In this document: positions 1 to 64,000 of the stretch, one piece after another
How positions within the stretch are numbered: position 1 is the first letter of the stretch
Layout: each line of letters starts with the position of its first letter
Virus record (IMG/VR): IMGVR_UViG_3300024331_000070
Coordinates: 3,615-67,614 of that record
Strand: one strand, 5' to 3'
DNA from: a virus
Lineage: Duplodnaviria; Caudoviricetes
DNA: 64,000 nt
Translations under genes and position numbers: made by a program
Notes under the pieces: model-generated
Databases searched by the model: none
The model's input: the letters and a program-made list of their open reading frames with translations, nothing else
Told to the model about the DNA's origin: nothing

Positions 1-6
1 GTCACC

Positions 7-222
7 TTGATCCAAGGTCGGAGCGAGATTGCGGCCCGCGTCTGGCAGGGCCAGACCGAGAGCGGCATCCCGGTGCAATGCTTCGTCACCCGCATCGCCC
101 CGGAAGTCACCAAGACCGATCCGCGCATCGACGAACTGACAGCAGAGTTCGAACGCGAACTCAGGCGTTGCGCCGACCCGCGCATCACGGTCGACGCGAT
201 CCCGCTGCGGTTTATCATCTGA
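7..222 (+). CDS. Hypothetical phage early protein (start may lie outside window)
   Basis: 71-aa ORF co-oriented with the early operon. Confidence 0.5.
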   Translation: MIQGRSEIAARVWQGQTESGIPVQCFVTRIAPEVTKTDPRIDELTAEFERELRRCADPRITVDAIPLRFII

Positions 223-255
223 GGCAATTCGCATGAACATGCACAATTTCCCACT

Positions 256-338
256 TGGTCCCGCCAAGCCCGGCGACGGACCATCGCCTGACCGGGACTC
301 TTCAGCAAAGTCCCGGTCAGGGACTCCAATCGGGACCA
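256..338. ncRNA. Candidate structured RNA
   Basis: TGGTCCCG 256-263 pairs with CGGGACCA 331-338 and encloses a perfect 13-bp hairpin 287-299/309-321. Confidence 0.35.
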
Positions 339-430
339 TGGCGCCGACCACAACCGCCGGCGTTGAAGTGGTCTTCCCCGCGGGGTGGCCCTCGACCCAG
401 ACCCGGATCACGGGCCTCCCCGATCTTTCT

Positions 431-497
431 CCCCGTGCTGGAGCAGAGCCTCCTATTCTCGGCCGAACAGCGGGTTCGATTCCCGCGACGGGGGCCA
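431..497 (+). ncRNA. tRNA-like RNA with truncated anticodon arm
   Basis: Acceptor stem 431-436/488-493, D-like stem GGAG/CTCC, T-arm GCGGG-TTCGATT-CCCGC 470-486, encoded CCA 495-497; 67 nt. Confidence 0.5.
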
Positions 498-502
498 ACA
501 GT

Positions 503-647
503 TCGCGCGGAGGCGGGGAAAGCAGACCCGTACCGAATCCCGGTAAGGTGGCTGGTTCTGTCGGGAACGATGACCTGAGCTGTAAGGGTTCAGGACGCCC
601 AACGGAAGTAGGCCAAGCCGGGGTAGCGACCGGCCCGCGCGAAGCCA
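503..647 (+). ncRNA. tRNA-like RNA with expanded variable region
   Basis: 8-bp closing stem 503-510/635-642, D-like arm 514-530, hairpin 531-545, T-position arm 617-634. Confidence 0.4.
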
Positions 648-778
648 TCACCCCAGGCCCGGCCGCAGTGCGCAGCGCGCTCCTGCGATGCATTGGCGAT
701 GGCGGGCGGCTTCGGGCGCGACTGGGAGCGAGAGGAAATCGAACGCAGGGCGCGGGCGTGGGAACAGAGGCGACGACA

Positions 779-955
779 GTGAGCGAATGGAAGCGCCGAT
801 GGGCCCTGCGAAACTATGTGCCGCTCCGATTCCTCGATCGGTGGGCTGGCTGCGGAGAAGATCGCCAGCCTAGCCGCGTCGCGATCGAATGCAATCTGTT
901 CCATGGCCTGCCGACAAAGGCCATGCGGGCATGGATCGAGCAGGGGCAACAATGA
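779..955 (+). CDS. Hypothetical protein (MSEWKRRWALRNY...)
   Basis: GAGG then GTG at 779; stop overlaps the ASCH start (ATGA). Confidence 0.45.
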   Translation: MSEWKRRWALRNYVPLRFLDRWAGCGEDRQPSRVAIECNLFHGLPTKAMRAWIEQGQQ

Positions 956-1356
956 AAGCCATCAGCCTGTGGCAACCATGGGCCAGCCTTTGGCTCTCGC
1001 CCGCAAAGGTCCACGAAACCCGAGGCTGGGGAACGTCCTATCGTGGCGAGTTGCTGGTTCACGCCGCGAAGCGCGCCGCGGATAGGGACGACGATCTTGA
1101 CGCGCTTGTGAGCAAGTACGGGCTGAAACTCCCGACCGGAGGCATCATCGGAGTCCTGACGCTCGTTGACTGCCGCCAGATGAAGCACACGAGGCCGGAG
1201 AACGAAGAAGATTTGATCTGCGGCTATTGGAGCAACGAGCGGTTAGCATGGAAGCGCGGCGCCTTTCGGATGTTCGAGCGGCCGATACCCTATCGCGGCA
1301 TGCAGGGATTGTTCGAGGTGCCCGACACCGTGTGGCTTGAGCGGGGAGCCGCATGA
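952..1356 (+). CDS. ASCH domain protein
   Basis: MKAISLWQPWASL...K.HETRGW.TSYRG.LLVHAAK signature. Confidence 0.85.
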   Translation: MKAISLWQPWASLWLSPAKVHETRGWGTSYRGELLVHAAKRAADRDDDLDALVSKYGLKLPTGGIIGVLTLVDCRQMKHTRPENEEDLICGYWSNERLAWKRGAFRMFERPIPYRGMQGLFEVPDTVWLERGAA

Positions 1357-1396
1357 CCATCCGCTTCCACCTTTCGCCCGGAGGCGATGTGCCGCC

Positions 1397-1666
1397 ATGA
1401 GCTACGATCGTCCGCCCGGCTTCATCCCGCCCTTTCAAGACTTGGCGACACTTTCCGCGCACATCTGCACGGGTGAATCCACAATAGAGAATTGGGTGAA
1501 GATGGGAATTTTTCCTCCGCCGGTGAAGAAGGGCGGCAAGCGCCTATGGTCATGGGAGGAAGTCAAGCGCTGGCTTGCCCCTGACGACGCCACCGTGTCA
1601 CCGTCCAAGATTGATATTGCTGCGAGCATTACCAATGCAACACGACGGGCGGCCCAAGGTCACTAA
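1397..1666 (+). CDS. xis: Excisionase / AlpA-like winged-HTH protein
   Basis: STIENWVKMGIFPPPVKKGGKRLWSWEEV; directly upstream of and overlapping int. Confidence 0.75.
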   Translation: MSYDRPPGFIPPFQDLATLSAHICTGESTIENWVKMGIFPPPVKKGGKRLWSWEEVKRWLAPDDATVSPSKIDIAASITNATRRAAQGH

Positions 1667-2654
1667 GATCAAAACCGGGAGTTTTGCCGCTGTGGTCCGC
1701 GCTTTCCTCTGCTCGCCCAAGTTCGAAGCGCTCTCGCGCTCGACGCAAGTGCATTACCGCCACCTTCTCAATCTCGCCGAACGGTCGGACATCCTCGGTG
1801 CGATTCCTGTGGATGAAATGCGACCGGCACTCGTGCAGGCTTTCCTCGACGGCCTCGCCGATCGCCCCGCGCAACAAAAGTGCGCGCAGACTGCGATTAA
1901 ATCCCTAGAGCGGTGGGCGCTGGTCCGGGATCTTCTGCCCCGCCAAATCACGCTCGGGACCGAGGCGCCCGGCGGCACCGGCGGCCACGTCCCGTGGACG
2001 GACGAACAGGTGGCGCTCGCCGAGCAGTACGTGCGCCCGCATCTCGCCCGGGTCGTCACGCTCGCCGCCAACACCGGACAGCGCGGCTCCGATCTCGTCA
2101 AGATGCGCTGGACGGACATCGAGGAAGTGGAAGGCCGGCCCGGCATTCAGGTGAAGCAGGTCAAGACGGGGCTCGAGCTATGGGTGCCGTTCACGGCCGC
2201 GCTACAGACGGCGATTGCAGGCTGGAAGGAGGTGATGCCCGTTGCAGGATCAGAGACCAATCATACCACCAGATTTTCTGAGACAAGGCCTCTGAGTGCG
2301 ACAGGGGCCGCACCTGTGCGTTTACCCACATTCATCCTCCTGAAAGAGGACGGCCACCCCTTCACCCGTCAGCAGCTCTCCGACCAATGGCTACGGGAGC
2401 GCAACACCAAGCCCGCCCTGGCGCCGCTCAAGGAGGCGGGTCTCGTCATGCACGGACTGCGCGGCACCGCCGTGGTGCGATTGCGCCGGGCCGGGGCGAC
2501 CATCCCGCAGATCGGCGACATGGTGGGCATGTCGGCGGTGATGGTCACGCGGTATTGCCGGTATTCGATCCAGCGGGAGAATGCGCTGGCGGCGGTTCAT
2601 GTGCTGGACCGGACGGCGATGGAGAAGGCGGCGGAATTGAGGAAGAAGAAATGA
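1575..2654 (+). CDS. int: Tyrosine integrase (exact start uncertain)
   Basis: Catalytic motifs TGQRGSDL (R), K in VKQVKTG, HGLR, TRYC (Y). Confidence 0.92.
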   Translation: MPLTTPPCHRPRLILLRALPMQHDGRPKVTKIKTGSFAAVVRAFLCSPKFEALSRSTQVHYRHLLNLAERSDILGAIPVDEMRPALVQAFLDGLADRPAQQKCAQTAIKSLERWALVRDLLPRQITLGTEAPGGTGGHVPWTDEQVALAEQYVRPHLARVVTLAANTGQRGSDLVKMRWTDIEEVEGRPGIQVKQVKTGLELWVPFTAALQTAIAGWKEVMPVAGSETNHTTRFSETRPLSATGAAPVRLPTFILLKEDGHPFTRQQLSDQWLRERNTKPALAPLKEAGLVMHGLRGTAVVRLRRAGATIPQIGDMVGMSAVMVTRYCRYSIQRENALAAVHVLDRTAMEKAAELRKKK

Positions 2655-2664
2655 GCGGCGGCGG

Positions 2665-2928
2665 ATGGGAAGGATCATGGTTATGGAAGTCATTTTTGTG
2701 ATGTGGACCACAATGGCTATGTTTTCGTGCAGCCAGGGAATATGCACACACGCGGTTGGTCCTATTTTCTCATCACGCCATGCCTGCGAAACAGCACAGA
2801 CAGCATTAGTTTGGACTGGCCCCGTTGAAAATCGCTATTGCGCTCCTGCTCTACCCCTCCCCGCTCGTGTCTGCCACGATCCGTTTTCATGCGAGCCAGG
2901 CAATTTGTACTGCCCTCGATCCGATTGA
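2665..2928 (+). CDS. Small Cys-rich protein with hydrophobic N-terminus
   Basis: 87-aa ORF after int; hydrophobic N-terminal stretch and multiple Cys. Confidence 0.45.
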   Translation: MGRIMVMEVIFVMWTTMAMFSCSQGICTHAVGPIFSSRHACETAQTALVWTGPVENRYCAPALPLPARVCHDPFSCEPGNLYCPRSD

Positions 2929-2959
2929 TGAGCGGGAGCGCTTCAAGCGAACCTTTAAG

Positions 2960-3084
2960 GAACGGAAATAGCTGCGAGTCTCCCAAAACGCCTACCTAAA
3001 CCATTGGAAATTCAATGAACCGACGTATTGGAAATGTACATCGTGCATCGTTTAACTACTTGAATACTATTAGGAAATAGAGAA
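2960..3084. other. Candidate attP region
   Basis: AT-rich intergenic stretch after int; ATTGGAAAT at 3003-3011 and 3027-3035, ATTAGGAAAT at 3069-3078, inverted repeat CATTG-N6-CAATG at 3002-3017. Confidence 0.4.
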
Positions 3085-3606
3085 GTGGCGAAAAAGCAAC
3101 TACCCAGATTGGCGCAAAAAAGCTCAGATCGACACAAGTCAGATCGGAAAGAATTCTGGGCCTATTGCCGCCGCGCGGCCGGCCAAGCGCGCGTTCGATC
3201 GATCGCGAAGGGGATGCCATGCGAGATCGACGCCCACGCGATTGACCGCCTATTGGTGGATCAGGAATGGCGCTGCGCCATCAGCCACGTCCCACTAAAA
3301 GCTCCCGGCAACCCGTCAGCAGTCCAGCGCGAGGCGTTCGCCCCCAGCATTGATCGTATCGTTCCCGCCCTGGGCTACGTTCCTGGCAATGTGCGAGTGG
3401 TGTGCAACATCGTCAACGCGGCAATGAGCGAGTGGGGCCTCGACAGTTTGATGACGCTCGTCGATCTCATGGCGGCGAAGATAATAAACGAGGGCCGCGC
3501 CAGAAGACGAAAATACAAGTCGCCAAAGACTTGCGATTGGAGCGATTCCCCAGGATGGGTCAGATTCGCCCAGATCGGCATTGCCTTGAGGAGGAGCGCG
3601 ACGTGA
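3085..3606 (+). CDS. HNH-like (beta-beta-alpha-metal) endonuclease
   Basis: CAISHVPL...APSIDRIVPALGYVPGNVRVVCNIVN motif. Confidence 0.7.
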   Translation: MAKKQLPRLAQKSSDRHKSDRKEFWAYCRRAAGQARVRSIAKGMPCEIDAHAIDRLLVDQEWRCAISHVPLKAPGNPSAVQREAFAPSIDRIVPALGYVPGNVRVVCNIVNAAMSEWGLDSLMTLVDLMAAKIINEGRARRRKYKSPKTCDWSDSPGWVRFAQIGIALRRSAT

Positions 3607-3893
3607 AGCTACACGGAAGCTGCGGCTCAGTCGACGTTGGTCCCGGCTATCGATTCACCGATAGCGACGGAATGCAATGGGAGATCGTGCGAGAGACGGA
3701 CAGCGGCATATACAGCCCCGTGGGCGTTGGCGGGACGAACATCGTGGAGTGTCGGCACATCGGAGGCGAGGCCACCAACATTTGGAAGCGCTACCTCAAA
3801 GGCGATTTAGGCGAATGGTGCGGCGATAGTCTCGCATGCGCGATAATTGGCCACCAAAGTAGAGCGCTGCGGAGGCAGGGGAGCGGGGCATGA
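3603..3893 (+). CDS. Hypothetical protein
   Basis: GTG start overlapping the upstream stop; part of ORF 3402-3893. Confidence 0.5.
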   Translation: MKLHGSCGSVDVGPGYRFTDSDGMQWEIVRETDSGIYSPVGVGGTNIVECRHIGGEATNIWKRYLKGDLGEWCGDSLACAIIGHQSRALRRQGSGA

Positions 3894-3955
3894 GCGAGAG
3901 CGAGATAGAATTTATCTGCCGTGGCTGCGGCAAAGATATCAAAATGCCGGGAAAG

Positions 3956-3976
3956 GGTAGTGCCTCAGTTTGAAAT
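3956..3976 (+). repeat. Left terminal inverted repeat GGTAGTGCCTCAGTTTGAAAT
   Basis: Exact reverse complement of 5374-5394. Confidence 0.95.
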
Positions 3977-4031
3977 CGGCGCTTCATGGTCGCCCCTTGC
4001 GGGGGTCACAGACAATCGCCATGCTGTGACG

Positions 4032-4271
4032 ATGGCCCCACGTCATCCCAAGCGCCCGACAGACACCAATCAGCTCGGCAAGCTGATCGTCGATTTATCG
4101 ACTGGGGGAACGTCCGAAGAGGTCCCGCCTGAGGACAGCGCCGCCGTTGCGTTCGCGCGGGAAGGCGGCATGAAGGGCGGCAAGGCGCGCGCGGAAGCGT
4201 TGACGCCAGAACGTAGGCATGAAATAGCTCGGCTGGCGGCAGAACGGCGATGGGGACGGAAATTCTCGTAG
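4032..4271 (+). CDS. Small basic protein typical of IS1-like passenger loci
   Basis: PKRPTDTNQLGKLIVD...GGMKGGKARAEALTPERRHEIARLAAERRW. Confidence 0.75.
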   Translation: MAPRHPKRPTDTNQLGKLIVDLSTGGTSEEVPPEDSAAVAFAREGGMKGGKARAEALTPERRHEIARLAAERRWGRKFS

Positions 4272-4300
4272 GAACCAAAGACCGTACTGGGAGTATCTCA

Positions 4301-4495
4301 ATGACGACGCCCCACAACGAACAGAAGTCGCGCGAACGGCTGCCAAACGCAGACGAGCGAAGCCCTCTGTGCCCGCCCGGGGAGCGGGAACCGACGACGT
4401 ATCTCGAACTGTTCCGCCGAGCACTGAGCAAGAACCTGGGCGGAAGTCGGCTGCGTGAGGATCGTAGGAATTTTCATAATGAAAAACGTGCTTGA
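4301..4495 (+). CDS. Hypothetical passenger protein
   Basis: 64-aa ORF from ATG 4301. Confidence 0.35.
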   Translation: MTTPHNEQKSRERLPNADERSPLCPPGEREPTTYLELFRRALSKNLGGSRLREDRRNFHNEKRA

Positions 4496-4521
4496 CACCC
4501 AAGCATAGTTTTCATTATAAA
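4489..4521 (+). promoter_or_regulatory. Sigma70-type promoter overlapped by an inverted repeat
   Basis: TTGACA 4492-4497, TATAAA 4516-4521; TGCTTG-N5-CAAGCA 4489-4505. Confidence 0.55.
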
Positions 4522-4528
4522 TGGGGGC

Positions 4529-4621
4529 ATGAACAAGCTCCCTGCGGAAAAGCGCGCTGCGTTTTCGACGCTTTGCGTGTGTGGCCGAGGCGCATCGCGG
4601 CACACTACTTCGGGAGAGTAG
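4529..4621 (+). pseudogene. N-terminal remnant of an IS1-like transposase
   Basis: MNKLPAEKRA matches, from memory, the start of this transposase family; frame ends after 30 codons. Confidence 0.5.
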
Positions 4622-4623
4622 CA

Positions 4624-4824
4624 ATGGGAATAAAATCGGAGACATTTCGTGGCGTGGTCCTGTCCGGCAAGCGGGACATAGAAAAGTTCGAACGCCAGAT
4701 TCAAAGGACAAAACCGACGCTGGCTGCGGTCGCTACGGTTGCGCGCGGCGGAAAACTTGTTGCCGAGTTTCAATCGAAGGGTTATGCAACTTTCATTGCA
4801 AAGGGGCCGACAAAATCGGAGTAA
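4624..4824 (+). CDS. Putative short antitoxin partner of the GNAT gene
   Basis: 66 aa, 3 nt upstream of the GNAT; VVLSGKRDIEKFERQI...KPT resembles the neutralising half of DUF1778 antitoxins. Confidence 0.5.
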   Translation: MGIKSETFRGVVLSGKRDIEKFERQIQRTKPTLAAVATVARGGKLVAEFQSKGYATFIAKGPTKSE

Positions 4825-4827
4825 GTC

Positions 4828-5373
4828 TTGGCGGGGGAAACCGGGGAATTTATCGTTCGTCCCATCCAAGAGGATGATCGACTAAACAAATTTGAAGTCG
4901 CGCGAGAAGACGACGCGCTTCGCGCCTTTCTCAAAAAGGCCGCTGTGAAGTTCGCGTCCAGCAACATTGCCAAAACCTACGTTGCCCTTGAAAAGGACAA
5001 ACCCGAAAGGCGGGCGCGATCGTACATAAGCATTTTGCTTAGCGAGATACGAAAGGACTATGCGGCCACGGAGGATTGCCCCGAGGCAAACAAGTATAAC
5101 TTTCCTGCGGTAAAGATTGCTCGCCTTGCTACCGACAAAAATTTCGAAGGAAGAGGACTCGGCAGCGATCTTATCGCCCTGGTGGCTGGGCTCGCGCGGG
5201 CGCATGTCATGCCATACGCAGGTTGTCGATTCCTGATCCTGGACGCCAATCGAGCAAAAATTGAATTTTACAAAAAGCGCGGATTTGTCTTGGTCTCCAA
5301 CGAAGAAAATCTTAGGCCCGACAATCAAAACCCGGTCATGTTCATGGACCTTCACAAGATCGTCGGCGCATAA
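4828..5373 (+). CDS. GNAT acetyltransferase, AtaT/TacT-like toxin candidate
   Basis: FPAVKIARLATDKNFEGRGLGSDL, GCRFLILDAN, FYKKRGF. Confidence 0.85.
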   Translation: MAGETGEFIVRPIQEDDRLNKFEVAREDDALRAFLKKAAVKFASSNIAKTYVALEKDKPERRARSYISILLSEIRKDYAATEDCPEANKYNFPAVKIARLATDKNFEGRGLGSDLIALVAGLARAHVMPYAGCRFLILDANRAKIEFYKKRGFVLVSNEENLRPDNQNPVMFMDLHKIVGA

Positions 5374-5394
5374 ATTTCAAACTGAGGCACTACC
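5374..5394 (-). repeat. Right terminal inverted repeat ATTTCAAACTGAGGCACTACC
   Basis: Abuts the GNAT stop codon; matches the left repeat. Confidence 0.95.
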
Positions 5395-5597
5395 GATGTG
5401 CCGCAGAACTTGACCGCTTGCGCGCCACCTGCCATCGTGACGCCGAGGAGATCGAGCGGCTGCGGCCGGTCGTGGTGGAACTAGATCGTCTCCTCAGTCT
5501 CTGTTCAAGCGGTACAGTGGATCGGGTAAGGCTACGAGATGCAGCCCGCGCCGCCCTCGCTCCCCGTCCACCAGACTGACTCCAAAGGAGAAAAAAC

Positions 5598-5816
5598 ATG
5601 ACCCAACACATCAAAGAGTGGAAGATAGAGGAACGGTCCCTCTCTCAGTATGAGGACGGCTGCGGCTGCGTTTGTGGCGTCTCCGTCAACTTGAAAGGAG
5701 AATCAAGTGACACTACAAGTACTGATGATCTCAATCCAACTTTTTGCGATCTCCTTTCAGCTTTGGGCCATATCTGCGATAATGCGGGAACGTATGGCGC
5801 CGCCTGCTGCATCTGA
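5598..5816 (+). CDS. Small acidic Cys-rich hypothetical protein
   Basis: Strong AAGGAG ribosome site; 72 aa, 7 Cys. Confidence 0.55.
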   Translation: MTQHIKEWKIEERSLSQYEDGCGCVCGVSVNLKGESSDTTSTDDLNPTFCDLLSALGHICDNAGTYGAACCI

Positions 5817-5828
5817 GTCGCCTAAGAA

Positions 5829-6257
5829 TCACTCCGCCATGGTGAATCCGGCTTCCTGAGTCTCCTTCATTGGGAGCCACTTTTGAAGCCAATTCGACCA
5901 TCGTCTGATATCTTTGCGTAAAACTATATGTCTGCCTGGAGGAGCCACCGGGGCGACCCACGGCGTGTGGAACCGGTGCACTTCTCCAGGTGAGCCGTTC
6001 TCGACGATGTGAGAGATCGGGAACACCCAGACATCGATCCCGTTTTCATCTACGAACCTTCTATTCAGTTCTCCACTGCATTCGCGCAAGGTCTTTGCCG
6101 TCCATACCGCGAAAAACTTTTCTCCCGGCTTCACGACGTTCGGTTCCATGTGGAAGTCGGAGGTCTCGACGCACGGATCACCCTTGAGCATATAATAGAC
6201 AACCCCAAACACGATCCCTCCGATTAGAAATGAAATGAGAAACGGCCTCTGACGCAT
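5829..6257 (-). CDS. Membrane-anchored periplasmic protein at end of late operon
   Basis: N-terminal TM FLISFLIGGIVFGVVYYML; start overlaps the upstream stop. Confidence 0.65.
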   Translation of the reverse strand: MRQRPFLISFLIGGIVFGVVYYMLKGDPCVETSDFHMEPNVVKPGEKFFAVWTAKTLRECSGELNRRFVDENGIDVWVFPISHIVENGSPGEVHRFHTPWVAPVAPPGRHIVLRKDIRRWSNWLQKWLPMKETQEAGFTMAE

Positions 6258-6514
6258 CACTGGCCCCTTATCCATTCGACCAGCTTGGAAAAGCCCTGCC
6301 CTATCGCTGCGACGGCCGGCGCCGCCAACAGGAACATTCCGAGCAATTTGAGCAGCCACTTGGTTCTGCGGTGCGCCTCCAACATATCCTTGATCTGTGG
6401 CAGCAGCTCTCTGACCTCGGAAACCTCGTGCGGCCTCAATTCATCACGGAGCGCCCGCCGATTGACTTCATCGATGATCGCCCTCAGGTCCTGCGCGTCT
6501 TCATTTTTGGTCAC
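6257..6514 (-). CDS. Putative holin-like membrane protein
   Basis: 85 aa with C-terminal TM LLGMFLLAAPAVAAIG. Confidence 0.55.
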   Translation of the reverse strand: MTKNEDAQDLRAIIDEVNRRALRDELRPHEVSEVRELLPQIKDMLEAHRRTKWLLKLLGMFLLAAPAVAAIGQGFSKLVEWIRGQ

Positions 6515-6559
6515 TTCCCGGCTCTTGAGTTTGGCGCTCTTGTTTTTCTCTCGGCGTTT

Positions 6560-7141
6560 CTAGTGTCCGATGAATCTTGATCCGATGATGACACCCAAGG
6601 TGATGATGGCCCACACGGCACTGATCGCCCATATGCGACCTTGGATGTTGGATGCACCAGTCTCCAGCTTGCCGATACGTTCTTCCTGCTGACGCTGCGT
6701 CAGCATGAATTCACGTCTGAGCGCATCGACTGTTGCTTGACCCTCCTTGATCGTCCACATGAGGCCGGACAGATCGGACAGTGACTTGCGAAATTCATTC
6801 TGGGCTTCGTTGCGGAGCTGCTGGGCGCCTTCGGCCTTGTCCACCGCCTTCTCGGCTGCGATGAGGGCGGCATTGACTGCCTTCTCGGCAGCGGCCAGAG
6901 CGGCCGTGACGCCAGTCTGCTGTGCCTCATAGCGCTCGCGGAGCTGAAGCGACAAGTCGGCAAAACGCTGATTGATGAACTTTTCGAAGGTCGTGAAATT
7001 CCAGCTCTCGGTCAGCACTCCAGATGGCGCAGGCGTCGGCATTTGCCACACGCCGCGCTGATCGCGCACAAAGGCGATTGCCTGATGCAGATCGGCGACG
7101 GCGCTCTTGAGTTCTTTTATGCCGTCGGAGGACTCGGCCAT
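6560..7141 (-). CDS. Coiled-coil protein with C-terminal TM (holin-like or lysis accessory)
   Basis: AALAAAEKAV repeats; terminal IWAISAVWAIITLGVII. Confidence 0.65.
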   Translation of the reverse strand: MAESSDGIKELKSAVADLHQAIAFVRDQRGVWQMPTPAPSGVLTESWNFTTFEKFINQRFADLSLQLRERYEAQQTGVTAALAAAEKAVNAALIAAEKAVDKAEGAQQLRNEAQNEFRKSLSDLSGLMWTIKEGQATVDALRREFMLTQRQQEERIGKLETGASNIQGRIWAISAVWAIITLGVIIGSRFIGH

Positions 7142-7142
7142 C

Positions 7143-7334
7143 TCAGCCCTTTATGCGCGGCTCATAAAAAAATGGCTCCCAGCCATCACGGGGAGCCGGG
7201 AAAATCCGCTTTTTGTGGTCGAATCGAAAGGGCCACGACTGCCCATCGCCCTCCTTGATCAGAGCGTCCATTTCAGATTCACTCACTTCGACCATTTGGT
7301 AAGTCGAGAGACCGATGTGGATGAACCCCTTCAT
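7143..7334 (-). CDS. Hypothetical protein
   Basis: 63-aa ORF; its 3' end overlaps a terminator-like hairpin. Confidence 0.35.
   Translation of the reverse strand: MKGFIHIGLSTYQMVEVSESEMDALIKEGDGQSWPFRFDHKKRIFPAPRDGWEPFFYEPRIKG
7166..7197 (-). terminator. Intrinsic terminator
   Basis: GGCTCCC-N10-GGGAGCC followed by ATTTTTTT on the minus strand. Confidence 0.55.
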
Positions 7335-7664
7335 TCATGGTCGCGCCGTTTTCATGTTCCGCCGACGAGCCAGATGACGAACAGAATCGCGGCTACGGCT
7401 GCGAGCGTGATCACAATGCGCTGGATCGTGTCGCGGAACGGATCGTGGCGGCGCCTCACATCGACACCATAAACGGAGAGCCCCGCATTGCCATTGCGAG
7501 GCCCTCTCTAAACTCAAACTTTGCAAAATCTGATTTCATGCAGGATTGGAAGCTTTTTGGGGCTACTTCATGGCGACCTCCTGAGTTGCTCGTGGCAACC
7601 GAGCGGGGAATAGTTCGACCGTCACAGTAAATCATAAACGCCCCTTAAGTCTAGAGCTGCCCCA

Positions 7665-7910
7665 TCATCGGTGCGGCTGCAGAGTTGGCAAATGGATACC
7701 GCCGCCAAAGATGCAACCGAACAGAGCGAACAGGAAGTAGACCCCTGCGCACGCGATCACGATCCATAGGATGATCATGAGGACTTGGCCGATCGGCGCA
7801 GGGAACGCAAAGAATGAAATAAACCACGGGATCACGATCCTAATGATCATGATGCCGCCGATCAGGACGATCAGATAAACCCAGAAGTCAGGACTCGTAA
7901 AGCATTGCAT
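7665..7910 (-). CDS. Small two-TM membrane protein
   Basis: 81 aa, two hydrophobic helices; AAGGAG ribosome site. Confidence 0.7.
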   Translation of the reverse strand: MQCFTSPDFWVYLIVLIGGIMIIRIVIPWFISFFAFPAPIGQVLMIILWIVIACAGVYFLFALFGCIFGGGIHLPTLQPHR

Positions 7911-7956
7911 GTTTCATCTCCTTGTTGTAAGTACAAGCCATATACAGGGGGAAACT

Positions 7957-8478
7957 ATGGATACAGTTCGCACATGCTATAAATGCAAGCTCACAAAGAT
8001 ATTGAGCGAATTTGTCAATAGAAAAGACAAACCTCTTGGCAAGGATTACGTGTGTCACGCATGTAATAATAAGATTTTGTCCGATTGGAAACATTCTCAT
8101 CCGGATAGGGTTAGAGAGATAAATCGGGACGGCATGTCGCGGTGGCGTAAAAAGAGTCCTGAAAAAGCCAAAGCAGCATCGTATCGCTGGCGAGAGAAAC
8201 ATCCTCGCCGCTATAGAGACCTTCGTATTAAAGGACGCTATGGCCTTGAAGTCGGGGCATATGATAAGATTCTAGGCGCGCAAGGGGGAGGATGCGCAAT
8301 CTGTAAAAGATCGGAACCAGGAGGACACGGCGGATTCCATGTGGATCATTGCCATATCACTAACAAAGTTAGAGGTCTTCTATGTGCTGCATGCAACCTG
8401 TCGATCGGAAAATTCAAACACGACCCCGCCATCCTTCAAGCAGCGATAGATTATCTAACTCGAAATCCGGACTGGTGA
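7957..8478 (+). CDS. Endonuclease VII-family homing endonuclease
   Basis: CAIC...HVDHCH...VRGLLCAACN; N-terminal CxxC/CxxC; AT-rich and antisense to the late operon. Confidence 0.88.
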   Translation: MDTVRTCYKCKLTKILSEFVNRKDKPLGKDYVCHACNNKILSDWKHSHPDRVREINRDGMSRWRKKSPEKAKAASYRWREKHPRRYRDLRIKGRYGLEVGAYDKILGAQGGGCAICKRSEPGGHGGFHVDHCHITNKVRGLLCAACNLSIGKFKHDPAILQAAIDYLTRNPDW

Positions 8479-8488
8479 AGCAGGCCAT
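8462..8488 (-). repeat. Diverged duplicate of the first 9 codons of gene 7665-7910
   Basis: ATGGCCTGCTTCACCAGTCCGGATTTC (MACFTSPDF) vs ATGCAATGCTTTACGAGTCCTGACTTC (MQCFTSPDF, 7884-7910). Confidence 0.85.
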
Positions 8489-8602
8489 TGTCGTTTTCCT
8501 TTGGTAAGGCAGCCCCGGCTGCCAGGGAGGAAGACCGGGGCCGCTACGCTCTGACGGTGCGCACGGGCAGTGGGGATCGGTTGGCTTCCGTCAGGGCGTG
8601 TT

Positions 8603-9058
8603 TCATGGAACCGCAGAGACCAGCTCGATCGAGGTCAGAGCTTGCGGCTCCTCGGTAATCGTGAACGATATCGAGGCACTGAAATCCTTTCCTCCTGATT
8701 TCAGGGCGACCGATACTACGTCAGTTCCGACCGCCTTGGCATCAAGCGTCGCCGTCATCGCGTCGGGTGCGACGATGAGAGTCGCATCACCGGCCGGATT
8801 GGGCGCGTCCGTCCAAGTTGGAGGCGCATCTACGGCAGGGGCAGCCAGCATCGGATTTCCGTGTTGATCAAGAAACCGAATGCTGATCTCGGTTCCGTGT
8901 CCGACATTCAAGGTAGCCATGATCTCGATCCTTCTATTTGCCAGGCCGAAGCCTCTAAGTTGGCCATTCAGATAGACAAGCATGAAAGTGGGGTTGGCCT
9001 GGCCCCACTTAAGAAACCATTCGAGAATTTCCAGCAGCTCCTTGGCAGGCAGAGTCAT
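8603..9058 (-). CDS. Hypothetical protein with beta-rich (Ig-like?) C-terminal half
   Basis: 151-aa ORF coupled by ATGA overlap to the upstream gene. Confidence 0.6.
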   Translation of the reverse strand: MTLPAKELLEILEWFLKWGQANPTFMLVYLNGQLRGFGLANRRIEIMATLNVGHGTEISIRFLDQHGNPMLAAPAVDAPPTWTDAPNPAGDATLIVAPDAMTATLDAKAVGTDVVSVALKSGGKDFSASISFTITEEPQALTSIELVSAVP

Positions 9059-9207
9059 CTAACTCCTCGAAACGCATTCTTGCGCTTCACGCCCATCTTG
9101 GGACGCTTGGCATTGTTGTAGGCGAGACGACAGGACCCGCTGCAGTATTTGGCGCGAGACATGATTCGTCTCTCGACGGGGGCTCCGCAGTTAAGGCATC
9201 GTTTCAT
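9055..9207 (-). CDS. Small zinc-finger-like protein (50 aa)
   Basis: MKRCLNCG...AKYCSGSCR; read manually, below the ORF track cut-off. Confidence 0.55.
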   Translation of the reverse strand: MKRCLNCGAPVERRIMSRAKYCSGSCRLAYNNAKRPKMGVKRKNAFRGVR

Positions 9208-9346
9208 CGTCCCGCCCTTCCAGCGAGGCGCGGCGACGTTTCTGTTCCACCTCCCACGCCCGGGCGCTGTTTCTCTCGCGCTCCTTCTCCAGGTAGTCCA
9301 AGTGCGATTGGATCGTTGCGACGAAGTAGGCTGCGATGCGTTTCAC
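9191..9346 (-). CDS. Hypothetical 51-aa protein
   Basis: GTG start overlaps the endolysin stop. Confidence 0.4.
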   Translation of the reverse strand: MKRIAAYFVATIQSHLDYLEKERERNSARAWEVEQKRRRASLEGRDDETMP

Positions 9347-10572
9347 GGCGCTGGCCTTCTGATTGCTGAGACCGAAGATTTTGGAATTGCCATCACATTA
9401 ATGGCGTCAGACTGATTTCCGCCGCGGCACATATAGTTTACCCCGCTCGTGCTCTCATAAAGCGTGACATGGTGCCCGCCGGATGACCACTGGACGCAGA
9501 TGATGTCGCCCGGCTTGGGCTCACTCACAGCGACGCCGAACTGCCGCCATGAGTCGGCCCACAGGAATTTATCGGTGTCGGTCGCGCCGAATTGCGGACG
9601 TATGCCAGCACTCGCCATGCAGTAGGCGACGGTCAGACCACACCACGCGATCGAGTCGTGCGTGTAACGGGCGCAGTAGGCCGACATCTCCGGGTATTTC
9701 TTGGCGATGAAAGCGGCGAACCCTAGAATGACCGGGTTGTCGTGCCCCTCATGCGTGCCGGTGACCGTTCGCATAGCAGCGAGCCACGGGGGAACACCGT
9801 CTGCCGGCGCAATGACGGGAGGCTTTGGCTGCGGCGCCTGGGAAGCCAGCGCAAGAGCTTCCTTGCGGACATCCACAACGCGACTCGTCCAACCCTTGCC
9901 GAACCTGCCCCATGTCGAAAAACCTTGCAGGAATGCAAGACGGCGGTCGCAGAACTGACCGACGAGGCTGACCGGATCGACCTTCGCCGTCGCCGCTATC
10001 GTGTCCGGGCCGACTTCGCCATCTTGGTCCGTGCCAACGAGCACTTGCAGGAATTTCGCCGAGCGGCTGACCCCTGAATTGACGCCGAAGTCGAAGACCG
10101 CGAGGTCGACGCCTGGCGGGAGGCTGTCACACCAGAGTGCGTTCCAGTATTGCTCTTTGTAGATCGCAAGGACTTGATCTTGGGGCGCTTCCCAAACGTC
10201 GGCCGGGAGACCGGGATGGGAATTTCGCCACGTATCCCATTCACGCTGAAGGATTCCCCGAGAAGTTCGCCCTCCGGGGTCTTGGGGGTCGTCGTCGTTG
10301 CCGCCTTCGTATTTGAGGACAAGGGCGACACATCGGTCAAAGTCGCTTCCGGCGGGCGGGACCGGGGTAACGGGGGGGATAATGACTGGGGGCTTGACGG
10401 GAGGAACATCAACAGGCCCAGGCTTAACGGGGGGAGTGCCAGGAGGCCCCACAGAGACGGGTGGAATCTGCGCGCGGTCACGGGCATAGATCAGATACCA
10501 TTGCACCAGCCCCATGACAAAGATCGTCGCCAAGTAGGCGATCAGAGGCACCGTCATAGTTTCAATGTTCAC
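9343..10572 (-). CDS. Modular endolysin: N-terminal TM, GH108 muramidase, PG-binding domain, CHAP/NlpC-like C-terminal domain
   Basis: YEGGNDDDPQDPGGRTSRGI; FDFGVNSG; FGKGWTSRV; AWCG...PGDII...HHV...GGNQSD. Confidence 0.9.
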   Translation of the reverse strand: MNIETMTVPLIAYLATIFVMGLVQWYLIYARDRAQIPPVSVGPPGTPPVKPGPVDVPPVKPPVIIPPVTPVPPAGSDFDRCVALVLKYEGGNDDDPQDPGGRTSRGILQREWDTWRNSHPGLPADVWEAPQDQVLAIYKEQYWNALWCDSLPPGVDLAVFDFGVNSGVSRSAKFLQVLVGTDQDGEVGPDTIAATAKVDPVSLVGQFCDRRLAFLQGFSTWGRFGKGWTSRVVDVRKEALALASQAPQPKPPVIAPADGVPPWLAAMRTVTGTHEGHDNPVILGFAAFIAKKYPEMSAYCARYTHDSIAWCGLTVAYCMASAGIRPQFGATDTDKFLWADSWRQFGVAVSEPKPGDIICVQWSSGGHHVTLYESTSGVNYMCRGGNQSDAINVMAIPKSSVSAIRRPAP

Positions 10573-10844
10573 GGGAACGTCTTCCCCGATGCGGGCTCAG
10601 CCTGCGGCCTGAGGTTCGAGACCAGAGCGGCGAAGTCGGCCACCGGATTTCCCGTCAAGTGCAGCAGCGCTGCTGCTCCGATCTGACCCGTGGCCTGTTG
10701 GACCGCCGTGTCTGGATGCACGCCGGCCGCGATCTTCGCCGTGATGTCGGCGAGGATTTTCTGGATCAGCGCCTGGAATGCCTGGCTCTGCAAGAGCTGC
10801 GCGAGAAGCGGCTGGATGGCTGACCAAACGACTTGGAAGTTCAT
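10569..10844 (-). CDS. Small helical lysis-region protein
   Basis: 91 aa, coupled to the endolysin start. Confidence 0.6.
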   Translation of the reverse strand: MNFQVVWSAIQPLLAQLLQSQAFQALIQKILADITAKIAAGVHPDTAVQQATGQIGAAALLHLTGNPVADFAALVSNLRPQAEPASGKTFP

Positions 10845-10845
10845 G

Positions 10846-11166
10846 TTATTTCCTCATGCTGGGTGGGACGTAGGTCGGCGCAGCCACGACAACCGATGGA
10901 ATAGTCGGATCGGAGGCGAGTCGCTGGAGATCGGGCGCCGCGGACGACGTGATCTCGATCGGCTTCACGCCGGGAATGACCCCGGCCGTCTGCACGACCT
11001 TGCTGTCGCTGTGGATGAACAATCCCCAAAGAAGCGGGACGAGCGTCGCTGCGGCACCAGCAATCGTGGTCGCCGTGCTCGAATTTATCAGCCCGTTCGT
11101 GGCCGCAGCGGAGCCGATCAGGCCAACTCCTGTGGTGATCCACGAAATCCATGTGTTTTGGTTCAT
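10846..11166 (-). CDS. Putative holin
   Basis: Two N-terminal hydrophobic segments; two genes upstream of the endolysin. Confidence 0.6.
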   Translation of the reverse strand: MNQNTWISWITTGVGLIGSAAATNGLINSSTATTIAGAAATLVPLLWGLFIHSDSKVVQTAGVIPGVKPIEITSSAAPDLQRLASDPTIPSVVVAAPTYVPPSMRK

Positions 11167-11186
11167 TTCGGTTTGTCTCCTTTCTC

Positions 11187-11477
11187 TCAGGCCGCTTTTT
11201 CGGCCGGAAGATCACGTGGCTGAAACGTTTGCGGCCCCGGCAGCGCTATGATTTCGGTGGTCCGTCCGAACGCATTCTCGATGATCACCTTGTCGCAGAC
11301 GGGCGGCCAGCCGTCGCCGCGTTTCAGGTCGGGATCAACGACATCAAGCCGGAAGTCGTCGCGCGCATCTTTCATATGGATGGTGATTTCCGCGCCGCCA
11401 TCATCGCGCAAAATGGTGAAGCTCTCTGCGGCGTGTATGGTAAAGCGCGACCCGCGATAGGCTTTTACTGTGAACAT
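11187..11477 (-). CDS. Hypothetical protein (MFTVKAYRG...)
   Basis: Internal ATG with AAGGAAG ribosome site in ORF 11187-11861. Confidence 0.6.
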   Translation of the reverse strand: MFTVKAYRGSRFTIHAAESFTILRDDGGAEITIHMKDARDDFRLDVVDPDLKRGDGWPPVCDKVIIENAFGRTTEIIALPGPQTFQPRDLPAEKAA

Positions 11478-11641
11478 GCTGCTGCTTCCTTCTGACGATT
11501 TGCCCAGTGCCGCCGGGCGCGGATCAGAGGATCGAAACGATCCAAGCGGATGAGCATAGCTATCGCTACCAGGAACAGGAGCGCGAACGGCGCGCCGATG
11601 GCGAGGACGGCCGGGATGCCGTTCTGCGGGGCGAGCCCCAT
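11465..11641 (-). CDS. Small membrane protein
   Basis: One TM followed by a basic tail. Confidence 0.45.
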   Translation of the reverse strand: MGLAPQNGIPAVLAIGAPFALLFLVAIAMLIRLDRFDPLIRARRHWANRQKEAAACSQ

Positions 11642-12051
11642 CACGCACCCGATGGCCAGAAGTAGCAAAGCACCTTGTCGTTGTGATCGATGAACAGCAC
11701 CCCATGTCCCGTTGGGTTCGGTGGCGCCCATCTAATCTGATCGTCGGTGACGTAGAATCGATGCTGGTCCGGGAGGTCTCTCCGGCAACTGTGAACCAGT
11801 TCTCCAGCGCCGTCGTCCTCGGAGTAGTCGAGGGAGTCCCAGCAGACGGGATCTCCGTCATCGGTGACGATCACCCAGACTCCGCCGTCGCGCGTGTTCT
11901 CGAAGAGGTCGGCCTCGAAGCCGTCGGCCAGCGAGCAGCACTTCTGGACCGGGGCCTCGTTGAACCATTTCTGCATCTGCGGGTCGTCGGACCAGCCAGC
12001 GGCGTTCGCTGGTCCGGCGAGCAGCAGCAGCGCAAGCAATGCTTTTCTCAT
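11641..12051 (-). CDS. Exported Cys-containing protein
   Basis: Signal peptide MRKALLALLLLAGPANA; KCCSLAD motif. Confidence 0.75.
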   Translation of the reverse strand: MRKALLALLLLAGPANAAGWSDDPQMQKWFNEAPVQKCCSLADGFEADLFENTRDGGVWVIVTDDGDPVCWDSLDYSEDDGAGELVHSCRRDLPDQHRFYVTDDQIRWAPPNPTGHGVLFIDHNDKVLCYFWPSGA

Positions 12052-12308
12052 TGAGGCTGGGCCTCCGGGTGGGCTTCGGTCTTAGGCAGCTTTGCCTCAG
12101 CCTCGGCGAGCTTCTTCTTCAGGCTGGCGATCTCCGCCAAGAACTGCGTCGCATAGGCCTGCGCCTGTTCGCTGTCGGAGAGGAAGCGGAAGCGCTGGGC
12201 TTGGCAGACGCCGAGCTGGACGGCAGGGTCGAGTGGAGGAAGTTGCTGGGCCAGGGCTGGGGTGCCAAAGCCACACAGCGTAAGGATGATCCACTTTTTC
12301 ATTGCCAT
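12048..12308 (-). CDS. Exported coiled-coil protein (spanin-like?)
   Basis: Signal peptide MKKWIILTLCGFGTPALA; EIASLKKKLAEAEAKL. Confidence 0.6.
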   Translation of the reverse strand: MAMKKWIILTLCGFGTPALAQQLPPLDPAVQLGVCQAQRFRFLSDSEQAQAYATQFLAEIASLKKKLAEAEAKLPKTEAHPEAQPQ

Positions 12309-14215
12309 GTCACCAATGCTGCAGCAGCGGGAGTTTTGGGCTGCTTCCATGCGCCGCCTAAATACATCCAGAGCTGACTGTTTGTCGTGTCTACGTAGAT
12401 CGGCACGTAACCGGAACGCGCTGTCGGCACCCCCGTCGGCGTACCAGCTCCAGACGAGACATACATAAATCCGTCCGTGGCATTGGTGGCGATTGAGCCA
12501 AGCCCGACGGCGACGGTTCCAGTGTTCGTGCTGCCTTGGACGACGCCTCCGATATTCAACGAATTGGCGGTCCCGGCCGCAGCGGTGTCGATATTATAAC
12601 CAATGATGATATTGGCGCTGCCGGTCGTTAAAGAGGCGCAAGTGCTGCCCCCGATGCAGACGTTCTGATTTGCGCTGGTAACCGCTGGGGCCGCGTTATA
12701 GCCAATGGCCACGTTGGTCGATCCGTCGTGAATCGCCATGAGCGCCTGAAATCCGACGGCGACATTATTATTACCGTTGTGGAGCGAATTTCCCGGCATG
12801 ACGAACGCGGTGCCGAGACTCGAAGCGCCAACCGATGTATTTCCAGATCCGGTATTTGGCACGCTGCCATTCGCAGGCTCGGCGCCGTCGTCGCCATATT
12901 GAGACTGGAACCCAACCGCGGTGTTGTTCGATCCGCCTGTATTGTAGACCCCGGAGACGCTGCCTACCGAAGTGTTGCCAGTACCGAGACCATTGAAAAG
13001 GCCGCCCTCGAATCCGAGGCCAGTATTATTGCTTGCGGTCGTCTGGCCGTTCAAGGCCGACTGCCCCAGCGCCACGTTTCGGTTTCCTGAAATATGCAAC
13101 TGCATAGCCTGAAAACCGAGCGCCATGTTCTGGGATGCGGTCGTGTTGGAATTAAGCGCCTGGAAACCCATCGCAATGTTCGAGCCACCGGTCGTATTGG
13201 CCGTCATCACGTTCGAGCCGATCGCGACGTTCTGCGTGCCGGTAGTATTCGCTGCTAGCGTTTCGAACCCTAAGCCGATGTTGTCCGTACCGGTTGTATT
13301 GGCACCCAGATTAAAGAAACCCAGCGCAGTGTTGTTGCCGCCGGTCGTGTTGGCGGCGAGGTTGGAGCCTCCAAGAGACGTGTTGAAATTTCCCGTGGTG
13401 TTGTGCGAAAGACCACTCAATCCTACGGCGGTATTCTGGGTTCCGGTTGTATTGGCCGCCAGCGCCAAAGACCCTATTGCGACGTTATTGCTGGCGGTCA
13501 TGTTGGCGGCCAGGGCATTCGAGCCAATGGCCACGTTGTCGCTGCCGGTCGTGTTGACCGCAAGGCTGGAGGTCCCTACGGCGACATTCGTCCCGCCTGT
13601 TGTATTGGCCTGCAGCGCCTCGAACCCGACGGCGGTGTTGGATGCCCCGGTTGTGTTTGCGCCCAGGGCATTGAAGCCGATGCCTGTGTTCTGGCTGGCC
13701 GTGGTATTCGCGTTAAGGGCTGAGGCGCCGATTCCGGTGTTGAACGATCCAGTCGTGTTGGTGGCGAGGGCGCCAAAGCCAAATCCAGCGTTCTTCGAGC
13801 CTTCGCTGTTGCTGGCAAGGGCATCCCACCCAAAGGCACTGTTGCTCGCTCCGGAGGTCGTGCCTTTGAGAGCCTGGAAACCGACGGCTGTGTTCTGAAT
13901 AGCACCTGTTGTGAGGACGCCTGAAAGAGAAAGGTATCCTAGAGCGGTGTTGTTATAGAACGCCGCCACGGTCTGAGAAACGAGCGAGTTCTTACCTATC
14001 CCTATACTGGCGCCGCTTGCGGTGGAATCGATCGGGGTCGTGATGAGACCGCCCCCGGTCGCAGCCTGAACAAATGCCGTAGATGCCGCTTGGTTATTGT
14101 TTGTTCCTAGTGGCGCAGTTGGAACGATACAGTTTGGGTTAGCTGGGCCGCATCCCTGAGCAATAGCTAAGGAGGATTGCAGAAGGACGGCAACGGCCAC
14201 AAGAAAACGTCTCAT
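12299..14215 (-). CDS. Tail-fibre/adhesin-like protein with YadA-head-type 14-aa repeats and a signal peptide
   Basis: Start MRRFLVAVAVLLQSSLAIA-Q after AGGAAG; many NTAVGxxALxxNTTG repeats; C-terminal ATNATDGF...DTTNSQLWMYLGGAWK. Confidence 0.85.
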   Translation of the reverse strand: MRRFLVAVAVLLQSSLAIAQGCGPANPNCIVPTAPLGTNNNQAASTAFVQAATGGGLITTPIDSTASGASIGIGKNSLVSQTVAAFYNNTALGYLSLSGVLTTGAIQNTAVGFQALKGTTSGASNSAFGWDALASNSEGSKNAGFGFGALATNTTGSFNTGIGASALNANTTASQNTGIGFNALGANTTGASNTAVGFEALQANTTGGTNVAVGTSSLAVNTTGSDNVAIGSNALAANMTASNNVAIGSLALAANTTGTQNTAVGLSGLSHNTTGNFNTSLGGSNLAANTTGGNNTALGFFNLGANTTGTDNIGLGFETLAANTTGTQNVAIGSNVMTANTTGGSNIAMGFQALNSNTTASQNMALGFQAMQLHISGNRNVALGQSALNGQTTASNNTGLGFEGGLFNGLGTGNTSVGSVSGVYNTGGSNNTAVGFQSQYGDDGAEPANGSVPNTGSGNTSVGASSLGTAFVMPGNSLHNGNNNVAVGFQALMAIHDGSTNVAIGYNAAPAVTSANQNVCIGGSTCASLTTGSANIIIGYNIDTAAAGTANSLNIGGVVQGSTNTGTVAVGLGSIATNATDGFMYVSSGAGTPTGVPTARSGYVPIYVDTTNSQLWMYLGGAWKQPKTPAAAALVTWQ

Positions 14216-14229
14216 TGAATTCTTCCTGA

Positions 14230-15741
14230 TCAAGGCAGCACCGCGGCTCCGCCGTAGTTTGTGAAAGAGTTGGATGACAACACCACACCACCATGCGCGA
14301 TCGGATGGCAGCGCACGGTGTCTCCCACCTGCGGGGACATCGACATCGCGATAACCCCGCCGCCATTGCCAGCATCGATGATGCCGCTGATCGTCCCGAT
14401 CTGCTCCAAGGTCTGACCAGACTTGATCAGGCTGATCTGTCCGCCCGGTTTGATGCAGTGGGTGAAGTTCCTGTTTGCTGCGACGGTCAAGTCTGGCATC
14501 GAGATTTGGCTTGAGCCTGGCACGACCGTCGTTCCGTCCACAGGAAGATCGAGATTGAGCGAGGCGCCGATCGGAATGGACGTGCCGCCGCCTCCATTGA
14601 ATATCGAGTTCGCTATCGACAGCAGGTCGGTCGGAAAACTGATGTTGAGATTTATCGTCGGAGGATAGTTCACCGAGACATTCGGCGCATTGAATGTCAC
14701 GCCGGAATAGAAGGCCTGTCGGGGCGCGCAGATCGCCATCTGCATGCTGCCGCCGGTATAGCGCAGCGTGTCGACGCCGGAGCACTCGTTGAGGCCGTTG
14801 TCGATCGTCGTGTCCGTGAAGTCGACCTCGGTGAGAAGCTTGTCGACCTCGGATGCGAAGAAATGCGAGCCGGATACGATGACCAGCGGCGATTGAGAAG
14901 GAACGAACTCGCTCACGGTAACGTTCTTCAGCGTCGCCTGCGCAGTTCCCTGAACCAGCAGGAATTGGTGTGACTTGAATAGTGGATCGTTTGGCCCCGG
15001 ACCGTCTGTCGATCGTCGAGCATTCGGATTGTCCAGCATCGTGACGTTCTCTATGTAGATGGATTCGGAGAACGGCACCGGAGAGAATCCGTCGATCGGA
15101 TAGATGCGAGCCGCGCCGGCGAGGATGGGTGGTTGCGCGGACGCTTCCGGGAACGTGTCGCTGTGCGCATGCGCCAGCGGTCGGTCGAGAGTGATCACGG
15201 CGCCATTGACAGACGCAATCTTGGCGTAATCGAAATAGCGCGCGTTGGGCGGGTATCCCCCTTCGATCTGCTGATTGTAGGAGTAAACGACTGCCCATTT
15301 CCCCGGCACGAAGCTGGCCGCGTTGGTGGCATCCTTGAGCGTGACAGAGGTCGCGCCGACCGCCGCCGCCTGAATGAAAATGTTGATCGTCGGTATATGC
15401 AGCGGCGCGTCGATCGCCTCGGTCTCGAACAAGCTGCGATTGATGATGAGCGGATACGCGGCGGCGGAACCTGACGTGGCAAAGGATGCCATGTTCTGTA
15501 GGCTGGCCCCGTTGCCGAGAACCTTCAGATTGCGAATGCCCCACGTCCACCGATTGCTGGTGTACATGTAGCAGGCGCCAGCCCGCAGGTTGATCGTCAG
15601 CGGAGACGTGTTTGTTGCCTGCGTTGAGATCAGGCTGTTGCGCATAGCCAGAAGCGCCGACGTATCGTCCGCTATGCAATTGCCGGCAGCGCCGAATTGC
15701 TCTGGAGTGACGACGGTTGGCGCCGAAGCGCCGTCACTCAT
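14230..15741 (-). CDS. Tailspike-like parallel beta-helix protein (pectate-lyase-3-like start)
   Basis: VTPEQFGAAGNCIADDTSAL...; ATG overlaps the upstream TGA. Confidence 0.75.
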   Translation of the reverse strand: MSDGASAPTVVTPEQFGAAGNCIADDTSALLAMRNSLISTQATNTSPLTINLRAGACYMYTSNRWTWGIRNLKVLGNGASLQNMASFATSGSAAAYPLIINRSLFETEAIDAPLHIPTINIFIQAAAVGATSVTLKDATNAASFVPGKWAVVYSYNQQIEGGYPPNARYFDYAKIASVNGAVITLDRPLAHAHSDTFPEASAQPPILAGAARIYPIDGFSPVPFSESIYIENVTMLDNPNARRSTDGPGPNDPLFKSHQFLLVQGTAQATLKNVTVSEFVPSQSPLVIVSGSHFFASEVDKLLTEVDFTDTTIDNGLNECSGVDTLRYTGGSMQMAICAPRQAFYSGVTFNAPNVSVNYPPTINLNISFPTDLLSIANSIFNGGGGTSIPIGASLNLDLPVDGTTVVPGSSQISMPDLTVAANRNFTHCIKPGGQISLIKSGQTLEQIGTISGIIDAGNGGGVIAMSMSPQVGDTVRCHPIAHGGVVLSSNSFTNYGGAAVLP

Positions 15742-16364
15742 TTTCCCGCGAGAGTCCAGTTCGATCCATTGTACCAGACGAGCAGCTTGAGGGCGCCCCC
15801 GCCTCCGGTCACATTCGTCCCGAATGTGGTGCAGGTGGTATCGGCGCAATTGGCTGCGAGTCCATCGGTCAGGTAAGTGACCGTTCCGGCCGTTGCCGTC
15901 GGCAATGAGGCGAAAGCAACGCCCGTCGAGAGATGCCCGAGGCCGCCCACCACGCCGTTGAAAGACGCCAGATTGTTGGCTGCGGTAGAGAGATTGAAAT
16001 TTTGCGTGTTGCCGTTGTTCTGGAACTGCACAACCCCACTGGAGGAACTTGTCAGTTTGGTCCCATTACCCCAGATATAGGTTCCACCGTTAGGAATCTG
16101 GATGCTTCCATTGGCTCCGCCTAAAAGAATGGAAGATTGTACGGTAAAGACACCACCAACTGTAACTGCTCCAGACGCGCCAGCGGTCTTCGTCAGTCCG
16201 GCATCGCAGCCGGGCACGCCGTTGTTGTTGAACAGCACCCCCGTCGTCGATGTGCACCCTGAGATAACCGTAGAGCCGATGACGAGGGAGGAAGAGCCAC
16301 CCATGGTCTGGGCATTGGCGGCGCCACACAGCAGGACCGCAAGGAAATAGAGAAACCAGCGCAT
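15738..16364 (-). CDS. Fibre-like accessory protein with signal peptide
   Basis: MRWFLYFLAVLLCGAANA-Q; C-terminal FASLP...YLTDG...VTGGGG...WYNGSNW fibre module. Confidence 0.75.
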   Translation of the reverse strand: MRWFLYFLAVLLCGAANAQTMGGSSSLVIGSTVISGCTSTTGVLFNNNGVPGCDAGLTKTAGASGAVTVGGVFTVQSSILLGGANGSIQIPNGGTYIWGNGTKLTSSSSGVVQFQNNGNTQNFNLSTAANNLASFNGVVGGLGHLSTGVAFASLPTATAGTVTYLTDGLAANCADTTCTTFGTNVTGGGGALKLLVWYNGSNWTLAGK

Positions 16365-16371
16365 GGCGGGC

Positions 16372-16758
16372 CTACTGAATCTTGTAGAAGACGACATTGA
16401 CGGTCGCCGTGCCGCTCTGTGAGATCACCACGACGTTCGAGAGCGGATTGACCGTGGCGTAGTAGGGCACGTTCGTTGCGACGGGGATTCCGACCGATGT
16501 CGTCGGGTTGGTCCCGTCATCCCGGATGCGGATGGCGTTCGATTCCGGAACGATGAAGGCGTAGAACGCGCCAGCGGGAATGCCGCCGCTGCAAGTCGAG
16601 ATCGAGACCGCGGTCGTTACCGAGAGTTGGCAATATCCGAGGCTGATGAGCGGGGACTGAAACGTCCAGGCCTTCATGGGAAGGGATTGCGCGAATGCCG
16701 CGCAGGTCATCCATAGCGCAGCGCCAATCGCGCCCGCGGCAGCGAGCCACTTTCGCAT
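16372..16758 (-). CDS. Small beta-rich virion-accessory protein with signal peptide
   Basis: MRKWLAAAGAIGAALWMTCAAFA-Q; IRIRDDGTNPTTSVG. Confidence 0.75.
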   Translation of the reverse strand: MRKWLAAAGAIGAALWMTCAAFAQSLPMKAWTFQSPLISLGYCQLSVTTAVSISTCSGGIPAGAFYAFIVPESNAIRIRDDGTNPTTSVGIPVATNVPYYATVNPLSNVVVISQSGTATVNVVFYKIQ

Positions 16759-16777
16759 TTTCATGACTCCGTATTGG

Positions 16778-17122
16778 TCAGAGGAGTTCGAGGACCGTGA
16801 GCGATCCGGTTCCACCAGACGCGATGCCATTCCATCCGCAGTTATAGGAAATATTCGTATTGGGATCGGAGACGAACGGCACTTGCCCCCCAGGCAGAAC
16901 AATGACGCCCTGGCCTGCAACGGCCGTCAGGTTCGAGGGGACGACGTAGAAGGTGATGTTCGTGGTCGGATTGACGAAGACGATCCCGCGCCGGTTCTGG
17001 TTTGCCCCGATGACCGCGACCGAGGCCGCGCCCACGCTCACGACGGAGGCAACGGGAGACGTGATCGGCACATTTATCCGCAACTGTGCGGTGGGGAGGG
17101 GTGCGTTGTAGGCGGTCATCAC
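16778..17122 (-). CDS. Small beta-rich virion-accessory protein
   Basis: 114 aa, ANQNRRGIVFVN motif; no signal peptide. Confidence 0.7.
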   Translation of the reverse strand: MMTAYNAPLPTAQLRINVPITSPVASVVSVGAASVAVIGANQNRRGIVFVNPTTNITFYVVPSNLTAVAGQGVIVLPGGQVPFVSDPNTNISYNCGWNGIASGGTGSLTVLELL

Positions 17123-17123
17123 G

Positions 17124-19064
17124 TCACCCCATGATTTCTGAGAGCTCGACGGTCGAACCGCTGTTGGCGCTCGGATAAGTCAGCGTCGCGCCACCAGCAA
17201 TCTTGCCCTGGAAATTGTAGGTGACCGCTGTAGTCACGCCAGGCGCATCCCAGGCGAGAATCGATGCGGGCACCGTCTGGCTCGCGCTGGTGCTGATGGG
17301 GTTTCCGATCAGCGTGCTCGACCTTGCGAATTGCAGGAATGCCAGCGCCGCTCCATTGGTCACGCTCCCATGAGAGAGCAGGCGGATGAGGTTGGGTGCA
17401 GACGTTGGCGTGATGGCACAGGTTTGACCACTAGAGAGGTCCGCAAACGTCGCGCTTGTGGTGGTGCCAGAGCTGGTGGTCGAACAGATCGGCGCGACCT
17501 GGACCACATCCCCAGGCTTGCGACATTGATTCGGAGACAGGCAGGACTGCAATGTCGTTGGCGCGCTCGCCCAGGTGCCGGCGGTAGCAAGTCCGGAGCC
17601 GTAATCGGCATAGCCGACGATGCGAATGGCGTCATTGCTGACAGCGGAGGCGGTATAGAGCGTCCCCGCAGATGTTGCCCCAGCGGTGATGCCGGTGCCG
17701 GCTTTCTGGATCGTCTCCCAGCCGGCGCAAGGATAGATAGCGCCCGTTGAAATCGAGCACGTCGCGACACCGAGAACAGGCGTCCCGGAATTGTAGGCGA
17801 CGAATATCCAGACACGGAACGGGACGTTGCTCGAGGAGGTCCCGAGGCTCGCCCCGGACGGGATGGTGATGGAGAGCCCGCCGGCCGGGATTGCCCATTT
17901 ACTCGCACCGGAGGTCAGCGTGGTGTCGCGGAACGACAGTTCGGGCGCATTGAGGACGATAGTGAGGGCGCTTGCACTTGCACTCGCCGACAACGACCCC
18001 TGCGAGGAATTGCAATCAAGCCACCACGTCCCGGTCGCGGAAGCGTTGGTGTAGACCCGGCACGTCGTCCCCTGCGGGATCGCGATACCGGTTCCAGATG
18101 CGACACCCTGGAAGTTGTCGGCCGCATCGGGTGTGACCGTGGCGACGCCGGCGAGGGCCTGCACCCAGAAGCCGAAGCCGTTGAAATAGGTGCTCGACGC
18201 CTTGCCCAGGGTATAGGTCAGGGGACCCGAGGCAATCCGCTGGGTGAGATGGAAATTACAGGTGACGGACTGGTTGGTGGAGTCCTGTGCCGTAGCCAGG
18301 ACGACCCGGGCATTGCCGGAGCCGTCGTCCCCCAGCGATGGGCCCCCACAGGATCCTGAATTGATGTTCTCCACCGCCATGGAGCCGAGGCCGAAGGCGG
18401 TGCGGCCGGCGGAGAGCGAGGCAGCCCCGACCACGGGGGTCATCGCAGAGGAGATGACGCCAATCGGCGCCGTGGTGCACGCGATGAGACTGTTGCCGGT
18501 GGAGTCGAAGCATACCCCCTGCCCTGCCGCGGCTGCGGCTGCAGGAAGCGGATCCGGCGGCGTCGAATTGGTGATGTTGGCGACGATCGCCCGCGATGAG
18601 CGCTCGTTGATCTGCTGGCCCTGCATGACCCCGGTGTCGAGGCCAGTTTCGGCCCCCTTGCCGAGGATCGCGATCGAGGCCTGGTTCTGGAGGGTGATTG
18701 CCTGGGTGAGGGGCAGCGTGCGGTAGATGGTGAGCGTCGACCCGGCGGGGATCGGTGTTCCCGAGGGATTGTAGGTGACGGTGCCACCGAGGCCCCACAG
18801 CGCGCCCTGGACGGGGGCGTTGAGCGATATCTGGTATTGAGTGGCGCCGGAACCTTGCGTCAGGACGGTCTCGTTGCCCGAGGAATCCGTGAGGATGACG
18901 GTGATATAGTTCGCCGCCACCCCGATGAAGTTGAAGGTGAAAGCGGTTTGCGAGCCGTTGCCGAGCGCGATAGTCTTGTTCGTGCTGCTGTTGACGGTCG
19001 AGTCCGCCGGCGTCGCCAGAACGAGCGCGACAACAGCAAGCAGCGTGCAGAGGAATCTGCGCAT
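17124..19064 (-). CDS. Tail fibre with T7 gp17-type N-terminal adaptor domain preceded by a signal peptide
   Basis: GNGSQTAFTFNF...GGTVTY...GSTLTIYRTLPLTQ...ETGLD; position directly after the largest ejection gene. Confidence 0.85.
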   Translation of the reverse strand: MRRFLCTLLAVVALVLATPADSTVNSSTNKTIALGNGSQTAFTFNFIGVAANYITVILTDSSGNETVLTQGSGATQYQISLNAPVQGALWGLGGTVTYNPSGTPIPAGSTLTIYRTLPLTQAITLQNQASIAILGKGAETGLDTGVMQGQQINERSSRAIVANITNSTPPDPLPAAAAAAGQGVCFDSTGNSLIACTTAPIGVISSAMTPVVGAASLSAGRTAFGLGSMAVENINSGSCGGPSLGDDGSGNARVVLATAQDSTNQSVTCNFHLTQRIASGPLTYTLGKASSTYFNGFGFWVQALAGVATVTPDAADNFQGVASGTGIAIPQGTTCRVYTNASATGTWWLDCNSSQGSLSASASASALTIVLNAPELSFRDTTLTSGASKWAIPAGGLSITIPSGASLGTSSSNVPFRVWIFVAYNSGTPVLGVATCSISTGAIYPCAGWETIQKAGTGITAGATSAGTLYTASAVSNDAIRIVGYADYGSGLATAGTWASAPTTLQSCLSPNQCRKPGDVVQVAPICSTTSSGTTTSATFADLSSGQTCAITPTSAPNLIRLLSHGSVTNGAALAFLQFARSSTLIGNPISTSASQTVPASILAWDAPGVTTAVTYNFQGKIAGGATLTYPSANSGSTVELSEIMG

Positions 19065-19089
19065 TGAGGCCTCTTTTCAGTGAAATCGA

Positions 19090-22000
19090 TCAGTGCGCGG
19101 GCGCGAGGCCCTTCTTGACCTTCTTCGCCTCGACGGCTTTGCGCTGGATGTCGTTCTCGCTGCCGTAGGCGTTCATCATCACGGTCTTCGCGGCCTGTTC
19201 GCGGGCCATGGTGATGAGTTTGTGCATGTGATCGGCGCGGGCGGCGGGAGCCATCTCATTGACGCCCGGCGTCTTCACGAAGTTGTCCAGCAGCATCTTG
19301 GCGGTGCGTCCGGCGATGCGCGCGAAGTCGTCGTGCTGCTGGTCGGTGAGTTCAACTCCGCGAATCTTGCGCGGGAACGGCGCCGACTTGAAGTGCAATT
19401 CGTCCATCATCCTCGCCACGGGATCGTTGGCGTAATTCTGCATCGCATTCGACGACGGGATCGGCTCGCCGAACTGATCGCGCCGCGGCATCAGGGATTG
19501 CGACCAGAACGGTATCTTGGCCTGTGCCTGCTTTTTGATTTCCTCGGAAAGCGAACTGGCGCGGGTCTCGCGCTGATAGGGATCGGCCAGCGGATTCGGA
19601 ACGAAACCGAACAGTGTCGGCGTATGGGTCACTTGGCCCAATCCAATCGAAAACGGCACCCAGTTCGTGACCATGTTGGCGACGTAGTTGTCGCCGTACT
19701 CCTCATGATGAAACACGGCGTCGATCATGTCCTTGACACCGCGCAGCCAGGTGTCGTCGAGCACCGATTTTTCGAACGCGGAAATCCAGGAGGCGACGAG
19801 ATTATGCTCCTTCTCGTTGCCCGGATCCGGAAATCCGTGCGTCGATTCGACGGCATTGGCAGCAATCGCCATCTGCATGCCGAGCATGCCGAGGCCTCGG
19901 TATGGAATCGTGACGTTGCCGATGGTGATGCTGTACGGGTTGTGCGTCAGGCGCCAGGCGCGCTGCTGCTGCGGATCGCTCGGGCCGGCGCCGGTCACGA
20001 GGCCTTCGGCGGCCATCTCTCCGACCATCCCCATCAACGCCGTGCTGGCGACAATGCTGGCCATCTGGGTATTGCGCGCCTCGACGCCGTTCTTGCCGGA
20101 TATATTGTCCCGCACCTTCTGCATGAAGAGGCCGGCTGGCGTGTTCTCGATCGCCGATGATGCGATCTGGGTGTCGATCTTGGTGAACGGCAGGATCAGC
20201 TTGGTGACGATATTATGGTTGGCGAACCGGCCGATCTTGGATTCGAGGCTCGCGTAGTCCGCGGGCGCCATGTAGAGGTCTTTGCGTGCCACCTTTACGG
20301 CAGCGTCCATCATCTCCGGCGTCGGCCGGTTGCCGAGATCGGCGACCCGGTTGACGAAATCGGTCCCACTCAGCCCCTCGCGCATCGCCTGCCGGTAGGC
20401 GAGTTTTGCGATTTCCTGTTCGTAGCGCACTGCGCTCGAAAACCCGTGAATGGCCCCGACTGCTTTTCCTGGATAGCCGATCACCTGGCCGATCTTGCCC
20501 GGGATGGGCGGAACGACGGGCTGGGACTCGAACAGGCTGGGCGGTTGCTCGCCGGGAAGATGCGGCGTGTTGCCGGTGCGCCAGCCCTCCCCGGCCGCCT
20601 TCCATCCCTCGCGCGACCCCTTGGCGAGCGCATAGATTTCCGCCCCAGCCTCTCCGAAGAAGATGCGACGCTCGTCCTGCAGTCGCGCCAGGGTAGCCGC
20701 AGTATCGATGCCGGCGGCAACCAGCGTCTTGGTAGGAGCCCACAGCGCCGTCAGGACATTGCCGACAAAGTACCTCGTATGCGTGACTGGCCCGGAGATC
20801 AGTGAGTTGACGTAGTAGTAAAGGACCGCCTGCTTGATCTTGCCGTTCGCCGTGTCGTGCACTAACTGCGAAATCTGCCGCGGCGATGTCAGGTTCGAGC
20901 CAAACCGCGCCATGTCCTGCAATTGAAACAGCGTCCGCCCGGTGTTGGCCTTGAGCCAGTCATTGAGCGTCGCCGCCACGTCGCTGCCGGGAATCTCCTC
21001 TCGAAAGGCCCTCAAAGCCCGACCGGCCTCCGCCGTCGCCTGGGACACCTTCCCCTGGATCATCTCGTGGCGGGCGATGGCTTCGGCGAGTTTAACGGTC
21101 GCGTCGATATCGCCGTCCTTGGCGGCGATCATCGCATCGCGGACGGTCGTGGCAGACTGGACGAGCAGCCTTCTGGCGGCCCGGATTTCCTCTACGTTGA
21201 ACGCTTCCCCGATCTTCTTGCGATCGAGCCATGCCGGGTCCATGCCCAAAGCATCGGCAAGCTCGATGGTCTGGCCATCGGAGAGAACGCCGCGGCGCTC
21301 TTCGAGGAAGTCGTTATTGTTGCGTGCGGCGGTCCGGATGACCGCATCCACGTCTTCGGGCTGGTTGAGCTTGTCGAGCCGGATGTTGCCGGCTTTGTCG
21401 ATCAGCGGGGTTCCGGGGTTTCGGAATCTGAGGTTTGCGCCGGCGGGGACTTCTCCTGCGCCCGCTGATGTTCCAGCGCCTTCACCCGCAGCTTGATTTC
21501 CGCCCGGCAGGACTGCTCCAGCTTGTGGATCAGGTCCACTTTCTCCGCCGACTGGCCGGGGCGCATTGCCATCACGATCAGGTTGCGGAGCTCCTGCCTC
21601 GCGCCGTCGAGTTTCATCTGCAACGTCTTTAAGTCTGGCATTCTCTTCATCTACCAGATTTGAGGCCGCTGCGCTATCTCGTTCGGCTTGGATATCTTCC
21701 GCCACGGGATGGGCGCGCTCGTGTGGAGTAGCTTCCGCGCGGGCCGCGTGCTCTTCGGCAAAGCCGGGGATGGTTTCCCGCTCCGGAGCGATCACTGTCC
21801 GTTCCGGCTCCGTGGCCAGCATCCGGTCGAATACGGCCCGGATGTCATCATTGATAGGCGACTTGAGCGCGAGAACGGTCTTGTAGATGCTGGTCAGCCA
21901 CGCCTTGAACTGGGCGAAGACGCGGGCCAGGGCCTTCGAGGGCGCGACGCCTTCCATGAGGTAGGTCTCAAACCCGCGGGCGAACTTCTCATGGGCGGCG

Positions 22001-24576
22001 CGAGCCTTCTTGCCGCGTTCTCCCGGCCATCCGGTGTTGAGGTCTTCGTGGCTTTCGATGCCGAGCCAATCGCGGACGGTCTTGGCGTCGGCTTTCACGT
22101 CTTCGGGCGCGGCCTCATGGGCGGCGTCGCGCATCATCTGTTCGAGGAAATCGTGCCCCGATTCGTGCAGGAAGGTCGAGGCGTTGGCGTCCTTGGCGAG
22201 CTTGAGGAGTCCGGGCTTGCCTTCGCCGCGGGGGAGGAAAGAGCCGAGGGCGTGCTGGAAAAGCTCGCTCGGCTCCTCGCCCGCAAGATACGCCCCGCGC
22301 TCCGGCTCGCCCTGCTCCTCGAACCATTCATTGGCCTTCTTCGCGCCCGGAAACTTGCGCTTGTTCCCCGTGAGGTACTTTTCCTCGAAAGCCTTCTCGA
22401 ATTCCGGTTGGCTGCCGAACTTGTAGTCCTCCGGGTTGATCTGCTTGGTGAAGTCGCGCGTCTTGTTCCATGCGCGCACTTCTTTCACCCAGGTTGCGTT
22501 TGGAACGTCGTTATAGTCGAGATCGGGGCCATGCTGGGTCCACTCGTTGCGCAGGACGGCTTCCTGCATGTCCTTTGTGGATACGATGCGCGGACCGTTG
22601 GCTTGGAACAACTCCCTCTGCTTCGCCTCATCCGAGAATAGCCCGATGTCCATCGGCTTCTGCGCAACACCCGGCTTCATCGGTTCGGCCGCACGCCGCT
22701 TCGCAAGATCGGATTCGCTGATGCGCTCGGTGCCGGGGAGGTTGGTCTGGCCTTCGCCTTCGCGTTCGGTGAATAGGTTGGGGCCGGGCGGGGCGGGGCG
22801 GCGCTGGAAAAACTCGCCCGACGCCATGAACGCCAGATCGTCCTTCGTCAGCAGTGAGCCGTCGGCCTGTTCGACGCCGGCCTCGGTCTGCGCTTCGTGC
22901 CACGCCTTTTCGAGGTCGGCGCGGTCCTCTTTCGACATGCTGCGGTATTGCTCGGCGGCCGAAACGAACTTGGGGGCTGAGGCGCCCTCGTTGCGGCGCG
23001 CGGCGGCGGCTTCCTTGCCTGCGGCCATGCGCTGCTGGAAATCATCGAGGGCGCGGGCCATCGTCGCCGGATTGGCGGCCCGCGCCACCTTGCGCCGTAT
23101 CTCCATGGCGCGGATTTCCGCACCCTCGCGGCGGTACAGTTCCTCCGGCGTCCCGAGCGCGCCCTTCATGCGCTCGGCCCGGGCGATGTAGCGGGCGGCG
23201 GTCAATTGGGCGGCGGCGGCGGCTTCCTCGGGCGGGCGCCCGGCGCGGACAAGCTGGGCACCGACATCGTGCGCAATGGTGGCGCGCTGGTCTTCGATCG
23301 ACTTGGAGGCTACCCCTTCCGCGGCACGTTCGGATGCAACTTGTGCCGCGCCAGGTTCAGCTTCTCTGGCTGGCGCGGCTTCTCCGGCCGGTGGTGCGGC
23401 TTCGGCCGGTGCCGTCCCGGCCACTTCGCTTGCGTTTGCGGGTTGGGTGGGTTGTTCGGCTGGTCCGCCATTGGCTTCCTCTGCCTTGCGGTAGGCGTCC
23501 TTGACGCTCGCGGACATCTCGACGAGCCGCGCTTCGGTCTCTTTCAGGTTGATGGCGGCGTTGGCGGGAATGGATTCTCCGCTCTCGAACGCCCTTCGCA
23601 GGATATCGCGGCGCTTGGTGAGCGCGTCGTATTCCTCGAACAGCTTGGGTTCGATCGCTCGGGCGGCGGCGTGCAAGTCGGGAGCGGCTGCCTGCGCCGC
23701 CTCGGGTATCGGAGGCATCCCCGGAACATCGTGCTCGACCGGGACAAGCCCCTTCCATCCGGCCTCGCCCTCCGGGCCGATGACGCCGAGGTCGCGGGCT
23801 TCGGCGAGAGGCGGGGGCACGAAGCCTTCAAGAATGCGCCGATTCCTCGCAGCCTCCTCTCTTGACAAGAACCGGACCGAGATGGGGCCGCCCTCTGCCT
23901 TCGATGCCCTGGCGCTGGCTACTTTGGCGGTTTCAACCGCCGTGCGCTCAGCCATCAATCCCTTCCCGTATGTTTTGGCACTTGGGACATAGGGCCTGAA
24001 ATTGAAGTCCGGGATGGCCTGCGGCACCGACGCGATTTCGCGGGCTAGTTGACTCGGCTTTCCGAGCCCGACCGCCTCCATGCCCTTTTCGAGGGCCGTA
24101 CCTTTGGTCTGCTCTCCCGCCTCAACGACGGCTTCCTGCGCCCCATGGAACAGCGCCGGGATTCCGTACATCGCGGTATTGACCGCAACCGCCCCTGACC
24201 GCAGCAGTGTCTCCGCATTAGCCTTCAAAAGGCTGTGCTGGCCCGCCACGTAATCGTTGAAGACGCCCTTCTTGCGAAGATGGTCCTTGGTTTCGTCCGA
24301 CATGCCCCATTTGCTGGCGTCTTCGTAAACCGAGGCTCCAAAGGCATGCATGATGCGGGCGAGCGAGGAATGCTTGGTGTCTCCGAATATCCAGTCTCCG
24401 ACCGGACCCGGCGCGATGGCTCCGGTCAGCGGGCGCTTCGGAGGCGTTTCGGGAAACGGTTCGTGCTGGTCCTCGGGAAACGGGTCGTGCTGTTCCGGCT
24501 GAGCGCCGCCCATCGATGCCGGCATGGCCGGCACTGGCATAAGAGCGCCGTTGTCCTCGAACGCGCGGTCGGTCAT
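19090..24576 (-). CDS. Large internal virion (ejection) protein, T7 gp16 position
   Basis: 1828 aa, helical; ANASTFLHESGH motif; synteny. Confidence 0.8.
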   Translation of the reverse strand: MTDRAFEDNGALMPVPAMPASMGGAQPEQHDPFPEDQHEPFPETPPKRPLTGAIAPGPVGDWIFGDTKHSSLARIMHAFGASVYEDASKWGMSDETKDHLRKKGVFNDYVAGQHSLLKANAETLLRSGAVAVNTAMYGIPALFHGAQEAVVEAGEQTKGTALEKGMEAVGLGKPSQLAREIASVPQAIPDFNFRPYVPSAKTYGKGLMAERTAVETAKVASARASKAEGGPISVRFLSREEAARNRRILEGFVPPPLAEARDLGVIGPEGEAGWKGLVPVEHDVPGMPPIPEAAQAAAPDLHAAARAIEPKLFEEYDALTKRRDILRRAFESGESIPANAAINLKETEARLVEMSASVKDAYRKAEEANGGPAEQPTQPANASEVAGTAPAEAAPPAGEAAPAREAEPGAAQVASERAAEGVASKSIEDQRATIAHDVGAQLVRAGRPPEEAAAAAQLTAARYIARAERMKGALGTPEELYRREGAEIRAMEIRRKVARAANPATMARALDDFQQRMAAGKEAAAARRNEGASAPKFVSAAEQYRSMSKEDRADLEKAWHEAQTEAGVEQADGSLLTKDDLAFMASGEFFQRRPAPPGPNLFTEREGEGQTNLPGTERISESDLAKRRAAEPMKPGVAQKPMDIGLFSDEAKQRELFQANGPRIVSTKDMQEAVLRNEWTQHGPDLDYNDVPNATWVKEVRAWNKTRDFTKQINPEDYKFGSQPEFEKAFEEKYLTGNKRKFPGAKKANEWFEEQGEPERGAYLAGEEPSELFQHALGSFLPRGEGKPGLLKLAKDANASTFLHESGHDFLEQMMRDAAHEAAPEDVKADAKTVRDWLGIESHEDLNTGWPGERGKKARAAHEKFARGFETYLMEGVAPSKALARVFAQFKAWLTSIYKTVLALKSPINDDIRAVFDRMLATEPERTVIAPERETIPGFAEEHAARAEATPHERAHPVAEDIQAERDSAAASNLVDEENARLKDVADETRRREAGAPQPDRDGNAPRPVGGESGPDPQAGAVLPGGNQAAGEGAGTSAGAGEVPAGANLRFRNPGTPLIDKAGNIRLDKLNQPEDVDAVIRTAARNNNDFLEERRGVLSDGQTIELADALGMDPAWLDRKKIGEAFNVEEIRAARRLLVQSATTVRDAMIAAKDGDIDATVKLAEAIARHEMIQGKVSQATAEAGRALRAFREEIPGSDVAATLNDWLKANTGRTLFQLQDMARFGSNLTSPRQISQLVHDTANGKIKQAVLYYYVNSLISGPVTHTRYFVGNVLTALWAPTKTLVAAGIDTAATLARLQDERRIFFGEAGAEIYALAKGSREGWKAAGEGWRTGNTPHLPGEQPPSLFESQPVVPPIPGKIGQVIGYPGKAVGAIHGFSSAVRYEQEIAKLAYRQAMREGLSGTDFVNRVADLGNRPTPEMMDAAVKVARKDLYMAPADYASLESKIGRFANHNIVTKLILPFTKIDTQIASSAIENTPAGLFMQKVRDNISGKNGVEARNTQMASIVASTALMGMVGEMAAEGLVTGAGPSDPQQQRAWRLTHNPYSITIGNVTIPYRGLGMLGMQMAIAANAVESTHGFPDPGNEKEHNLVASWISAFEKSVLDDTWLRGVKDMIDAVFHHEEYGDNYVANMVTNWVPFSIGLGQVTHTPTLFGFVPNPLADPYQRETRASSLSEEIKKQAQAKIPFWSQSLMPRRDQFGEPIPSSNAMQNYANDPVARMMDELHFKSAPFPRKIRGVELTDQQHDDFARIAGRTAKMLLDNFVKTPGVNEMAPAARADHMHKLITMAREQAAKTVMMNAYGSENDIQRKAVEAKKVKKGLAPAH

Positions 24577-27032
24577 TGCGAGACCGGAACCTGCGGGCCT
24601 GCCGCGGGTGCAGCCGTGATCCAGCCGCGCTCACGCCCGATCCGGTTTGCCTCGGCGCCGGTGATCTTGCCGGCATCAACCGCGGCCTTGAGGTCCGCAT
24701 AGGCCCCGATCTTGCTGGCATCGAACGGCGGCGCCGGCGGCGCGGAACTGAAGACATGGCCGATGGCGCTCGCCACGCTTGAGAAGAACCCCGGTGGCTG
24801 GTCCTGCACCTTGTCGGCGAATGCCTGCGCGGGCGTCGGTTTGAACCGATCGATCAACTTGCCGATGTAGTCCGGGCTCTCGGGATTGAGCAATTGCTGC
24901 GGCGTCTTTCCGGCCTTCTTGCCTTCGTCGTAAGCAGCGAAGGCTGCCGCCTGGAACTTGAGATACCGATCCTGGCCCTTTGGATCGGGTATTTTCAGTT
25001 CCTCATTTTCAAAAGTGATTTGCGGCTTGGCGACGTGCTCGAAGAATTGCTTCTTCATCTGCGCTTCGGCGTCACCCTCTGGCGTGCCCCTCTCCTGGAT
25101 CATCTTCACCGCACGCTCGTAGCCCGGAAGCGTCAACTGCTTTCCGACCAGGGGCACGAGCTTGTTCGGATCGGTGATCCGTCCGGGATCTCCGGGATCG
25201 GCGTGGATGGCGCGGAACACTTCCAGGAAGCCGGGGCCGAGTGTCTTGTCCATGCCGCGGCCTTGGGCGGCAGTGTTCAACTGCGAAATCATGCGCTCGA
25301 TGCCTTGCGGCGTCAGCGCCTTGTTGTTCACGATATCCATCTGGGTCACAGTCGGATGATCGCTCCAGATGTTGCGCAGGATGGCGTCTTCTGCACCGTC
25401 GTTCGCCTGCTTCCTGGCTTGCTCCTCCAGCTTACGGGCGCGCTCCTCATCAGCCGCCTGCCCGTGCTCGACCTCGTACATCTTGGTCGCATGCGCAAAG
25501 GCTTCCTGCTGCGCCTGGGGATGGTCGATCAGGTAGGGGTCGTCCCTGATCTGGGCCATGACCTTGGCCTTGTCGGGAAGCTGGTCGGCCTGGATGGCAG
25601 CCACGGCCGCGCCGCGATTGAGGGGCACGACATTATTGCCGCCGACGCTTGCCGGCACCACGTCATTCGCTGCGGGCGCGCCACCGCTGTAGAAGCGCTC
25701 GGTCCATAGCCGCACGAAATCCCCGCCGGTCACTGTGTTCACGCCACCGGGGAACTGCGCCTTCATTGCCGGTGTCATGTTGCCCCAGATGGCGCGCCTG
25801 GCCCAATCGTCGCCCTTCTGGCGGCCCTCCCCGGTCGCGGCCATGTTCTCCCAGGCCGGACGGTCGGGGTGGCCGAGCTGCATCACGGCACCGCCCAAGC
25901 CCTGCTGGTGGGCGAGGTAGTATTCCGACCCGCGGGGCTCACGTCCGAGCACACGGAACAACTGGTCCCGGTTCTCTTCGTTCTCCTTGCCGAGTGCCCG
26001 GGTCTGCGCACCGACATCGGTGCGGTTGGCGTCGGTGATGCCGTATTTGGCCTCCTCGCGGGGACCGAACTGCCCGAGGCCCCTATTCGATCCTGTGACC
26101 GCATTCGGGTTGTTGTTGGACTCGATCTGGAATACCCGCGAGGAATACCCAGGAGGGAGCCCATAGGGCCGCTCCAAGTAGGTATCGGCGATGCGCCGCC
26201 CATCGAACTTGCTTGCGGGAACCCGGAGGAACCGGTCCACCTGGACGCGGCTCGCCGCATCCATCTTGTCCTCCTGGGAATGGTAGAAGTCGATCGCGCG
26301 TTTTACGCTCGCTGGCGTTCCGTCCGACACCATGCTCTCGACGATGTGCTGTACGTTCTTGCCGCGGTTCTCGGCGATCTTCTGGTCGAACGCAGGACCG
26401 GAGAGACCTTCGCGCGTCCAGTGATTGCGGGATTCCTGGTCGGACTGGAACAGGTTGGTGGAGACGTTGTAGTCACGCGCGAGATTTGGCTCGGTGCTCC
26501 GGCTGGCGAACAGCGCCGCCGTGCTGCCGTAGCTCTCGGCGCCCTCTTTCGCCGTGGTCCGTTCCCATGCGTCACTTTGAGTCGCGGCATGGTGCGACCC
26601 GAGCGCATAGAAGCGATCCATCTGCGACCGCGTCTCGCGATCAAGCAGGCTTTGCTCATAAGGATTGCGGGTCTGGCCGCGGGTCTCTTCATAGAGAGAG
26701 TTGAGATCGTTTTTGTATTTCTGAAGACCGTTCTTGGCGTCGAGCCCCTTGGTCTCCAGATAGGATTCGGTCAGGTCCCCGGCTTGATTATTGAAATGAG
26801 TGTTCTGCTGGGCGACGTTGGTCTGGCTGTCCAGGCGCTCTTTTGAGAATTCCGCCTGGAACGCAACATCCCCCGCGTGCTCGACATCCTTCCCGAAGCC
26901 CTCGACTGCCTGTGCGACCCGTCCGCCGAATGCCCCCGGCCGCGCATCGACGCGCAGGAAGTCGTTCCCCGGCGCTCCCCGAGGGGCGACGGTCGGATAG
27001 GGCTCGTAATCGAATGCGTATCCCGGCATCAC
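24573..27032 (-). CDS. Internal virion protein with lytic transglycosylase-like domain
   Basis: FQIESNNNPNA...RGLGQF...YYLAHQQGLGGA. Confidence 0.8.
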   Translation of the reverse strand: MMPGYAFDYEPYPTVAPRGAPGNDFLRVDARPGAFGGRVAQAVEGFGKDVEHAGDVAFQAEFSKERLDSQTNVAQQNTHFNNQAGDLTESYLETKGLDAKNGLQKYKNDLNSLYEETRGQTRNPYEQSLLDRETRSQMDRFYALGSHHAATQSDAWERTTAKEGAESYGSTAALFASRSTEPNLARDYNVSTNLFQSDQESRNHWTREGLSGPAFDQKIAENRGKNVQHIVESMVSDGTPASVKRAIDFYHSQEDKMDAASRVQVDRFLRVPASKFDGRRIADTYLERPYGLPPGYSSRVFQIESNNNPNAVTGSNRGLGQFGPREEAKYGITDANRTDVGAQTRALGKENEENRDQLFRVLGREPRGSEYYLAHQQGLGGAVMQLGHPDRPAWENMAATGEGRQKGDDWARRAIWGNMTPAMKAQFPGGVNTVTGGDFVRLWTERFYSGGAPAANDVVPASVGGNNVVPLNRGAAVAAIQADQLPDKAKVMAQIRDDPYLIDHPQAQQEAFAHATKMYEVEHGQAADEERARKLEEQARKQANDGAEDAILRNIWSDHPTVTQMDIVNNKALTPQGIERMISQLNTAAQGRGMDKTLGPGFLEVFRAIHADPGDPGRITDPNKLVPLVGKQLTLPGYERAVKMIQERGTPEGDAEAQMKKQFFEHVAKPQITFENEELKIPDPKGQDRYLKFQAAAFAAYDEGKKAGKTPQQLLNPESPDYIGKLIDRFKPTPAQAFADKVQDQPPGFFSSVASAIGHVFSSAPPAPPFDASKIGAYADLKAAVDAGKITGAEANRIGRERGWITAAPAAGPQVPVSQ

Positions 27033-27556
27033 CCACCCTGCCTGAACTGCGCATACTGCCCACCCGCCGTGCTCGCGCCAGAAAGCAACGAGCCCGCCGC
27101 CCCGATATCGCCCGCGGTTTCGGCCTGTTCACCCTCGGCGATATCGAGGTTCGCCTGCGCGATGTCACTGGTTGCGGCGACCTCCTGGCCGTACGCCTCT
27201 TTCGCCGCATTGGAGCGGATCGTCAGCGCATCTGACAGCCCGAGCATTTCCGTGCCGGCGCGAACATCAGCCGCGCTGCCCGTATTGACCGAGACGCCAG
27301 CAGCACCCTGCCGGGCCGCCTCGCCCGCGACCCGCGCGCGAGTCTGCAAGCCCTTCGCCGAAGCCGCGGCATCGCCGGCCTGGATGTCCCATTGCGCATT
27401 GCGCCGGGCGATCAGCGCGTTGTTCTCGGCGACCTGGGCCTGATAGGCCATGGCCGCCTTGGTGGCCTGCCCGCCTTCCCAGGAGCCGAAGGCCTTGACG
27501 CCACCCGCGGCAACGGTCGTTCCGAGTATGGCCATGGAGACAGGATCAATGCCCAC
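27029..27556 (-). CDS. Small internal virion protein (T7 gp14 position)
   Basis: Ala/Gly-rich; GTG overlaps the upstream TAG. Confidence 0.75.
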   Translation of the reverse strand: MGIDPVSMAILGTTVAAGGVKAFGSWEGGQATKAAMAYQAQVAENNALIARRNAQWDIQAGDAAASAKGLQTRARVAGEAARQGAAGVSVNTGSAADVRAGTEMLGLSDALTIRSNAAKEAYGQEVAATSDIAQANLDIAEGEQAETAGDIGAAGSLLSGASTAGGQYAQFRQGG

Positions 27557-28023
27557 TATCCGCGCTCCATCGTGAACTTGCGGCACAAGGCTCCATTAGG
27601 ACCGCAGGGTGCGGGATCGGACAGCGCGAACCCAAGCACCTCGAGAAACCGGCAGGCCCGCGTATATTTCGCGAGGACGTGGTTCTCCAGGCGCGACTTG
27701 TGCCGGAGCATCAGCACCACCTCACGCTTTGCCTCACGCAGGAAGGCAACCGGCGCTTTCTCGATCGGAGGAGCCGTCAGCAGCCAGGGATACCCGACCG
27801 CGCCGAGCATCGAGCCGCCCAGGCCCCACATCGCCGCGATCTCGCCGTTGACAAAGGCCGTCCTGCGGAAGATCGCGTTCCGATATGAGGTCCGCAGCGC
27901 CGTGATCGGCGTCAAACCCATCTCCGTCACCTCGATACGGTCATCCTCACGCAGATTGCGGGCGAGCGCGTAGACGTCGGCGATGTCCGCGGGGCGGATT
28001 TCAATCTTGGGTGAGATTGTCAA
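27556..28023 (-). CDS. GNAT-fold internal virion protein A (T7 gp13-like)
   Basis: NLREDDRIEV...AAMWG...PWLL...LENHV...RFLEVLGF; synteny after the nozzle. Confidence 0.8.
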   Translation of the reverse strand: MTISPKIEIRPADIADVYALARNLREDDRIEVTEMGLTPITALRTSYRNAIFRRTAFVNGEIAAMWGLGGSMLGAVGYPWLLTAPPIEKAPVAFLREAKREVVLMLRHKSRLENHVLAKYTRACRFLEVLGFALSDPAPCGPNGALCRKFTMERG

Positions 28024-28252
28024 CGACCCTTATCGGGACGCCGCGATATGATACGTCCGCTACGCCCGCATAGTCATTGAAAGTCAGCAGCACGTTCCTG
28101 TCGCGGATCGCCTCTATTGGATACCTGCAGCGAGTGGTACGCGGGCGCCCCGTTGGCGCAGCGACCATTGCCGCTTTTGCCAATTCAGGCAATTCAGGCA
28201 ACGCTGCCGCCGCACCGAAGATGAATCCGAAGAATGAGCGTCGAGTAGCCAT
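28001..28252 (-). CDS. Small protein with twin-arginine-like N-terminus
   Basis: MATRRSFFGFIFGAAAA. Confidence 0.5.
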   Translation of the reverse strand: MATRRSFFGFIFGAAAALPELPELAKAAMVAAPTGRPRTTRCRYPIEAIRDRNVLLTFNDYAGVADVSYRGVPIRVVDNLTQD

Positions 28253-28263
28253 TCTTATCCTCC

Positions 28264-31200
28264 CTACTCGCCAGGGCTCCACGTCGGGACCAACGCGAGC
28301 ACATTCATGGGAAACGGCTTCGTCTGCTGCGCCGCCACCATGCCCGGGCTCGCCTCCCATCCATTCCATGATTGCCAGTCATCGTCCACGTTGACATATT
28401 TATCCCCCGTAAAGAGCGGGAGTGCGGCGGAGGGAACGTTGGATTGCGGCACTTCCTGGATGTCGACGAGATTGGTCCAAGGCACTTCCTGCTGAAAGTC
28501 GAGGGCGGAAGCCACTGGCTGGTTGGCGCCGACCTGAACCCCGCGGCTCTTTTCCAATCGGATCGTTGCACCGTTGATCTTCTTGCGCTTGCCCTGGATG
28601 GTGCCCATGGACTGCATCTCCAGGTGCATCGCCTGCAACTGGGCAATGAAGGGCAGCCCGATGGTGACCGCGCTCGCGGGCGCCGGGAGCGTCACCGTGC
28701 CATTGGTCACGGTGGTCAAGGGAATCTCGGAACCATCGGCAATGCCGTACACCTGCATGCCTTCGAGGTGGAACAGGTTGGTAATCTCCGACACCGGGGT
28801 AGTGATGCTCCAGGTCCCCGGTGGCGCTGGAACTGGAAGCAGGTTCGGATCATTGGGGATGGTTTGAAGAATCGGCGCCGTGATCGAGGCGAGGACCTGC
28901 GATGGATTTGCCACCGAGGAAACGACGGCCTGACCACCTCCGATCCGAATCACATCTCCCGCCACGGTGTCGGCGAACACCGGCTGATCGGCATTGAAGG
29001 CGACGTTCTGCGACACGAAGGGGACGAGCGTTCCCCCGGCTCCATTCGGGTCGCTGATGGTGACATAGGTTCCCGGCGAGTAGCCTTCGCCTTGGGAAAC
29101 GATGGTGAATCCCGTGAGCACGCCGCCGGACTGCGTGAGCGTGATGACGGCACCCGAGCCGGTGCCCTGGGGATCGATGACTTGTGCCGCGGGATCGGTG
29201 TAGCCCTGCCCGGTGGTGGCGAGATAACCCCCGGTGATGTCCCCGGGACCTTCGGCCGCCATGGCGGACAGCGTTGCATTGGGCGTCGGCTGAGCAAGAG
29301 ACAGGCCGGCATCCACGCACCATGGATCTTCCGGCCCGAACCACAGCCGGTCGTCCATGCGTTCGATGTAGTACACCCACTGAGCGGGCCCGGGGATGTA
29401 GCGCTTGATCACAAAATACGGCGCATTCACCGGCGGCTCGGTCGCGACCTCATTGCCGACGACGAGGCCGTTGGTGTCATGCCTGGCCCAGCCCTTGAGC
29501 TTTTCTTCCTTGTCATAGGTGAACGACAGGAACTTCCCATCGCTGCGGGTCGCCCAGACGATCTTCCACGGGATCTGCGCCCAAGCCCAGGACACCAACG
29601 TAAAACCATCGAAGAGGTGATTGGACAGCACCGTCACGTCTTCGCCGGCATAGATATTGTTGAAGAAGTTGTACTGGAGGTCGCGGACGGTGTAGCCGAG
29701 CTGCTGGACGTAGAGGATATCGTAGTTGATCCGGAGCGGCTTCACGGTGGGAGAGTAGCCGTTCGATTCCTGGGGCTGCGCGCTCTCCGAGGCCGGCGTC
29801 AGAGGAGACCCCGCACCACCGGCACCGGCGACCTGCCAGGTGTCCAACCCCGTACCGGCCAACAGTCCGCCTGGCATGGGGGTGAGCCACTGGACGCCGT
29901 TGACCTGGGTGCCCCATGGGGTGAGCGTGACCGCATCGTCATCTACCGGTGGGGTAGATGCATCGAAGTTCGTGTAAGCCCCGGTCTTCGAGGTCCAGAG
30001 CGTGTCCGGGTTGTTGATACTGTCAGCGTAGACCCGGCGCTGCTGGAAATAGTCTGCGACAGACGGATAGGTCCCGGTCTGCGGCCCGATGTCTGGCGTG
30101 AAGGCGGCACCCGTACCACCGCCGCCATCCGCGATCAGAATCGTGTCCGTGTCGACGTAGCCTTGGCCGCCGTTCTGCACGATGATGGCGACCACTGCGC
30201 CGGACACGACGACAGGCGCCAGCACGGCACCGGAGCCGGTTGCGCTGACCATGATCGCCGTGGTCGAGGCCTGGACATAGCCGGAGCCACCAGCGGTTTC
30301 CGTCGCGCTGATGACCTGCCCGCGCGCGAACGGATCGAGATGGAGCGGAGGCGACTTCACGGGATCGTTGAGGATGTTGGTGTTGACGAACTGCGTCCCG
30401 AAGGCGGAGCCGAGGTAACCGAACGCCGCCCCCACGGGGACCGGCGTATCGTATGAGGGGGGCGCTTGGTACACGTTGTAATAGGCCGCCCCGATCACCG
30501 AGGCCCAGGTGATCGTGTGTGATCCCTGCACAAGAGAAATGTTGTTGGAATTGGTTATGTAGGCGATGGGCGAGGCAATCGACTCTTCGCCCGTGGTTCG
30601 ATCGACGGCGGTGACGCAATAGGCAAATTGGGTGGAAACGGTGGCAGTGACCGAGGTGGTCGCGGTGCATGTAGCCGGCGCATCGATGCCCGCAGCGAAC
30701 GTGGTCTGCGTGAACGTCCAGCTGTTCGCAGCGAGCCGCGCGAGATCGATCGGCGGGTATTCCGTCCCGGTCTGCTGGTTGACACAGCACAAACTCATCA
30801 CGTCGGCTGACTGCACGACCTTGAGGTAAGGCAGGTCTGCGAGTGTATAGGGCGAATCGTAGCTCGTGAATACCCGCGAGAATGTCCCGCCCGAGCTGTA
30901 CGCGCCGTACGCCGACGAATTGACCGCATTCCCGAAGGTGTCCGTCAGGGTGAACGTGCTTGCGGTCGCGTTCTGGACGATGAAGGTGCGCGAATTGATC
31001 TGCGTGATGCCGACGAAGCCGGCCGCAAACACCCAATCACCGTTAGCAAAGCCATGGGCTGGGGCGGTTGCAACGGCCGGGTTGGCATTGGTAACCCCCG
31101 TCGCCGCCACTGGGCTTTCCAGCACGTAACCGCCATTTGCGATCACACGCATGTAGGTCGCGCCGAGAGCGTTGGCGCCGAACTCCAGCAGATAGGATTG

Positions 31201-31437
31201 GAAGATCGAGAACTGAAATCTGACCAGCTTCGGCGGAATGGAAGATGGCGAAGCAGGCGTCAGAGATTGCCCGACCCACATCGTTCCGGCTCGGGAAGAA
31301 GCCGGACCGCGATAGGAGACGAAGCAGTTCCGCATGACGGACGCGCCGCCGTAGAACCATTCGCCGTCGGTTCTGCCCCACAGGGATGGGGACAGCTCGC
31401 CCTTGTTGAAAGTCGGCTTGATCGAGGTGATGGGCAT
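28264..31437 (-). CDS. Tail tubular protein B (nozzle, T7 gp12-like) with inserted domains
   Basis: TFNKGELSPSL.GRTD start; YFQQRRVYA; GWARHDT; YIERM. Confidence 0.88.
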   Translation of the reverse strand: MPITSIKPTFNKGELSPSLWGRTDGEWFYGGASVMRNCFVSYRGPASSRAGTMWVGQSLTPASPSSIPPKLVRFQFSIFQSYLLEFGANALGATYMRVIANGGYVLESPVAATGVTNANPAVATAPAHGFANGDWVFAAGFVGITQINSRTFIVQNATASTFTLTDTFGNAVNSSAYGAYSSGGTFSRVFTSYDSPYTLADLPYLKVVQSADVMSLCCVNQQTGTEYPPIDLARLAANSWTFTQTTFAAGIDAPATCTATTSVTATVSTQFAYCVTAVDRTTGEESIASPIAYITNSNNISLVQGSHTITWASVIGAAYYNVYQAPPSYDTPVPVGAAFGYLGSAFGTQFVNTNILNDPVKSPPLHLDPFARGQVISATETAGGSGYVQASTTAIMVSATGSGAVLAPVVVSGAVVAIIVQNGGQGYVDTDTILIADGGGGTGAAFTPDIGPQTGTYPSVADYFQQRRVYADSINNPDTLWTSKTGAYTNFDASTPPVDDDAVTLTPWGTQVNGVQWLTPMPGGLLAGTGLDTWQVAGAGGAGSPLTPASESAQPQESNGYSPTVKPLRINYDILYVQQLGYTVRDLQYNFFNNIYAGEDVTVLSNHLFDGFTLVSWAWAQIPWKIVWATRSDGKFLSFTYDKEEKLKGWARHDTNGLVVGNEVATEPPVNAPYFVIKRYIPGPAQWVYYIERMDDRLWFGPEDPWCVDAGLSLAQPTPNATLSAMAAEGPGDITGGYLATTGQGYTDPAAQVIDPQGTGSGAVITLTQSGGVLTGFTIVSQGEGYSPGTYVTISDPNGAGGTLVPFVSQNVAFNADQPVFADTVAGDVIRIGGGQAVVSSVANPSQVLASITAPILQTIPNDPNLLPVPAPPGTWSITTPVSEITNLFHLEGMQVYGIADGSEIPLTTVTNGTVTLPAPASAVTIGLPFIAQLQAMHLEMQSMGTIQGKRKKINGATIRLEKSRGVQVGANQPVASALDFQQEVPWTNLVDIQEVPQSNVPSAALPLFTGDKYVNVDDDWQSWNGWEASPGMVAAQQTKPFPMNVLALVPTWSPGE

Positions 31438-32264
31438 CAGTACGACACGCCGTCTGGATAGCCGATCGATTGCCAGCCGGCAATGAATGGGCCGCCGCCC
31501 CATCCAGCGCTGCCCCAGCCCCAACCAGAGCCGGTGTTGCGCACCAGCATCCAATCAGGGATGTAGTCGACGGCGGTGATCCCCTCATTCCCGTCCGATG
31601 CGCGCGCCGAATTGATGAGCCCAACGGCAAGCTGAATACGCATCTGCATCAGAGCTTTGTCGCCCGAGATCGGAAGGCAGAACCACGCCGCGAGAGTCCC
31701 GATCACCGCATTCTGCAACGCAGAATCCCACAAATCCGGATTTGCGATGCGCCCGGTGTAGACCGCTTGTGCCTTGCAAGCGTTGGACAATATCACTTTG
31801 ATCTGATTGCCATCCGCATCGGTATCGATCGACGGCACGAACGGCATCGATGTATTGACCAGGGGCTGATTGGAGATACCCACGTTGGTCATGAGCGGCG
31901 CCTGACCGGGGATCGGCAGATTCGGCCGCGGGATGACGAAGCGCGTCAGCAGACAGTCGTTCGGGTACGCATAGCTGTAGCGCCACGGAACGGGCGGCGT
32001 CGGATTGAGATTGCCATTGGAATCATAGCCGGAGGGATTCTCCGGTGTTCCCACGGCCGCCTTGAGCAGGGTCAGTTCCCGTTGTAGCCGTGCCGAATTC
32101 CAATGCGCGGCACGAAACACCGCATCGACCTGTGTCTGATAGGTGCGGCTCGCGACTTGGGCGGCGGTGTTGTTCGGAGGCGATGGCGGGTTGATGCCGG
32201 TCACGCTCGTCCGCGCCGAAATTTGGTCTAAGGCCATGTTGACCAAATCGACTGCGCTTGTCAC
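31437..32264 (-). CDS. Tail tubular protein A (adaptor, T7 gp11-like)
   Basis: VDLVNMALDQI...HWNSAR...WRYSYAYPNDCL. Confidence 0.85.
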   Translation of the reverse strand: MTSAVDLVNMALDQISARTSVTGINPPSPPNNTAAQVASRTYQTQVDAVFRAAHWNSARLQRELTLLKAAVGTPENPSGYDSNGNLNPTPPVPWRYSYAYPNDCLLTRFVIPRPNLPIPGQAPLMTNVGISNQPLVNTSMPFVPSIDTDADGNQIKVILSNACKAQAVYTGRIANPDLWDSALQNAVIGTLAAWFCLPISGDKALMQMRIQLAVGLINSARASDGNEGITAVDYIPDWMLVRNTGSGWGWGSAGWGGGPFIAGWQSIGYPDGVSY

Positions 32265-32410
32265 CGCTTCGGCCTATATCCGGATTTCAGCAAAGAGCAC
32301 GGCACCCGAGGCACAGGCGCAGAGGGTGATCGATAGGATTCGTGATCTTCATAACTACGGCCGCACCAAACGCACGGACCGCACTCTGCCGCCTGCAACA
32401 CAGGTAGCAT
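32261..32410 (-). CDS. Small Cys-containing hypothetical protein
   Basis: CVWCGRSYEDH; 3' part of ORF 32261-32641. Confidence 0.35.
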   Translation of the reverse strand: MLPVLQAAECGPCVWCGRSYEDHESYRSPSAPVPRVPCSLLKSGYRPKR

Positions 32411-32457
32411 TGCAGGGACGCATTCGACATTTGGTGAATCTGGGGAGGTCAATAGCT

Positions 32458-32649
32458 TCACGCCGGGTCTTCCGTCTTCACGATCGAGCACGTCGCTTGA
32501 AACTCGAAATGCCCGTCGATCTCCTGGGCCTTGTCGACGGCATGCTGCGCCGCTGTCCAACACGTCGTGAGGTCGGGCTGGACCTTGTTGACGAGGGTGA
32601 CGGGCTCCTCGCCCATCATCTGCAACATCACGATCAGCCATACCACCAT
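32458..32649 (-). CDS. Small protein with hydrophobic N-terminus and a Cys pair
   Basis: 63-aa ORF. Confidence 0.5.
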   Translation of the reverse strand: MVVWLIVMLQMMGEEPVTLVNKVQPDLTTCWTAAQHAVDKAQEIDGHFEFQATCSIVKTEDPA

Positions 32650-32716
32650 CAGAAAATCTCCGGGAAGCCCGCCATGAGCAGCGCGACGAAAAACAGGCCG
32701 AACATCGCGTCTATGC

Positions 32717-32965
32717 TCACTCGATCACTTCGTACAGCGGCACGTCCTTGAGACCGCCCGCTTGATTGATGTGATCGACGATCTGCGCTCCATGATTGGC
32801 TGCGCACACGGTCTTGTGCGGCCCGATCTCGCCGGGCTGCAGGGTGAACACGTATCCGGGCTCGCGCACCTCGCCGTGCATCTGGGCGCGCTGCAACAGG
32901 CGGCAGCGCTGCGGCTTCGGTTCGGACTTACTCGTCGTCTTCGTCGGGTTCATCGTGATCTCCAT
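32717..32965 (-). CDS. Hypothetical protein
   Basis: 82-aa ORF in the late operon. Confidence 0.55.
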   Translation of the reverse strand: MEITMNPTKTTSKSEPKPQRCRLLQRAQMHGEVREPGYVFTLQPGEIGPHKTVCAANHGAQIVDHINQAGGLKDVPLYEVIE

Positions 32966-33284
32966 ACCACCGCTCGGCGCGGTTATCGGGTGAACCTGGG
33001 ACGCCCATGCGCCTGATCTGCAGCTCGACGCAGCAGCGCTTTCCGCCCTCTGCGCTCTCGCTCATGCTGGCGCTGGTCACCATCGCCTCACAGCAGATGT
33101 GAACCATCTCTCCAACTGCTGGGAGGTCGCCGTCGAGGCCGAGCTTCTTGAGCTGATCGTCCTCGAGGCGGATGCAGCAGCCCCATGGATAGCGCGGGCC
33201 GGAGGACGGCTGCGGCGTCGATTCCATCTTCGTCGACTCGGCCGGCATGGCCATGTCAACGAGGGGTGCGTGCATGTCGGCCAT
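32928..33284 (-). CDS. Putative capsid-associated (staple-like) protein
   Basis: YPWGCCIRLEDDQLKKLGL...LPAVGEMV...VELQI. Confidence 0.6.
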   Translation of the reverse strand: MADMHAPLVDMAMPAESTKMESTPQPSSGPRYPWGCCIRLEDDQLKKLGLDGDLPAVGEMVHICCEAMVTSASMSESAEGGKRCCVELQIRRMGVPGSPDNRAERWYGDHDEPDEDDE

Positions 33285-33288
33285 GGCA

Positions 33289-33606
33289 TCAGCCCGCGTT
33301 GGCGCCGGAGACCGCAGGCGGCGTGCCCGCCGCAGCGCCGGCAGCAGCGTTGTTCATGGCTGCGGGTTCTGCCGTGCCCCCAGGGGTGCCGGGACCAGCT
33401 TCCATCTCGGAGGCCTGCCGAGATGCCATCTGTTCCATTTCGGCCTCATGCTGCTTGTGCATGTCGTCGCGCGCCTTGGCGTGACGCTGATGGGCCTCGC
33501 CGCGCTCGCGGCCGTGGCGCTCGTGCATGCCTTCCGGCTTGCCTTCGCCGTGGCCATCCTTGCCCTTCTTCTTGTCCCAATAGTGTTCCTTGGCGGCCAT
33601 GATCAT
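33289..33606 (-). CDS. His/charge-rich low-complexity protein
   Basis: 105-aa ORF in the late operon. Confidence 0.6.
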   Translation of the reverse strand: MIMAAKEHYWDKKKGKDGHGEGKPEGMHERHGRERGEAHQRHAKARDDMHKQHEAEMEQMASRQASEMEAGPGTPGGTAEPAAMNNAAAGAAAGTPPAVSGANAG

Positions 33607-33803
33607 CCCTTTCCGTACCAGTTCCGCTTCTTGTGCATTCCGATCAGCGTTTCCGCGAGGCGTGCTTGCTTGCCGGTCTTGCCGCTGTCGCCTGCGTGCT
33701 CGGCTGCGAACTGGCGTGTGGATTCGCCGGCGGCTTCGGCTTTCTTCTTGAGCGCGCCTGGATGCTTAATCGCGCCGGCAATCCATTTCTTCGATTTGGC
33801 CAT
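33603..33803 (-). CDS. Small basic phage protein
   Basis: KWIAGAIKHPGAL...GKQARLAETL. Confidence 0.7.
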   Translation of the reverse strand: MAKSKKWIAGAIKHPGALKKKAEAAGESTRQFAAEHAGDSGKTGKQARLAETLIGMHKKRNWYGKG

Positions 33804-33808
33804 GGTCC

Positions 33809-33997
33809 CTACTCCGGAAGAAACCCAACGCGATCTCGAACGCGAAAAATTCGTCGGCCGCGCTCGTCCAATAAACCGGTATCCGTCACATCATCGGTGG
33901 CTATTACATCGATGGCCTCAGGGGAGACCTTCTGTTCCCATGCCGCGTCGTCCGCGATATATCCGCGCGTCAGATATTTCATTTTTTGTCGTACCAC
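33809..33997 (-). CDS. Hypothetical protein
   Basis: 62-aa ORF filling the gap between late genes. Confidence 0.35.
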
Positions 33998-34155
33998 TTC
34001 GCGGACCTCGAGCGCGGCTTCTTCTTCTCGGGCAGTTTCCCGCCGGGGTCGGCGTCGGCGAATTCCTTGCCGACCGACTTCGGGATGCCCAGCGTGGACT
34101 TGCCTGCGGCAGCCGCAAACATGGCTCTGCGTTGCGCTTCCGATACGGCCGGCAT
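33979..34155 (-). CDS. Small basic phage protein
   Basis: [32 protein letters not shown]. Confidence 0.7.
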
Positions 34156-34157
34156 GG

Positions 34158-34598
34158 CTACTGCTGATAGCCGTAGGAGTTCACATCGACCGCCGATGCG
34201 GTGCCGTCCGCAGTCGTGGTCACGGTGATCGCTGTGTTGGCAGCGCTCGCGGGGATGCAGGGACTGTAGTTGTGCGTGATGGAAGCGCCAGAGGCGGCAG
34301 AGGCGAGCTGATAGACCATCGACGATCCGATGAGCCCCGCAACGGTGATCGGGCCGACCGCAGCAGTGCCACCGATAGCCGAAACATTCCAACCGCAGAT
34401 GTATGTGGTCTTATTTGTCACGGCCGCGAGCGTGCCCACCACGGCGCCCGTGGTGCCCGTCGAGTTACCGGTGATGACGGTTTGAGCCAGAGGCCCATAG
34501 GCGGAGGGTCCTGGCGGGTTGACCTGCGCCAGGAGTGTTCCGAGCGCGCCCGCACCGAACAGGGCGGCGAGACCACAAGCAATCAGCATTCTTCGCAT
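34158..34598 (-). CDS. Beta-rich virion-accessory protein with signal peptide
   Basis: AAGGA ribosome site; [25 protein letters not shown]; Thr/Ala/Gly-rich. Confidence 0.75.
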
Positions 34599-34612
34599 CG
34601 AGATTGTCCTTC

Positions 34613-34975
34613 TCAGTGAAACCGCGGCGCCGGTCCGAGCTTGGCGGGACGCGATCGCGCATCCTTCGGCTTCGGGCGCCGGGCAAGATAATTCGCGATC
34701 GATAGCAGCGTCAGCACCATCAGCTTGTCATCGCCAAACCCGGTGTGGCAGAGCCAGTCCTTGAAGCCTGGAATCAAGCCATCGAGCGCGACCGCGACCG
34801 GCGTCGCCACCGCCATGGCGGCCTCATGGTCCTTGCCGAAATGGCGCAGCAACTCGTCGGGTCCGCCGCCGCGGGGCACCCGGGCCTCCAGCGTCAATTC
34901 CATGTTGCGTTTGATCGCGGGCGTCATCGCCGCGGCAATCGTAAGCAGACGCGGGATCGGATCGGCAATGATCAT
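34613..34975 (-). CDS. Hypothetical protein, paralog of 42158-42520
   Basis: PRGGG...RHFG and PGFKDWLCHTGFGDD..M. Confidence 0.65.
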   Translation of the reverse strand: MIIADPIPRLLTIAAAMTPAIKRNMELTLEARVPRGGGPDELLRHFGKDHEAAMAVATPVAVALDGLIPGFKDWLCHTGFGDDKLMVLTLLSIANYLARRPKPKDARSRPAKLGPAPRFH

Positions 34976-36432
34976 GGTGACGCTCTCAGGATGCGGGATG
35001 GAAGCGCGGTCTGCCCCATCGAATGCTCATAGGAGATCGCAGCCGCGGCCGGATTGAACGGGATGTCGAGCGCTTGCCGGATGTCTCGCTCAAGCTGATC
35101 GCGAAGTCGGACAATGGCCCCGCTCGAAAGATGATCCGTGAAGACGTGAGAAACATATCCGTCGTCAGGTGATCCTTTGTAGTAGTCCGCCACGGCGGCG
35201 TAATCCAACTCGAACTGGTGTAGACGATCGCCAGACCGGGCGCCGTAAGTGAAAACTCCATCGCCGCGGTCCTCCGCATCGTCGTAATAGGGCGATCCCG
35301 GATAAGGCGTGATCACCGTTACATCGAAATCGTCCGGTTTCTCGTCGATCAGCCACGCCTTGGTTTCGGCGACGGTCGCTTCGGACTCTCCGGGGTGCCC
35401 CAAGCTCATGAGCGCCTTGACCTTCAGGCCGTGTCGCCTGGCAATGTCCATGCAGCGCGAATTGTCATCCTGCGTGGCCTTCTTCTGGATGTTGTCAAGA
35501 ATGCGTGGAGAGCCTGACTCAAAACCCACAAGTATCCATCGGAAGCCAGCGTGGACCATAGCTTTTGCTTGATCGTCGGTGAAAAGCTCCGCCTTGATGA
35601 AGCCCCGGAGCCTCCAGTCATCACCCGCATCGGCGATCTTCTCCATCAATTCGATCATGCCGCGGTTCACGTTCAATTCGTCGTCGTAGAACATGAAGCC
35701 GCGGATGCCGTAGGTGGCCCGCATGTGCACCATCTCGGCGACGATGTTGTCGGCTGAGCGCATGCGAATGTGGCGGAGCATCGGGGAGTGGCGGCCAGCG
35801 CAGAACCCGCAGCCGAATGGACATCCGAGTTGAGCGATCAAAGAGAGGGCGGGGACACCATCGACTTGGTAGCGATAAGAGCCAACATCCACAAGGTGTC
35901 GCGCGGGCCATGCCGTTTCATTGAGGCCCGCATCACTCAGAAAATATGGTGATCGGCGGCCATCTGCGTCAATTCTGGCGGGGGCGCCGAGTTCAATCGC
36001 TTCAAGAATCGCTTTCTCTCCATCGCCGGCCACGATGCAGTCAAAGCAATCAGCCATGCGCGCAAGGGCTCTAGTCGCACGGCCGGGCGCTTTCTCACGC
36101 TTTTGGGCAGCGTAGACAAGTGTTGCGTGCGGGCCGCCGAGTATGATGCGAGCGCCAGGAGAGACGGAATGAATCGTGTCTGCAATCCGTACGGCGGCGG
36201 GGAACTGCGGAGTCGTGGCCGTAACTCCATAACACGTGGCACCCTTGTTCTTGGCGTGCTGCGCGACAATTTCCTCATAGTTCGAATATCCCGAGAGGTC
36301 CATTACTTCGACCGGCACGCCGGCCTTTTCCAGTGCTGCCGCCACTTTCAGGATGCCGAGCGGCATGAAGACACGCTCGTCCAAGAGAAAGGGCGACGGC
36401 GGAATGATCAGGCAGACCCTGGGATGTCCCAC
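34972..36432 (-). CDS. Cobalamin-binding radical SAM enzyme (class B-like)
   Basis: PLGILKVAAAL, IILGGPHAT, GCPFGCGFC, FYDDELN, VGFESGS; GTG start at 36432 preferred. Confidence 0.9.
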   Translation of the reverse strand: MGHPRVCLIIPPSPFLLDERVFMPLGILKVAAALEKAGVPVEVMDLSGYSNYEEIVAQHAKNKGATCYGVTATTPQFPAAVRIADTIHSVSPGARIILGGPHATLVYAAQKREKAPGRATRALARMADCFDCIVAGDGEKAILEAIELGAPARIDADGRRSPYFLSDAGLNETAWPARHLVDVGSYRYQVDGVPALSLIAQLGCPFGCGFCAGRHSPMLRHIRMRSADNIVAEMVHMRATYGIRGFMFYDDELNVNRGMIELMEKIADAGDDWRLRGFIKAELFTDDQAKAMVHAGFRWILVGFESGSPRILDNIQKKATQDDNSRCMDIARRHGLKVKALMSLGHPGESEATVAETKAWLIDEKPDDFDVTVITPYPGSPYYDDAEDRGDGVFTYGARSGDRLHQFELDYAAVADYYKGSPDDGYVSHVFTDHLSSGAIVRLRDQLERDIRQALDIPFNPAAAAISYEHSMGQTALPSRILRASP

Positions 36433-37064
36433 GGCACCGCATGCTGTCCGAGGTGGCAGACTTCCTTGGTAAGGTCGAGGTCGCACCACACCTTGAGGCC
36501 GGCCTTCTCCGCCTGGTCGCAGAAGTGCCAGTCCTCGGTCCCGAAATCATTCGGCTCGTAATGCCGCTTGAACCACGGGCGCTTGATGGTGAAGAACACG
36601 CGGCGGCGCACCAGCAGCAGACCGAGACCGAGCATGCGGTACGGTGCCAGCCCGGAACCGGTCGGTTCGAACCCGGTGTCAGGATGACCAATGATGCTGT
36701 AGGGAGGCGCCCGCTTGCGGTAGTCCGCGCCGACGATATCCTTGTCGTGCGCAATCAGGCGGTCGAGCGCATTGCCTGGAAAGGTCATGTCGGAGTCGAT
36801 GAACAGCACCCAGTCGGCGCCGTGCTCGATCACGATCTTGGCTGTCTCATTACGGGACTGCGCAGGGTCCTGTCCGCTGCGAAACGCCGGCATCAGGTTT
36901 GCGCTGCGTGTCGCGATTCCCATGCAGAACAGCGAAAAGGCGGTCATCAGCTGAACCTGGTCGCCCGCCGGCACACAAACCGCCGCGATCGGCTTGTCGG
37001 TCGGCGGGCGCGCGACCCATTGGCCCTGGGTCAGCACCTTGCCGTCGTAGTCATGGGGCTTCAT
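36408..37064 (-). CDS. GT-A fold (GT2-like) glycosyltransferase
   Basis: QSRNE...ADWVLFIDSDMTF (DxD), GLGLLLVRRRVF, GTEDWHFC. Confidence 0.8.
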   Translation of the reverse strand: MKPHDYDGKVLTQGQWVARPPTDKPIAAVCVPAGDQVQLMTAFSLFCMGIATRSANLMPAFRSGQDPAQSRNETAKIVIEHGADWVLFIDSDMTFPGNALDRLIAHDKDIVGADYRKRAPPYSIIGHPDTGFEPTGSGLAPYRMLGLGLLLVRRRVFFTIKRPWFKRHYEPNDFGTEDWHFCDQAEKAGLKVWCDLDLTKEVCHLGQHAVPWDIPGSA

Positions 37065-37127
37065 GCCGGTTCCTTTATGAAAGCCGGCATGAATAGTCTC
37101 GGCGCTTGCCGATAACTTGCCAGCTAG

Positions 37128-37742
37128 TTAGAGCGGCCACTCCGCCCAGTCGAGCGCCGGCACCATCGCCTGCGTCTGGACAGGGTTAGACCAATAATGC
37201 GCGACGGCGCCCTGGCCGAGGATGAGCTTGCCGTCGAAGTCGTAGTGGTTGCTGTCGGCGGTGTCCGCGGTGGTCTGGATCTGGAACATCGGCCACAGCA
37301 CGGTGATGGCAGTGATGGTAGCGGATGAATAGAGCTTCGCCTGATTGACGCCGCCGCCGCCGATCAGGCCAGCGACCACGGTCGAGGTGATCTGGGTCGT
37401 CGCGGTCGGGGTCTGGACGTTGCAGGCAAGACCCACGGTTCCGATGACCGAGGTGGTGCCGAGCATGCCGAGGTCGGCGCTGATGATCTCGACGTTGACG
37501 CCGGACCCGAGCGGGTTGGCGAGCAGAAATGTCGTCGAGGTGGTGGAATCACGGGCAAGCGTGACACCGGCCGCAGCCGACGCGCCGTGGAAGACGCGAC
37601 CGCGATATGCGGCGGTGTACCACTTCCCGTGGAGTTCGGCGACGATGCCCTCGGCCGCCTTGCCGCCGAGCTGGTAGGGGGTGGCGCCATCAGCATTTGA
37701 AGTGGTGGACGGTGCCCCGACTTGGACTTGATTGATAGCCAT
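37128..37742 (-). CDS. Putative capsid decoration protein
   Basis: 204 aa, beta/Thr-rich, downstream of the capsid genes. Confidence 0.6.
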   Translation of the reverse strand: MAINQVQVGAPSTTSNADGATPYQLGGKAAEGIVAELHGKWYTAAYRGRVFHGASAAAGVTLARDSTTSTTFLLANPLGSGVNVEIISADLGMLGTTSVIGTVGLACNVQTPTATTQITSTVVAGLIGGGGVNQAKLYSSATITAITVLWPMFQIQTTADTADSNHYDFDGKLILGQGAVAHYWSNPVQTQAMVPALDWAEWPL

Positions 37743-37806
37743 GGATCGATTCCTTTGTGGCTGGGAATCGCGCGATGGCCCTTCGTTGCTGCGAAGAGGT
37801 ACGGAT

Positions 37807-37868
37807 TTACAACTCGGTTACAACTGAAACCCTTACTCTGAAGGCGTACAAGATCGAGGCTTACAACG
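37807..37868. promoter_or_regulatory. Direct repeats, candidate protein-binding sites
   Basis: TTACAACT at 37807 and 37818 (11-bp period) and TTACAACG at 37861, in an AT-richer intergenic gap. Confidence 0.3.
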
Positions 37869-38208
37869 AGCCCGTCGAGAGGTTGGTATCCCACGCCGCA
37901 TCGGCGCGGAGTTGATCGAGGTCCGGTATGCTCTTTGGACCATCAAACACGAGAGCCGCCGCAATGCGCGACAGCAATTCCGTCATCACACGCAGTTCAC
38001 AGAGAATGGCGTTCTGCGGCGGCATGCCGGCGCCGTCTGCCACCGTGATCGGATTGATGGTGACCTGCGCCCATGTCGGGGGCGCAGAGGCGCCAAATCC
38101 CGGCATCAGGGTCGGGATGCCGTCCGTGGTGTCGATGAAGGGGACGCCATCGGCGTTGATCGGGCCGATGGTATATGCGGGAGGTCCCGCGGGATTGGCA
38201 GCTGCCAT
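37861..38208 (-). CDS. Hypothetical virion-region protein
   Basis: 115-aa ORF with GGAGAG ribosome site. Confidence 0.6.
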   Translation of the reverse strand: MAAANPAGPPAYTIGPINADGVPFIDTTDGIPTLMPGFGASAPPTWAQVTINPITVADGAGMPPQNAILCELRVMTELLSRIAAALVFDGPKSIPDLDQLRADAAWDTNLSTGSL

Positions 38209-38220
38209 GGTGCTCTCCTG

Positions 38221-38868
38221 TTATCGGCCGCCCATCGGGGCGGCTGCGCCGCGGCGGACGCTGGGACCGGCGTGGCCGCCGGGGATCGAGGTGGCGATTC
38301 TGGTTTCCCCCGGCATGCGTTGGCCCATGTCCGAGACCTTGGCGCCGAGGATCGGTGGTGCCTTGCCCTGGCCGGCCTTGACGAAGTTGTGGCCCATTTC
38401 CGGAAGAGCGAGATTGAGGCCGTTGACGCCCTCGCGCCGGGCCTTGAGCTCGATCGCGAGCTTCCTGATGGCCCGCTGCTTGTCCTCTTTCGAGAGCTTC
38501 GCGTATTCGGGCTGGCCGTCGAGCATCGTCGCGGCCTCCAGGAGGTCACCCGAAACGAGCTGCACCTTGTCGACCGGCAGGCTCTCCTGCCAGGCGATGT
38601 AGCGCAGCGCCGCGGCGCGGTTGAGCGGCATCAACTGATCGTTCGGGGGCAGATGCCCCACCACGATCGAGCCCTCCGGGTAATAGGTGCCCTGCACCCC
38701 ACCGCCGTAAAAGCCGGCGGACAGGCATTCGTAGCAGGGCTCCCGCTCCTGGAAGATGCGGCCATTGGGGCTGCCGTCGTCGTCGCGCATGGCGAAGACC
38801 TCCGGCAGGTGGGAGAACTGCGTGCCCGCCAGCGGGTCACGGTCCTCCCGATCCAGCTTGGCGTTCAT
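38221..38868 (-). CDS. Hypothetical virion-region protein
   Basis: 215-aa ORF coupled to the cement gene. Confidence 0.7.
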   Translation of the reverse strand: MNAKLDREDRDPLAGTQFSHLPEVFAMRDDDGSPNGRIFQEREPCYECLSAGFYGGGVQGTYYPEGSIVVGHLPPNDQLMPLNRAAALRYIAWQESLPVDKVQLVSGDLLEAATMLDGQPEYAKLSKEDKQRAIRKLAIELKARREGVNGLNLALPEMGHNFVKAGQGKAPPILGAKVSDMGQRMPGETRIATSIPGGHAGPSVRRGAAAPMGGR

Positions 38869-39410
38869 CAGTAGTTGCTCGGGTACAGGCCGAGGGCCGG
38901 CTGAGCGGAGCTGTCGCCCAAGTTGATGTAGCTCGTCAGCGTGAGGCCGGTGAAGTTGGACCCGCCCACCGCATAGTTGAGCTTGATGAACCGGGGCAGG
39001 CCCAAACCGACCTGCCGCTTTGGGAGATCGAACTCGAACAGCCTGATCGAGGCGAGGATCGAGGCCAGCGGGATCGGACCGGTCTGGATGTACGTGGTGA
39101 AGGTCAATCCGGCGAGGGTGCCGCCGCCATTGTCCGGAGCCCCTTGCAGGGCGACCGTGAGGCTGGTGGCAACGGCAGGAGTGCCGGACCCGGTAAAGCC
39201 AACCACGCTCGGCGTCCCGAGGCCGCGTCCGCCGCCGAGGTCCTCGCCGAAGTAGGTGGCGTTGCCGATGATGGAATTCGGAGGCACGGTGTAGGTGCCG
39301 CCCGACGTGGTGATCAGGGCACCATTGAGGATGTCGTAGGTGTTGGTCGAATCGGCGGTGGCCGTGATGGCCTGAGCGCTCGAAAAGACGAGGTTCTGGT
39401 CGTTCAGCAT
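38868..39410 (-). CDS. Capsid cement protein (BPP-1 Bbp16-like)
   Basis: MLNDQNLVFSSAQAITATADSTN...LPRFIKLNYAV; directly after the capsid gene. Confidence 0.8.
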   Translation of the reverse strand: MLNDQNLVFSSAQAITATADSTNTYDILNGALITTSGGTYTVPPNSIIGNATYFGEDLGGGRGLGTPSVVGFTGSGTPAVATSLTVALQGAPDNGGGTLAGLTFTTYIQTGPIPLASILASIRLFEFDLPKRQVGLGLPRFIKLNYAVGGSNFTGLTLTSYINLGDSSAQPALGLYPSNY

Positions 39411-39490
39411 GAGGGTTGATCCTTGATCTGAGGGGGAAGGGCCGGGCGCGTCAGGGGGGGCGCCGCGCCCGGCCGGGCCGGACGGCAGCG

Positions 39491-40528
39491 TCAGACGACG
39501 CGCGTCTCGGTATTCAACAAGCTGTCTTGGACTCCGATCGGCACGTTGCGCCAATTGACGATGGGCCGTCCCGCGTAGTCGGTCGGGGATAGCAGCACGT
39601 TCTTGTCGCGGATCGCTTGCACATCCATTGCGGCGCGCACGGTGCGGTCGCAGTACATCTTGAGCCGGATCGCTGGTGCCATCTTGTCCGGCGCGTCGGT
39701 CTTGGTGATGCCCGAGACAGTCCGTCCCGCGGTCGGCAGGCGGACGATGGCGCGAGACAGGATCGCGAAGATGTCCGGAGGCGTCGGACCAAGCAGCCCG
39801 GCCGTGGTGGTGTCGATGTTGCACAGGCGCACGGTGTAGCGCCAGTCCTCGACGACAAGGCCGAGCTGCCACTGGAACAGCGAGGTATAAGCCTCGAAGC
39901 GCAGGTTGCTCGAATCGAACCCGGGCACCACGTCACCCTTGTCCTCGAAGACGAGACCGCCCTTCGAGCCCTTGGGATAGATGCCGTAAGCGGTAGAGTC
40001 ACCCCAGCCGATCATCCAGATCGAGGCATTGCTCGATCCGGTGCCGCCGCAGTCGAACACGTTGACGGCGTTCTGTGCGGTCGCCTGGGTGACCGTATTG
40101 AAGTACGGGCTCCAGCCCGTGAACTGTTCCGGCGTGGTCCAGGTGTTGCCGTAGACGAGCGTGGTCGATTGCTGCTGGGACAGGCCCTCCATGTGGGACA
40201 CGTCCTCTTTCTCGCGCTGGACGCTCTCCTGTCCGCCGAGCTTGCAGAGCTCCTTGTCAACCTGCGAGTAATCGCGCAGGAGCGACATGCCGAACTCGAG
40301 CTGCGCCGCGTTCGACTTGGTGTAGTTGGTGCCCTGGTAGTAACGGATGTAGCTGCCCTTGGGCAGCGAGGTCCGCACCGTGGTCACATGCGAGGTGAGG
40401 CCGTTCGCCTCCACCATCGGCATGTCGTCGACCATTTCGTTGCATTGCGACAGCAACTCCGCCATGTCGGAAATCTTGCCGTCGGGGTCCATGCGGCGGC
40501 CGATGTCCGCCAAGGTGAGAAAGGCCAT
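39491..40528 (-). CDS. Major capsid protein (BPP-1-like HK97 fold)
   Basis: AELLSQCNEMVDDMPMVEAN...TTVRTSLP...DWRYTVRLCNID...VPIGVQDSLLNTETRVV. Confidence 0.92.
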   Translation of the reverse strand: MAFLTLADIGRRMDPDGKISDMAELLSQCNEMVDDMPMVEANGLTSHVTTVRTSLPKGSYIRYYQGTNYTKSNAAQLEFGMSLLRDYSQVDKELCKLGGQESVQREKEDVSHMEGLSQQQSTTLVYGNTWTTPEQFTGWSPYFNTVTQATAQNAVNVFDCGGTGSSNASIWMIGWGDSTAYGIYPKGSKGGLVFEDKGDVVPGFDSSNLRFEAYTSLFQWQLGLVVEDWRYTVRLCNIDTTTAGLLGPTPPDIFAILSRAIVRLPTAGRTVSGITKTDAPDKMAPAIRLKMYCDRTVRAAMDVQAIRDKNVLLSPTDYAGRPIVNWRNVPIGVQDSLLNTETRVV

Positions 40529-40608
40529 AGTTCAACTCCTGGAATCGCGGCTGCGCCGCGCGAGGAGTCGCGTCAGGGAAGTCTTTCGTTGCTGCGAAAG
40601 GGTGAGGT

Positions 40609-41502
40609 CTAGGAGGCCTTGCGGTCCGGCATGTCCTGATACCAACCGCGATTGCCGGGGCCTTTGACGACCGGCGCCTTTGCCCGGGCGGCGACCATTC
40701 CATCTTCGGCTTTGTCGAGACTGAGCAATTCGCCGAACTTGTTCATCAGCCAGATCATGTCCCGGTTATTGCCGAGGCCGGTGTGATCCAGCACCTTCAG
40801 GAACCGTTCACGTCGCTCCTCTGGCATGTACCGCTCGATGACGGCCTTGCCCAGCGTCAGCGTGGTCTCGGCGCGGTTGCCGCCAACTTCGGGATCAGCG
40901 CGAAAGTCCGCCTTTTCCTTCTCGTTGTACTTCAACCACACATCCATCTGATGCTGCGCCGTGGCTTCGGCGATGCGCTTGGCTTCCGACACATAGAGTT
41001 CGGTCAGAGCCTTGCCTCTCGCCTTGGCGTCGAGCTTGCCGTCATTGACGATATCGAGGAACGCCTTGCTCTCTTTCTCGCCGAGCTTGATGTCGGCCGG
41101 CAGATTGAGGTCTTCGATGGTCGCCATCACCGGAGGCTGCAGCGCAGCGTCGGCGGTCTTGGCCGGGTCGGGCACCTTGGAAGCGTCGTCCTTGGCAGGT
41201 TCCTTGGCCTTGGGCTCCTCTTTCGGGGAGTCCTTGGTTTCGGCTTTTGGTTCTGCGGGCTTTGCTTCCTCGGCCGGAGCCGGCTTTTCCTCGGCAGGCT
41301 TGGCCTCGGCTGTCGCCTCGGCCTTGGGCTTGCCTTCCGCCGCGCTCAGGAGGCTCGGCGTGGATTCTGTCTTGGCGGCATCGGCTGCTGGTGCCGATGC
41401 TTCTGCGACAACTGCTGCCGCTTCTACTGCCGGCGTGACGGCTTCAGTTACGGGCGCGGCCTCGGTAACGGGCGATGCGGCTTGCGTCGTCGCTTCAGTC
41501 AT
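40609..41502 (-). CDS. Capsid scaffolding protein
   Basis: Long Ala/Glu/Pro-rich N-terminus, DPEVGG, HTGLGNN; upstream of the capsid gene. Confidence 0.82.
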   Translation of the reverse strand: MTEATTQAASPVTEAAPVTEAVTPAVEAAAVVAEASAPAADAAKTESTPSLLSAAEGKPKAEATAEAKPAEEKPAPAEEAKPAEPKAETKDSPKEEPKAKEPAKDDASKVPDPAKTADAALQPPVMATIEDLNLPADIKLGEKESKAFLDIVNDGKLDAKARGKALTELYVSEAKRIAEATAQHQMDVWLKYNEKEKADFRADPEVGGNRAETTLTLGKAVIERYMPEERRERFLKVLDHTGLGNNRDMIWLMNKFGELLSLDKAEDGMVAARAKAPVVKGPGNRGWYQDMPDRKAS

Positions 41503-41512
41503 TCATCAATCC

Positions 41513-41953
41513 TCATGCCAGTGGCTTCGGCTCGGTGCCCGGTGCAGGCAAGTCAAAGCCCTGCATCCTGACCCCGATATCGTCGTCTTCCCGCTGGCGG
41601 TTGCGTTCCTCGCGGCGGCGCACCTCGTTGAGGCGGTCCTCTTCCGCGCGCTGTTCGTCCATCATCTTCACGTAGAGTTCGGACGAGACAGTCATGACGG
41701 CGAGCATCAGTTGCTTGCCGATGTTCTCTTCCCCGAGAGCATAGGCGGTCACGTCTGCCTGCCCTGGCGCAAATGGGCTGGAGTAGATGTGGCACCGTGA
41801 CAGCAGCCTGTGCATCCAGGCGCGGCCGGTCTTCCGCATCATGATCGACCGCAGCACGTCGGCGTCTTCTCGGGCCTTGCGTGCCTCGTCGCGCTTGGCG
41901 TTGGCCTCGGCTGCAGGGTCGGTGGCGTCGTAGGGCTCGGGGGTGTCAGCCAT
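41513..41953 (-). CDS. Bbp19-like protein
   Basis: VLRSIM.RKTGRAWMHRLL.RC....SPF...TAYALGEENIG. Confidence 0.75.
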   Translation of the reverse strand: MADTPEPYDATDPAAEANAKRDEARKAREDADVLRSIMMRKTGRAWMHRLLSRCHIYSSPFAPGQADVTAYALGEENIGKQLMLAVMTVSSELYVKMMDEQRAEEDRLNEVRRREERNRQREDDDIGVRMQGFDLPAPGTEPKPLA

Positions 41954-42185
41954 ACGACCCGTCGTGCGTCGCATCCTTCCACGCTTTGGAATGGCAGGAA
42001 GGACAAACAAACGTATAGGTATCGGCAGCGCCAGACGGGCCGTCGCCGCGGACCGCCATCCAACGATGCGCCTGCTTTACTTTCCAGGCCTGCTCAAAAT
42101 CGCAGGTATTGGTGTGCAACACTTCACCACATTCGCACTTCAGCACAATCTCGGCGTTCATGCGCCCCTCTTCATCGCCGACCAC
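41946..42185 (-). CDS. Small zinc-binding hypothetical protein
   Basis: CECG and CPSC motifs. Confidence 0.5.
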   Translation of the reverse strand: MVGDEEGRMNAEIVLKCECGEVLHTNTCDFEQAWKVKQAHRWMAVRGDGPSGAADTYTFVCPSCHSKAWKDATHDGSYG

Positions 42186-42520
42186 GCATCGAATACCTTG
42201 ATCATCCGGTATTCGTTCGTGTAGCCCGTGATGATCATCCAGTCGCGGAATCCGGGCAACCCAAGACGAGTTTGCATGTATTCGTGCAGCCGGTCGACCA
42301 GAGGCTTGGCCCGGTCGGCGATGTCCTGCAGCCGGTCACCGAAATAACGCACCGCATGGGCGTGGGAGCCGCCATCAGGTATCGCCGCTAGTGCTTCGCG
42401 CATCTTCGGTCGCAGGCTCACGGGCACGCCGTCCATCAGCGCCCTGCGGAAGGCGTCATCGGCCCTGCGGTCAATGTGGACGAGGTTGCGCTCGCGAGCG
42501 ACGCGAAACGGAGCGGTCAT
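42158..42520 (-). CDS. Hypothetical protein, paralog of 34613-34975
   Basis: PDGGS...RYFG and PGFRDWMIITGYTNE..M. Confidence 0.65.
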   Translation of the reverse strand: MTAPFRVARERNLVHIDRRADDAFRRALMDGVPVSLRPKMREALAAIPDGGSHAHAVRYFGDRLQDIADRAKPLVDRLHEYMQTRLGLPGFRDWMIITGYTNEYRMIKVFDAWSAMKRGA

Positions 42521-42843
42521 TGGCCAGAGTAGCCCAGTCGTCGGAGTTCGGTGACGATCGCCATGAACAGGCGCGCGGGAATGGTCGCGCTCACATTAAT
42601 TCTCAAGTCTGTGCCGGCGACGCTGATGACGGCGTTCTCGGCCAAGGGCCAGCTTTGAACCATGCGAATAAAATCATTGATGCCATCGCCGTATGCGAAA
42701 TTTGGCCCGAATGCGGCTTTGGCCGCGCAGCCGCCGTTGGTGAAACCATCTATGTAACCGGCGGCCCTGCTTTCTTCCAGCCGTTCTTTGAGCGTCTTGC
42801 GGATTACCTTTGGAGTTTTCTTTGTCATCTTTACGGTCTCCAT
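42517..42843 (-). CDS. Hypothetical protein
   Basis: 108-aa ORF. Confidence 0.55.
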   Translation of the reverse strand: METVKMTKKTPKVIRKTLKERLEESRAAGYIDGFTNGGCAAKAAFGPNFAYGDGINDFIRMVQSWPLAENAVISVAGTDLRINVSATIPARLFMAIVTELRRLGYSGQ

Positions 42844-42854
42844 CGTCGCCCGGT

Positions 42855-42950
42855 CAGCAACGCCCGGCGCGACAGCAGGGGAATCTCGGAGGATTCACCG
42901 GGGACGATGGAGCGGGGAAATCCGCTTCATCGCGCTTGCCCGCGTTGCTG
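42855..42950 (+). ncRNA. Candidate multi-branch structured RNA
   Basis: 9-bp closing helix 42855-42863/42942-42950; 12-bp GAAA-capped hairpin 42905-42932; hairpin 42881-42896. Confidence 0.45.
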
Positions 42951-42970
42951 CGCGGGGGTAATTTTCATCT

Positions 42971-43177
42971 ATGACCGATGAAGAACGCAGGGCTGGCGCG
43001 GCCGAAATTGAAGTTACCTCGCAAATGGTGGAGGCGGGAGCGGCGTGCTTTTACCAGCACGATCCGCGCATATATGACATTGAAGAGGTGGTGACTGCGG
43101 TATTTCGGGCGATGCTGGCTGCTTCTAATTCGGCAGGATCAGTTGCCGCCGGGGCAGCATCAACTTCGGCGTCCTGA
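42971..43177 (+). CDS. Small antisense-oriented protein
   Basis: EIEVTSQMVEAG...VVTAVFRAML pattern seen in phage small proteins. Confidence 0.55.
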   Translation: MTDEERRAGAAEIEVTSQMVEAGAACFYQHDPRIYDIEEVVTAVFRAMLAASNSAGSVAAGAASTSAS

Positions 43178-43613
43178 TGCTGCGCTCCATGGCCTCCAGC
43201 ATCGTCGCCATGTGCGACCACGCCACATCCATGCGGAAGCACGTCGCGAGTTGGCGCATCCCGCCGGCCGCCTGGACCAGGCCTTCCCGGAACCGCTTGC
43301 GGCCCTCGCGCCAGCGCATGGGGTCGCCGCGCATGTCTTCGGTCTGCTTGGCCCGGCTCACGTCATCGATCCCCGCATGCTGGATGGCGATGCGCCGGCA
43401 CTGGTCCAATCGCATGCACAGTCCGCGCCAGCGCTGTGCGCTTTCCGGCTCCTGCCGGATCAGATGCATGCAGGCGTCGGCGGCGAGCTTCAGGCCTTCG
43501 ATGATGCGCTCGTAGGACTCCCGTTCAAGCATGCGGGTGCCTTGGAGAATCGGATCACCGTGGCGATCGACCTCGATGCCTTTGGGCTCGGGCTTGTCGG
43601 CAATGGCGCTCAT
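43125..43613 (-). CDS. Helical hypothetical protein with internal duplication
   Basis: YERIIEGLKLAADACMHL vs RKRFREGLVQAAGGMRQL. Confidence 0.65.
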   Translation of the reverse strand: MSAIADKPEPKGIEVDRHGDPILQGTRMLERESYERIIEGLKLAADACMHLIRQEPESAQRWRGLCMRLDQCRRIAIQHAGIDDVSRAKQTEDMRGDPMRWREGRKRFREGLVQAAGGMRQLATCFRMDVAWSHMATMLEAMERSIRTPKLMLPRRQLILPN

Positions 43614-44083
43614 GAGCGCCTGATCTCGTCGATCTGCCGCTGCAGGTCCGCGATCTGCCGCATCTTGACCATGAGGCCGGGAGGCGGTGCGGGGATCTCC
43701 ATCCAGAAGAACGGTTCGGCACAAGCATGGCCGTTGCTGACCCAGCCCAGCCCGGCCCCCTGAAGCGGAGAGTGTTGCACCAGCATTGCGCCCGCGCGCC
43801 TGCCGTCCGCCCAGCATGCAATGACCGACTGATCCACCGGCGGCGGACTCGCCCTCACATCGAGCCACCCGGCGGAGATATCGAGCGCGGGTCGCGGCGC
43901 TGCGGCTTCATAGGCGGGTGGGCCCGCTGGATTTGCGGGCGGCCCGGCCTGCGGCTTCGCGACCGCCCCAACCGGCCCGACCCACTTGCCCTCTGCCACA
44001 GCCGGCCCGCTGACGAATTTGTGCCCGTCCTGCGCATGTACCGCCTTATGTTCGTAGTCCTCGCCTTGTGCTCTCAGTGCCAT
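43610..44083 (-). CDS. Hypothetical protein
   Basis: GGAGG ribosome site before MALRAQ. Confidence 0.55.
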   Translation of the reverse strand: MALRAQGEDYEHKAVHAQDGHKFVSGPAVAEGKWVGPVGAVAKPQAGPPANPAGPPAYEAAAPRPALDISAGWLDVRASPPPVDQSVIACWADGRRAGAMLVQHSPLQGAGLGWVSNGHACAEPFFWMEIPAPPPGLMVKMRQIADLQRQIDEIRRS

Positions 44084-44269
44084 TAGTGCGCCTCCCCAGG
44101 ATGAAGGGTGTCGTATGGAACCCACATCCCGCCGCCAAGGCCGTGCTGGGCGACACATTCGTGAACAACGCCGTCAATCACCAGAAGTGATCCGATCTTC
44201 GGTAAACGCTTGGATTTCTCTTTCTGGCGTCTCAACTGGTCACGCTTTTTTCTGTTCATTATCGCGCTC

Positions 44270-46117
44270 CTATTGCGGCAGCCCCGTTGCTCCTGGCGCT
44301 GCGCCGCCCATTCCAGACATGATTTGCAAAGCGTTCAAGGCGCCCCCGGTATCGATTTCGCTCGCCGTCTTCGCCGCTCCCGCCATGGCCGGCGCAGTAT
44401 GCGTCATCATCTGGGCCTGTGCCTGCTGCTGTTGGGCATCCTGCTGCGCCTTCATCCGCGCCTGCTTGATCTTCTGCACGTCCTGCTCACCGTTCATGCA
44501 GTCCACCGGGAACTGGGTGAGGTCGAGATACTTCCGCACCGTCTTGCCGATGTTGATCTCGTCCTCTGGGTGTTCCTGCGGAACGACCTTGGTCAGATTG
44601 GTAACCACCGTAAGGGACCGCTCCATCACCGCGGTCTGGGCGGCACGTTGAGCGACCCGGATCATGGAGTCGAACTCGATCTCCAAGGGAACGCCGAGGA
44701 GCGATTGCGGCTTGGGCGGCAGCAGGCCCCGGCGATTCATGATCGTGACGGCCCGGCGGATATCATCGGCCAATTCGTTCTCGACACCCTCGACGACTGG
44801 TCCGAGCACCTGGAGCTTCTCCCCGCGACGCTCGGCGATCTCCATCTCGTTGCGCGGCTGCACGCCTTCAAGATTCTCCATCATCTGGAACAGATCATTG
44901 AAGAACCACTTGTGAACTCTGCCCTCGATCTTCTCGATCAGGGCCGACATGTGCTCAATGTCGAGCCTGATGTCGTAGATCGATTTCATGCCCTTGGTCA
45001 CGTCTTCGACGTAGGTGACCTTGCCGGGGAGAATCGAGGACGGCTGATTCTTGAGCGTGACGCTCGCCAGCATCGGAGGACGCACCAACTTGTCGATCGC
45101 TTCCGCCTGGCGCACCGTCATGGTGTGGAGCTGGAGGATGTCCGGCAGCGCATCCATTCCCGGAGAGCGGCCATAGGCGTCGTTCGAGGTCGTGGCCCAG
45201 CGTGGAGAGATGAACGGCTTGGTGGTGAATCCCCGTACCGAGAGGGGCTTCGGAGTATTGCGCCCCCACAGCCAGTAATATTCGCGATAGGTGAAACCTC
45301 CGGGAATAACCCCGAGCTTCGGGTGCATTCCAGGCATCTCGGCCGGGAAGTTCGGCTCGATCGCGTGGGCGACAATGACCTCGGTTTCGAGCGAAGAGCC
45401 TTTGTTTTCCCACAGCCTCTGCACGTCAGGCCCGCAGTTCTCCAGGCCGAACATCTGCACGCACTGGATCACGGTCAGGACGAAGGTGCGGTAGAGGCTG
45501 TTGATCCTGAAATCCGAACCGGCGCCGAGGTAGTATTCGCCCGCACACGGATTGTAGCAGCGGATGACCGTCTCGCGGTCCTCGTACATGATCTTGGGCG
45601 CGGTGCCGAAGACGATCAGGTCCTCGAACATCTGTGTCGCGGACTGGTAATAGTTCGAGCCCGCGAACACCCGGTAGATGCGGTCCTCGACATCCTCGAA
45701 CCATAGTTGGGCGTCGCGGTCAGGCTTGAAGTTGCGCAGCCCTGATTTGATCTTGAACCAGGGCCGCGAGGACGACATCAGGCCGGATCGCATTCCGGCG
45801 GTGCAGACGCGGACGGCCTGAGAGGCGGTGGGGTCCTTGATCGCACCGTTGATCGCGAGCCCTCTCGACATCGTGTTGGGCACGATCAGCCAGTGATACC
45901 TGCGCGGTAGAATTGCTTCGGCGAGCTTTGCCCAATGCTCCCAAAATGATAGCCGCCAGTTTCTCAACCCGTACAGCCGCGCCTCTAATTGAAGGCGCAG
46001 ATCGTCCCAGCCGATGTTATCCGGCTGGTACCAGGAGGCCTGCGCCATCGCTGGTGCTTGGGCGAGGAGGGATGCGCTCGCATACTCATAGCGCGCGATG
46101 GCCCCAGTATCGAGCAT
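44270..46117 (-). CDS. Portal (head-tail connector, T7 gp8 / Bbp21-like)
   Basis: FGTAPKIM, YGRSPGMDALPDI, EMEIAERRGEKL.VLGPV. Confidence 0.92.
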   Translation of the reverse strand: MLDTGAIARYEYASASLLAQAPAMAQASWYQPDNIGWDDLRLQLEARLYGLRNWRLSFWEHWAKLAEAILPRRYHWLIVPNTMSRGLAINGAIKDPTASQAVRVCTAGMRSGLMSSSRPWFKIKSGLRNFKPDRDAQLWFEDVEDRIYRVFAGSNYYQSATQMFEDLIVFGTAPKIMYEDRETVIRCYNPCAGEYYLGAGSDFRINSLYRTFVLTVIQCVQMFGLENCGPDVQRLWENKGSSLETEVIVAHAIEPNFPAEMPGMHPKLGVIPGGFTYREYYWLWGRNTPKPLSVRGFTTKPFISPRWATTSNDAYGRSPGMDALPDILQLHTMTVRQAEAIDKLVRPPMLASVTLKNQPSSILPGKVTYVEDVTKGMKSIYDIRLDIEHMSALIEKIEGRVHKWFFNDLFQMMENLEGVQPRNEMEIAERRGEKLQVLGPVVEGVENELADDIRRAVTIMNRRGLLPPKPQSLLGVPLEIEFDSMIRVAQRAAQTAVMERSLTVVTNLTKVVPQEHPEDEINIGKTVRKYLDLTQFPVDCMNGEQDVQKIKQARMKAQQDAQQQQAQAQMMTHTAPAMAGAAKTASEIDTGGALNALQIMSGMGGAAPGATGLPQ

Positions 46118-46351
46118 TTACGACGACGTTCCGCCGAGCAACTGCGCTTTGCTGGTGCTGGCCGCGGGAGCCCCGCCGGGCCCGGTCAGGTCGGTGCCGT
46201 TGAGCCCCGCCCCTTGAGCGCTGGCCGCTCGGGCGCGAGCCTGAGCGCCGGCCTGCTGTACCGCCGCATTCGCCACCGTCGGCGGGTTGGCCGCAGGCGG
46301 TGGCGGAGGCGGCATCGGCACGTTGATCTTCGGAGGCAGCAGCATGCCCAT
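46118..46351 (-). CDS. Small Pro/Ala-rich virion protein upstream of portal
   Basis: PMPPPPPP...KAQLLGG; T7 gp6.7/7.3-like position. Confidence 0.7.
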   Translation of the reverse strand: MGMLLPPKINVPMPPPPPPAANPPTVANAAVQQAGAQARARAASAQGAGLNGTDLTGPGGAPAASTSKAQLLGGTSS

Positions 46352-46354
46352 CGG

Positions 46355-46630
46355 TCACAGCCTCAACGGATCATAATCGCTGGTGTAGTAGCTCGGCACG
46401 GCCTGCGTCATCTCGATCTCGGTCCAGATGCGCTCCGCCCACGTCATGGTTTCCAGCGTGCCCTTGACGTGCGCGTGGTATTCCCCGTCGGACCAGTGGA
46501 GCGGCTTGACCATGCGGGCGGAGAGGAAATCGTGTATTTCGGCGCGGTCGGCCGGATCGCGCGGCATGGCATTGCCTGGGGCGCGGTGGACCTCGTCGGG
46601 GCGATAGAGGAGGCGGAGGAGGTCGGACAT
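46355..46630 (-). CDS. Hypothetical protein
   Basis: 91-aa ORF between TerL and portal region. Confidence 0.6.
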   Translation of the reverse strand: MSDLLRLLYRPDEVHRAPGNAMPRDPADRAEIHDFLSARMVKPLHWSDGEYHAHVKGTLETMTWAERIWTEIEMTQAVPSYYTSDYDPLRL

Positions 46631-49153
46631 TTAATATTTCAAAGCGTCATAATCACTTTCATACTGCCCCTGCGTCCCGCGTCCGTATTTGTGGCCCTGC
46701 GGAGTCGGGGCGACGGGGTGCGCGAACGTCAGGCAGTTGAAGACAAGGATGTCGTTCGCGTAGTAAGCGTTATGCCGCTCAAGCGTCAGGTTATAGACGA
46801 CTCTCGGCGGCACGCTTTCTGTTGCCACATACACGGGAACAACACGCAGTCGCGCGATGGCGGTTCGCCATAAACTGCTTGCCACACCACGCACAAGCTC
46901 GCTGATCCGTGAAATAGGTCCGGAAGGCAACGGCCTGCATGCAGGCGCTAGAACAGAACCGACTACGGGATTGAAAGAATGTTTCGTATGCTTTTCCGCA
47001 GTGCGAACATTTGGCCTCGACTGGCTCTCGACCCTTCCAAGATCGCTTTCCATTAGCGCTGTGCCAATCGCGTCCGTCGGGAGAGGCGTGCCAAGCGCGA
47101 GCAGCATCTTGTGCCTGCGCAAGATATGAGATGTTGGCGGCTCGCGCTTCGGGATCAGATAGCCGCTCTCGCATATGCTCAGACTGATGGCTGCCCTCGG
47201 GCCGAAGCTCAAGATTGTCCGGCGCATTATTTCGCCAATTCCGGTCGACGTGATGAACCTCAAAGCCCTTTGGTATAGAGCCGAAATTGTCATCCCACAC
47301 GCGCCGATGAAGAAGGCGCTCGGCGTCACCCTTCCGTCCCGACTGATAATATCGACCGCTTGTTTGAATCCGATATTTCTGACAACGGTACAGCACATAC
47401 TCAGGGCGCGCCATGCTACCAATCTCCATCGCGAATATGGTTCAATCGCGATAGTTAGCGGTAACGCATCCAGACGGCAAACGCCATAGCCCCACACAAA
47501 TATCCTGTGTTCTCCCCTTCCGGTAAGGCTTTTTCCGTTGGAAAAGTCCGCGGTCGTCAATGACGTTGTTTCGCGCGCCCATTTGATTGCGACGCGCTCC
47601 GAACCGAATGGGGTTGTTACTTCGTCGCCGACCGACAAACTCTCGATTGGTCGCTTTCCGATCGGCGTTTGGATGAGCGTTCCGGCCACGAAACAAAGCG
47701 CGTCACCGTCGTCAGGGCTCGCCAGCCCTCGCTTGCGCATGTGCTCCTTCTTCTCCAGCACCACGCAGTCGCGGCCGTCCTTCTGAGCGTAGCCGTATTC
47801 GACGGCTGGAAGCTCCGCGGCCAGTTCCTTGTCGTCGTCGATCATGCCTCCGGTGAGCCAGTCCTTCATCCGGCCCCACATCTCGGCGCGCTTGTTGTAA
47901 TACCAGACCCCGGAGTTGGTCTGCTGCATGTCGCGGTCCGGGTTGGAGCCGAAGTCGATGCCCATGACCGGCAGCCTGAGGTAATTGCAGCGGTCGACCA
48001 CCCCGGCCCCAGGGCCACCGGCATCGATGAACACCGCGTCTGGCTGGTAGCGGTGATAGGCCTCCGCAACGCGGGCTGCGAGCTGCATCGTGTCCAGCCC
48101 GTGGAACTTCATGGGCTTGATGGATCGCGCGTCCCGCCCCCTGCGGAAACGGATCACCGACTTGTCGTTGCCGAACCGGGCGACATCGACGCCCATGACC
48201 AACGGATCGTAAAGGGTAACGTCGGCGTCCCGGCTCGAGTCCTGTGCGGCAGCTACTACGTCCGCTGAGATGAATTGCGTCGATCCTGACCGCGGGAACT
48301 GGGAGAGGACGCGGACGCGGACGAAATCCGAATCCATTCCATAGCTGTCGATCCACTCCTTGATCTGCGCCTTGTCCGACATCCGCGCGGTGCGGGTGTC
48401 GATGTGCCAGGATTTCCAGAGGTGGGCGTTCTTTCCCCCGGCGAACAGCGTACGGAAGTGCGTCGTGGTGCGGGTCGGGTTGCCGAGGCACAGCCAGATG
48501 ATGTCGGTGTCTTCGGCACCGGCCAGGATGCCCTCGGCCTCCTGAAAGATCGACGTGGCGATCGCGGCGCTCTCGTCAAACCCATAGATAATTCGCCGTC
48601 CGGCGTTGTGGAAGCCCGCGAAAGCTTCCGGCTGGTGCTCGTCCCAGGTAATCGCGTCGCAACGCCAGCTATCCTTGCGATGCGCCTCGATCGATCGAAA
48701 CCGCCGGTCCCCCGGCTCGAACCAGTGCGCCCACAGCGACATCCGCAGCCACTTGGAAATCTCCGGCCACGTCGATGTGGTGAGCTGCGGCCCCGTATTG
48801 GCGGTGATCCTGCACCGGGTATCGACGCACGTCGTCATGCCCCAGTTGATAATCCAGGCCATGAGAGCGGATTTGCCTGGTCCGACACCGCCGGCTACGG
48901 CGATGCGGATAGGTTGGCGCTTGCCTAAGTTGTCCCGGATGTAGGCCAGCACCTCGGCCTGCCAATCGTCCGGGCCTTGGTACTTTTCGAGCAGCGACCA
49001 GGGCTCGCCCCAGGGATAGGCGACCTTGACATAGCGCAGGGGATCCCGCGCGCAGGAAGCCGCGAGCTCGATCAGCCGGAATTCGTCGTCCTCAGCCGAG
49101 GGCGCGCTTGATGGCGGCGTCGAGGCGGCTGCCGATGTCGACTTTGACTTCAT
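46631..49153 (-). CDS. terL: Terminase large subunit, intein-containing
   Basis: Walker A GGVGPGKS, Walker B IIYGFDES, LGNPTR, MGVDVARFGND, SPDDGDAL then CLTFA after the intein. Confidence 0.95.
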   Translation of the reverse strand: MKSKSTSAAASTPPSSAPSAEDDEFRLIELAASCARDPLRYVKVAYPWGEPWSLLEKYQGPDDWQAEVLAYIRDNLGKRQPIRIAVAGGVGPGKSALMAWIINWGMTTCVDTRCRITANTGPQLTTSTWPEISKWLRMSLWAHWFEPGDRRFRSIEAHRKDSWRCDAITWDEHQPEAFAGFHNAGRRIIYGFDESAAIATSIFQEAEGILAGAEDTDIIWLCLGNPTRTTTHFRTLFAGGKNAHLWKSWHIDTRTARMSDKAQIKEWIDSYGMDSDFVRVRVLSQFPRSGSTQFISADVVAAAQDSSRDADVTLYDPLVMGVDVARFGNDKSVIRFRRGRDARSIKPMKFHGLDTMQLAARVAEAYHRYQPDAVFIDAGGPGAGVVDRCNYLRLPVMGIDFGSNPDRDMQQTNSGVWYYNKRAEMWGRMKDWLTGGMIDDDKELAAELPAVEYGYAQKDGRDCVVLEKKEHMRKRGLASPDDGDALCFVAGTLIQTPIGKRPIESLSVGDEVTTPFGSERVAIKWARETTSLTTADFSNGKSLTGRGEHRIFVWGYGVCRLDALPLTIAIEPYSRWRLVAWRALSMCCTVVRNIGFKQAVDIISRDGRVTPSAFFIGACGMTISALYQRALRFITSTGIGEIMRRTILSFGPRAAISLSICESGYLIPKREPPTSHILRRHKMLLALGTPLPTDAIGTALMESDLGRVESQSRPNVRTAEKHTKHSFNPVVGSVLAPACRPLPSGPISRISELVRGVASSLWRTAIARLRVVPVYVATESVPPRVVYNLTLERHNAYYANDILVFNCLTFAHPVAPTPQGHKYGRGTQGQYESDYDALKY
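46736..47695 (-). mobile_element. Intein (320 aa, TerL residues 487-806)
   Basis: Block A CFVAGTLIQTPIGKRPIESLSVGDEV, block B TGRGEHRIF, blocks F/G VYNLTLERHNAYYANDILVFN followed by Cys. Confidence 0.92.
46791..47414 (-). CDS. HNH homing endonuclease overprinted in an alternative frame inside the intein
   Basis: LLHRRVWDDNFGSIPKGFEVHHVDRNWRNNAPDNLEL plus CxxC zinc fingers; GGAG upstream of ATG 47414. Confidence 0.85.
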   Translation of the reverse strand: MARPEYVLYRCQKYRIQTSGRYYQSGRKGDAERLLHRRVWDDNFGSIPKGFEVHHVDRNWRNNAPDNLELRPEGSHQSEHMRERLSDPEARAANISYLAQAQDAARAWHASPDGRDWHSANGKRSWKGREPVEAKCSHCGKAYETFFQSRSRFCSSACMQAVAFRTYFTDQRACAWCGKQFMANRHRATACCSRVCGNRKRAAESRL

Positions 49154-49613
49154 GTTTGTCGGTGAAGAGCCCGTGGTGGCGGCCGAGGTCGACCAGGGCG
49201 GCCCGCTTGTCGTAGAGCTTGAGCTTCACCCGCTTGACTTCGCGGGCTTCCTCGCCGCCGCCATCCATGTACGTGTCATAGGTGACCTCGTGGATCGCCG
49301 CACCGTGCTCGCGCGTAAGCTGAGAGATATCAAGTAGTTGACCGTGCGCGCCGACATAATCCAGCATGTTGCTGCGCGCCAGCAGGGTGAGGCCCTGGAG
49401 GGTCTCGCGGCGGTCCATCACTGTGGCGTCTGCGGCGGCTTCTTTCAATTCGGCGATGCGGGCGGCAATCTTAGGATTTCTCAGTAATTGGCTGGCGCTC
49501 TGGTCGGCGCCGCGCTTGCTGTAGCCAGCAGCTGCGTAGGCGGCGCCGGCCGCTTCGCCCTTGACGATCCCGAGGCAGAACGCCTCGTGCCGTGAGTTCT
49601 TCAGCTGCGGCAT
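49092..49613 (-). CDS. terS: Terminase small subunit
   Basis: LKNSRHEAFC...AYAAAGYS...ASQLLRNPKIAARIAEL; KLKLYDKRAAL.DLGRHHGLF. Confidence 0.9.
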   Translation of the reverse strand: MPQLKNSRHEAFCLGIVKGEAAGAAYAAAGYSKRGADQSASQLLRNPKIAARIAELKEAAADATVMDRRETLQGLTLLARSNMLDYVGAHGQLLDISQLTREHGAAIHEVTYDTYMDGGGEEAREVKRVKLKLYDKRAALVDLGRHHGLFTDKHEVKVDIGSRLDAAIKRALG

Positions 49614-49988
49614 TTACAGCGCTTGCAGGTGTTTCGGCTGGGTGGTGGGAGAATAGGGCGTCGGCGGCCGTCGCAACGCGCGGACCTGATTGGCGTCCTG
49701 GGGTGGCGGCGGCTCGGCGGCGCCGGCGGCCTCTGCATCGGCGAGCTTTTCACCGACAATGGCGTCGAGGGCGGATTCTTCCACGGGGGGTGGGGCGCGC
49801 TCGACCTGCCGCCAGTCCGGCAATTCCGCCTCCGGGAGTTGCGCGCCCTTGCTCATGAGCACGAGCCGCATCCGTATCCAGGTGGCAGCGTCGAGCCCGA
49901 GTTCTTCGGCCTGCGCGTCCACCCACGCCTTGACGACCGCAGGAAGTTCGACCGGGACCGGAATGGATTTGCGGGCTTTGCGGGGCAT
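49614..49988 (-). CDS. Putative ribbon-helix-helix DNA-binding protein
   Basis: VPVELPAVVKAWVDAQAEELGLDAATWIRM. Confidence 0.55.
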   Translation of the reverse strand: MPRKARKSIPVPVELPAVVKAWVDAQAEELGLDAATWIRMRLVLMSKGAQLPEAELPDWRQVERAPPPVEESALDAIVGEKLADAEAAGAAEPPPPQDANQVRALRRPPTPYSPTTQPKHLQAL

Positions 49989-50102
49989 TATATGTCGATG
50001 AATCCACCACCCTCGGCGCCGTGCAGAACGCGCTCAAGGATATAGGCTGCGAGCTGATCGGGATGCTGTCGACGGGCGCGGGCCGCGCGGTCGAGAAGCG
50101 CA

Positions 50103-50780
50103 TTAGTGCATACCAATGCGCGGAATGTCGGCAATCGGATGCGGAATGTCGGCAATCGGATTTTGCTGCCGAGCCGGATTCACCAAGTTGTCAATCAACT
50201 CAGCGGATTGCAAGTTGATATCGACGGTCGCAACTCTCCGTATGGGTTGTCGTTCCTGAAAGGCCAAATTAAACGGCGCCAGTGTATCTAACTTCCGAAA
50301 GTCCATTGGATTGCAAATCAGTTGGAAGTCATAATTCTGAAAATTGTGTGGCAATAGATTATACGCAAGGGCTGACGGCATAATAACCGTGCTCTGAATA
50401 GACGAAAAATCAATTTGGTCATAGGGTACCGGCCGCGATGCCTCGTCAGACATATCGTTAGTTAGCTTCATAAACGTCGAGAAGTCGACGAAACGAACTA
50501 TGACCGCCACGTCGAGCTTAGAGGCTACATCAAAGAGCGTCTGTAGGGTCCACTTGCCATATTTTGGATCTTCGAGACGCGACACAACGGTTTGTGCTTT
50601 ATCAATTATTTCTCCAAATTCGGCTTGCGACTTCTCACCGCGGAACTTTCTCATTTGCCGCGCCAAAAAGCGACGCGTGTGCGAAACGACATAGGAGTCC
50701 CGATAAGATTTGTCTCTGAATTTTTCGATAAGACTCTTCTCCCTAGGGGAAGCTGCAGGGTTTTGCTTTGCGTCCATCAC
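50103..50780 (-). CDS. XRE-family HTH protein, HigA-like antitoxin type
   Basis: SQAEFGE...QTVVSRLEDPKYGKWTLQTLFDVASKLDVAVIVRF; AT-rich. Confidence 0.75.
   Translation of the reverse strand: MMDAKQNPAASPREKSLIEKFRDKSYRDSYVVSHTRRFLARQMRKFRGEKSQAEFGEIIDKAQTVVSRLEDPKYGKWTLQTLFDVASKLDVAVIVRFVDFSTFMKLTNDMSDEASRPVPYDQIDFSSIQSTVIMPSALAYNLLPHNFQNYDFQLICNPMDFRKLDTLAPFNLAFQERQPIRRVATVDINLQSAELIDNLVNPARQQNPIADIPHPIADIPRIGMH
50120..50161. repeat. 21-bp tandem duplication
   Basis: GCGGAATGTCGGCAATCGGAT twice; encodes PIADIPH/PIADIPR. Confidence 0.9.
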
Positions 50781-50874
50781 GTATCACTCCACACTTTCGT
50801 TCACGGGCCGACCTGCAGTAGTGGCCGTAAATGGCATCATCGTTTTCCTTTTCGAACCCTGTAAGTAGCGTGAA
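50743..50874 (-). pseudogene. Possible C-terminal remnant of a RelE/HigB-like toxin
   Basis: FTLLTGFEKEND...RSARERKCGVIRDGRKAKPCSFP* overlapping the HTH start; in-frame TAA immediately upstream. Confidence 0.35.
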
Positions 50875-50926
50875 TTAGCGCGGTCGAATCAGAAGCGCGA
50901 ATCAACCGCCCTGTGGATCGGTGTGA

Positions 50927-50954
50927 ATATACATTTCTGTATGAAAATGTATAT
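50927..50954. promoter_or_regulatory. Inverted-repeat operator
   Basis: ATATACATTT-N8-AAATGTATAT ending 6 nt before ATG 50961. Confidence 0.55.
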
Positions 50955-50960
50955 AGGGCT

Positions 50961-51212
50961 ATGACCAAGCGCGGCACCGGATCACGCCTTGTTCAGCTTG
51001 GCCTGAACAAGGAACTTGCTGAGCGATTCACGGACTTCCGAGAAGGCTATCTTGGCGCCCCCGAGAACCGCGTGCTGGCAGAGGCCATCGAGCATTACAT
51101 GGCAGATCGGCTGGCGGCCGAACCGGAAGTCAAAAGACGTTACGAAGAGGCCCGGGAGAAGCGTCGCGGCACTAAAGGGTCAATTGTGAAGCTGGTCCCC
51201 AATGGCAAGTGA
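50961..51212 (+). CDS. Small DNA-binding (RHH-like) protein
   Basis: LVQLGLNKELAERF...NRVLAEAIEHYM. Confidence 0.6.
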   Translation: MTKRGTGSRLVQLGLNKELAERFTDFREGYLGAPENRVLAEAIEHYMADRLAAEPEVKRRYEEAREKRRGTKGSIVKLVPNGK

Positions 51213-51576
51213 TTGATGCATTGTCCTAATTCATCGACCCAAGTGTCCTAATTGGGACAGCACCCGACAATGCGAGGACATGTCGGATGTCGTGTCGGAT
51301 GTCGTGGAAACTTGGGATGGCGGCTCTTGGGACGTTGTTGTCCGCCGATCCTGTCCGGCTCTTTCCGAGAACCCTCCCCTTACACCGGAGCCGGGGCGTC
51401 CTGGGGGTCCAATCGGGCGGGCCGTGCGGCTCTCGCTGTGCAGCGATGAATTTGTGAAAGCTTGCGCAGCCGCCCCGACTTTTGGCGGCCCAGCCGTCCT
51501 CGGCCAATGAAGGCCGCGCCGACGGCGGCGGCGTCTTGCCATCCTGATGGTATGTCACAATTCTCCGCTGTTGCCG

Positions 51577-52083
51577 TTATGCATCAACCTTTTCTAATTT
51601 GTCAATTGGGACAGATGTCTCAACCACGCGGTTGAATAGCTGGATGTACAGCCGCGGGCGCTGTTTGGGCGACGCGCATCGGATTTTCCCGATGAGATCG
51701 GCGAAAGGGCCATCTGTAATTCGGACTGCCGTGCCCTCGGGAAAGCCGAAATCCTTGGTCTCATCGAATAGCCGCCCCCGCCATTCCATCCAAAGCCGCT
51801 TGATCGTCTCATCGGGGATGAATACCATTCTACCATTGTTGCGGACGAACCCGGAAATGCCATCGATCTCGGAAATGTCGCTCAGATGGTCGGGCAGTAT
51901 TCTGGCGAACGTATAGCCTACGAACAGGGGGTCGAACCGCATGTGCCGCCCGTGCCGGAAGTTGGCCCAATAGACACGCTGGGGCAGGAAGACGGATTCA
52001 GGCCCAAGGATATCCTGCAGCCCGAGGCAGACGCGCCCCTGCCCTGTGTGGGACGATTGGACGGCGATCCATCGTTGCATCAT
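51577..52083 (-). CDS. NusG-family (NGN+KOW) transcription factor, likely late antiterminator
   Basis: PLFVGYTF; GTAVRITDGPFADLIG; LFNRVVET; last gene before the late operon. Confidence 0.88.
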   Translation of the reverse strand: MMQRWIAVQSSHTGQGRVCLGLQDILGPESVFLPQRVYWANFRHGRHMRFDPLFVGYTFARILPDHLSDISEIDGISGFVRNNGRMVFIPDETIKRLWMEWRGRLFDETKDFGFPEGTAVRITDGPFADLIGKIRCASPKQRPRLYIQLFNRVVETSVPIDKLEKVDA

Positions 52084-52147
52084 CGTGGCTCCCTATCATT
52101 TGTGCGAAAGATCAATGGCTTGTTCTGAGCTGTCATTTCGCGGACGC

Positions 52148-52363
52148 TCATTTCACCACCACCGCATCGCATGGCCGCCAGCACCGCGTCGCCTTGCTCA
52201 CGCCGAGCTGCGCCGTCTCGATCTTGAACCCATGCGCCCCACACCTGACGCAGCGGCACCAGTGCCAGAGGTCTCCGCCCATGGTGCGTTCCTTGCGCTC
52301 GGTCGGGTCCCAGGCGTGCTGGGGAGGGCTGGCAAAGCAGAGGGCGCGGTCGTCGGTGGTCAT
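52148..52363 (-). CDS. Small Cys-rich hypothetical protein
   Basis: CRCVRCG. Confidence 0.45.
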   Translation of the reverse strand: MTTDDRALCFASPPQHAWDPTERKERTMGGDLWHWCRCVRCGAHGFKIETAQLGVSKATRCWRPCDAVVVK

Positions 52364-53436
52364 TCGGCGGCCACGAATAGAGGGGCATCCCCGACGATGC
52401 GGTTGCGCGCCATGTCGGCATAGGCCGGATTAAGCTCGATCCCGATGCAGTCGCGCTGGAGGCGATCGGCGACGAGGCCGGTGGTGCCGGCACCGAAGAA
52501 GGGGTCGAGCACCGTGCCGCCCTTCGGACATCCAGCGAGGATGCAGGGCTCTATCAGGGCTGGCGGGAAAGTGGCGAAGTGGGCTTCAGAGAAGGGTTGG
52601 GTGGAGACTTCCCAGACGGAACGCTTGTTGCGCTTGGTCGGCATGATTGCCAAGGCGGCGTCCATACTGTCGTTGTTCTTGATGCCGCTGCCGGCCGGCG
52701 CGCGCTTTCGCCCCGTGTCCGGCCTTACCGCGAGGTCGCGCGGGCCATCGAAACTGGATCCTTTCCAACTATCGCGCCCGACCGCCTTCATGTTGCCGTT
52801 GGTCTTGCCGCCAGCATGCGCGCGTTCGCTGCCGATCTGGTCGGCCACGTTCTGCGCCAGTCGCGCATGAGTATTTGGGCTCGCCGGCTCAAGGATGGCA
52901 TCTTGATCGAAGTAGTATCGCGCGCTCTTGCTCAGCAGGAAAAGGTACTCATGCGCCTTCGTGCATCGATCCGTGACGCTCTCCGGCATCGGGTTGGGCT
53001 TCGACCAGATGATGTCCTGACGGAGCCACCAGCCATCGGCCTGGAGGGCGAAGGCGACGCGCCAGTGGATGCCACAGAGGTCTTTGGGTTTGAGGCCGGT
53101 CCGGCGCTTCTCGCGCCCGATGCGCGTCTCTCCGCCATGCAGATAGTCGCAGTGCTTGACGCCCGTCGCCCCGCCCCATTTGCCGTCGTTGGCGTATGAG
53201 TCGCCGAGGTTCACCCAGGCGGTTCCATCCGAGCGCAGTACGCGGCGGACTTCGCGAAACACCACAACCAGCTTATCGATGTAAGCGTGAAAATCTTCCT
53301 CAAGCCCGATTTGCCCTTCGACACCATAATCCCGCAAACCAAAGTAAGGCGGCGAGGTCACACAGCAATGCACGCTCTCTGCCGGCAGAGTTGCCAGTAC
53401 GTCGCGGCAATCGCCATTGAGGATGCGGACGGTCAC
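52360..53436 (-). CDS. Beta-class N4-cytosine/N6-adenine DNA methyltransferase
   Basis: TSPPY catalytic motif; VLDPFFGAGTT SAM-binding motif; HFATFP. Confidence 0.93.
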   Translation of the reverse strand: MTVRILNGDCRDVLATLPAESVHCCVTSPPYFGLRDYGVEGQIGLEEDFHAYIDKLVVVFREVRRVLRSDGTAWVNLGDSYANDGKWGGATGVKHCDYLHGGETRIGREKRRTGLKPKDLCGIHWRVAFALQADGWWLRQDIIWSKPNPMPESVTDRCTKAHEYLFLLSKSARYYFDQDAILEPASPNTHARLAQNVADQIGSERAHAGGKTNGNMKAVGRDSWKGSSFDGPRDLAVRPDTGRKRAPAGSGIKNNDSMDAALAIMPTKRNKRSVWEVSTQPFSEAHFATFPPALIEPCILAGCPKGGTVLDPFFGAGTTGLVADRLQRDCIGIELNPAYADMARNRIVGDAPLFVAAE

Positions 53437-53717
53437 GCCGCCTCCGGTGGCTCGGTCTCGATTTTACCTTCGCGGGCAATGAAGCGTGGCGTCGGAAACG
53501 GCGCATCGACCACCCCGACCAGGCAATAGATGCCGACAACGCGACGCGGCTGCGTGATAGCCAATTTTCCGGCCGCGTTGACGGCGTCCGTCATGTCGGA
53601 GCCGGCGGGGCACTCGATCGGCATCCCGTTGGGCGCCACCCATAGGAGATACTCACAAGGATTCGCTCCGGCCTTGGCGTCCTCATTGATGGATTGATAT
53701 AAAGTTTCGAGTTTCAC
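53433..53717 (-). CDS. Hypothetical protein
   Basis: GGAGG then GTG. Confidence 0.5.
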   Translation of the reverse strand: MKLETLYQSINEDAKAGANPCEYLLWVAPNGMPIECPAGSDMTDAVNAAGKLAITQPRRVVGIYCLVGVVDAPFPTPRFIAREGKIETEPPEAA

Positions 53718-53879
53718 GTCGCCTCCGGTGGCTCGGGCAAGCCGGTGTCGCTGGGTGTTTCCTCCCGCCGCCGACGCCAAGCCTCACGCTCGCGCTCGGC
53801 CTTCTCGTTCCACATGCGTTTGAATCCCGTCGGGGTGTAGGTGGTCACGACTGGGTAGTCGGACTCGTGGCGTTTTGGT

Positions 53880-54437
53880 TTAGGCACGGTTCACCACCAA
53901 TCTAACGAGTTCTGGTGAGGCTTGAAGTTTTGCCGCGGGTTTTTTCTCGAATGCCTCTAACTGCTCAGGCGCTTCTGGATCGCTCGCAGCAACGGGTTCA
54001 GAGGAAGTATTTTTATATGTGGTTGTGGTTGCCACCCGTTTGCCGACCATTTGGTCGGCATTTGCTTGATTGTGGGCGCGGTTGGATATCGACACCGCCT
54101 TTGCAATTACGCGAGACATGGCCGTGACCTCCCCGCCCCTCTTTCCGGCTATGGCGCGTTTGGTGCGGATGACCTCGCACTTTTGCAACTCCTCGTCGAT
54201 GCGCTTGTGTCTCCAGTTTGGGCGGAACAGCGGCTCCAGGTCTGGCTTGATGAACTCGGTCCAGTTCTTGACCGAGAGTTTTGCGATGCGCGCGAGCCTT
54301 GCGTCATCGTTCGGAAGCCCCCCAGTGCGCCAGTAGTGGCAGATCAGCAGGATGTACGCGCCGTGCTGCGTCGTGCTCAGATGGCCGGTGTCTCCGAGGT
54401 AGTCGGCGACGTAGAAGGGCATCCACGGGGGGCTCAT
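53880..54437 (-). CDS. DUF1376/YdaU-family replication initiator
   Basis: PWMPFYVADYLGDTGHLSTTQHGAYILLICHYW...RLARIA. Confidence 0.88.
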   Translation of the reverse strand: MSPPWMPFYVADYLGDTGHLSTTQHGAYILLICHYWRTGGLPNDDARLARIAKLSVKNWTEFIKPDLEPLFRPNWRHKRIDEELQKCEVIRTKRAIAGKRGGEVTAMSRVIAKAVSISNRAHNQANADQMVGKRVATTTTYKNTSSEPVAASDPEAPEQLEAFEKKPAAKLQASPELVRLVVNRA

Positions 54438-54886
54438 GGCGCGACGCCCCTGCGCGCATTGAAGGCCGCGCGGGCATCTTTGTCGATCGCGTCAAGAATG
54501 GTGCGCGCGGACTCGCGTTCCAGTTTGGTCGAGCCGCACACCCAGCGATCAAGTAGTTCGCGCCGCACCGCGCGTTCTCTGTCTGTCAGGTCAAAGGCTG
54601 CAATGAGTTCCGCCGGGTCTACCGAGGACACCCAACGCCAATCGGTTTCATCCGAGGCGCCCTTGCCGAGATTGCATCGCCGGCAGAGGACCTGAAGGTT
54701 GGAAATATCGAGGGCGAGTTCTGGATATTTCGAGCGCGGCTTGATGTGGTCGACGTGCACCGGATTTTCAGGCGTCGGCCGCTCTTTGCAACAGGAGCAG
54801 CATCCGTTCGACGCCACCAAAACGCGGTAGCGAAGATCAAGCCACGCTCGGCTGGAATAGAACGGGTCTGTACGCGTATCAGACAT
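54434..54886 (-). CDS. HNH endonuclease
   Basis: FYSSRAW..LRY.VL...CSCC...HVDHIKPRSKYPELALDISNLQVLCRRCN. Confidence 0.9.
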   Translation of the reverse strand: MSDTRTDPFYSSRAWLDLRYRVLVASNGCCSCCKERPTPENPVHVDHIKPRSKYPELALDISNLQVLCRRCNLGKGASDETDWRWVSSVDPAELIAAFDLTDRERAVRRELLDRWVCGSTKLERESARTILDAIDKDARAAFNARRGVAP

Positions 54887-54951
54887 CTGCCCTCCCCGCC
54901 GCCGCAAGCGCATCGATCACATCAGGATGCAGACACACGTTTCGCCCCCAC

Positions 54952-55389
54952 TCAGAAATTTCCAGCGGCCACTTGCGCGCACGGAATCCCGTTCGCGCGC
55001 CACATCTCGACGACTTGGTTGCGATCGTCGAAGGCCATGATCGGTTCGAAACCGTCCGCCCTCAGTTGCGCCAAAAGCTCGACCTTGATTTCATGGTCGG
55101 GGCGGTAATCGCCATCTCGGCGCATGTAAATTTGGCCGGTTGGCAGGCCGTGCTTAATGAGCCATCGCGCAGTCGACTCTCGGACGCGCTCGCTTCGTCC
55201 AGAAACGTACACCACCGGGGCATAAGCGCAGAGGGCAAACGCAAGATCAATGATATGCTGGATCGGCGTGTCGTCGCCGCACGCGTCGAAAAACGCATCC
55301 CAATCCTTCGGCATCTTTTGGATATGCGGCAGCCGATGGGTTAGATCGGCAATCGTTCCGTCGATATCGAACAGATAACAGCGCGTCAT
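54952..55389 (-). CDS. HAD phosphatase, T4 PNK 3'-phosphatase-domain-like
   Basis: FDIDGT, VSGR, FDDRNQVVEMWR. Confidence 0.85.
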   Translation of the reverse strand: MTRCYLFDIDGTIADLTHRLPHIQKMPKDWDAFFDACGDDTPIQHIIDLAFALCAYAPVVYVSGRSERVRESTARWLIKHGLPTGQIYMRRDGDYRPDHEIKVELLAQLRADGFEPIMAFDDRNQVVEMWRANGIPCAQVAAGNF

Positions 55390-55652
55390 CGTTTCGCCCC
55401 CACCCTTTCCAGCCCCTCCTCGATCAGCTCGATCCCCTCTTGCGCCAAGGCGCGAGCGAATCGGGCATCCTTGATAAGCTGCTCTTGCGCGTACCGGCGC
55501 AGCGCGGCCTCGACCTCGGGGGCGTACTGGACCTTGAGCGCAAAGGTGCCGGAGGGGTTTGTGGTCTGCCGCGGTGATGACAGCTCGCGCAGTTCGGGCC
55601 GGGACCGGGCCGCCTGCCGGTACGCGATGGCGCGCTTTCTGATGCTGCTCAT
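55386..55652 (-). CDS. Hypothetical protein
   Basis: ATG overlaps the radical SAM stop. Confidence 0.5.
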   Translation of the reverse strand: MSSIRKRAIAYRQAARSRPELRELSSPRQTTNPSGTFALKVQYAPEVEAALRRYAQEQLIKDARFARALAQEGIELIEEGLERVGAKR

Positions 55653-56482
55653 GCGGCGCTTCTCGCAGAATGAATTATCGCCGGCCGCGCCCAACGCCGC
55701 TGGAAGGCGCGCCATTCCGGTCCCGGTGCGTGCTTTTCCTGCGATGGCGTGTCTGGCCGCCAGAGCATCGCGAAGGGCGTGAACCCGACCGACACCAATT
55801 GCTGCAGCCGATGCTCGGCGAGCGCGAACGTGTCCTTGGGATAGCCGATCATGCAGTAGCTTCGGAGGCGGTGCGATTCGCGGGTGAAGCCGGCCGCCAG
55901 CAGCCGGCGCGCGGCGTCCTCAAGCGTCTCGAACTTGTCCTGCGGATCGTAGGCGAAGAACATATTCGGGCGCGGCTTCAGGCTCGCCAGCAAGTCAACC
56001 TGATAGTCTTGCAGCGATAGCGCCTCCAGGCCGCCCGTGAACTCGACGCGCCGCCCTTGCTCCCGCAGCATCGCGAAGACGGCCTCGACGTGATCCCGCG
56101 GCGCAGCCAACAAATTATCATCGAGTACGTTCCAGCCGGGGTAGATCGGCAGGACATTGACCGTGGGCCATTTCTTCCACACGCCACAGAACCAGCAGCG
56201 GCGCGGGCAGCCGCGTGTCGTGATCGTATAGCCGGGCTTGATGTAGCGGCCGGGGATGAATTCGAGGCTGTCGTCCTCGTAGGCGACGCCGCCGATCTTT
56301 ACCGGCGCGACATGCCGCCATTGCTCAGCCAACTGCTCGGCGGTCGCCTTGTCATAGGTGAACGTCACCGAGACGTGCACCTCGTCGGCCTCAGCAAAAA
56401 AGTCCGGCGGCCCGAAATACGAGAGGGCGTCGTCAGGCGTCGCCTTCGTTTTGCGCGGAAACACGCGGATTATTCTGCTCAT
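55649..56482 (-). CDS. Radical SAM protein
   Basis: TTRGCPRRCWFC (CxxxCxxC); LDDNLLA. Confidence 0.85.
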   Translation of the reverse strand: MSRIIRVFPRKTKATPDDALSYFGPPDFFAEADEVHVSVTFTYDKATAEQLAEQWRHVAPVKIGGVAYEDDSLEFIPGRYIKPGYTITTRGCPRRCWFCGVWKKWPTVNVLPIYPGWNVLDDNLLAAPRDHVEAVFAMLREQGRRVEFTGGLEALSLQDYQVDLLASLKPRPNMFFAYDPQDKFETLEDAARRLLAAGFTRESHRLRSYCMIGYPKDTFALAEHRLQQLVSVGFTPFAMLWRPDTPSQEKHAPGPEWRAFQRRWARPAIIHSARSAA

Positions 56483-56612
56483 GGGAACGCCGCCGCAAGC
56501 AAGATCGTCAGCAGGACGACAGCCGTGAGAGCGAGAACCGCGGCGAATGAACAAGACGCGCAGGACTCGGGATAGGGCTCGCGAGGCACGCCGCGCCAAC
56601 TGTCGGGGGCTC

Positions 56613-57026
56613 TCATGGTGTCGCTTCTTTGATTTGACAGGCGACCCACGCCCGCATTCTGACAAAGCGCTGTTCAGGGGTTTCGTAGTGATACGAGCCC
56701 TCGTCGTTGTAAAACATGATTTCGCAGGCCATCGCATGGGCCACGCCGAAGAGGCCAGACACGCCGTCATGGTCTTCGGGGTCAACGCGACTCATGTCCG
56801 TGCCGCGGGCCTTTCCCACAGCTCCGAGAGCGCATACGCAACCGTCCGGCTGGACAAGGTCGTACGATATCAGTTTCTTTTCCGGCAGCGCGTCGAGGGC
56901 CGCCAGCATCTCGCGCAGGAATGCCTGCCCGCGCTTGCCTTTGAAGGCCGATGTGACTGCGCCACGCCAGCGGATCATCTGCCAATTATCGAAGTCGCCA
57001 TCATCGCAATAGCCTGACCGGCTCAT
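56613..57026 (-). CDS. Conserved-type phage hypothetical protein
   Basis: RGQAFLREM..ALDALPEKKLI...VCALGAV...ETPEQRF.RMR.WV. Confidence 0.75.
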   Translation of the reverse strand: MSRSGYCDDGDFDNWQMIRWRGAVTSAFKGKRGQAFLREMLAALDALPEKKLISYDLVQPDGCVCALGAVGKARGTDMSRVDPEDHDGVSGLFGVAHAMACEIMFYNDEGSYHYETPEQRFVRMRAWVACQIKEATP

Positions 57027-57295
57027 GATCTCCCCTCCCCGCGAAAATGGCCTGGCATCACGGTGTCCATGTGCTGTCCGTGAGCCAGGCCAAGGTGGCG
57101 CGTCGGAACAGAAGGCGAAATCGACGCGCGAGAGGAAATGGAAATCTCAGCGAGCCAAGCGACGCGGGCCGCGGCAAGGTGGTCCTCGATCAGGTCCTTG
57201 CGGACGCTCTCGATGAATGAGTCATTCGAACTCATAAGCACCCCCATATTGGCGGGAATGCGCGAGGGCGTTTGTTGTTGGCTTGTTGTTTCCAT
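57023..57295 (-). CDS. Hypothetical protein
   Basis: 90-aa ORF. Confidence 0.4.
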   Translation of the reverse strand: METTSQQQTPSRIPANMGVLMSSNDSFIESVRKDLIEDHLAAARVAWLAEISISSRASISPSVPTRHLGLAHGQHMDTVMPGHFRGEGRS

Positions 57296-57420
57296 GTCGC
57301 CCAGCGAACGGGTTTGTAGCTCTTATCATTATCGATGCGGTCGACGGTGTGTTCATTGGCCTCATGCCCCACCTCGCGAATAGCATCGTTTGGAATGGAC
57401 GGGGCAGTACGGCATGCCAC
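57232..57420 (-). pseudogene. HNH endonuclease fragment
   Basis: HTVDRIDNDKSY..VRWATWKQQANNKR only. Confidence 0.55.
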
Positions 57421-57970
57421 CGGCTAAATCAGCCGCAGGGGCGCCGCAAAATAATCTTTCCGTATCGTCGTCGCCCCACAGCGCATATCGACAGGTCTCG
57501 TTGGTGAGGTCATAGATCGAGCAAGCTGTCGCGGGAATCGAATCGGGGGCGCGATCAACGAGCTTGATGGGTTTCGGGGGCTCCAGCGTCGTTTTCGTCG
57601 GCGTCAATCGAAATTGACCGACCGGCTTCGGCTCTTCCGGCTGGGGCAACATGCGCGGCGTCCACGGGTGCGCCTTGCGCTCCCGCTCCCGCTCCCGTTT
57701 ACGGCCCTTGCCGCGCGGCGGTTGATATACGCTATCGCATTTGAGCCCGAGACGATTGAGCTTGCCTAATACCATGTTGCGCGTGACGCCCAATTTCGCG
57801 GCGATGCGGCTGCCGCTCCATTTCTTGGCTTGCAGCCCCCTCAATAGGGCAACGCGCTCGTCGGTCCAGAAGGTGGCGACCGCCCCCGATGCACCAGGGA
57901 CAGGATCGAGAGCGGGCGCTTCGCCGGAAGTCAGGTCAGGGCCGGACGAAGGGGAAAGGGATTCAGACAC
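57362..57970 (-). CDS. GcrA-like transcription regulator
   Basis: WTDERVALLR...SGSRIAAKLGVTRNMVLGKLNRLGL; DLTNETCRY...FCG...PYCPVH. Confidence 0.85.
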   Translation of the reverse strand: MSESLSPSSGPDLTSGEAPALDPVPGASGAVATFWTDERVALLRGLQAKKWSGSRIAAKLGVTRNMVLGKLNRLGLKCDSVYQPPRGKGRKRERERERKAHPWTPRMLPQPEEPKPVGQFRLTPTKTTLEPPKPIKLVDRAPDSIPATACSIYDLTNETCRYALWGDDDTERLFCGAPAADLAGGMPYCPVHSKRCYSRGGA

Positions 57971-58068
57971 GACTGGTTCATCCTCGAGATGGAGGTTGGT
58001 GGGGCCGCCGTCCGATCCGTGATCGGAATCCCCGTCTCTCTCGACGGCCCCGGCTCTGGATGTCGCCG

Positions 58069-58464
58069 TCAGTCCAGGCGACGCGGAATTGTCCAAGGTG
58101 TTTCGGAGCCGTCGTAGACGAACCTCTCGATAGCGTCGGCGGCGAGGATGGGATCGGAGGGCTGCGAACCGGCGAACAGGCGCGACATTCGATTCGGATA
58201 TTCGGTGGAGTAGCGGGACCGCCCAATGAAGCGCTCGACCGACTCCCTCATCCGCAACGCGATATGACCCGCGATGCAACAGGCCGTGCCGCATGTGCTT
58301 AACGATTTGGTGAATGAGCCCTGATCATACTCCTCCGGCGGAATCGCTCCCGATCTCAAATCGCGGGCTACTTCGAGGGCCACGAGGCATGTCGCCTCGT
58401 CCCAGATCGAAAGGGCGCTGGGATGGATTTGCCGGACATCAGCAAGCTTGCGGTCTGACATCAA
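58069..58464 (-). CDS. Hypothetical protein
   Basis: CGTACCIAGHIA motif. Confidence 0.65.
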   Translation of the reverse strand: MMSDRKLADVRQIHPSALSIWDEATCLVALEVARDLRSGAIPPEEYDQGSFTKSLSTCGTACCIAGHIALRMRESVERFIGRSRYSTEYPNRMSRLFAGSQPSDPILAADAIERFVYDGSETPWTIPRRLD

Positions 58465-58853
58465 ATAACCTCCGATATTTCGGCGCGCCGCCGCCGTCCT
58501 TGGGCTATCGCGCTATTCTCTCCCGTCCGATTTCTGCATTTCTCAAGGAATCCAGGGGCATTCAGATTTTCCTTCCAAGTGCCCCATTTCAAATTTTCAG
58601 GCCGATCATTCGTCCGGCTTTCATCCAAATGCATGCACAGGTGACCGGGAGGACGAGGTCCGTGAAAGGCCTCGCAAACCAATGTGTGCTTCTCTACGGT
58701 TCTGCGGCGCCCATCAGCGAATCTCACCGTGACGCGACCGTATCCCTTGGTGCGCCCTATCCACGAATTGAGGATTTTGAGAGGGCCGCGCACCTGTCCA
58801 AATTCATTGGCAAAATGCCCAGGGGCCGACGGGATTGGCTTCCAGTTCTCCAT
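58461..58853 (-). CDS. NUMOD4-like/HNH homing endonuclease
   Basis: ENWKPIP; HTLVCEAFHGPRP...HLD...NDRPENLKWGT.KEN. Confidence 0.88.
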   Translation of the reverse strand: MENWKPIPSAPGHFANEFGQVRGPLKILNSWIGRTKGYGRVTVRFADGRRRTVEKHTLVCEAFHGPRPPGHLCMHLDESRTNDRPENLKWGTWKENLNAPGFLEKCRNRTGENSAIAQGRRRRAEISEVI

Positions 58854-59093
58854 CTAAAACGCCCTCCTCGTCGGCCTGAGATAGGCCAGTCCTTTCATGC
58901 GATGTGCGCGGTACAACTCACGAACCGCGCGCTTTCGGCTTTGTTTGCTGTCCCGCGGCGCGAGCCACGGGGCGGTCAGCAGCACCAGCCATTGAGCCGA
59001 GTGCATCAAGATAAGGGCGATGAAATTCCTCGTCCGAAACAGAAAGGGCAGCCGCGGCCTTGCCCATCGTGGCTGTGAGTTCATGATCGGCAC
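58854..59093 (-). CDS. Hypothetical protein
   Basis: 79-aa ORF overlapping the upstream gene by 176 nt. Confidence 0.35.
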   Translation of the reverse strand: MPIMNSQPRWARPRLPFLFRTRNFIALILMHSAQWLVLLTAPWLAPRDSKQSRKRAVRELYRAHRMKGLAYLRPTRRAF

Positions 59094-59457
59094 CCATGGC
59101 GCGTTCGATCAGCTTGCGATCATCGGCGCGCCGCCGCATCGCAGACGCCACGGCACCGGCACGCACGAACCACGACCACCAGGACGGCCGCGCCGGTCCC
59201 ATGATCGAGACGATGAATTCGAGGCCCCAGGCGCTGCGGATCAGCGCAGCGACGGCATCGCTCGGGATCTTCGCATCACCGGACAGCCACGCTTCACAGG
59301 CACGCTGTGAAAACCCCGTGATCTCAGAAAGTTGCGCAGAAGTCTTCACTGGCCAAAGGGCGCGTGCGCGGTCGGCTATCGGCGCAGAAATGCGCACCGC
59401 GCTTCGGCATCTGACGAAGACCTCTTCGGGCCGCCGATTTGCCGCCAGCGCGCTCAT
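58918..59457 (-). CDS. HTH protein in CII position
   Basis: KTSAQLSEITGFSQRACEAWLSG. Confidence 0.7.
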   Translation of the reverse strand: MSALAANRRPEEVFVRCRSAVRISAPIADRARALWPVKTSAQLSEITGFSQRACEAWLSGDAKIPSDAVAALIRSAWGLEFIVSIMGPARPSWWSWFVRAGAVASAMRRRADDRKLIERAMGADHELTATMGKAAAALSVSDEEFHRPYLDALGSMAGAADRPVARAAGQQTKPKARGS

Positions 59458-59875
59458 CGCGTTTGGTTCCCGCCATGAAGGTTCGCCGAACGATCAAATG
59501 GCTTCTGGTCTGCGCCTGGATTGCGCTGTGTGTCGCGGTGCTGGTGTGGCTGCTGGGATGAAAGAAAAATGGGAAACAGACGCGAGCGAATGCCTCCCAG
59601 TTGGCCGACCGGGCGTGACGTTGGTCGGCAGGGAGGAACGGCGAGGGGGCGGGGGCCTGTCCAGCGTTTCCCGCCCCTTCTGTTCGTCAATCCGGGTGAA
59701 TGATCGCGAGAGCAACTGTCAATCCCCGCATCTGGAGGGGCGTTGTCCGCAACCTCATATGGAACCGATGGCATATACTCGGCGTCGGATAGAGGGCGCC
59801 GGAGGATGCTATGCGATTGTGCAGCATTACGCCGCTGGGCGGCGGATGGTATCGCTTGCGCGGGTACGAGGCCGG

Positions 59876-60067
59876 TCATGCGGCCGCTTCCTCTTTCGAG
59901 GATTCCAGCGCCTCGACCGGCACCCGGCCCCTCGTCTTGCGGCTAATCGGCAACCACCACTTGGACGGCACCCCGCGCTGGCGCCACTTCTTGCGGGCAA
60001 ACGGCGTGATCCCAAGCTCTGCGGCGGCCTTGTCGACCAATTCCCAATCAAGTGCTGGCTTTCCCAT
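59876..60067 (-). CDS. Cro-like repressor
   Basis: 63 aa, AAELGITPFARKKWRQRGVP; divergent from the cI-like gene. Confidence 0.8.
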   Translation of the reverse strand: MGKPALDWELVDKAAAELGITPFARKKWRQRGVPSKWWLPISRKTRGRVPVEALESSKEEAAA

Positions 60068-60074
60068 GCCAACG

Positions 60075-60143
60075 ATCTGTAGAGACGATTTGTCTTCACG
60101 TCAAGGGACAACAAGGGGTGCCCCCCAAAAAGACATTTTGTCT
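60075..60143 (-). promoter_or_regulatory. Promoter for cro with two operators
   Basis: AGACGATTTGTCT 60083-60095 and AGACATTTTGTCT 60131-60143; TTGACG -35 on the minus strand. Confidence 0.7.
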
Positions 60144-60155
60144 AATGTCGTCACC

Positions 60156-60422
60156 ATGAAGGGCGATGACTCCAGCGAAGCCGAGTTGATGGCGCTGATC
60201 CGAGAGCGTACGCGCCAAGCGCGCGTTGCGATGGGATGGGATATTGAGACCATGGCTGATGCGCTAGGCGTTACGCCAGCCGCCTACAAAAAATACGAGG
60301 AACGCAAATCGTCGACCATCCCAACGAAAAAGGTCAGAAAGTTCTGTGTGTTGACCGGGGTCGACGGAAATTGGCTAATGGGACATGAGCCCGCTAAAGT
60401 GCGCGCTCGCCACACGATCTAA
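60156..60422 (+). CDS. CI-like XRE repressor (HTH only)
   Basis: RTRQARVAMGWDIETMADALGVTPAAYKKYE...NWLMG; 88 aa, no S24 peptidase domain. Confidence 0.8.
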   Translation: MKGDDSSEAELMALIRERTRQARVAMGWDIETMADALGVTPAAYKKYEERKSSTIPTKKVRKFCVLTGVDGNWLMGHEPAKVRARHTI

Positions 60423-60452
60423 GAAGCGCGCCAATAAAATCACGAGGCTCCG

Positions 60453-60668
60453 ATGAGGCTTATGCTGCTGGCGCTCGGCTGCGCCACGCTCATCGCGGTG
60501 TCTATTATCTGCGCACCTTTGGTGTCACCCTATAGAATCGCGCCGGCGGTCGACGCCGATGGCAATCCATTTTTGTGGCGCGTGAACGCCGTCACTGGCG
60601 ACGTGCAAATCTGTCCGGCCCTTCGGGTGATCCGCGATATGCGGCCGACATGTCAGGCGCACCAATGA
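60453..60668 (+). CDS. Small exported or membrane protein
   Basis: N-terminal hydrophobic helix; WRVNAVTGDVQIC. Confidence 0.6.
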   Translation: MRLMLLALGCATLIAVSIICAPLVSPYRIAPAVDADGNPFLWRVNAVTGDVQICPALRVIRDMRPTCQAHQ

Positions 60669-60718
60669 ATTGATGCGATTGAACAAAACATTCCGTGAAC
60701 GAAAAACTTGCGGCATGG

Positions 60719-60760
60719 AGACGATTTGTCCTTGACTTAGAGACAAATCGTCTCTAGTGT
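60719..60760 (+). promoter_or_regulatory. Early promoter (PL equivalent) flanked by operators
   Basis: AGACGATTTGTCC 60719-60731, TTGACT 60732-60737, AGACAAATCGTCT 60741-60753, TAGTGT 60755-60760 (17-nt spacer). Confidence 0.75.
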
Positions 60761-60767
60761 CTGGGTT

Positions 60768-61256
60768 ATGGGCGCCTTCGAGAACCTGATCGGAAAGAGC
60801 TTCGGCGGGCACGCCGTGATCGCGCGGGCGCCATCACGCAACGGCCACACCTACTGGGTGGTCCGGTGTGAATGCGGCATCGAGACGGTGAGGGATGCGT
60901 ACAAAATCAAACGGGAACTGAATTGCCGGTGCGCGTCTCGCTGTGGCCCAACAGAATTTCGCTTGATCGACCTTCCAGAATACAGAACTTGGCGTGACAT
61001 GCTGAGGCGCTGCTACGGGGGCGCCGACGCCCGAACCCTAAAGTATTACAGGGATCGCGGCATCACGGTTTGCGAGCGCTGGCGCTCTTCCTTCCAGAAT
61101 TTCCTTTCTGACATGGGACCGCGCCCATCCGCTAGGTATTCGATCGATCGGTATCCAGACAACACCGGAAATTACGAGCCGACCAACTGCCGCTGGGCGA
61201 CCCGCGCGCAGCAACGCAGCAACATGCGCCCAAGACGATCGACGCGATCGGCCTAA
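60768..61256 (+). CDS. HNH homing endonuclease
   Basis: EYRTWRDMLRRC...RGITVCERW..SFQNFL.DMGPRP...SIDR.PDN.GNYEP.NCRWAT. Confidence 0.9.
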   Translation: MGAFENLIGKSFGGHAVIARAPSRNGHTYWVVRCECGIETVRDAYKIKRELNCRCASRCGPTEFRLIDLPEYRTWRDMLRRCYGGADARTLKYYRDRGITVCERWRSSFQNFLSDMGPRPSARYSIDRYPDNTGNYEPTNCRWATRAQQRSNMRPRRSTRSA

Positions 61257-61280
61257 AAACCCCATCGAACGGAGAGACAC

Positions 61281-61520
61281 ATGACCGACACCCACGAAAT
61301 CGAAATCCTTCTCGCTTGTGATGAGGAAGGCAATGTCGCCGTCGGCCTCGCTGAGGACGACTTCGGTGAACGCATCGCCGAGCTGGGCAGCGACCACGCC
61401 ACGCTCGCCGTCCGCGTCGTCAAGCTCAAGGTGAAGATGTCCGCGCCCCAGATCACCGAGGCCGAAGTGACGGTCCCGGACGAGGCGGGTGAGACGGTGA
61501 GCGCCCTAGCCGCGGAATAG
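61281..61520 (+). CDS. Acidic hypothetical protein
   Basis: GGAGAG ribosome site; 79 aa. Confidence 0.65.
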   Translation: MTDTHEIEILLACDEEGNVAVGLAEDDFGERIAELGSDHATLAVRVVKLKVKMSAPQITEAEVTVPDEAGETVSALAAE

Positions 61521-61739
61521 CGGGGCGCGCCAGCCGGGGCGCGCTCGAAGTACCGGCGCCTTTCAACAGGAGTGACCGTGATGCGCATCCTTCGCGAATT
61601 TGCCTTCCACCTGCCGCACGCGCTGTTCGACCTCGCCGTGATCGGCTCGTTCCTCTTCGCCATGTTCGTGGTGATGGCCTTCTGGCTGGGAGTCGTCGTG
61701 CTCTGACAACGCTTTGATCTGCACAAGGAACTCACTCAC

Positions 61740-62363
61740 ATGACCGCCCACACACAAGACCGCATCGCCTTCGCTTCCGCCGGGGCCGTCCGCGCGCCCC
61801 GCTTCGCCAAAACCTACTGCAGCCAGTGCGGCGGCGAGTTCGGTCCCGGCAACAGCGGCTATTCGCATTGCGAGGATCACCGCAGCCTTGGCGCGTTCTC
61901 CGGCGAAGTTCTTAACGCGCCAAACGCCACCTACTGGGATCACCCCGGTGCCATTGCCGCAGAACAGCAACGATGCGCGCTCGATTGGATTGCGAGAAAT
62001 CCAGACGCCGAATGGCCGCGCAGCGTTTCCGCTCTGATCAAGTCCAGAGCCGCCGCCAGCCGCGCGAACATCCGCACCGCTTTCTCCGACCTCCTGGTCG
62101 CGCTCGCCGACAACCACCCCGTCAACATCATCGGCGAGGCCGACGCCGCCGACATGGAAGAACGGGCCGAGCATGTGCAGGGGCTCCTCACTGCGGTGGA
62201 GGTCTATCTCGCCGTGGTCCTCGCCGATGCGAAGCACCGCACGTCGGGAATCACGCTCGACGTGAATGTCACGGGGATTTTGAGCGACACGCGCGGCGAT
62301 ATCGTGGGGACTTTCAGGATCGCGGCAGAGCAGATGCGGGAACTTGAACGCGAGTTCGAGTGA
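61740..62363 (+). CDS. Hypothetical early protein
   Basis: 207 aa; YCSQCG...HCEDH. Confidence 0.65.
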   Translation: MTAHTQDRIAFASAGAVRAPRFAKTYCSQCGGEFGPGNSGYSHCEDHRSLGAFSGEVLNAPNATYWDHPGAIAAEQQRCALDWIARNPDAEWPRSVSALIKSRAAASRANIRTAFSDLLVALADNHPVNIIGEADAADMEERAEHVQGLLTAVEVYLAVVLADAKHRTSGITLDVNVTGILSDTRGDIVGTFRIAAEQMRELEREFE

Positions 62364-62710
62364 GCATAATGCCACGCTCATTCTTCCACGACTTCATCCG
62401 CGACGACGGCTCGCCCGTCACGGTCGAATTCGAACACGGAGACTACGTCATGATCGTCGACGTGATGCCGAACACGCCGGACTTTGATCGCCTCTGCGGG
62501 GAACAACTATGTCTGACGAGGACCGTATACGGCGGTCCGATAGACCTGGCCCTGATGGACACCGAAACACGCGAGCGCCTTGCCGAACTGGATGCGCAGA
62601 TGGCGGCGGCAAAGGCCGCCTGCAAACTCACAGACGCGGAAGACAATCGCATGTGCGCGTGGCTCGCCGAGCATCACGTCGTCGACTATTCCGACGATAT
62701 CGAATTCTGA
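62360..62710 (+). CDS. Hypothetical early protein
   Basis: 116 aa, coupled. Confidence 0.6.
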   Translation: MSIMPRSFFHDFIRDDGSPVTVEFEHGDYVMIVDVMPNTPDFDRLCGEQLCLTRTVYGGPIDLALMDTETRERLAELDAQMAAAKAACKLTDAEDNRMCAWLAEHHVVDYSDDIEF

Positions 62711-62719
62711 GGAATCAAA

Positions 62720-62935
62720 ATGACCCGCCGCGATCGCCTCGTCCGCATTCTCGAAAACTTCGGCAACCTGCAGCACCGCAACGTCAAGTGGGAGCTTGAC
62801 CGACTGCTCGTCAGGCACGGGCTTTCGCTGTTCACCGACGAAGCAATCGAAATGCTCACCCGCGCAGTCGTGCGCGACTGGAAGCGAACGCAGCGCATGA
62901 ATCGCGAGAACCGAAAGCTGAGGGCCTTATCGTGA
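62720..62935 (+). CDS. Hypothetical early protein
   Basis: GAGG ribosome site; 71 aa. Confidence 0.6.
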   Translation: MTRRDRLVRILENFGNLQHRNVKWELDRLLVRHGLSLFTDEAIEMLTRAVVRDWKRTQRMNRENRKLRALS

Positions 62936-63447
62936 CGGACGAGATCAACGAAGACCTCAAGAATCAATTGCTCAAAACGCTGGACGCCGGGCTCAGCGAG
63001 GATGGCCTCAAGAGGATGAAAAAGCACGTCCAGAGTTTCCTCGACGAAATCGAGTCCGACATCGAATACCGCATGAAAGACGACCTCGCGCCGATGCTTG
63101 CGGGCTACGTCTCCGACATGGTGACCCGCACGATCGATGCCATCCTCAAGGGCAATGAGCGGGAAATCAGGCGCTACCTGAGTTGCGAATCTGGACGCCA
63201 TCAGGGCCGCAGCGGCGATCCATATAGCTATCGTGACGCGGCAGAACAGCACCCGGTCATCCATGGGGCGCTACATGAAAATAGCTGCGTGGCGCTGCGA
63301 CGCATGATCGTGGACGCGCATCGCGACCTGATCACGAGCGAGCGCATCATCGACCTTGAGGATCAGGTCAAGTCGCTGGTGGCGCAGGTCAACAAAGCTG
63401 AGGCCGAGCGCGAGGCCATGTGGGAACGAGTGAGGGCGTTCGCATGA
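62932..63447 (+). CDS. Hypothetical coiled-coil early protein
   Basis: 171 aa, GTGA overlap. Confidence 0.65.
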   Translation: MTDEINEDLKNQLLKTLDAGLSEDGLKRMKKHVQSFLDEIESDIEYRMKDDLAPMLAGYVSDMVTRTIDAILKGNEREIRRYLSCESGRHQGRSGDPYSYRDAAEQHPVIHGALHENSCVALRRMIVDAHRDLITSERIIDLEDQVKSLVAQVNKAEAEREAMWERVRAFA

Positions 63448-63620
63448 CGGTCCTCCTCACCTGCGCCCTCGTCTTCGCCATCGGCTTCCAGGCCGGCGCT
63501 CTTTTGGTGGCGACGAGCCTGATCCTGACGGAGCGGGAGACGGAGCCCGCACCGATACGGGCGCCGGAGTCGGCGATGTTTCCGAGCTATCAGCGCTATC
63601 TCGAAGCGAGAGCGACATGA
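63444..63620 (+). CDS. Small membrane protein
   Basis: N-terminal TM; ATGA overlaps at both ends. Confidence 0.5.
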   Translation: MTVLLTCALVFAIGFQAGALLVATSLILTERETEPAPIRAPESAMFPSYQRYLEARAT

Positions 63621-63883
63621 GCTACGACGCTTGGAAAACACGTTCGCCCGATGACGAGCTACGCGACGCCGATGCTGCGCCTTTCGAAGACGAGCCCACC
63701 GAACTCGACGAGGTTTACGGGCTTCTCGACAAGGCCAAGCTCGCGAACTCCGCGCTCCGCGCCTCGCTCCGCGACTTTGTCGTGATCATGGAAATGGACA
63801 TCGAGCTTGGCCACATCGTGCCAGGCGATACCCGCCGGACCATGATCGAGATTGCCAAGGAATTGATCAGCAAGAGGGATTGA
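63617..63883 (+). CDS. Hypothetical early protein
   Basis: MSYDAWKTRSPDDE start. Confidence 0.65.
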   Translation: MSYDAWKTRSPDDELRDADAAPFEDEPTELDEVYGLLDKAKLANSALRASLRDFVVIMEMDIELGHIVPGDTRRTMIEIAKELISKRD

Positions 63884-63888
63884 GCGCA

Positions 63889-64000
63889 ATGCCCAAGATC
63901 GTGACCTCTTACGTCTTCCCGCCGATCCCCGACCGCCGCTTCGATTGGTCGGCATGGCGCGACGGCGACGAACCGAACGACGATGGGCAGATGACGATCG
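63889..64000 (+). CDS. Hypothetical protein, truncated by window edge
   Basis: MPKIVTSYVFPPIPDRRFDWSA... Confidence 0.5.
   Translation, partial: MPKIVTSYVFPPIPDRRFDWSAWRDGDEPNDDGQMTI

Follow-up and report, generated by a model that had tools for sequence, protein, structure and literature searches.

Sec-type leaders and paired cysteines on the host-recognition proteins of a soil podovirus suggest fibre maturation outside the cytoplasm

Introduction

In the textbook account, tailed phages are assembled entirely in the cytoplasm. Some phage genes are known to rely on the host's Sec pathway, among them those for Lom and Bor of lambda and for the coat proteins of the Ff phages, tailless phages that are assembled at the membrane. 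In the two-fibre podoviruses of the Klebsiella KP32 type, a short conserved peptide at the N-terminus serves to dock the second receptor-binding protein. A cultured podovirus of the Pachyviridae, Cellulophaga phage phi18:3 (NC_021794), has three proteins, gp085, gp086 and gp087, that were detected in virions by MS/MS, a detection from which neither cleavage nor true incorporation follows. Domain D1 of the tailspike Dpo31 of Carin-1 is located at the virion base (PMC13317679). Matrishin et al. 2023 (PMC10367356) named capsid, spanin and unassigned genes as leader-bearing in Porphyromonas phages, and the paper on phage Milano reported that virion disulfides can form after release and made no mention of the periplasm. 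Our literature search found no paper describing Sec-exported, disulfide-paired tail fibres in tailed phages.

Here we analysed a 64-kb window, the whole of which belongs to a soil-derived temperate podovirus. Relatives of this phage are harboured by Bradyrhizobium and Pseudolabrys genomes, including those of culturable strains that carry leader-bearing homologs; a search of the phage collection found no cultured close relative.

Results

Most leader-bearing genes form a late-operon block ending at the lysis cassette

The genes considered are as follows, in window coordinates.

Endolysin: 9343–10572, minus strand; N-terminal membrane helix, Pro-rich linker and GH108 domain
Holin: 10846–11166, minus strand; Pfam PF23987, E = 3.3e-8
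K: 11641–12051, minus strand; 136 aa, leader MRKALLALLLLAGPANA followed by AG, 5 Cys in the mature part
H: 12048–12302, minus strand; 84 aa, leader or membrane anchor MKKWIILTLCGFGTPALA followed by QQ, coiled-coil-like tail
A: 12299–14215, minus strand; second fibre, 638 aa, leader residues 1–19, 4 Cys
B: 14230–15741, minus strand; 503 aa, leaderless, without docking domain, frame from third-position GC and sequence
C: 15738–16364, minus strand; short fibre-like protein, 208 aa, leader residues 1–18, mature start Gln, 4 Cys
D: 16372–16758, minus strand; 128 aa, leader residues 1–23, mature start Gln, 2 Cys
E: 16778–17122, minus strand; leaderless small protein with a predicted jellyroll, 114 aa, AlphaFold2 model pLDDT 85
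F: 17124–19064, minus strand; primary tail fibre, 646 aa, leader residues 1–22 (window 18999–19064), mature start T23
Two internal virion proteins: 19090–27032, minus strand; neither has a leader, and one contains a transglycosylase-like segment
Tail nozzle, tubular protein B type: 28264–31437, minus strand; PHROG 376, E = 1.7e-136, no leader detected
G: 34158–34598, minus strand; 146 aa, leader approximately residues 1–24, mature start Gln, 2 Cys

We found Sec-type leaders on seven late-operon proteins, K, H, A, C, D, F and G, each opening with a basic stretch ahead of a hydrophobic core of about 8–15 residues. Leaders occur in six of the eight consecutive genes from 11641 to 19064 and in one of the 73 other gene calls (Fisher p = 6e-7), as called by a heuristic detector built for this analysis that missed D, which was counted by eye and from its homolog. 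Third-position GC confirmed the frames of the leader ORFs. Five of the seven (A, C, D, F and G) had been reported by the first-pass annotation, and all five were recovered on the minus strand with the same ends and N-termini; it had overlooked the leader genes H and K as well as two leaderless genes within the block, E and B. Its mature cysteine counts of 4, 4, 2, 12 and 2 for A, C, D, F and G were reproduced, the totals being 4, 5, 3, 13 and 3 with one Cys inside the leader in four proteins, and its description of mature starts as mostly Gln fits the four chains that begin with Gln and the one that begins with Thr. Purine-rich ribosome sites, reported before four of the five ATGs, were seen before those of A, F and G, and the gap between the stop of D and the ATG at 16364 proved to be 7 nt, close to the 8 nt given.

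The eight genes occupy the minus strand, flanked by the internal virion proteins on one side and the lysis genes on the other; neighbours abut or overlap, and the genes form a single packed late-operon segment ending at the lysis cassette. Promoter- and terminator-like sites from 19064 down to 11641 were no commoner than in shuffled sequence: consensus scans, which other promoter types may escape, found 3 promoter-like sites where 2.8 were expected and 5 terminator-like sites where 9.1 were. An independently expressed moron of the lambda lom type has its own promoter and terminator and lies apart from the late operon; here the genes abut and the sites are near or below shuffle expectation in scans that may miss other promoter types. 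The endolysin, with its membrane helix, is predicted to be routed to the periplasmic side as well; matches to peptidoglycan-binding and CHAP domains in it were weaker and fell below Pfam's cut-offs.

Other export signals were considered and rejected. Three window leaders contain Arg-Arg, but homologs have KR, TR, QR or RK in its place, and the median leader lengths of 20 and 25 residues and the strongly hydrophobic cores also speak against a Tat signal. A lipoprotein signal for signal peptidase II was rejected from the +1 residue, Gln or Thr in A, C, D, F and G, and the LTLC of H is non-standard as a lipobox.

The docking fibre has the same mature N-terminus with and without a leader

Residues 22–162 of F make up a virion-attachment domain homologous to D1 of Dpo31. 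When a profile of the F family (32 homologs) was compared with Dpo31, chain residues 1–130 were matched from residue 1 (E = 2.5e-25), and by tblastn the pelagiphage fibres match F starting at residue 23; F also matches PHROG tail protein families (E = 6e-6). In the late operon its gene follows those for the internal virion proteins, and F alone in the 64-kb window carries a virion-docking domain.

Among 114 parsed F homologs, 98 have a variable leader ending in AxA directly before a conserved Thr, and the remaining 16 are leaderless and start Met-Thr exactly at +1, as do approximately 45 more distant viral relatives. The leader-bearing +1 Thr and the leaderless Met-Thr start thus coincide, and the same mature N-terminus is reached by both routes. 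Of the 98 leaders, 87 have Ala and 7 have Ser at −1, 79 have Ala and 12 have Val at −3, and 95 are followed by Thr at +1; Lys or Arg stands among the first 8 residues in 95, and the median best 8-residue hydropathy is 3.05. Homolog alignment, proposed earlier as a check on leader conservation, bore it out: the leader is kept as a feature while its sequence varies up to the AxA end. Docking-domain residues are invariant between leader-bearing and leaderless members of the family. Several relatives carry a leaderless docking fibre alongside leader-bearing fibres, suggesting that export is not all-or-nothing for the fibre set.

Paired cysteines accompany the leaders

The mature chain of F holds 12 Cys, that is, six Cys pairs. 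In the F family the pairs 185–196 (58 sequences), 239–269 (46), 335–351 (25) and 508–514 (37) are gained or lost together and never singly. Covarying pairs are coupled to the leader: at least one is present in 86 of 99 leader-bearing fibres and in none of 16 leaderless ones, a link that is inflated by relatedness, with at least six leader-state changes on the tree and 3 supported independent contrasts, which carry no significance alone. Cys density in related loci is 1.56 per 100 aa for leader proteins, 69 of 85 of which have an even count, compared with 0.56 per 100 aa for leaderless proteins, of which 41% have an even count.

A conserved module follows the leader of the second fibre

The mature N-terminus of A is the module QGCGPANPNCIVPTAP..AASTAFV (QGCGPxNPNC...), followed by about 30 repeats of 14 residues. 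A variable leader precedes this module at every one of 13 viral loci, and of the best 150 cluster representatives 116 show the same arrangement, with a different leader each time. These 116 proteins are 99 to 1205 aa long, with a median leader length of 20; Ala occupies −1 in 106 of them and −3 in 95, Gln is the +1 residue in 115, and 111 have an even number of mature Cys. A matches PHROG tail-spike and virion structural families (E from 2e-61 to 8.5e-48). That A is a trimeric autotransporter adhesin was rejected, as it matches no Pfam family at E ≤ 0.01 and its best matches are the phage families.

The C-terminal tip of C (..VWYNGSNWT) is common to fibres of many phages, and leaderless relatives of this tip lack its Cys pair. 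The D homolog in one related locus (L096) keeps the Cys pair behind a different leader. The E family lies directly upstream of a leader-bearing fibre gene in approximately 30 related loci; fold matches of the AlphaFold2 model were not decisive, and E may be the partner of the conserved QGCG module. B had no sequence match in Pfam, PHROG or PDB, and its structural neighbours in the Atlas carry the pectate-lyase-like family PF12708 (TM 0.55–0.61), so that B is probably a right-handed beta-helix enzyme acting on polysaccharide. H is possibly a lysis accessory, and a search for relatives of K found none. The G family is phage-only and its gene adjoins a radical SAM gene; the homolog in another locus (L080) carries its own leader, and a CGW motif is common to G and E. 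Nothing here supports the earlier suggestion that G is a decoration protein.

Discussion

Well supported by sequence comparison are the predicted export, cleavage and disulfide bonding of the leader-bearing fibres. AxA-ending leaders, leaderless starts at +1 and leader-linked Cys pairs all favour the export and oxidation steps of the scheme put forward by the first-pass annotation. Its last step, attachment after membrane rupture, we infer because F has the sole docking domain of the window and because a cultured phage has leader proteins in its virions; of the whole sequence of export, cleavage, oxidation and joining, this late joining to particles is the most conjectural. In the mechanism that we propose, the head, portal, nozzle and internal proteins would be built in the cytoplasm, and the host-recognition proteins (the docking fibre F, the second fibre A, the short fibre C and probably D) would be made as Sec substrates and cross the inner membrane late in infection. 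Signal peptidase I would cut after AxA, leaving Thr23 in F and Gln in the others, and the host Dsb system would add local disulfide bonds. The fibres would meet particles only once holin and membrane-tethered endolysin breach the envelope, whereupon F, by way of its N-terminal domain, would attach to the tail, with the other fibres joining afterwards. That Sec-exported, oxidised host-recognition proteins join particles at envelope breach seems to us evenly balanced between true and false; against it count the leaderless E and B inside the block, the leaderless docking fibres that accompany leader-bearing ones in several relatives, and the formation of virion disulfides after release, as in phage Milano. 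More tentatively, and a little short of an even chance, assembly may be divided between two compartments, with the head and tail core cytoplasmic and the whole recognition set, including the sole docking fibre, exported by Sec, trimmed, disulfide-bonded in the periplasm and added at the lysis breach, E perhaps partnering the QGCG module.

The proteins might instead be exported and cleaved without ever becoming virion parts, their site of action being the periplasm or, as the first-pass annotation also allowed, the cell surface. They could, for instance, mask or destroy receptors, which would save progeny from being trapped or would block superinfection, or they could serve as adhesins. A model for the latter would be the MAT fibres of Bdellovibrio, which are displayed on the cell surface and have a signal peptide, a conserved domain at the N-terminus and exchangeable tips (PMC10769870). 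Matrishin et al. interpret phage leader proteins as host-surface modifiers (PMC10367356), nothing fibre-like is seen in D, G, H and K, and the leaderless docking fibre retained beside leader-bearing ones in some relatives also fits a surface role. We nevertheless regard this reading as rather unlikely: F retains a virion-docking domain in which some residues never vary, whether or not the family member has a leader, the phage would otherwise be left without an anchored fibre since F is the only docking gene of the window, the genes are packed into the late operon without extra promoter-like sites, and no route across the outer membrane is evident. A dual fate, in which part of the pool stays cytoplasmic and builds the virion while the exported part is accessory, would reconcile the docking domain with the leader, and export capacity may be limited late in infection. 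This is unlikely to a greater degree, as neither the F nor the A family has a conserved internal start codon near the cleavage site, a cytoplasmic copy would retain the leader at an end that leaderless relatives keep free, and the strict pairing of cysteines argues for an oxidised functional form.

The leaders could also stay uncleaved, as membrane anchors or structural N-terminal helices, or be removed in the cytoplasm by a phage protease. In the F family there are some long leaders with charged residues (for example ..ILAEIADLAWLSAVRA), and the phage encodes a head protease-like protein. Against this stand Ala at −1 and −3 in approximately 90% of two large families, often with Pro just before the site, the short hydrophobic cores and the basic N-terminus in 95 of 98 leaders; for uncleaved anchors, moreover, the positive-inside rule would put the protein body outside the membrane anyway. 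We therefore hold this reading to be very improbable. Finally, high-GC DNA gives long spurious open frames, and the leaders would be an untranslated artefact if the true starts lay downstream. No specific support for this was found, and it is hardly credible given that the mature N-termini of F and A have no start codon, that open, hydrophobic, AxA-ending extensions are kept in more than 200 diverged homologs, that ribosome-binding sites stand before the ATGs, and that third-position GC supports the frames.

If receptor-binding proteins routinely mature in the periplasm as we propose, lysis timing and envelope breach would become an assembly step and host Sec and Dsb functions would be phage dependency factors. 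Fibres could then hold disulfides, possibly stabilising them in soil, and the annotation and engineering of receptor-binding proteins (fibre swaps, recombinant depolymerases) would have to allow for a cleaved leader.

Comparison with known systems

The leader proteins of Porphyromonas phages, Lom and Bor of lambda and the Ff coat proteins use Sec as the window proteins are predicted to do, but none is a tail fibre of a tailed phage. A resembles the second fibre of the KP32 type in its short, highly conserved N-terminal module, its freely exchanged bodies and its place beside an anchor-bearing fibre, whereas the KP32-type proteins are leaderless and assembled in the cytoplasm. Like the window fibres, the MAT fibres of Bdellovibrio bacteriovorus (Caulton et al. 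2024, PMC10769870) have a signal peptide, an adjoining conserved domain and swappable tips and form phage-fibre-like trimers; they are cellular proteins on the predator's own surface and not products of a phage late operon, and their N-terminal domain, compared by its published description, is beta-rich and about 130 aa long, against a module of about 35 aa here.

The phi18:3 proteins gp085–087 are likewise encoded by consecutive late genes just before the endolysin, and each has a Sec-type leader followed by Gln. They are annotated as structural or tail proteins from virion MS/MS, and the other MS-detected proteins of that phage have no leaders. The host of phi18:3 belongs to the Bacteroidota, no sequence similarity to the window proteins was detected, and gp085–087 lack paired cysteines (0, 1 and 3 Cys); the record is silent on leaders. 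The N-terminal attachment domain of F is shared with Dpo31 of the Cobetia phage Carin-1, the HTVC010P-type Pelagibacter fibres and the T7 gp17 type, and leaderless podovirus fibre genes, like that of F, are placed after the internal virion proteins. Those fibres start Met-Thr, are leaderless and have few Cys, whereas F has the same domain behind a 22-residue leader and contains six Cys pairs.

Genes of the phage and its leader-bearing block

The window DNA came from a soil metagenome, and the phage that it encodes is a temperate podovirus with the following genes.

46631-49153, minus strand, terminase (late gene)
44270-46117, minus strand, portal (late gene)
40609-41502, minus strand, protease or scaffold-like protein (late gene)
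39491-40528, minus strand, major capsid protein (late gene)
38868-39410, minus strand, Bbp16-like protein (late gene)
34158-34598, minus strand, G, leader-bearing
28264-31437, minus strand, nozzle (late gene)
24573-27032 and 19090-24576, minus strand, two internal virion proteins (late genes)
17124-19064, minus strand, F, tail fibre, leader residues 1-22
16778-17122, minus strand, E, leaderless, 114 aa
16372-16758, minus strand, D, leader-bearing
15738-16364, minus strand, C, leader-bearing
14230-15741, minus strand, B, leaderless, 503 aa
12299-14215, minus strand, A, second fibre, leader residues 1-19
12048-12302, minus strand, H, leader-bearing
11641-12051, minus strand, K, leader-bearing
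10846-11166, holin, after the block from F to K
9343-10572, minus strand, endolysin with an N-terminal membrane helix, after the block from F to K
1635-2654, integrase

The first-pass annotation had described predicted N-terminal Sec signals (leaders) on F, D, C, A and G. Their N-termini and Cys counts proved to be as described, and third-position GC confirmed the frames. The same measure revealed B and E, which had gone unlisted, and H and K were found as two further leader-bearing genes. The block runs F, E, D, C, B, A, H, K with neighbours abutting or overlapping, and promoter- or terminator-like sites within it were not commoner than in shuffled sequence. Leaders were present in six of the eight block genes and in one of 73 other gene calls, namely G (Fisher p = 6e-7). 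A Pfam search with all leader proteins gave no family match.

Named homologs of fibre F were found in Bradyrhizobium and Pseudolabrys genomes, with leader-bearing relatives in prophages of Bradyrhizobium sp. RT9a, Bradyrhizobium sp. PMVTL-01 and Pseudolabrys taiwanensis. A related locus, L001, lies on a contig of 3.9 kb that binning assigned to a gammaproteobacterial (Steroidobacteraceae) MAG and encodes a fibre 90% identical to F; because the isolates named as carrying homologs belong to Bradyrhizobium and Pseudolabrys, this assignment may be mistaken or the range of hosts may be broad. In the endolysin the N-terminal helix is strongly hydrophobic, the linker is long and rich in Pro, and a GH108 domain is accompanied by weaker peptidoglycan-binding and CHAP domain matches below Pfam's cut-offs; it resembles a periplasmic enzyme tethered to the membrane more than a soluble one.

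Leaders precede putative docking regions in both fibres

From residue 23 onwards, F aligned with PHROG profiles of tail proteins and with the tail fibres of pelagiphages. In an F-family profile of 32 homologs, query residues 22-162 matched chain residues 1-130 of Dpo31, the tailspike of Cobetia phage Carin-1 (E 2.5e-25); this is its D1 domain, which is located at the virion base (PMC13317679). When the attachment-domain profile was run against the six frames of the window, F was the sole matching ORF. A single scan of genome contigs for relatives gave three loci. We retrieved 120 F homologs from the database and parsed 114, and found a leader in 98 and a Met-Thr start in 16. The 98 leaders had a median length of 25 and Lys or Arg near the start in 95; the counts around the predicted cleavage site were 87 Ala and 7 Ser at position -1, 79 Ala and 12 Val at position -3, and 95 Thr at position +1. 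Across 76 related viral loci, close relatives of F carried leaders, and about 45 more distant relatives had Met, Val or Leu immediately before the same Thr. Leaderless starts thus abut the residue at which the leader would be cut, so initiator-Met removal and signal peptidase cleavage would yield one mature N-terminus. Some loci (L017-L025, L030, L036, L046, L049, L053) encode a leaderless docking fibre, yet have 2-4 leader-bearing, Cys-paired proteins just upstream.

Fibre A matched phage tail-spike and virion structural families as well as tail fibres of pelagiphages, roseophages and cyanophages; a PDB sequence search gave no match. Its mature N-terminus, QGCGPxNPNCIVPTAPxGTNNNQAASTAFV (the QGCG module), was 60-90% identical across 13 related loci, in all of which an unrelated leader stood before it and a body of 354 to 1016 aa after it. 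Searching residues 18-60 against 1.84 billion cluster representatives gave 453 matches; of the best 150, 116 carried the module behind a leader (median length 20). These 116 proteins, of 99 to 1205 aa, had Ala at -1 in 106, Ala at -3 in 95 and Gln at +1 in 115, and 111 had an even mature Cys count. The three genomic contexts examined were podovirus structural modules. This sequence pattern is that of a docking module kept constant in front of receptor-binding bodies that can be swapped. A trimeric autotransporter was considered for A and dropped, as its best matches were phage tail-spike and virion families and it had no Pfam match. We also noted QGCG-module proteins upstream of leaderless docking fibres (L020:3233-5233, L049:8721-9995), and 5 to 22 copies of the 25-residue motif VPTAPxGTNNNQAASTAFV inside metagenome proteins of 670-2876 aa (P0121-P0128, P0134, P0135 and others). 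Homolog alignment, proposed in the first-pass annotation as a check on leader conservation, showed that leaders are kept as a feature in both the F and A families.

Leaders accompany paired cysteines

Among the related loci, mature leader-bearing proteins had 1.56 Cys per 100 aa with an even count in 69/85; leaderless proteins had 0.56 per 100 aa and 41% were even. Within the fibre family of the viral loci, leader-bearing members had a median of 8 Cys (even in 14/16) and leaderless members a median of 2 (even in 23/46), a difference in Cys with Mann-Whitney p = 8e-5. An alignment of 121 fibres revealed the pairs 185-196 (in 58), 239-269 (46), 335-351 (25) and 508-514 (37), with no singletons; 436-446 is a further predicted pair. 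At least one pair was present in 86/99 leader-bearing fibres versus 0/16 leaderless ones, a figure inflated by relatedness. A phylogeny-aware test found at least six leader-state changes on the tree and three supported independent contrasts, two in the same direction and none opposite, which are too few to reach significance.

Other proteins of the block and its surroundings

The C-terminal tip motif of C is common to leaderless fibres of many phages, which lack its extra Cys pair. One viral homolog of D was found, with its own leader and an identical Cys pair, and a homolog search with K gave no relatives. H and K, which carry no functional assignment, were considered as possible spanins. Small predicted-exported proteins with odd Cys counts recur near the fibre and lysis genes (K, L004:9461-9838, L016:16283-16612, L024:17363-17680), and in K two Cys stand side by side (..KCCSLADG..). 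B, which has neither leader nor docking domain, looks like a pectate-lyase-type beta-helix along its full length; it had no match in a PDB sequence search.

Relatives of E have no leader and are 108-122 aa long, or about 230 aa in tandem forms. In about 30 loci (for example L005:11932-12258 and L093:9654-10001), three of which came from the QGCG-module search alone, a leader-bearing fibre gene directly follows a gene of this family. An AlphaFold2 model of E was a small jellyroll (pLDDT 85), with matches to PM2 spike P1 (Z 9.1), Ena pilus subunits (Z 8.2) and cupins that are too close together for function assignment. Complex prediction with three copies each of E and A residues 20-80 scored 0.17 against a mark of 0.32, a result that weighs neither for nor against such a complex. 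One E paralog (L056:11709-12086) has its own leader, and the CGW motif of the family also occurs in G.

G had been put forward as a possible decoration protein, for which our analysis provided no supporting evidence. Its family consists of phage-only clusters, and the one viral homolog found has its own leader and lies downstream of capsid genes. G adjoins a B12-binding radical SAM gene (34972-36384, minus strand) inside the head-tail region, where a weakly glycosyltransferase-like gene (36408-37064, minus strand) is also located. These two genes adjoin G, predicted to be exported, and a 120-aa gene (34613-34975), and may serve to modify some product of the phage or its host. Downstream of fibre genes in other loci, leader proteins of 229-276 aa recur (L005:16524-17354, L007:16787-17608, L008:8346-9035, L016:18498-19235, L056:19363-20085); their mature chains start AD..(K)APP and they may be outer-membrane cargo genes.

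Likely export and proposed joining to particles

On every sequence criterion the leaders qualify as Sec and signal peptidase I substrates. Tat and lipoprotein signals were considered and dropped: the Arg-Arg of three window leaders gives way to KR, TR, QR or RK in homologs, and residue +1 is Gln or Thr, not Cys, in A, C, D, F and G. Homolog comparison indicates that the leaders evolve like signal peptides and accompany disulfide-type Cys pairs. Because of these properties, export, cleavage and oxidation of the leader proteins are likely. The fibres would be added to particles after the envelope is breached, the simplest reading because F keeps its virion-docking domain without a leaderless paralog. 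Classical work with P22 and T4 has added tailspikes or fibres in vitro to particles that were already complete. The whole chain, from export through joining after breach, we hold to be evenly poised between right and wrong. Of the original proposal that these virion-operon proteins assemble outside the cytoplasm, export is thus well supported by sequence comparison and assembly on particles remains a proposal.

Other explanations were weighed. A purely periplasmic or surface role, in which the leader proteins would be exported and stay off the particle, is rather unlikely beside the docking domain of F, and a split protein pool is less probable again. Leaders that remain uncleaved seem quite improbable beside the Ala-rich cleavage sites, and mis-called starts, with the frames confirmed, hardly credible.

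Comparison with known systems

Our literature search turned up no tailed phage with tail fibres described as leader-bearing. The nearest paper, on Porphyromonas phages, notes leaders for capsid and spanin genes and for genes of unknown function (PMC10367356), and the MAT fibres of Bdellovibrio are a cellular parallel (PMC10769870). In Cellulophaga phage phi18:3, the annotation of gp085-087 comes from MS/MS of virions, and each of the three starts with a Sec-type leader, whereas the portal and seven further proteins detected by MS have none. These three proteins are the sole experimental hint that leader proteins may travel with particles, and joining of exported fibres to particles is testable in culturable hosts.

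Follow-up and report, generated by a model that had tools for sequence, protein, structure and literature searches.

In a soil phage whose short tail is T7-like, the docking domain of a tail fibre is preceded directly by a Sec-type signal peptide, and this fibre is very likely exported from the cytoplasm. The gene, for a fibre precursor of 646 aa plus a stop codon, is located at 17124..19064 of the window, which is the whole stretch of 64,000 nucleotides that was analysed; all features given below lie on the (-) strand. In the complete genome of 67.6 kb it is the single gene with a gp17-type docking domain, and no second match to the fibre profile was found there even at E <= 1. This uniqueness is shown. 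Because the sole docking-domain fibre gene of a complete genome carries the leader, export is held to be very likely; it is an inference, strongly indicated but without any experiment. Since a secretion signal stands ahead of the tail-docking part, the fibre is probably made outside the cytoplasm, the compartment where the particle is built. The full reading, in which this only docking fibre of the phage is a precursor with a cleavable signal peptide, is exported and joins the virion at or after lysis, might equally prove right or wrong.

The ATG of the fibre gene (19064-19062) is positioned 25 nt past the stop codon of the upstream gene for an internal virion protein, and it is preceded, with a spacer of 5 nt, by AAGAGG (19070..19075), read from the sequence as a good ribosome binding site. 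After this start, the frame has no further ATG, GTG or TTG until codon 49, which excludes an internal start yielding a leaderless fibre. Gene calls on metagenomic contigs often begin too far upstream, and the leader might accordingly be an artefact of a miscalled start, or a chance hydrophobic N-terminus, on what is really an ordinary cytoplasmic fibre. Against this stand the good ribosome binding site, the lack of an alternative start and the recurrence of the same leader architecture in about 100 relatives from independent assemblies, among them those on Bradyrhizobium and Pseudolabrys chromosomes, and the artefact can practically be dismissed.

The leader (codons 1-22, 18999..19064) consists of MRR as a positive n-region, the 14-residue hydrophobic h-region FLCTLLAVVALVLA and TPADS as a polar c-region, with Ala at -3 and Ser at -1 of a signal peptidase I cut predicted after Ser22. 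The best 12-residue Kyte-Doolittle mean of the core is 3.08, and in the AF2 model the leader forms a helix while residues 17-24 form a low-confidence linker. It is present in 102 of 118 homologs. Among 100 leader-bearing homologs, position -1 is small without exception (A 89, S 8, G 2, T 1), position -3 is a permitted residue in 99 (A 80, V 12, G 3, S 3, T 1, P 1) and position +1 is T in 98. In the relatives, leaders are 25 residues long at the median, and their n-regions contain 2.3 K/R on average. They diverge fast, as 5 of the 22 residues differ in a protein with 97% overall identity, with the n-, h- and c-regions retained. These features and their conservation are shown. Residues 1-22 resemble a Sec signal peptide and meet its features for the three regions and for positions -1 and -3, an assignment inferred from sequence features alone and without a trained predictor; cleavage, too, is inferred.

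Two other kinds of signal were considered and rejected. For a Tat signal, the motif [ST]RRxF[LIVM] occurs in 0 of 102 leaders and RR in 54 of 102, and the cores are strongly hydrophobic; KR, TR, QR and AR variants are frequent among the relatives. For a lipoprotein signal, Cys is absent at +1, and Cys6, within R-F-L-C, is found in only 4 of 56 leader-bearing relatives. A further possibility is that the leader remains uncleaved as a membrane anchor, holding the fibre at the inner membrane for pick-up by tails or particles, or keeping it inactive until lysis. The strong hydrophobic core (3.1 by the same measure) would suit an anchor, and phage lysis proteins use signal-anchor and SAR (signal-arrest-release) domains; the endolysin of this phage (9343..10572) itself has an N-terminal membrane helix, followed by GH108, peptidoglycan-binding and CHAP-like domains. 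However, without cleavage nothing would account for small residues at -3 and -1 in nearly all leaders, or for the Thr at +1 right before the domain, and the leaderless relatives start exactly at +1. Moreover, an anchor with its positive N-terminus inside the cell would still put the body of the protein in the periplasm. The anchor is hence highly improbable, and a cleavable signal peptide remains the preferred reading.

The predicted cut coincides with the start of leaderless forms of the same protein, a register that is shown. From residue 23 onward (TVNSSTNKTIALGNGSQTAFTF), the fibre matches PHROG tail-protein profiles starting at profile position 2, and residue 2 of the fibre genes of the cultured, leaderless phages Carin-1 (Dpo31) and HTVC010P aligns with residue 23 here. 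Sixteen homologs begin MT[VI]N precisely at the predicted cut; the two of them examined at the DNA level have stop codons or the preceding gene upstream, and no leader-coding sequence. A phylogeny of leader-bearing versus leaderless homologs, as proposed by the sequence-only reading, gives at least six changes of leader state on the tree of the N-terminal domain, at least four of which are on well-supported branches. Hints about the host come from the named homologs in Bradyrhizobium and Pseudolabrys, of which the Pseudolabrys locus resembles a rearranged remnant, and related prophages reside in culturable Bradyrhizobium strains, examples being Bradyrhizobium sp. PMVTL-01 and RT9a. A scan of a genome collection for prophage hosts returned only two loci, on neither of which a host assignment could be based: one is a contig of 3.9 kb from the bin of a Steroidobacteraceae MAG, the other a distant locus of Sterolibacterium. 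In a search of sequencing runs the best match was a soil metagenome, which may be where this DNA came from, and no RNA run was among those listed. Leaders are also found on other fibre-module proteins, even where the primary fibre of the phage is leaderless.

Residues 23-160 (18585..18998) comprise a tail-docking beta-sandwich domain and, after it, a neck helix, of the type of gp17 and of the D1 domain of Carin-1 Dpo31, as identified by profile, Foldseek and structure superposition. The closest fold match is the Carin-1 fibre in a solved tail assembly (8ck1_B; Z 12.7, rmsd 3.0, 126/126 residues, 34% identity; Foldseek E 2.7e-8), and other matches are LME-1 (9efk, Z 11.1), the T7 tail (7ey9, Z 9.3), proximal half fibre (8dsp, Z 8.7) and gp17 N-terminus (7boz, Z 8.4), and the cyanophage P-SCSP1u (8i4m, Z 8.8). 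In a search of the family profile against PDB, Dpo31 is matched at E 3.6e-23, with profile positions 21-161 on chain residues 1-130. The tblastn matches are pelagiphage fibres and Carin-1, and the fibre matches the PHROG tail-protein families 13893 and 1640. A Pfam scan of the fibre gave no family at E <= 0.01, Phage_T7_tail included, so that the relation to T7 gp17 rests on fold, not on sequence, and the gene is not placed in that Pfam family. The domain starts at residue 23, not at residue 2 as is usual for the type, and its first residue would become mature residue 1 only after cleavage. It is the best-conserved part of the gene, its identity being 71% in relatives with a leader and 69% in those without. 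By fold, by sequence homology to Dpo31 and by gene position, the N-terminal domain belongs to the docking type of podophage fibres and tailspikes, which is shown; binding to the virion is inferred. A complex prediction of the adaptor with fibre residues 23-165 scored 0.00, which is not evidence either way.

The sequence-only reading had placed a 22-aa leader directly before a gp17-type adaptor domain, with no in-frame ATG at the junction. The leader held with respect to start codon, register and fold, and the missing ATG held and extends to GTG and TTG before codon 49. The gp17-type assignment held by fold, and the finding that would have refuted it, an N-terminal domain unlike gp17-type adaptors, was not made; the search with the Phage_T7_tail HMM that it had suggested produced no match.

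Distal to the docking domain, residues 231-355 (18000..18374) have the fold of the T4 gp9/gp10-type and CBA120 TSP4 N-terminal domains (Z 9.6-11.7) and hold the Cys pairs 239/269 and 335/351. The tip, residues 519-646 (17127..17510), is a TNF/C1q-like jelly-roll (Z about 13, rmsd 2.0-2.6), a fold used by the trimeric lectins Pgp3 C-domain, PLTL, BC2L-C and Bd2734. The AF2 model has pLDDT above 90 across residues 250-646. Among 117 relatives the docking domain is kept in all 117, the distal body in 70 and the tip in 47, and in some leader-bearing relatives collar, pectate-lyase-like or Gly-rich modules substitute distally. Variable distal modules on a constant docking domain correspond to the usual mosaicism of receptor-binding proteins of virions.

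The mature chain contains 12 Cys, at 185/196, 239/269, 335/351, 436/446, 508/514 and 527/549, and the thirteenth, Cys6, is within the leader. Across 65 homologs, the paired columns co-occur with phi 1.00 for 185/196, 239/269, 335/351, 360/369 and 508/514, 0.96 for 278/308, 0.85 for 436/446 and 0.81 for 527/549. Fisher p is 1e-12 to 1e-19 for seven of the pairs and 1.4e-3 for 527/549, the last resting on 2-3 sequences. Columns that are not partners mostly have phi <=0.64, although the 436/446 and 508/514 columns, which are neighbours, reach 0.79-0.94. It is shown by co-occurrence that Cys are gained and lost pairwise, which supports all six pairs; disulfide bonding is inferred, without structural distances. 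The earlier claim of 12 mature Cys in six local pairs thus held, with flanking residues exactly as listed; the pairing is backed by co-occurrence, and the adjacency of the pairs in a structural model, the lack of which had been named as its refutation, is a prediction.

Same-fold leaderless homologs (8) have 0-3 Cys as against 4-17 in 56 leader-bearing ones (Mann-Whitney p 2e-6), and every Cys pair is absent from 8/8 of these leaderless relatives. On the other hand, many Bradyrhizobium-type relatives have the leader yet only 0-3 Cys, and therefore disulfide formation is not the sole reason for export. When leader and >=4 Cys were compared over phylogenetically independent pairs, the association was not significant, with only 4-6 pairs available. 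Cys richness alone was rejected as a general marker of export, since 22 of 92 leaderless representatives in the wider family hold >=6 Cys.

The gene order agrees with that of the T7-like tail module, in which adaptor, nozzle and internal virion proteins are upstream of the fibre. The tail adaptor (tail tubular protein A type, phrog_394; 31437..32264) has no leader, and neither has the tail nozzle (tail tubular protein B type, phrog_376; 28264..31437) if read from MPITSI. Directly upstream of the fibre gene is that of an internal virion protein of 1828 aa without Cys (19090..24576), and no promoter-like or terminator-like site was found between the two. Downstream, signal-peptide-like N-termini are present on a 130-aa protein with 2 mature Cys (16372..16764), a 208-aa protein with 4 (15738..16364) and a 638-aa fibre-repeat protein with 4 (12299..14215).

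Another explanation is that the exported and cleaved pool is not the virion fibre and acts in the envelope, where it might bind or mask the glycan receptor against superinfection, keep progeny off debris or leave the cell as a free lectin. In that case particles would take up the fraction escaping export, or carry no such fibre. In its favour, the lectin-type fold of the tip also occurs in secreted bacterial proteins (Pgp3, PLTL, BC2L-C, Bd2734), other fibre-module proteins bear leaders even in phages with a leaderless primary fibre, and adaptor and nozzle remain cytoplasmic. However, no part of the gene is better conserved than the docking domain, which is equally conserved in leaderless relatives, and the genome has no other docking-domain gene. 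The fibre gene is within the late operon, 25 nt past that of the internal virion protein, without a promoter-like site of its own. In addition, solved tail complexes resolve the N-terminus from residue 2; on a precursor that escaped export, a hydrophobic extension of 22 residues would be attached there, and the Cys pairs would remain reduced in the cytoplasm. A purely envelope role is thus unlikely, and the exported virion fibre is preferred.

According to the preferred reading, the fibre gene would be transcribed within the late virion operon, and the unfolded chain would be exported by SecYEG and cleaved by signal peptidase I after Ala-Asp-Ser22, leaving a new N-terminus, Thr-Val-Asn-Ser, identical to that of leaderless relatives after loss of Met. 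Folding and trimerisation would occur in the periplasm, with up to six local disulfides closed there by the host Dsb system. DNA-filled fibreless particles would be assembled in the cytoplasm, to meet the fibre only upon the breach of the inner membrane by the holin (Phage_holin_10 in a Pfam scan; 10846..11166) or in the fresh lysate; the holin breach is inferred to be the step at which exported fibre and cytoplasmic particle could come together. Finally, the N-terminal beta-sandwich would dock at the adaptor-nozzle junction. In vitro attachment to particles is established for P22 tailspikes and for T4 long tail fibres, which makes it physically plausible that a fibre joins after lysis. Since adaptor and nozzle are leaderless, the export route requires two compartments to mix, and no tailed phage is known to us whose assembly needs this. 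The short interval from holin triggering to dispersal of the lysate is a point against the route. The sequence-only reading had argued that docking is impossible in the intact cytoplasm, which follows if export is real; overall, its observation is confirmed and its interpretation supported.

A bolder version, which falls just short of an even chance, is that assembly of a tailed phage is split over two compartments, the fibre being Sec-exported, matured in the periplasm and joined once the holin opens the inner membrane. As parts of the same joint claim, other leader-bearing fibre-module proteins may be co-exported, hanging on the gp10-like domain of the fibre, and the switch between cytoplasmic and periplasmic fibres would have been made several times in this soil phage lineage by gain or loss of a leader at a fixed position.

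Assembly of tailed phages is described in textbooks as wholly cytoplasmic. No report of an exported tailed-phage fibre was found in the literature searched, from which most subscription journals were outside the scope, so that its absence is unproven. If the reading is true, a virion fibre maturing in the periplasm represents a new assembly route and explains structural disulfides in phage fibres, and the Sec, signal peptidase and Dsb systems of the host become factors for phage infectivity. Expression of such fibres for engineering or structural work would also change, via export or oxidising strains. The case is easy to test, as the mature N-terminus is predicted with single-residue precision and natural leaderless relatives serve as controls.

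Several known systems share parts of this scheme. SAR and signal-peptide endolysins, the T4 antiholin RI, spanins and Porphyromonas phage genes with signal peptides are late phage proteins that likewise use host Sec and signal peptidase (PMC8385771, PMC6139136, PMC10367356), but they are lysis or host-modifying proteins rather than receptor-binding proteins of virions; the Porphyromonas phage paper among these lists capsid, spanin and unknown genes with signal peptides and does not mention tail fibres. In Ff phages, pIII and pVIII are virion proteins with cleavable Sec signal peptides, and the disulfides of pIII are formed by the host Dsb system. These phages, however, are assembled at the membrane and extruded without lysis, and pIII and pVIII are unrelated to the fibre in sequence and fold; to our knowledge, no tailed phage uses such a Sec route for virion proteins. 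The tip shares its fold (Z about 13) with the Bdellovibrio mosaic adhesive trimer fibre Bd2734 (PDB 8okw), PLTL, BC2L-C and Pgp3, which are secreted trimeric binders of glycans or surfaces, although these are cellular proteins with only 8-13% identity and no tail-docking domain. The fibres of T7 (gp17; 7boz, 7ey9, 8dsp), LME-1, P-SCSP1u and Kp9 have the same docking fold (Z 8.4-11.1, about 110-123 residues aligned) and the same module order of adaptor, nozzle, internal virion proteins and fibre, but they are leaderless and cytoplasmic, whereas the soil-phage domain starts at residue 23 behind a signal peptide. Dpo31 of the Cobetia phage Carin-1, whose D1 domain is located at the virion base in a cryo-EM map (PDB 8ck1, 28lx; PMC13317679), has the beta-sandwich and neck helix in common with the soil-phage fibre, and its gene likewise follows those of large internal virion proteins. 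Its distal part is a depolymerase beta-helix in place of the gp9/gp10-like domain and TNF-like tip, and it begins directly with Met-Thr-Val, whereas the soil-phage fibre has a leader.

The fibre gene (17124–19064, minus strand; 646 aa) starts with an ATG at 19064, with AAGAGG 5 nt upstream, and this ATG lies 25 nt past the stop codon of the gene for a 1828-aa internal virion protein, no promoter-like or terminator-like site being found between that gene and the ATG. The first 22 residues are composed of MRR, a 14-residue hydrophobic core and TPADS. Ahead of codon 49 the reading frame offers no other ATG, GTG or TTG, and thus a leaderless product cannot arise from an internal start; the possibility that the leader is merely an artefact of gene calling is all but excluded. 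In the AlphaFold model (built from 52 sequences; mean pLDDT 82.8), the leader is a separate helix, with a low-confidence linker then at residues 17–24. PHROG tail-protein profiles match the fibre from residue 23, beginning at profile position 2. The corresponding gene of two cultured phages, Carin-1 and HTVC010P, begins 3 nt ahead of the aligned stretch, so that residue 2 of their fibres corresponds to residue 23 here.

An N-terminal extension of 10–43 residues (median 25) is present in 102 of 118 alignable homologs. Among the 100 homologs scored, the residue just before the docking domain is Ala in 89, Ser in 8, Gly in 2 and Thr in 1, that at −3 is Ala in 80, Val in 12, Gly and Ser in 3 each and Thr and Pro in 1 each, and the first residue of the docking domain is Thr in 98. 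That the leader remains uncleaved as a membrane anchor is very unlikely. It drifts rapidly (5 of 22 residues changed in a protein 97% identical overall), as would be expected for a signal peptide selected on its properties rather than its sequence. The other 16 homologs are leaderless and start with Met-Thr-[Val/Ile]-Asn, precisely at the predicted cut; in the two examined at the DNA level, stop codons or the preceding gene, and no leader-coding sequence, lie upstream. The same N-terminus is therefore predicted from sequence alone for both forms, by signal peptidase in one and by Met removal in the other. The leader state has changed at least six times on the tree. Since none of the 102 leaders has a Tat consensus and none contains a lipobox, Sec is inferred to be the likely export route. 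Three N-x-S/T motifs (NSS, NKT and NGS) are found at residues 25–38, within the first 16 mature residues, and more farther on, although an excess over the Ser/Thr/Asn-rich composition is not established.

The sequence-only reading had taken the domain behind the leader for a gp17-type docking domain and proposed an HMM search with the T7 tail profile. This search is negative, as a Pfam scan of the fibre finds no family; the claim is upheld by fold, including that of T7. The family profile searched against the PDB matches the Carin-1 tailspike Dpo31 across its first 130 residues (E 3.6e-23), and modelled residues 23–159 can be superposed on N-domains of fibres solved in situ on their tails: Carin-1 (8ck1_B; Z 12.7, rmsd 3.0 over all 126 residues, 34% identity), LME-1 (9efk; Z 11.1), the T7 tail (7ey9; Z 9.3), P-SCSP1u (8i4m; Z 8.8), the T7 proximal fibre (8dsp; Z 8.7) and the T7 gp17 N-terminus (7boz; Z 8.4). 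Farther on, residues 231–355 (18000–18374) are predicted to resemble T4 gp9/gp10-type domains and the N-terminal domains of CBA120 TSP4 (Z 9.6–11.7). Such domains carry further spikes in branched tailspike systems, and by analogy this region could possibly be a platform for other exported fibre proteins. Residues 519–646 are predicted to form a TNF/C1q-like jelly roll resembling trimeric lectins (Z ~13).

The 67.6-kb viral record, most of which is covered by the window, is rated complete by CheckV, and the sequencing run best holding it is a soil metagenome. The capsid protein shares ~40% identity with the capsid proteins of temperate Pseudomonas and Bordetella-type podophages. The fibre gene is surrounded by a T7-like tail module, all on the minus strand, in the order adaptor (phrog_394; 31437–32264), nozzle (phrog_376; 28264–31437), two internal virion proteins (1828 and 819 aa; 19090–27032), fibre, further fibre-like genes, and then a holin of the Phage_holin_10 (Pam3 gp28) family (10846–11166) and an endolysin with GH108, peptidoglycan-binding and CHAP-like domains (9343–10572). 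A strongly hydrophobic membrane helix precedes GH108 at the endolysin N-terminus. Across the whole genome this gene is the sole match to the fibre protein or the family profile even at E ≤ 1, showing that the genome encodes no further docking fibre. The docking domain is its best conserved part (71% in leader-bearing and 69% in leaderless homologs) and is shared by all 117 relatives, the body being present in 70 and the tip in 47. In some leader-bearing relatives phage collar, pectate-lyase-like or Gly-rich modules replace the body or tip, a mosaic pattern typical of virion receptor-binding proteins. A Bradyrhizobium chromosome has the same gene order, also with a leader-bearing fibre. From uniqueness, docking-domain conservation and this gene order, the gene is argued to encode the virion's fibre, incorporation being inferred; the main rival, in which the exported protein acts in the envelope without a virion role, is considered unlikely. 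In a related Bradyrhizobium prophage (L009), an Acyl_transf_3 gene on the opposite strand directly past the fibre module (14363–15457) is likely an O-antigen-modifying lysogenic-conversion gene.

The 12 Cys of the mature chain hold as listed in the sequence-only reading, in position and flanking context, and its six local pairs are supported by co-occurrence (phi 0.81–1.00). Across 65 aligned homologs that have the distal body in common, Cys columns fall into pairs whose two members occur, or are missing, jointly. Counted as both, one only and neither, these are 185/196 (39, 0, 26), 239/269 (37, 0, 28), 335/351 (23, 0, 42) and 508/514 (37, 0, 28), all with phi 1.00, 436/446 (39, 5, 21; phi 0.85) and 527/549 (2, 1, 62; phi 0.81), together with two pairs not in this fibre, 360/369 (11, 0, 54; phi 1.00) and 278/308 (14, 1, 50; phi 0.96). 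Non-partner columns mostly reach ≤0.64, except the neighbouring 436/446 and 508/514 (0.79–0.94 with each other). Every pair is missing from all eight leaderless homologs that share this body, which have 0–3 Cys versus 4–17 in 56 leader-bearing ones (Mann-Whitney p 2e-6; data points not independent); a phylogenetically corrected test, with just 4–6 independent contrasts, is not significant. In the wider family (2682 hits at E ≤ 0.001), 50%-cluster representatives contain 1.07 Cys per 100 aa when leader-bearing (33) versus 0.65 when leaderless (92; p 6e-4). The leader thus seems likely, by inference, to permit disulfides. These are not its sole reason, because many leader-bearing Bradyrhizobium-type relatives have merely 0–3 Cys; nor does Cys richness need a leader, because 22 of the 92 leaderless representatives hold ≥6. 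Oxidation of their Cys following release is a possibility, as is metal binding. The leaderless fibres P0112 and P0118 are among those with 6–17 Cys in other distal modules. The putatively exported proteins of the fibre module have even Cys numbers; the two internal virion proteins (19090–27032, minus) have none in 2647 residues.

Signal-peptide-like leaders also begin three further genes of the fibre module, all minus, at 16372–16764 (AFAQ|S; 2 mature Cys), at 15738–16364 (ANAQ|T; 4) and at 12299–14215 (AIAQ|G; 4). The last encodes a 638-aa fibre-repeat protein (PHROG 23837, 6002 and 4636), and its repeats have matches in the tail fibres of numerous cultured phages. A 1126-aa ORF at 12299–15679 is an artefact, its first half overlapping in another frame a real, leaderless 503-aa gene (14230–15741; beta-helix tailspike-like); 14215 is the actual start of the gene downstream. 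Two relatives, L002 (6010–8109) and L003 (12808–13932 and neighbours), encode downstream leader-bearing, Cys-rich fibre-like proteins (N-terminal motif CPT.P.GD.SN..AST.FVQ) though their primary fibre is leaderless, and export of accessory fibres is thus independent of that of the primary fibre. Between the tail and head genes, a 146-aa protein (34158–34598, minus) that matches no PHROG family has a leader with an L-I-A-C lipobox-like motif and may possibly be a phage lipoprotein.

In the proposed route, Sec would export the fibre precursor, the signal peptide would be cleaved after Ser22, and the fibre would fold and form disulfides in the periplasm. Docking on fibreless particles would follow, either once the holin (10846–11166) has breached the inner membrane or in the newly released lysate. 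Joining after lysis is plausible, given that both P22 tailspikes and T4 long fibres attach to particles in vitro. Export and cleavage are very likely, though inferred from sequence features alone; the whole chain through to virion incorporation is as likely to fail as to hold.

The fibre shares fold, homology and gene position with the gp17/Dpo31-D1 class of podophage fibres and is a variant within it, set apart by the leader. The phage proteins so far known to depend on Sec are lysis proteins, lysogenic-conversion proteins and filamentous-phage coat proteins. An exported tailed-phage fibre was not found in the literature searched; the nearest paper concerns Porphyromonas phages, for which it mentions signal peptides on capsid and spanin genes and on unknown genes but on no tail part (PMC10367356). 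The present case contributes a register with naturally leaderless relatives that is exact to the residue, a match of the docking domain to solved structures, T7 among them, perfect or near-perfect covariation of Cys pairs and the absence of a second docking fibre from the genome.

Follow-up and report, generated by a model that had tools for sequence, protein, structure and literature searches.

A group I intron encodes the HNH homing nickase I-HmuI of Bacillus phage SPO1, an enzyme that carries a C-terminal helix-turn-helix. In collaborative homing, a free-standing endonuclease is said to mobilize an adjoining self-splicing intron, reportedly in cyanophage psbA and in the DNA polymerase introns of T7-like phages. 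The closest precedent among inteins dates from 2025: non-canonical inteins of actinobacteriophages carry an endonuclease VII-like homing endonuclease "in reading frame 3 relative to the intein" (Gosselin, Arsenault & Gogarten, bioRxiv 10.1101/2025.01.02.630785). This out-of-frame layout was judged rare and probably transient, and its proposed origin is the invasion of an intein by a free-standing endonuclease gene (Gosselin et al., 10.1101/2025.01.02.630785). Two other systems are related to it: the fractured genes, in which a free-standing endonuclease gene is flanked by split inteins (Dassa et al. 2009, PMC2677866), and the ShiLan domain, where an HNH gene is inserted out of frame into a phage DNA methylase (Arsenault, Gosselin & Gogarten, Genes 2025, PMC11855218).

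Here we analyse a window of 64,000 nucleotides from a Caudoviricetes virus (IMG/VR record IMGVR_UViG_3300024331_000070, positions 3,615 to 67,614), in which the terL gene contains an intein and the intein contains an HNH gene read in the -1 frame. We consider it very probable that the terL insert is a composite mobile element, composed of a self-splicing class-1 mini-intein and a homing HNH endonuclease in the -1 frame, and moving between two slots. The general kind of layout is the one already described in 2025: as in the inteins of Gosselin et al., the endonuclease ORF is placed on the same strand, inside the pair of splicing blocks and at the same offset (frame 3 = -1), the frame of the intein stays open, the filler has no recognisable structure and terL is among the hosts. 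An earlier note on this DNA, made from the sequence alone, had implied more novelty than the locus can claim, because out-of-frame intein endonucleases had been reported. What is different here is the nuclease family: in contrast to the endonuclease VII-like enzymes (IPR004211), the predicted nuclease belongs to HNH_3 (PF13392), is probably I-HmuI-like and has two C-terminal zinc modules. Consistent with this, Pfam gave no Endonuclease_7 match at E ≤ 0.1 in the intein and HNH of the window and reported HNH_3 alone, and the named Gordonia phages of Gosselin et al. were not among our tblastn matches. A literature search for an intein with an HNH in a different or alternative reading frame returned no report that matched.

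Results

The terL precursor and its intein

The terL precursor ORF (46631..49153, minus strand, from the ORF list) runs for 840 codons without internal stop, and its product gives a weak Terminase_6C match and a Hint_2 match in Pfam. It divides into an N-extein of 486 residues ending in ...SPDDGDAL (47696..49153, minus), an intein of 320 residues from Cys1 to Asn320 followed by a +1 Cys (46736..47695, minus; delimited by Hint_2, alignment and the AF2 model) and a C-extein of 34 residues, CLTFAHPV...ALKY (46634..46735, minus), with the stop codon at 46631-46633. Read from the ORF, the borders are ...DDGDAL|CFVAGT...ILVFN|CLTFAHPV. When the exteins are joined, the resulting DDGDAL-CLTFAHPV lines up with SPDCADSL-ALTFSAPV and SPDLADAL-CLTFSG from intein-less TerLs, and intein-less relatives are continuous at the insertion site, reading SPDLADAL-ACGF or SPDCADSL-ALTF.

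The earlier note had ascribed normal splicing blocks to this intein and this holds: Cys1, the block-B His63 and Asn320 are invariant in an alignment of 36 inteins, and a +1 Cys follows in every resolved flank of the nested loci. Two other positions are looser. Block B of the window reads GRGEH and so lacks the Thr of the TxxH motif, a position that varies among relatives. Nor is there conservation of the penultimate His found in canonical inteins, which the window replaces by Phe (...VFN). In the AF2 model, the two HINT lobes are confident (pLDDT 89-97). The N-terminal lobe (residues 1 to ~95; 47411..47695, minus) is beta-rich, reaches pLDDT 89-97 and coincides with conserved alignment columns; the C-terminal lobe (residues ~285-320, VYNLTLERHNAYYANDILVFN; 46736..46843, minus) reaches pLDDT 91-96 and forms a near-invariant alignment block. 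Foldseek matches the model to HINT folds in the PDB, namely 2LWY (E 3.8e-7, TMt 0.84), 6BS8, 6RIY and 6QAZ. Alignment and model thus describe 46736-47695 as a class-1 intein of Hint_2 type with a HINT fold, predicted to splice.

Between the lobes, residues ~96-284 (46844..47410, minus) read as the shadow translation of the HNH gene and reach a pLDDT of 36-70. In the terL frame, Hint_2 is the sole Pfam match of the intein (residues 1-44, E 2.5e-9, above the cut-off), and the same scan found no nuclease family. The intein of the precursor thus contains a filler of roughly 190 residues, without constraint on its sequence, set between two halves of a confident HINT fold, and the view that the terL-frame centre lacks an endonuclease stands after an HMM scan of both frames.

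The overprinted HNH gene

The same DNA encodes, in terL frame +2 (= -1), a predicted HNH_3 homing endonuclease of 207 residues ending in TAA (46791..47414, minus; from Pfam, homologues and AlphaFold). The gene spans intein codons 94-301, so that its TAA lies inside the intein; an upstream ATG at 47429 offers an alternative start and an ORF of 212 residues (46791..47429, minus). A Shine-Dalgarno-like GGAG (47424..47427, minus) stands 9 nt upstream of the ATG at 47414 and is part of W-R codons in the terL frame. Against HNH_3 (PF13392), the protein scores E 1.8e-12 and 47.1 bits for a cut-off of 24.8 (49.9 bits in the genome search). The matched range, residues 39-77 of the 212-residue ORF (47199..47315, minus), holds the catalytic core (HH...N...H). 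H59, H60, N72, H81 and H85 are invariant in 47 HNH sequences and all are present in the window. Downstream, two four-Cys modules of putative zinc fingers (C141...C201; 46827..47009, minus) contain eight Cys in CxxC/Cx3C pairs, invariant across homologues, which bears out the C-terminal CxxC zinc fingers noticed at the outset; these modules have weak similarity to FCS/YacG-type zinc fingers. Full-length homologues of the HNH number 48, at 34-64% identity.

The structure of the HNH product is predicted with high confidence (pLDDT 94.4). VIA-align ranks I-HmuI (1U3E) first with a Z of 7.2 over 116 residues at an rmsd of 7.4 Å, a moderate match that stands 2 Z units above the next row. Foldseek of the whole model against the PDB returned nothing at E ≤ 0.001 (I-HmuI at E 0.2), and a profile search of solved structures gave marginal zinc-finger and I-HmuI matches only. 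The predicted shape is elongated and multi-domain. The match to I-HmuI, to which the HNH product also has a weak profile match, takes in N-terminal beta-hairpins, an HNH core and helices; unlike I-HmuI, the product ends in two four-Cys zinc modules and is encoded inside an intein. On sequence and model together, it is best described as a predicted HNH_3, probably I-HmuI-like homing endonuclease.

The same layout in dozens of phages

Given that the window is a metagenome-derived viral contig, where indel errors are possible, the nuclease might be an in-frame domain of a canonical intein that sequencing or assembly has displaced. This would take two compensating indels, one at each end of the HNH, and an independent assembly (L093) differs from the window terL by 13 substitutions and 0 indels in 2523 nt (protein P0049, 99% identical). 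In the overlap, two of three substitutions change the HNH protein; three sites are too few to weigh. Moreover, the nested layout is found at 62 loci including the window, with an unchanged frame offset and position in the intein, and stops flank the HNH frame both 5' of its start and before the intein end. Their inteins measure 304-359 residues, mostly 313-325; the HNH starts at intein codon 86-93, stops 8-20 codons before the intein end and is always in terL frame +2. These loci have diverged to 35-60% identity, and the layout extends to phages of Firmicutes, Actinobacteria and Proteobacteria; whole-intein identity among relatives is 30-45%. At least four cultured phages have it too: Clostridium phiCDHM19, Tetrasphaera TJE1, Acinetobacter Highwayman and Rhodobacteraceae MD07. 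An in-frame fusion was also sought in a protein search, which found no protein of at least 364 residues with this HNH, in itself weak evidence. Together, these results leave an indel artefact next to no credibility, and the sequencing error that the earlier note had named as fatal to its reading is not borne out by the independent assembly. The overprinted layout is real, kept by selection and common to dozens of phages.

Overlapping phage genes are sometimes expressed by -1 ribosomal frameshifting, and the offset seen here is -1 on the same strand, as a programmed frameshift would require to make the HNH as a fusion of N-extein, N-intein and HNH rather than by independent initiation. However, of 52 nested loci just 1, other than the window, has a heptamer of the form X_XXY_YYZ near the junction, and a stop interrupts the HNH frame 5' of the start codon. 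The signals for independent initiation are in place instead: an ATG or GTG stands at the homologous position (42 ATG and 10 GTG among nested genes), an SD-like motif precedes nested and free-standing genes equally often (56% each, for a background of 15%), and GGAG/GAGG precedes 44% of both against 7.7% and 6.5% in their respective controls. The homologues are, in addition, stand-alone genes of the same length as the nested HNH. A frameshift product, which had been kept as an alternative, is accordingly highly improbable: besides the near absence of slippery heptamers, the offset is the same in 61 other loci and the cultured phages, and the independent assembly has no indels. The HNH gene does possess its own putative ribosome site, as was noticed initially.

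Selection acts on one of the two frames

Both frames are open across 624 nt of the window, in agreement with the more than 620 nt first noted. The window on its own is not informative: when the codons of the HNH gene are shuffled synonymously, the terL frame stays open in 21% of cases (P = 0.21, not significant), so that the case rests on comparative data. The terL frame contains 0 stops in 54 of 54 distinct nested homologues, versus a mean of 6.8 in free-standing homologues, while the third frame has ~17 in nested and free-standing groups alike; with synonymous shuffling, the median probability that the frame stays open is 0.047. A single relative (L068) has a stop in the filler. In naive estimates that ignore the frame overlap, omega is ~0.18 in the HNH frame versus ~0.95 in the terL frame of the same DNA (35 pairs), and likewise 0.19 for the window HNH against its nearest relative (L009). 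The most variable codon position of the HNH is position 3.

These data bear on two further explanations. The HNH ORF could be a silent relic, open by chance in GC-rich DNA within a vertically inherited intein, as the shuffles of the window allow and as decayed HNH frames in two relatives (L044 and L049) might suggest. This is nevertheless very improbable, given the low omega in the window and across the family, the intact catalytic His/Asn and eight Cys, the kept SD and ATG and the confident fold. In the decayed copies a stop breaks the HNH frame while the intein frame is still intact, and in a third relative (P0076) the filler is partly deleted; such states are those expected of a homing cycle. 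Conversely, the filler could itself be a functional domain, with both readings of the 620 nt under selection. This true dual coding would account for the 30-45% identity along the whole intein and for a terL-frame identity that, when HNH divergence is equal, is 4-6 points higher in nested pairs than in free-standing controls. However, this excess is explained by stop avoidance, and the invariant residues of the filler (W95, F110, G154 and G202) fall on codons that are invariant in the HNH or on its start codon. With a terL-frame omega of ~0.95, a pLDDT of 36-70 and no Pfam match, we give dual coding hardly any weight. Purifying selection acts on the HNH frame and the terL frame is merely held stop-free. 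The proposal that the -1 frame encodes an intact 207-residue HNH protein thus gains support from the profile match, omega and the predicted structure.

Free-standing homologues lie just past intein-less terL

At 19 of 19 loci, and at L002-L004, the free-standing HNH lies directly downstream of an intein-less terL with an intact SPDxADAL motif, starting 0-62 nt 3' of terL, or roughly 25-40 codons beyond the intein insertion point. Since the free-standing copies are always just past intein-less terL, one nuclease lineage appears to use two positions to reach a single target region. In the HNH tree, nested and free forms are interleaved, and the well-supported branches force at least three switches; the tree comes from a quick search, is unrooted and has many weak forks, which makes the number and direction of the switches uncertain. 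Nested, free and decayed states occur in unrelated terL families. All this fits a homing endonuclease aimed at the 3' end of terL, which could shuttle between a downstream slot and the intein.

A constant association with terL, either in the intein or directly downstream, could also reflect function. HNH proteins encoded beside terminase genes are reportedly packaging components, and the nuclease could be a terminase cofactor of the HK97 type, acting in cos cleavage rather than as a selfish homing enzyme. We find this improbable to a similar degree as the silent relic: the protein is of the HNH_3 family, has I-HmuI as best fold match and counts 207 residues with zinc modules, unlike the small PF01844-type proteins; the three states of the gene, nested, free and decayed, are mixed on the HNH tree and turn up in unrelated terL families, a hallmark of mobile elements; and the GC content of the intein region is lower than that of its flanks.

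Discussion

The terL locus of the window suggests how a splicing element and a nuclease could be combined without being fused. A Hint_2-type class-1 mini-intein occupies SPDxxDAL|xLTF, a conserved motif close to the TerL C-terminus, and an HNH gene of the free-standing type fills the loop where inteins normally hold their endonuclease domain, shifted to the -1 frame. Ribosomes on terL can cross the HNH gene without encountering a stop. The intein could then remove itself together with the filler to yield a TerL of 520 residues, and the 207-residue HNH protein may be produced by internal initiation on the terL mRNA. During co-infection, the HNH would nick or cut an intein-less terL near the insertion site, and repair would copy the intein and HNH into the cut allele, a process of homing. 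The nuclease lineage probably switched several times between the intein and the downstream slot.

This arrangement shares features with each of the related systems. As in collaborative homing, a free-standing endonuclease adjoins its presumed target gene and a splicing element lies at the target site, which is a proposed route to composite mobile elements. Collaborative homing involves introns, whereas the splicing element here is an intein, so that a gene entering it has to keep the host frame open as well. As in the fractured genes, a gene of the free-standing endonuclease type lies at the endonuclease position of an intein; unlike these fractured genes, which consist of two ORFs joined by trans splicing, one uninterrupted 840-codon ORF continues through the nuclease gene. 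The ShiLan insertion is likewise a complete HNH gene with its own start codon, hidden in another frame of a stop-free host ORF, and it actively homes. There, no splicing domain is detectable and the filler stays in the host protein, whereas the HINT intein of terL is predicted to excise it.

The extent of the family also contrasts with the rare and probably transient status proposed by Gosselin et al., since the 62 loci have diverged to 35-60% identity and the layout extends to phages of three bacterial groups. The overprinted state could be an old and stable way of life rather than a short-lived step to an in-frame endonuclease: one HNH lineage, with the conserved nuclease motif at the terL 3' end as its target, would have moved repeatedly between the terL-portal intergenic slot (intron-less homing) and the terL intein loop (intein homing), never fusing in frame, since terL can be read through at no offset other than -1. 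We put this forward tentatively and regard it as somewhat doubtful at present. If it is true, stable overprinting would provide, in cultured phages, a natural test system for an origin of inteins in which splicing comes first and the endonuclease invades later.

The nested HNH points to an annotation gap: the records of phiCDHM19, TJE1, Highwayman and Rhodobacteraceae MD07, the four cultured phages inspected, give terL a single long CDS and miss the HNH inside it. The nested forms, and the free-standing forms past intein-less terL, constitute natural donor and recipient alleles for homing experiments. More generally, an intein may depend on an overlapping endonuclease gene that is translated on its own, and selection can hold such an overprinted arrangement across deep divergence and many host phyla, which is relevant to how a splicing element and a free-standing homing endonuclease come together as a mobile intein.

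An HNH gene overprinted on the terL intein

The window, 64 kb out of a 67.6-kb IMG/VR virus record, carries a terL intein with an overprinted HNH gene: we confirm here every element of the layout described in the earlier note (intein, -1-frame HNH, GGAG, TAA inside the intein). The terL ORF (46631-49153, minus strand, 840 codons in the ORF listing) encodes the large terminase in its first 486 and final 34 residues, separated by an intein of 320 residues (46736-47695, minus strand; CFVAGT...NAYYANDILVFN, then Cys). GC content is 52-59% in the intein region vs 61-67% in the remaining terL. In the terL frame of the intein, a Pfam search detected no nuclease family, the sole match being Hint_2 (intein residues 1-44, E 2.5e-9). 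AlphaFold predicts for this frame a confident beta-rich fold of intein residues 1-95 and 285-320 (pLDDT 89-97), a HINT-like model similar to a bacterial intein-like domain and to mini-inteins (2LWY, E 3.8e-7, TMt 0.84; 6BS8; 6QAZ); the filler, that is the terL-frame reading of the HNH DNA (residues about 100-280), is modelled at pLDDT 36-70. At the other end of the gene, a terS-like ORF (49092-49613, minus strand) overlaps the annotated terL start (49153) by 62 nt; the overlap recurs unchanged in L093, a near-identical phage assembled independently (ENA), in which the upstream gene carries Terminase_2, and the real terL start may be a codon further downstream than annotated.

The HNH ORF (46791-47414, minus strand) lies at -1 relative to terL and has 207 codons (212 if read from the upstream ATG at 47429). 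Scanning both frames with HMMs, as had been proposed, separates them: the terL frame has Hint_2 alone and the -1 frame has HNH_3 (Pfam, E 1.8e-12). A GGAG stands 9 nt ahead of the ATG at 47414 and the TAA stop falls 19 codons short of the intein end. The product is modelled at an overall pLDDT of 94.4; among solved structures it comes nearest to I-HmuI, a homing nickase from a phage (a moderate match, Z 7.2 over 116 residues), and two four-Cys modules follow the I-HmuI-like part. The phage has three HNH_3-family endonuclease genes, only one of them intein-nested; in the two others (window 58566-58691, minus strand; G000:C1:1784-1918, plus strand, outside the window) the open frame is 130 and 242 aa long, respectively. 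In the window alone, 21% of synonymous-codon shuffles of the HNH gene keep the terL frame open; the window by itself is thus without decisive weight and the decisive evidence is comparative.

The same layout in other phages

Some 45 long proteins of terminase size (about 730-1170 aa), retrieved with the intein region as query, match all 320 residues; in that frame they have Hint-type domains but no HNH. An alignment of 47 HNH homologues, used to scan viral contigs, yielded 80 loci. Counting the window and loci found earlier, an intact HNH ORF lies entirely within a long ORF in 62 loci, with an identical offset throughout and the third frame always closed. The geometry is almost constant: most inteins have 313-325 aa, and the HNH gene starts at intein codon 86-93 and stops 8-20 codons ahead of the intein end. 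Terminase-frame stops are absent from all 54 distinct nested genes vs a mean of 6.8 (range 1-13) in free-standing relatives; third-frame stops number about 17 in both groups.

A sequencing artefact, named beforehand as what could undo the overprinting, is excluded by this comparative set, by L093, whose terL shows 13 substitutions and no indels relative to the window, and by four cultured phages with the same layout and offset: Clostridium phiCDHM19, Tetrasphaera TJE1, Acinetobacter Highwayman and Rhodobacteraceae phage LS06-2018-MD07. Their records (NC_028996 443-2842, the terL of NC_019930, OZ038341 and OP947163) give terL as a single long CDS and leave out the HNH ORF nested in the -1 frame (170-305 open codons). 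In Vibrio phages 1.238.A/B and 1.245.O, going by tblastn position alone, the HNH also maps to CDSs annotated as terL or 'hint domain protein'.

The constant offset alone is no proof of a single origin, because -1 is the only viable one: the other shifted frame has about 17 stops, and at zero offset terL would terminate at the HNH stop codon.

Selection and expression of the HNH frame

In nested pairs the third position of HNH codons varies most (identity 0.37-0.44 vs 0.49-0.68 at positions 1 and 2); since this is the second position of terL codons, what is conserved is not the terL-frame peptide. The suggested dN/dS comparison agrees: in 35 nested pairs (HNH identity 0.60-0.92), the median Nei-Gojobori omega, which ignores frame overlap, is 0.18 in the HNH frame vs 0.95 in the terL frame, and between the window and its nearest relative 0.19 vs 1.43. 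The contrast is large, despite overlap-blind estimates. Terminase-frame identity of nested pairs exceeds by just 4-6 points what free-standing genes show in the corresponding virtual frame, and where filler residues are invariant, which is rare, they fall on invariant HNH codons or on the start codon. The AlphaFold models agree with the HNH frame being the selected one.

Ribosome sites such as the one attributed to the HNH gene recur in the family: SD-like 4-mers at -5 to -17 occur in 56% of nested genes (background 15%) and GGAG or GAGG in 44% (background 8%), each equal to the frequency in free-standing homologues. The start codon at the homologous position is ATG in 42 and GTG in 10 of 52 distinct full-length nested genes, and an X_XXY_YYZ heptamer lies close to the junction in one of the 52. 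The simplest reading is that the HNH protein would be translated by independent internal initiation.

Free-standing relatives and decay

All free-standing homologues with upstream sequence (19 loci, plus L002-L004) lie 0-62 nt downstream of an intein-less terL with an uninterrupted SPDxADAL..TF motif at its C-terminus, most being followed by a portal-sized ORF. The same motif is the intein site in nested loci, and intein flanks among the scanned loci L009-L088 give three neighbouring insertion points: SPD^C(A/G)DAL, DAL^CLTF and, further upstream, MKTK^C...N^CGRSPD (L074:3205-4170). The intein-HNH unit is present in different terL Pfam families, and some TerLs bearing it (ORFs of 1000-1350 aa) have a second, upstream insertion.

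Nested and free forms are mixed in a quick HNH tree, where well-supported branches require at least three switches; the group that holds the window gene (95% support) comprises seven nested and three free genes. Three free-standing genes (L002:3921-4630, L003:2217-2926, L004:1760-2469), 51 nt downstream of an intein-less terL, cluster with nested genes and have a +1 frame open over almost the whole gene (231 codons; chance openness about 19% at 60% GC); they may represent a recent exit from the nested state, or its precursor.

Decayed states also occur. In two loci (L044:3441-4320, L049:3441-4300) the HNH frame ends early at a stop codon and the intein frame is still open. A third (L068:3201-4400) has an intact HNH and one stop in the filler; an assembly error, a fractured gene or a dead terL could account for it. 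The terL intein of P0076 (751 aa; 35 members in the cluster) belongs to the same family and covers only 67% of the query, its filler being much shorter, as if part of the nested gene had been deleted. An in-frame fusion of this HNH was absent among the proteins searched, which is weak evidence.

Relation to known systems

The literature check proposed for alternate-frame intein endonucleases shows that the general layout was reported in 2025 (Gosselin et al., bioRxiv 10.1101/2025.01.02.630785): these authors noted unstructured in-frame filler, proposed invasion by a free-standing endonuclease and regarded the layout as rare and probably transient. Related arrangements are an out-of-frame HNH within a methylase, intein absent, from the same group (PMC11855218), and split inteins either side of free-standing endonuclease genes (Dassa et al. 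2009, PMC2677866). The window terL intein-HNH is the same kind of element as the 2025 inteins; their nuclease family differs from the I-HmuI-like HNH_3 with zinc modules found here, and Pfam gave no Endonuclease_7 signal in the window element.

Comparative, selection and model evidence support the earlier reading of an intein with a separate out-of-frame HNH, for which splicing, HNH translation and homing are activities predicted from sequence. The interleaved, decayed and free states fit a homing endonuclease lineage that would target the 3' end of terL, sitting either in the adjacent intergenic slot or in the intein loop. The out-of-frame intein endonuclease is a kind known since 2025, and what differs is the HNH_3 nuclease, the wide spread and the age: unlike the rare, probably transient layout previously described, this element is widespread in phages of several bacterial phyla, and it is demonstrably old and under selection.
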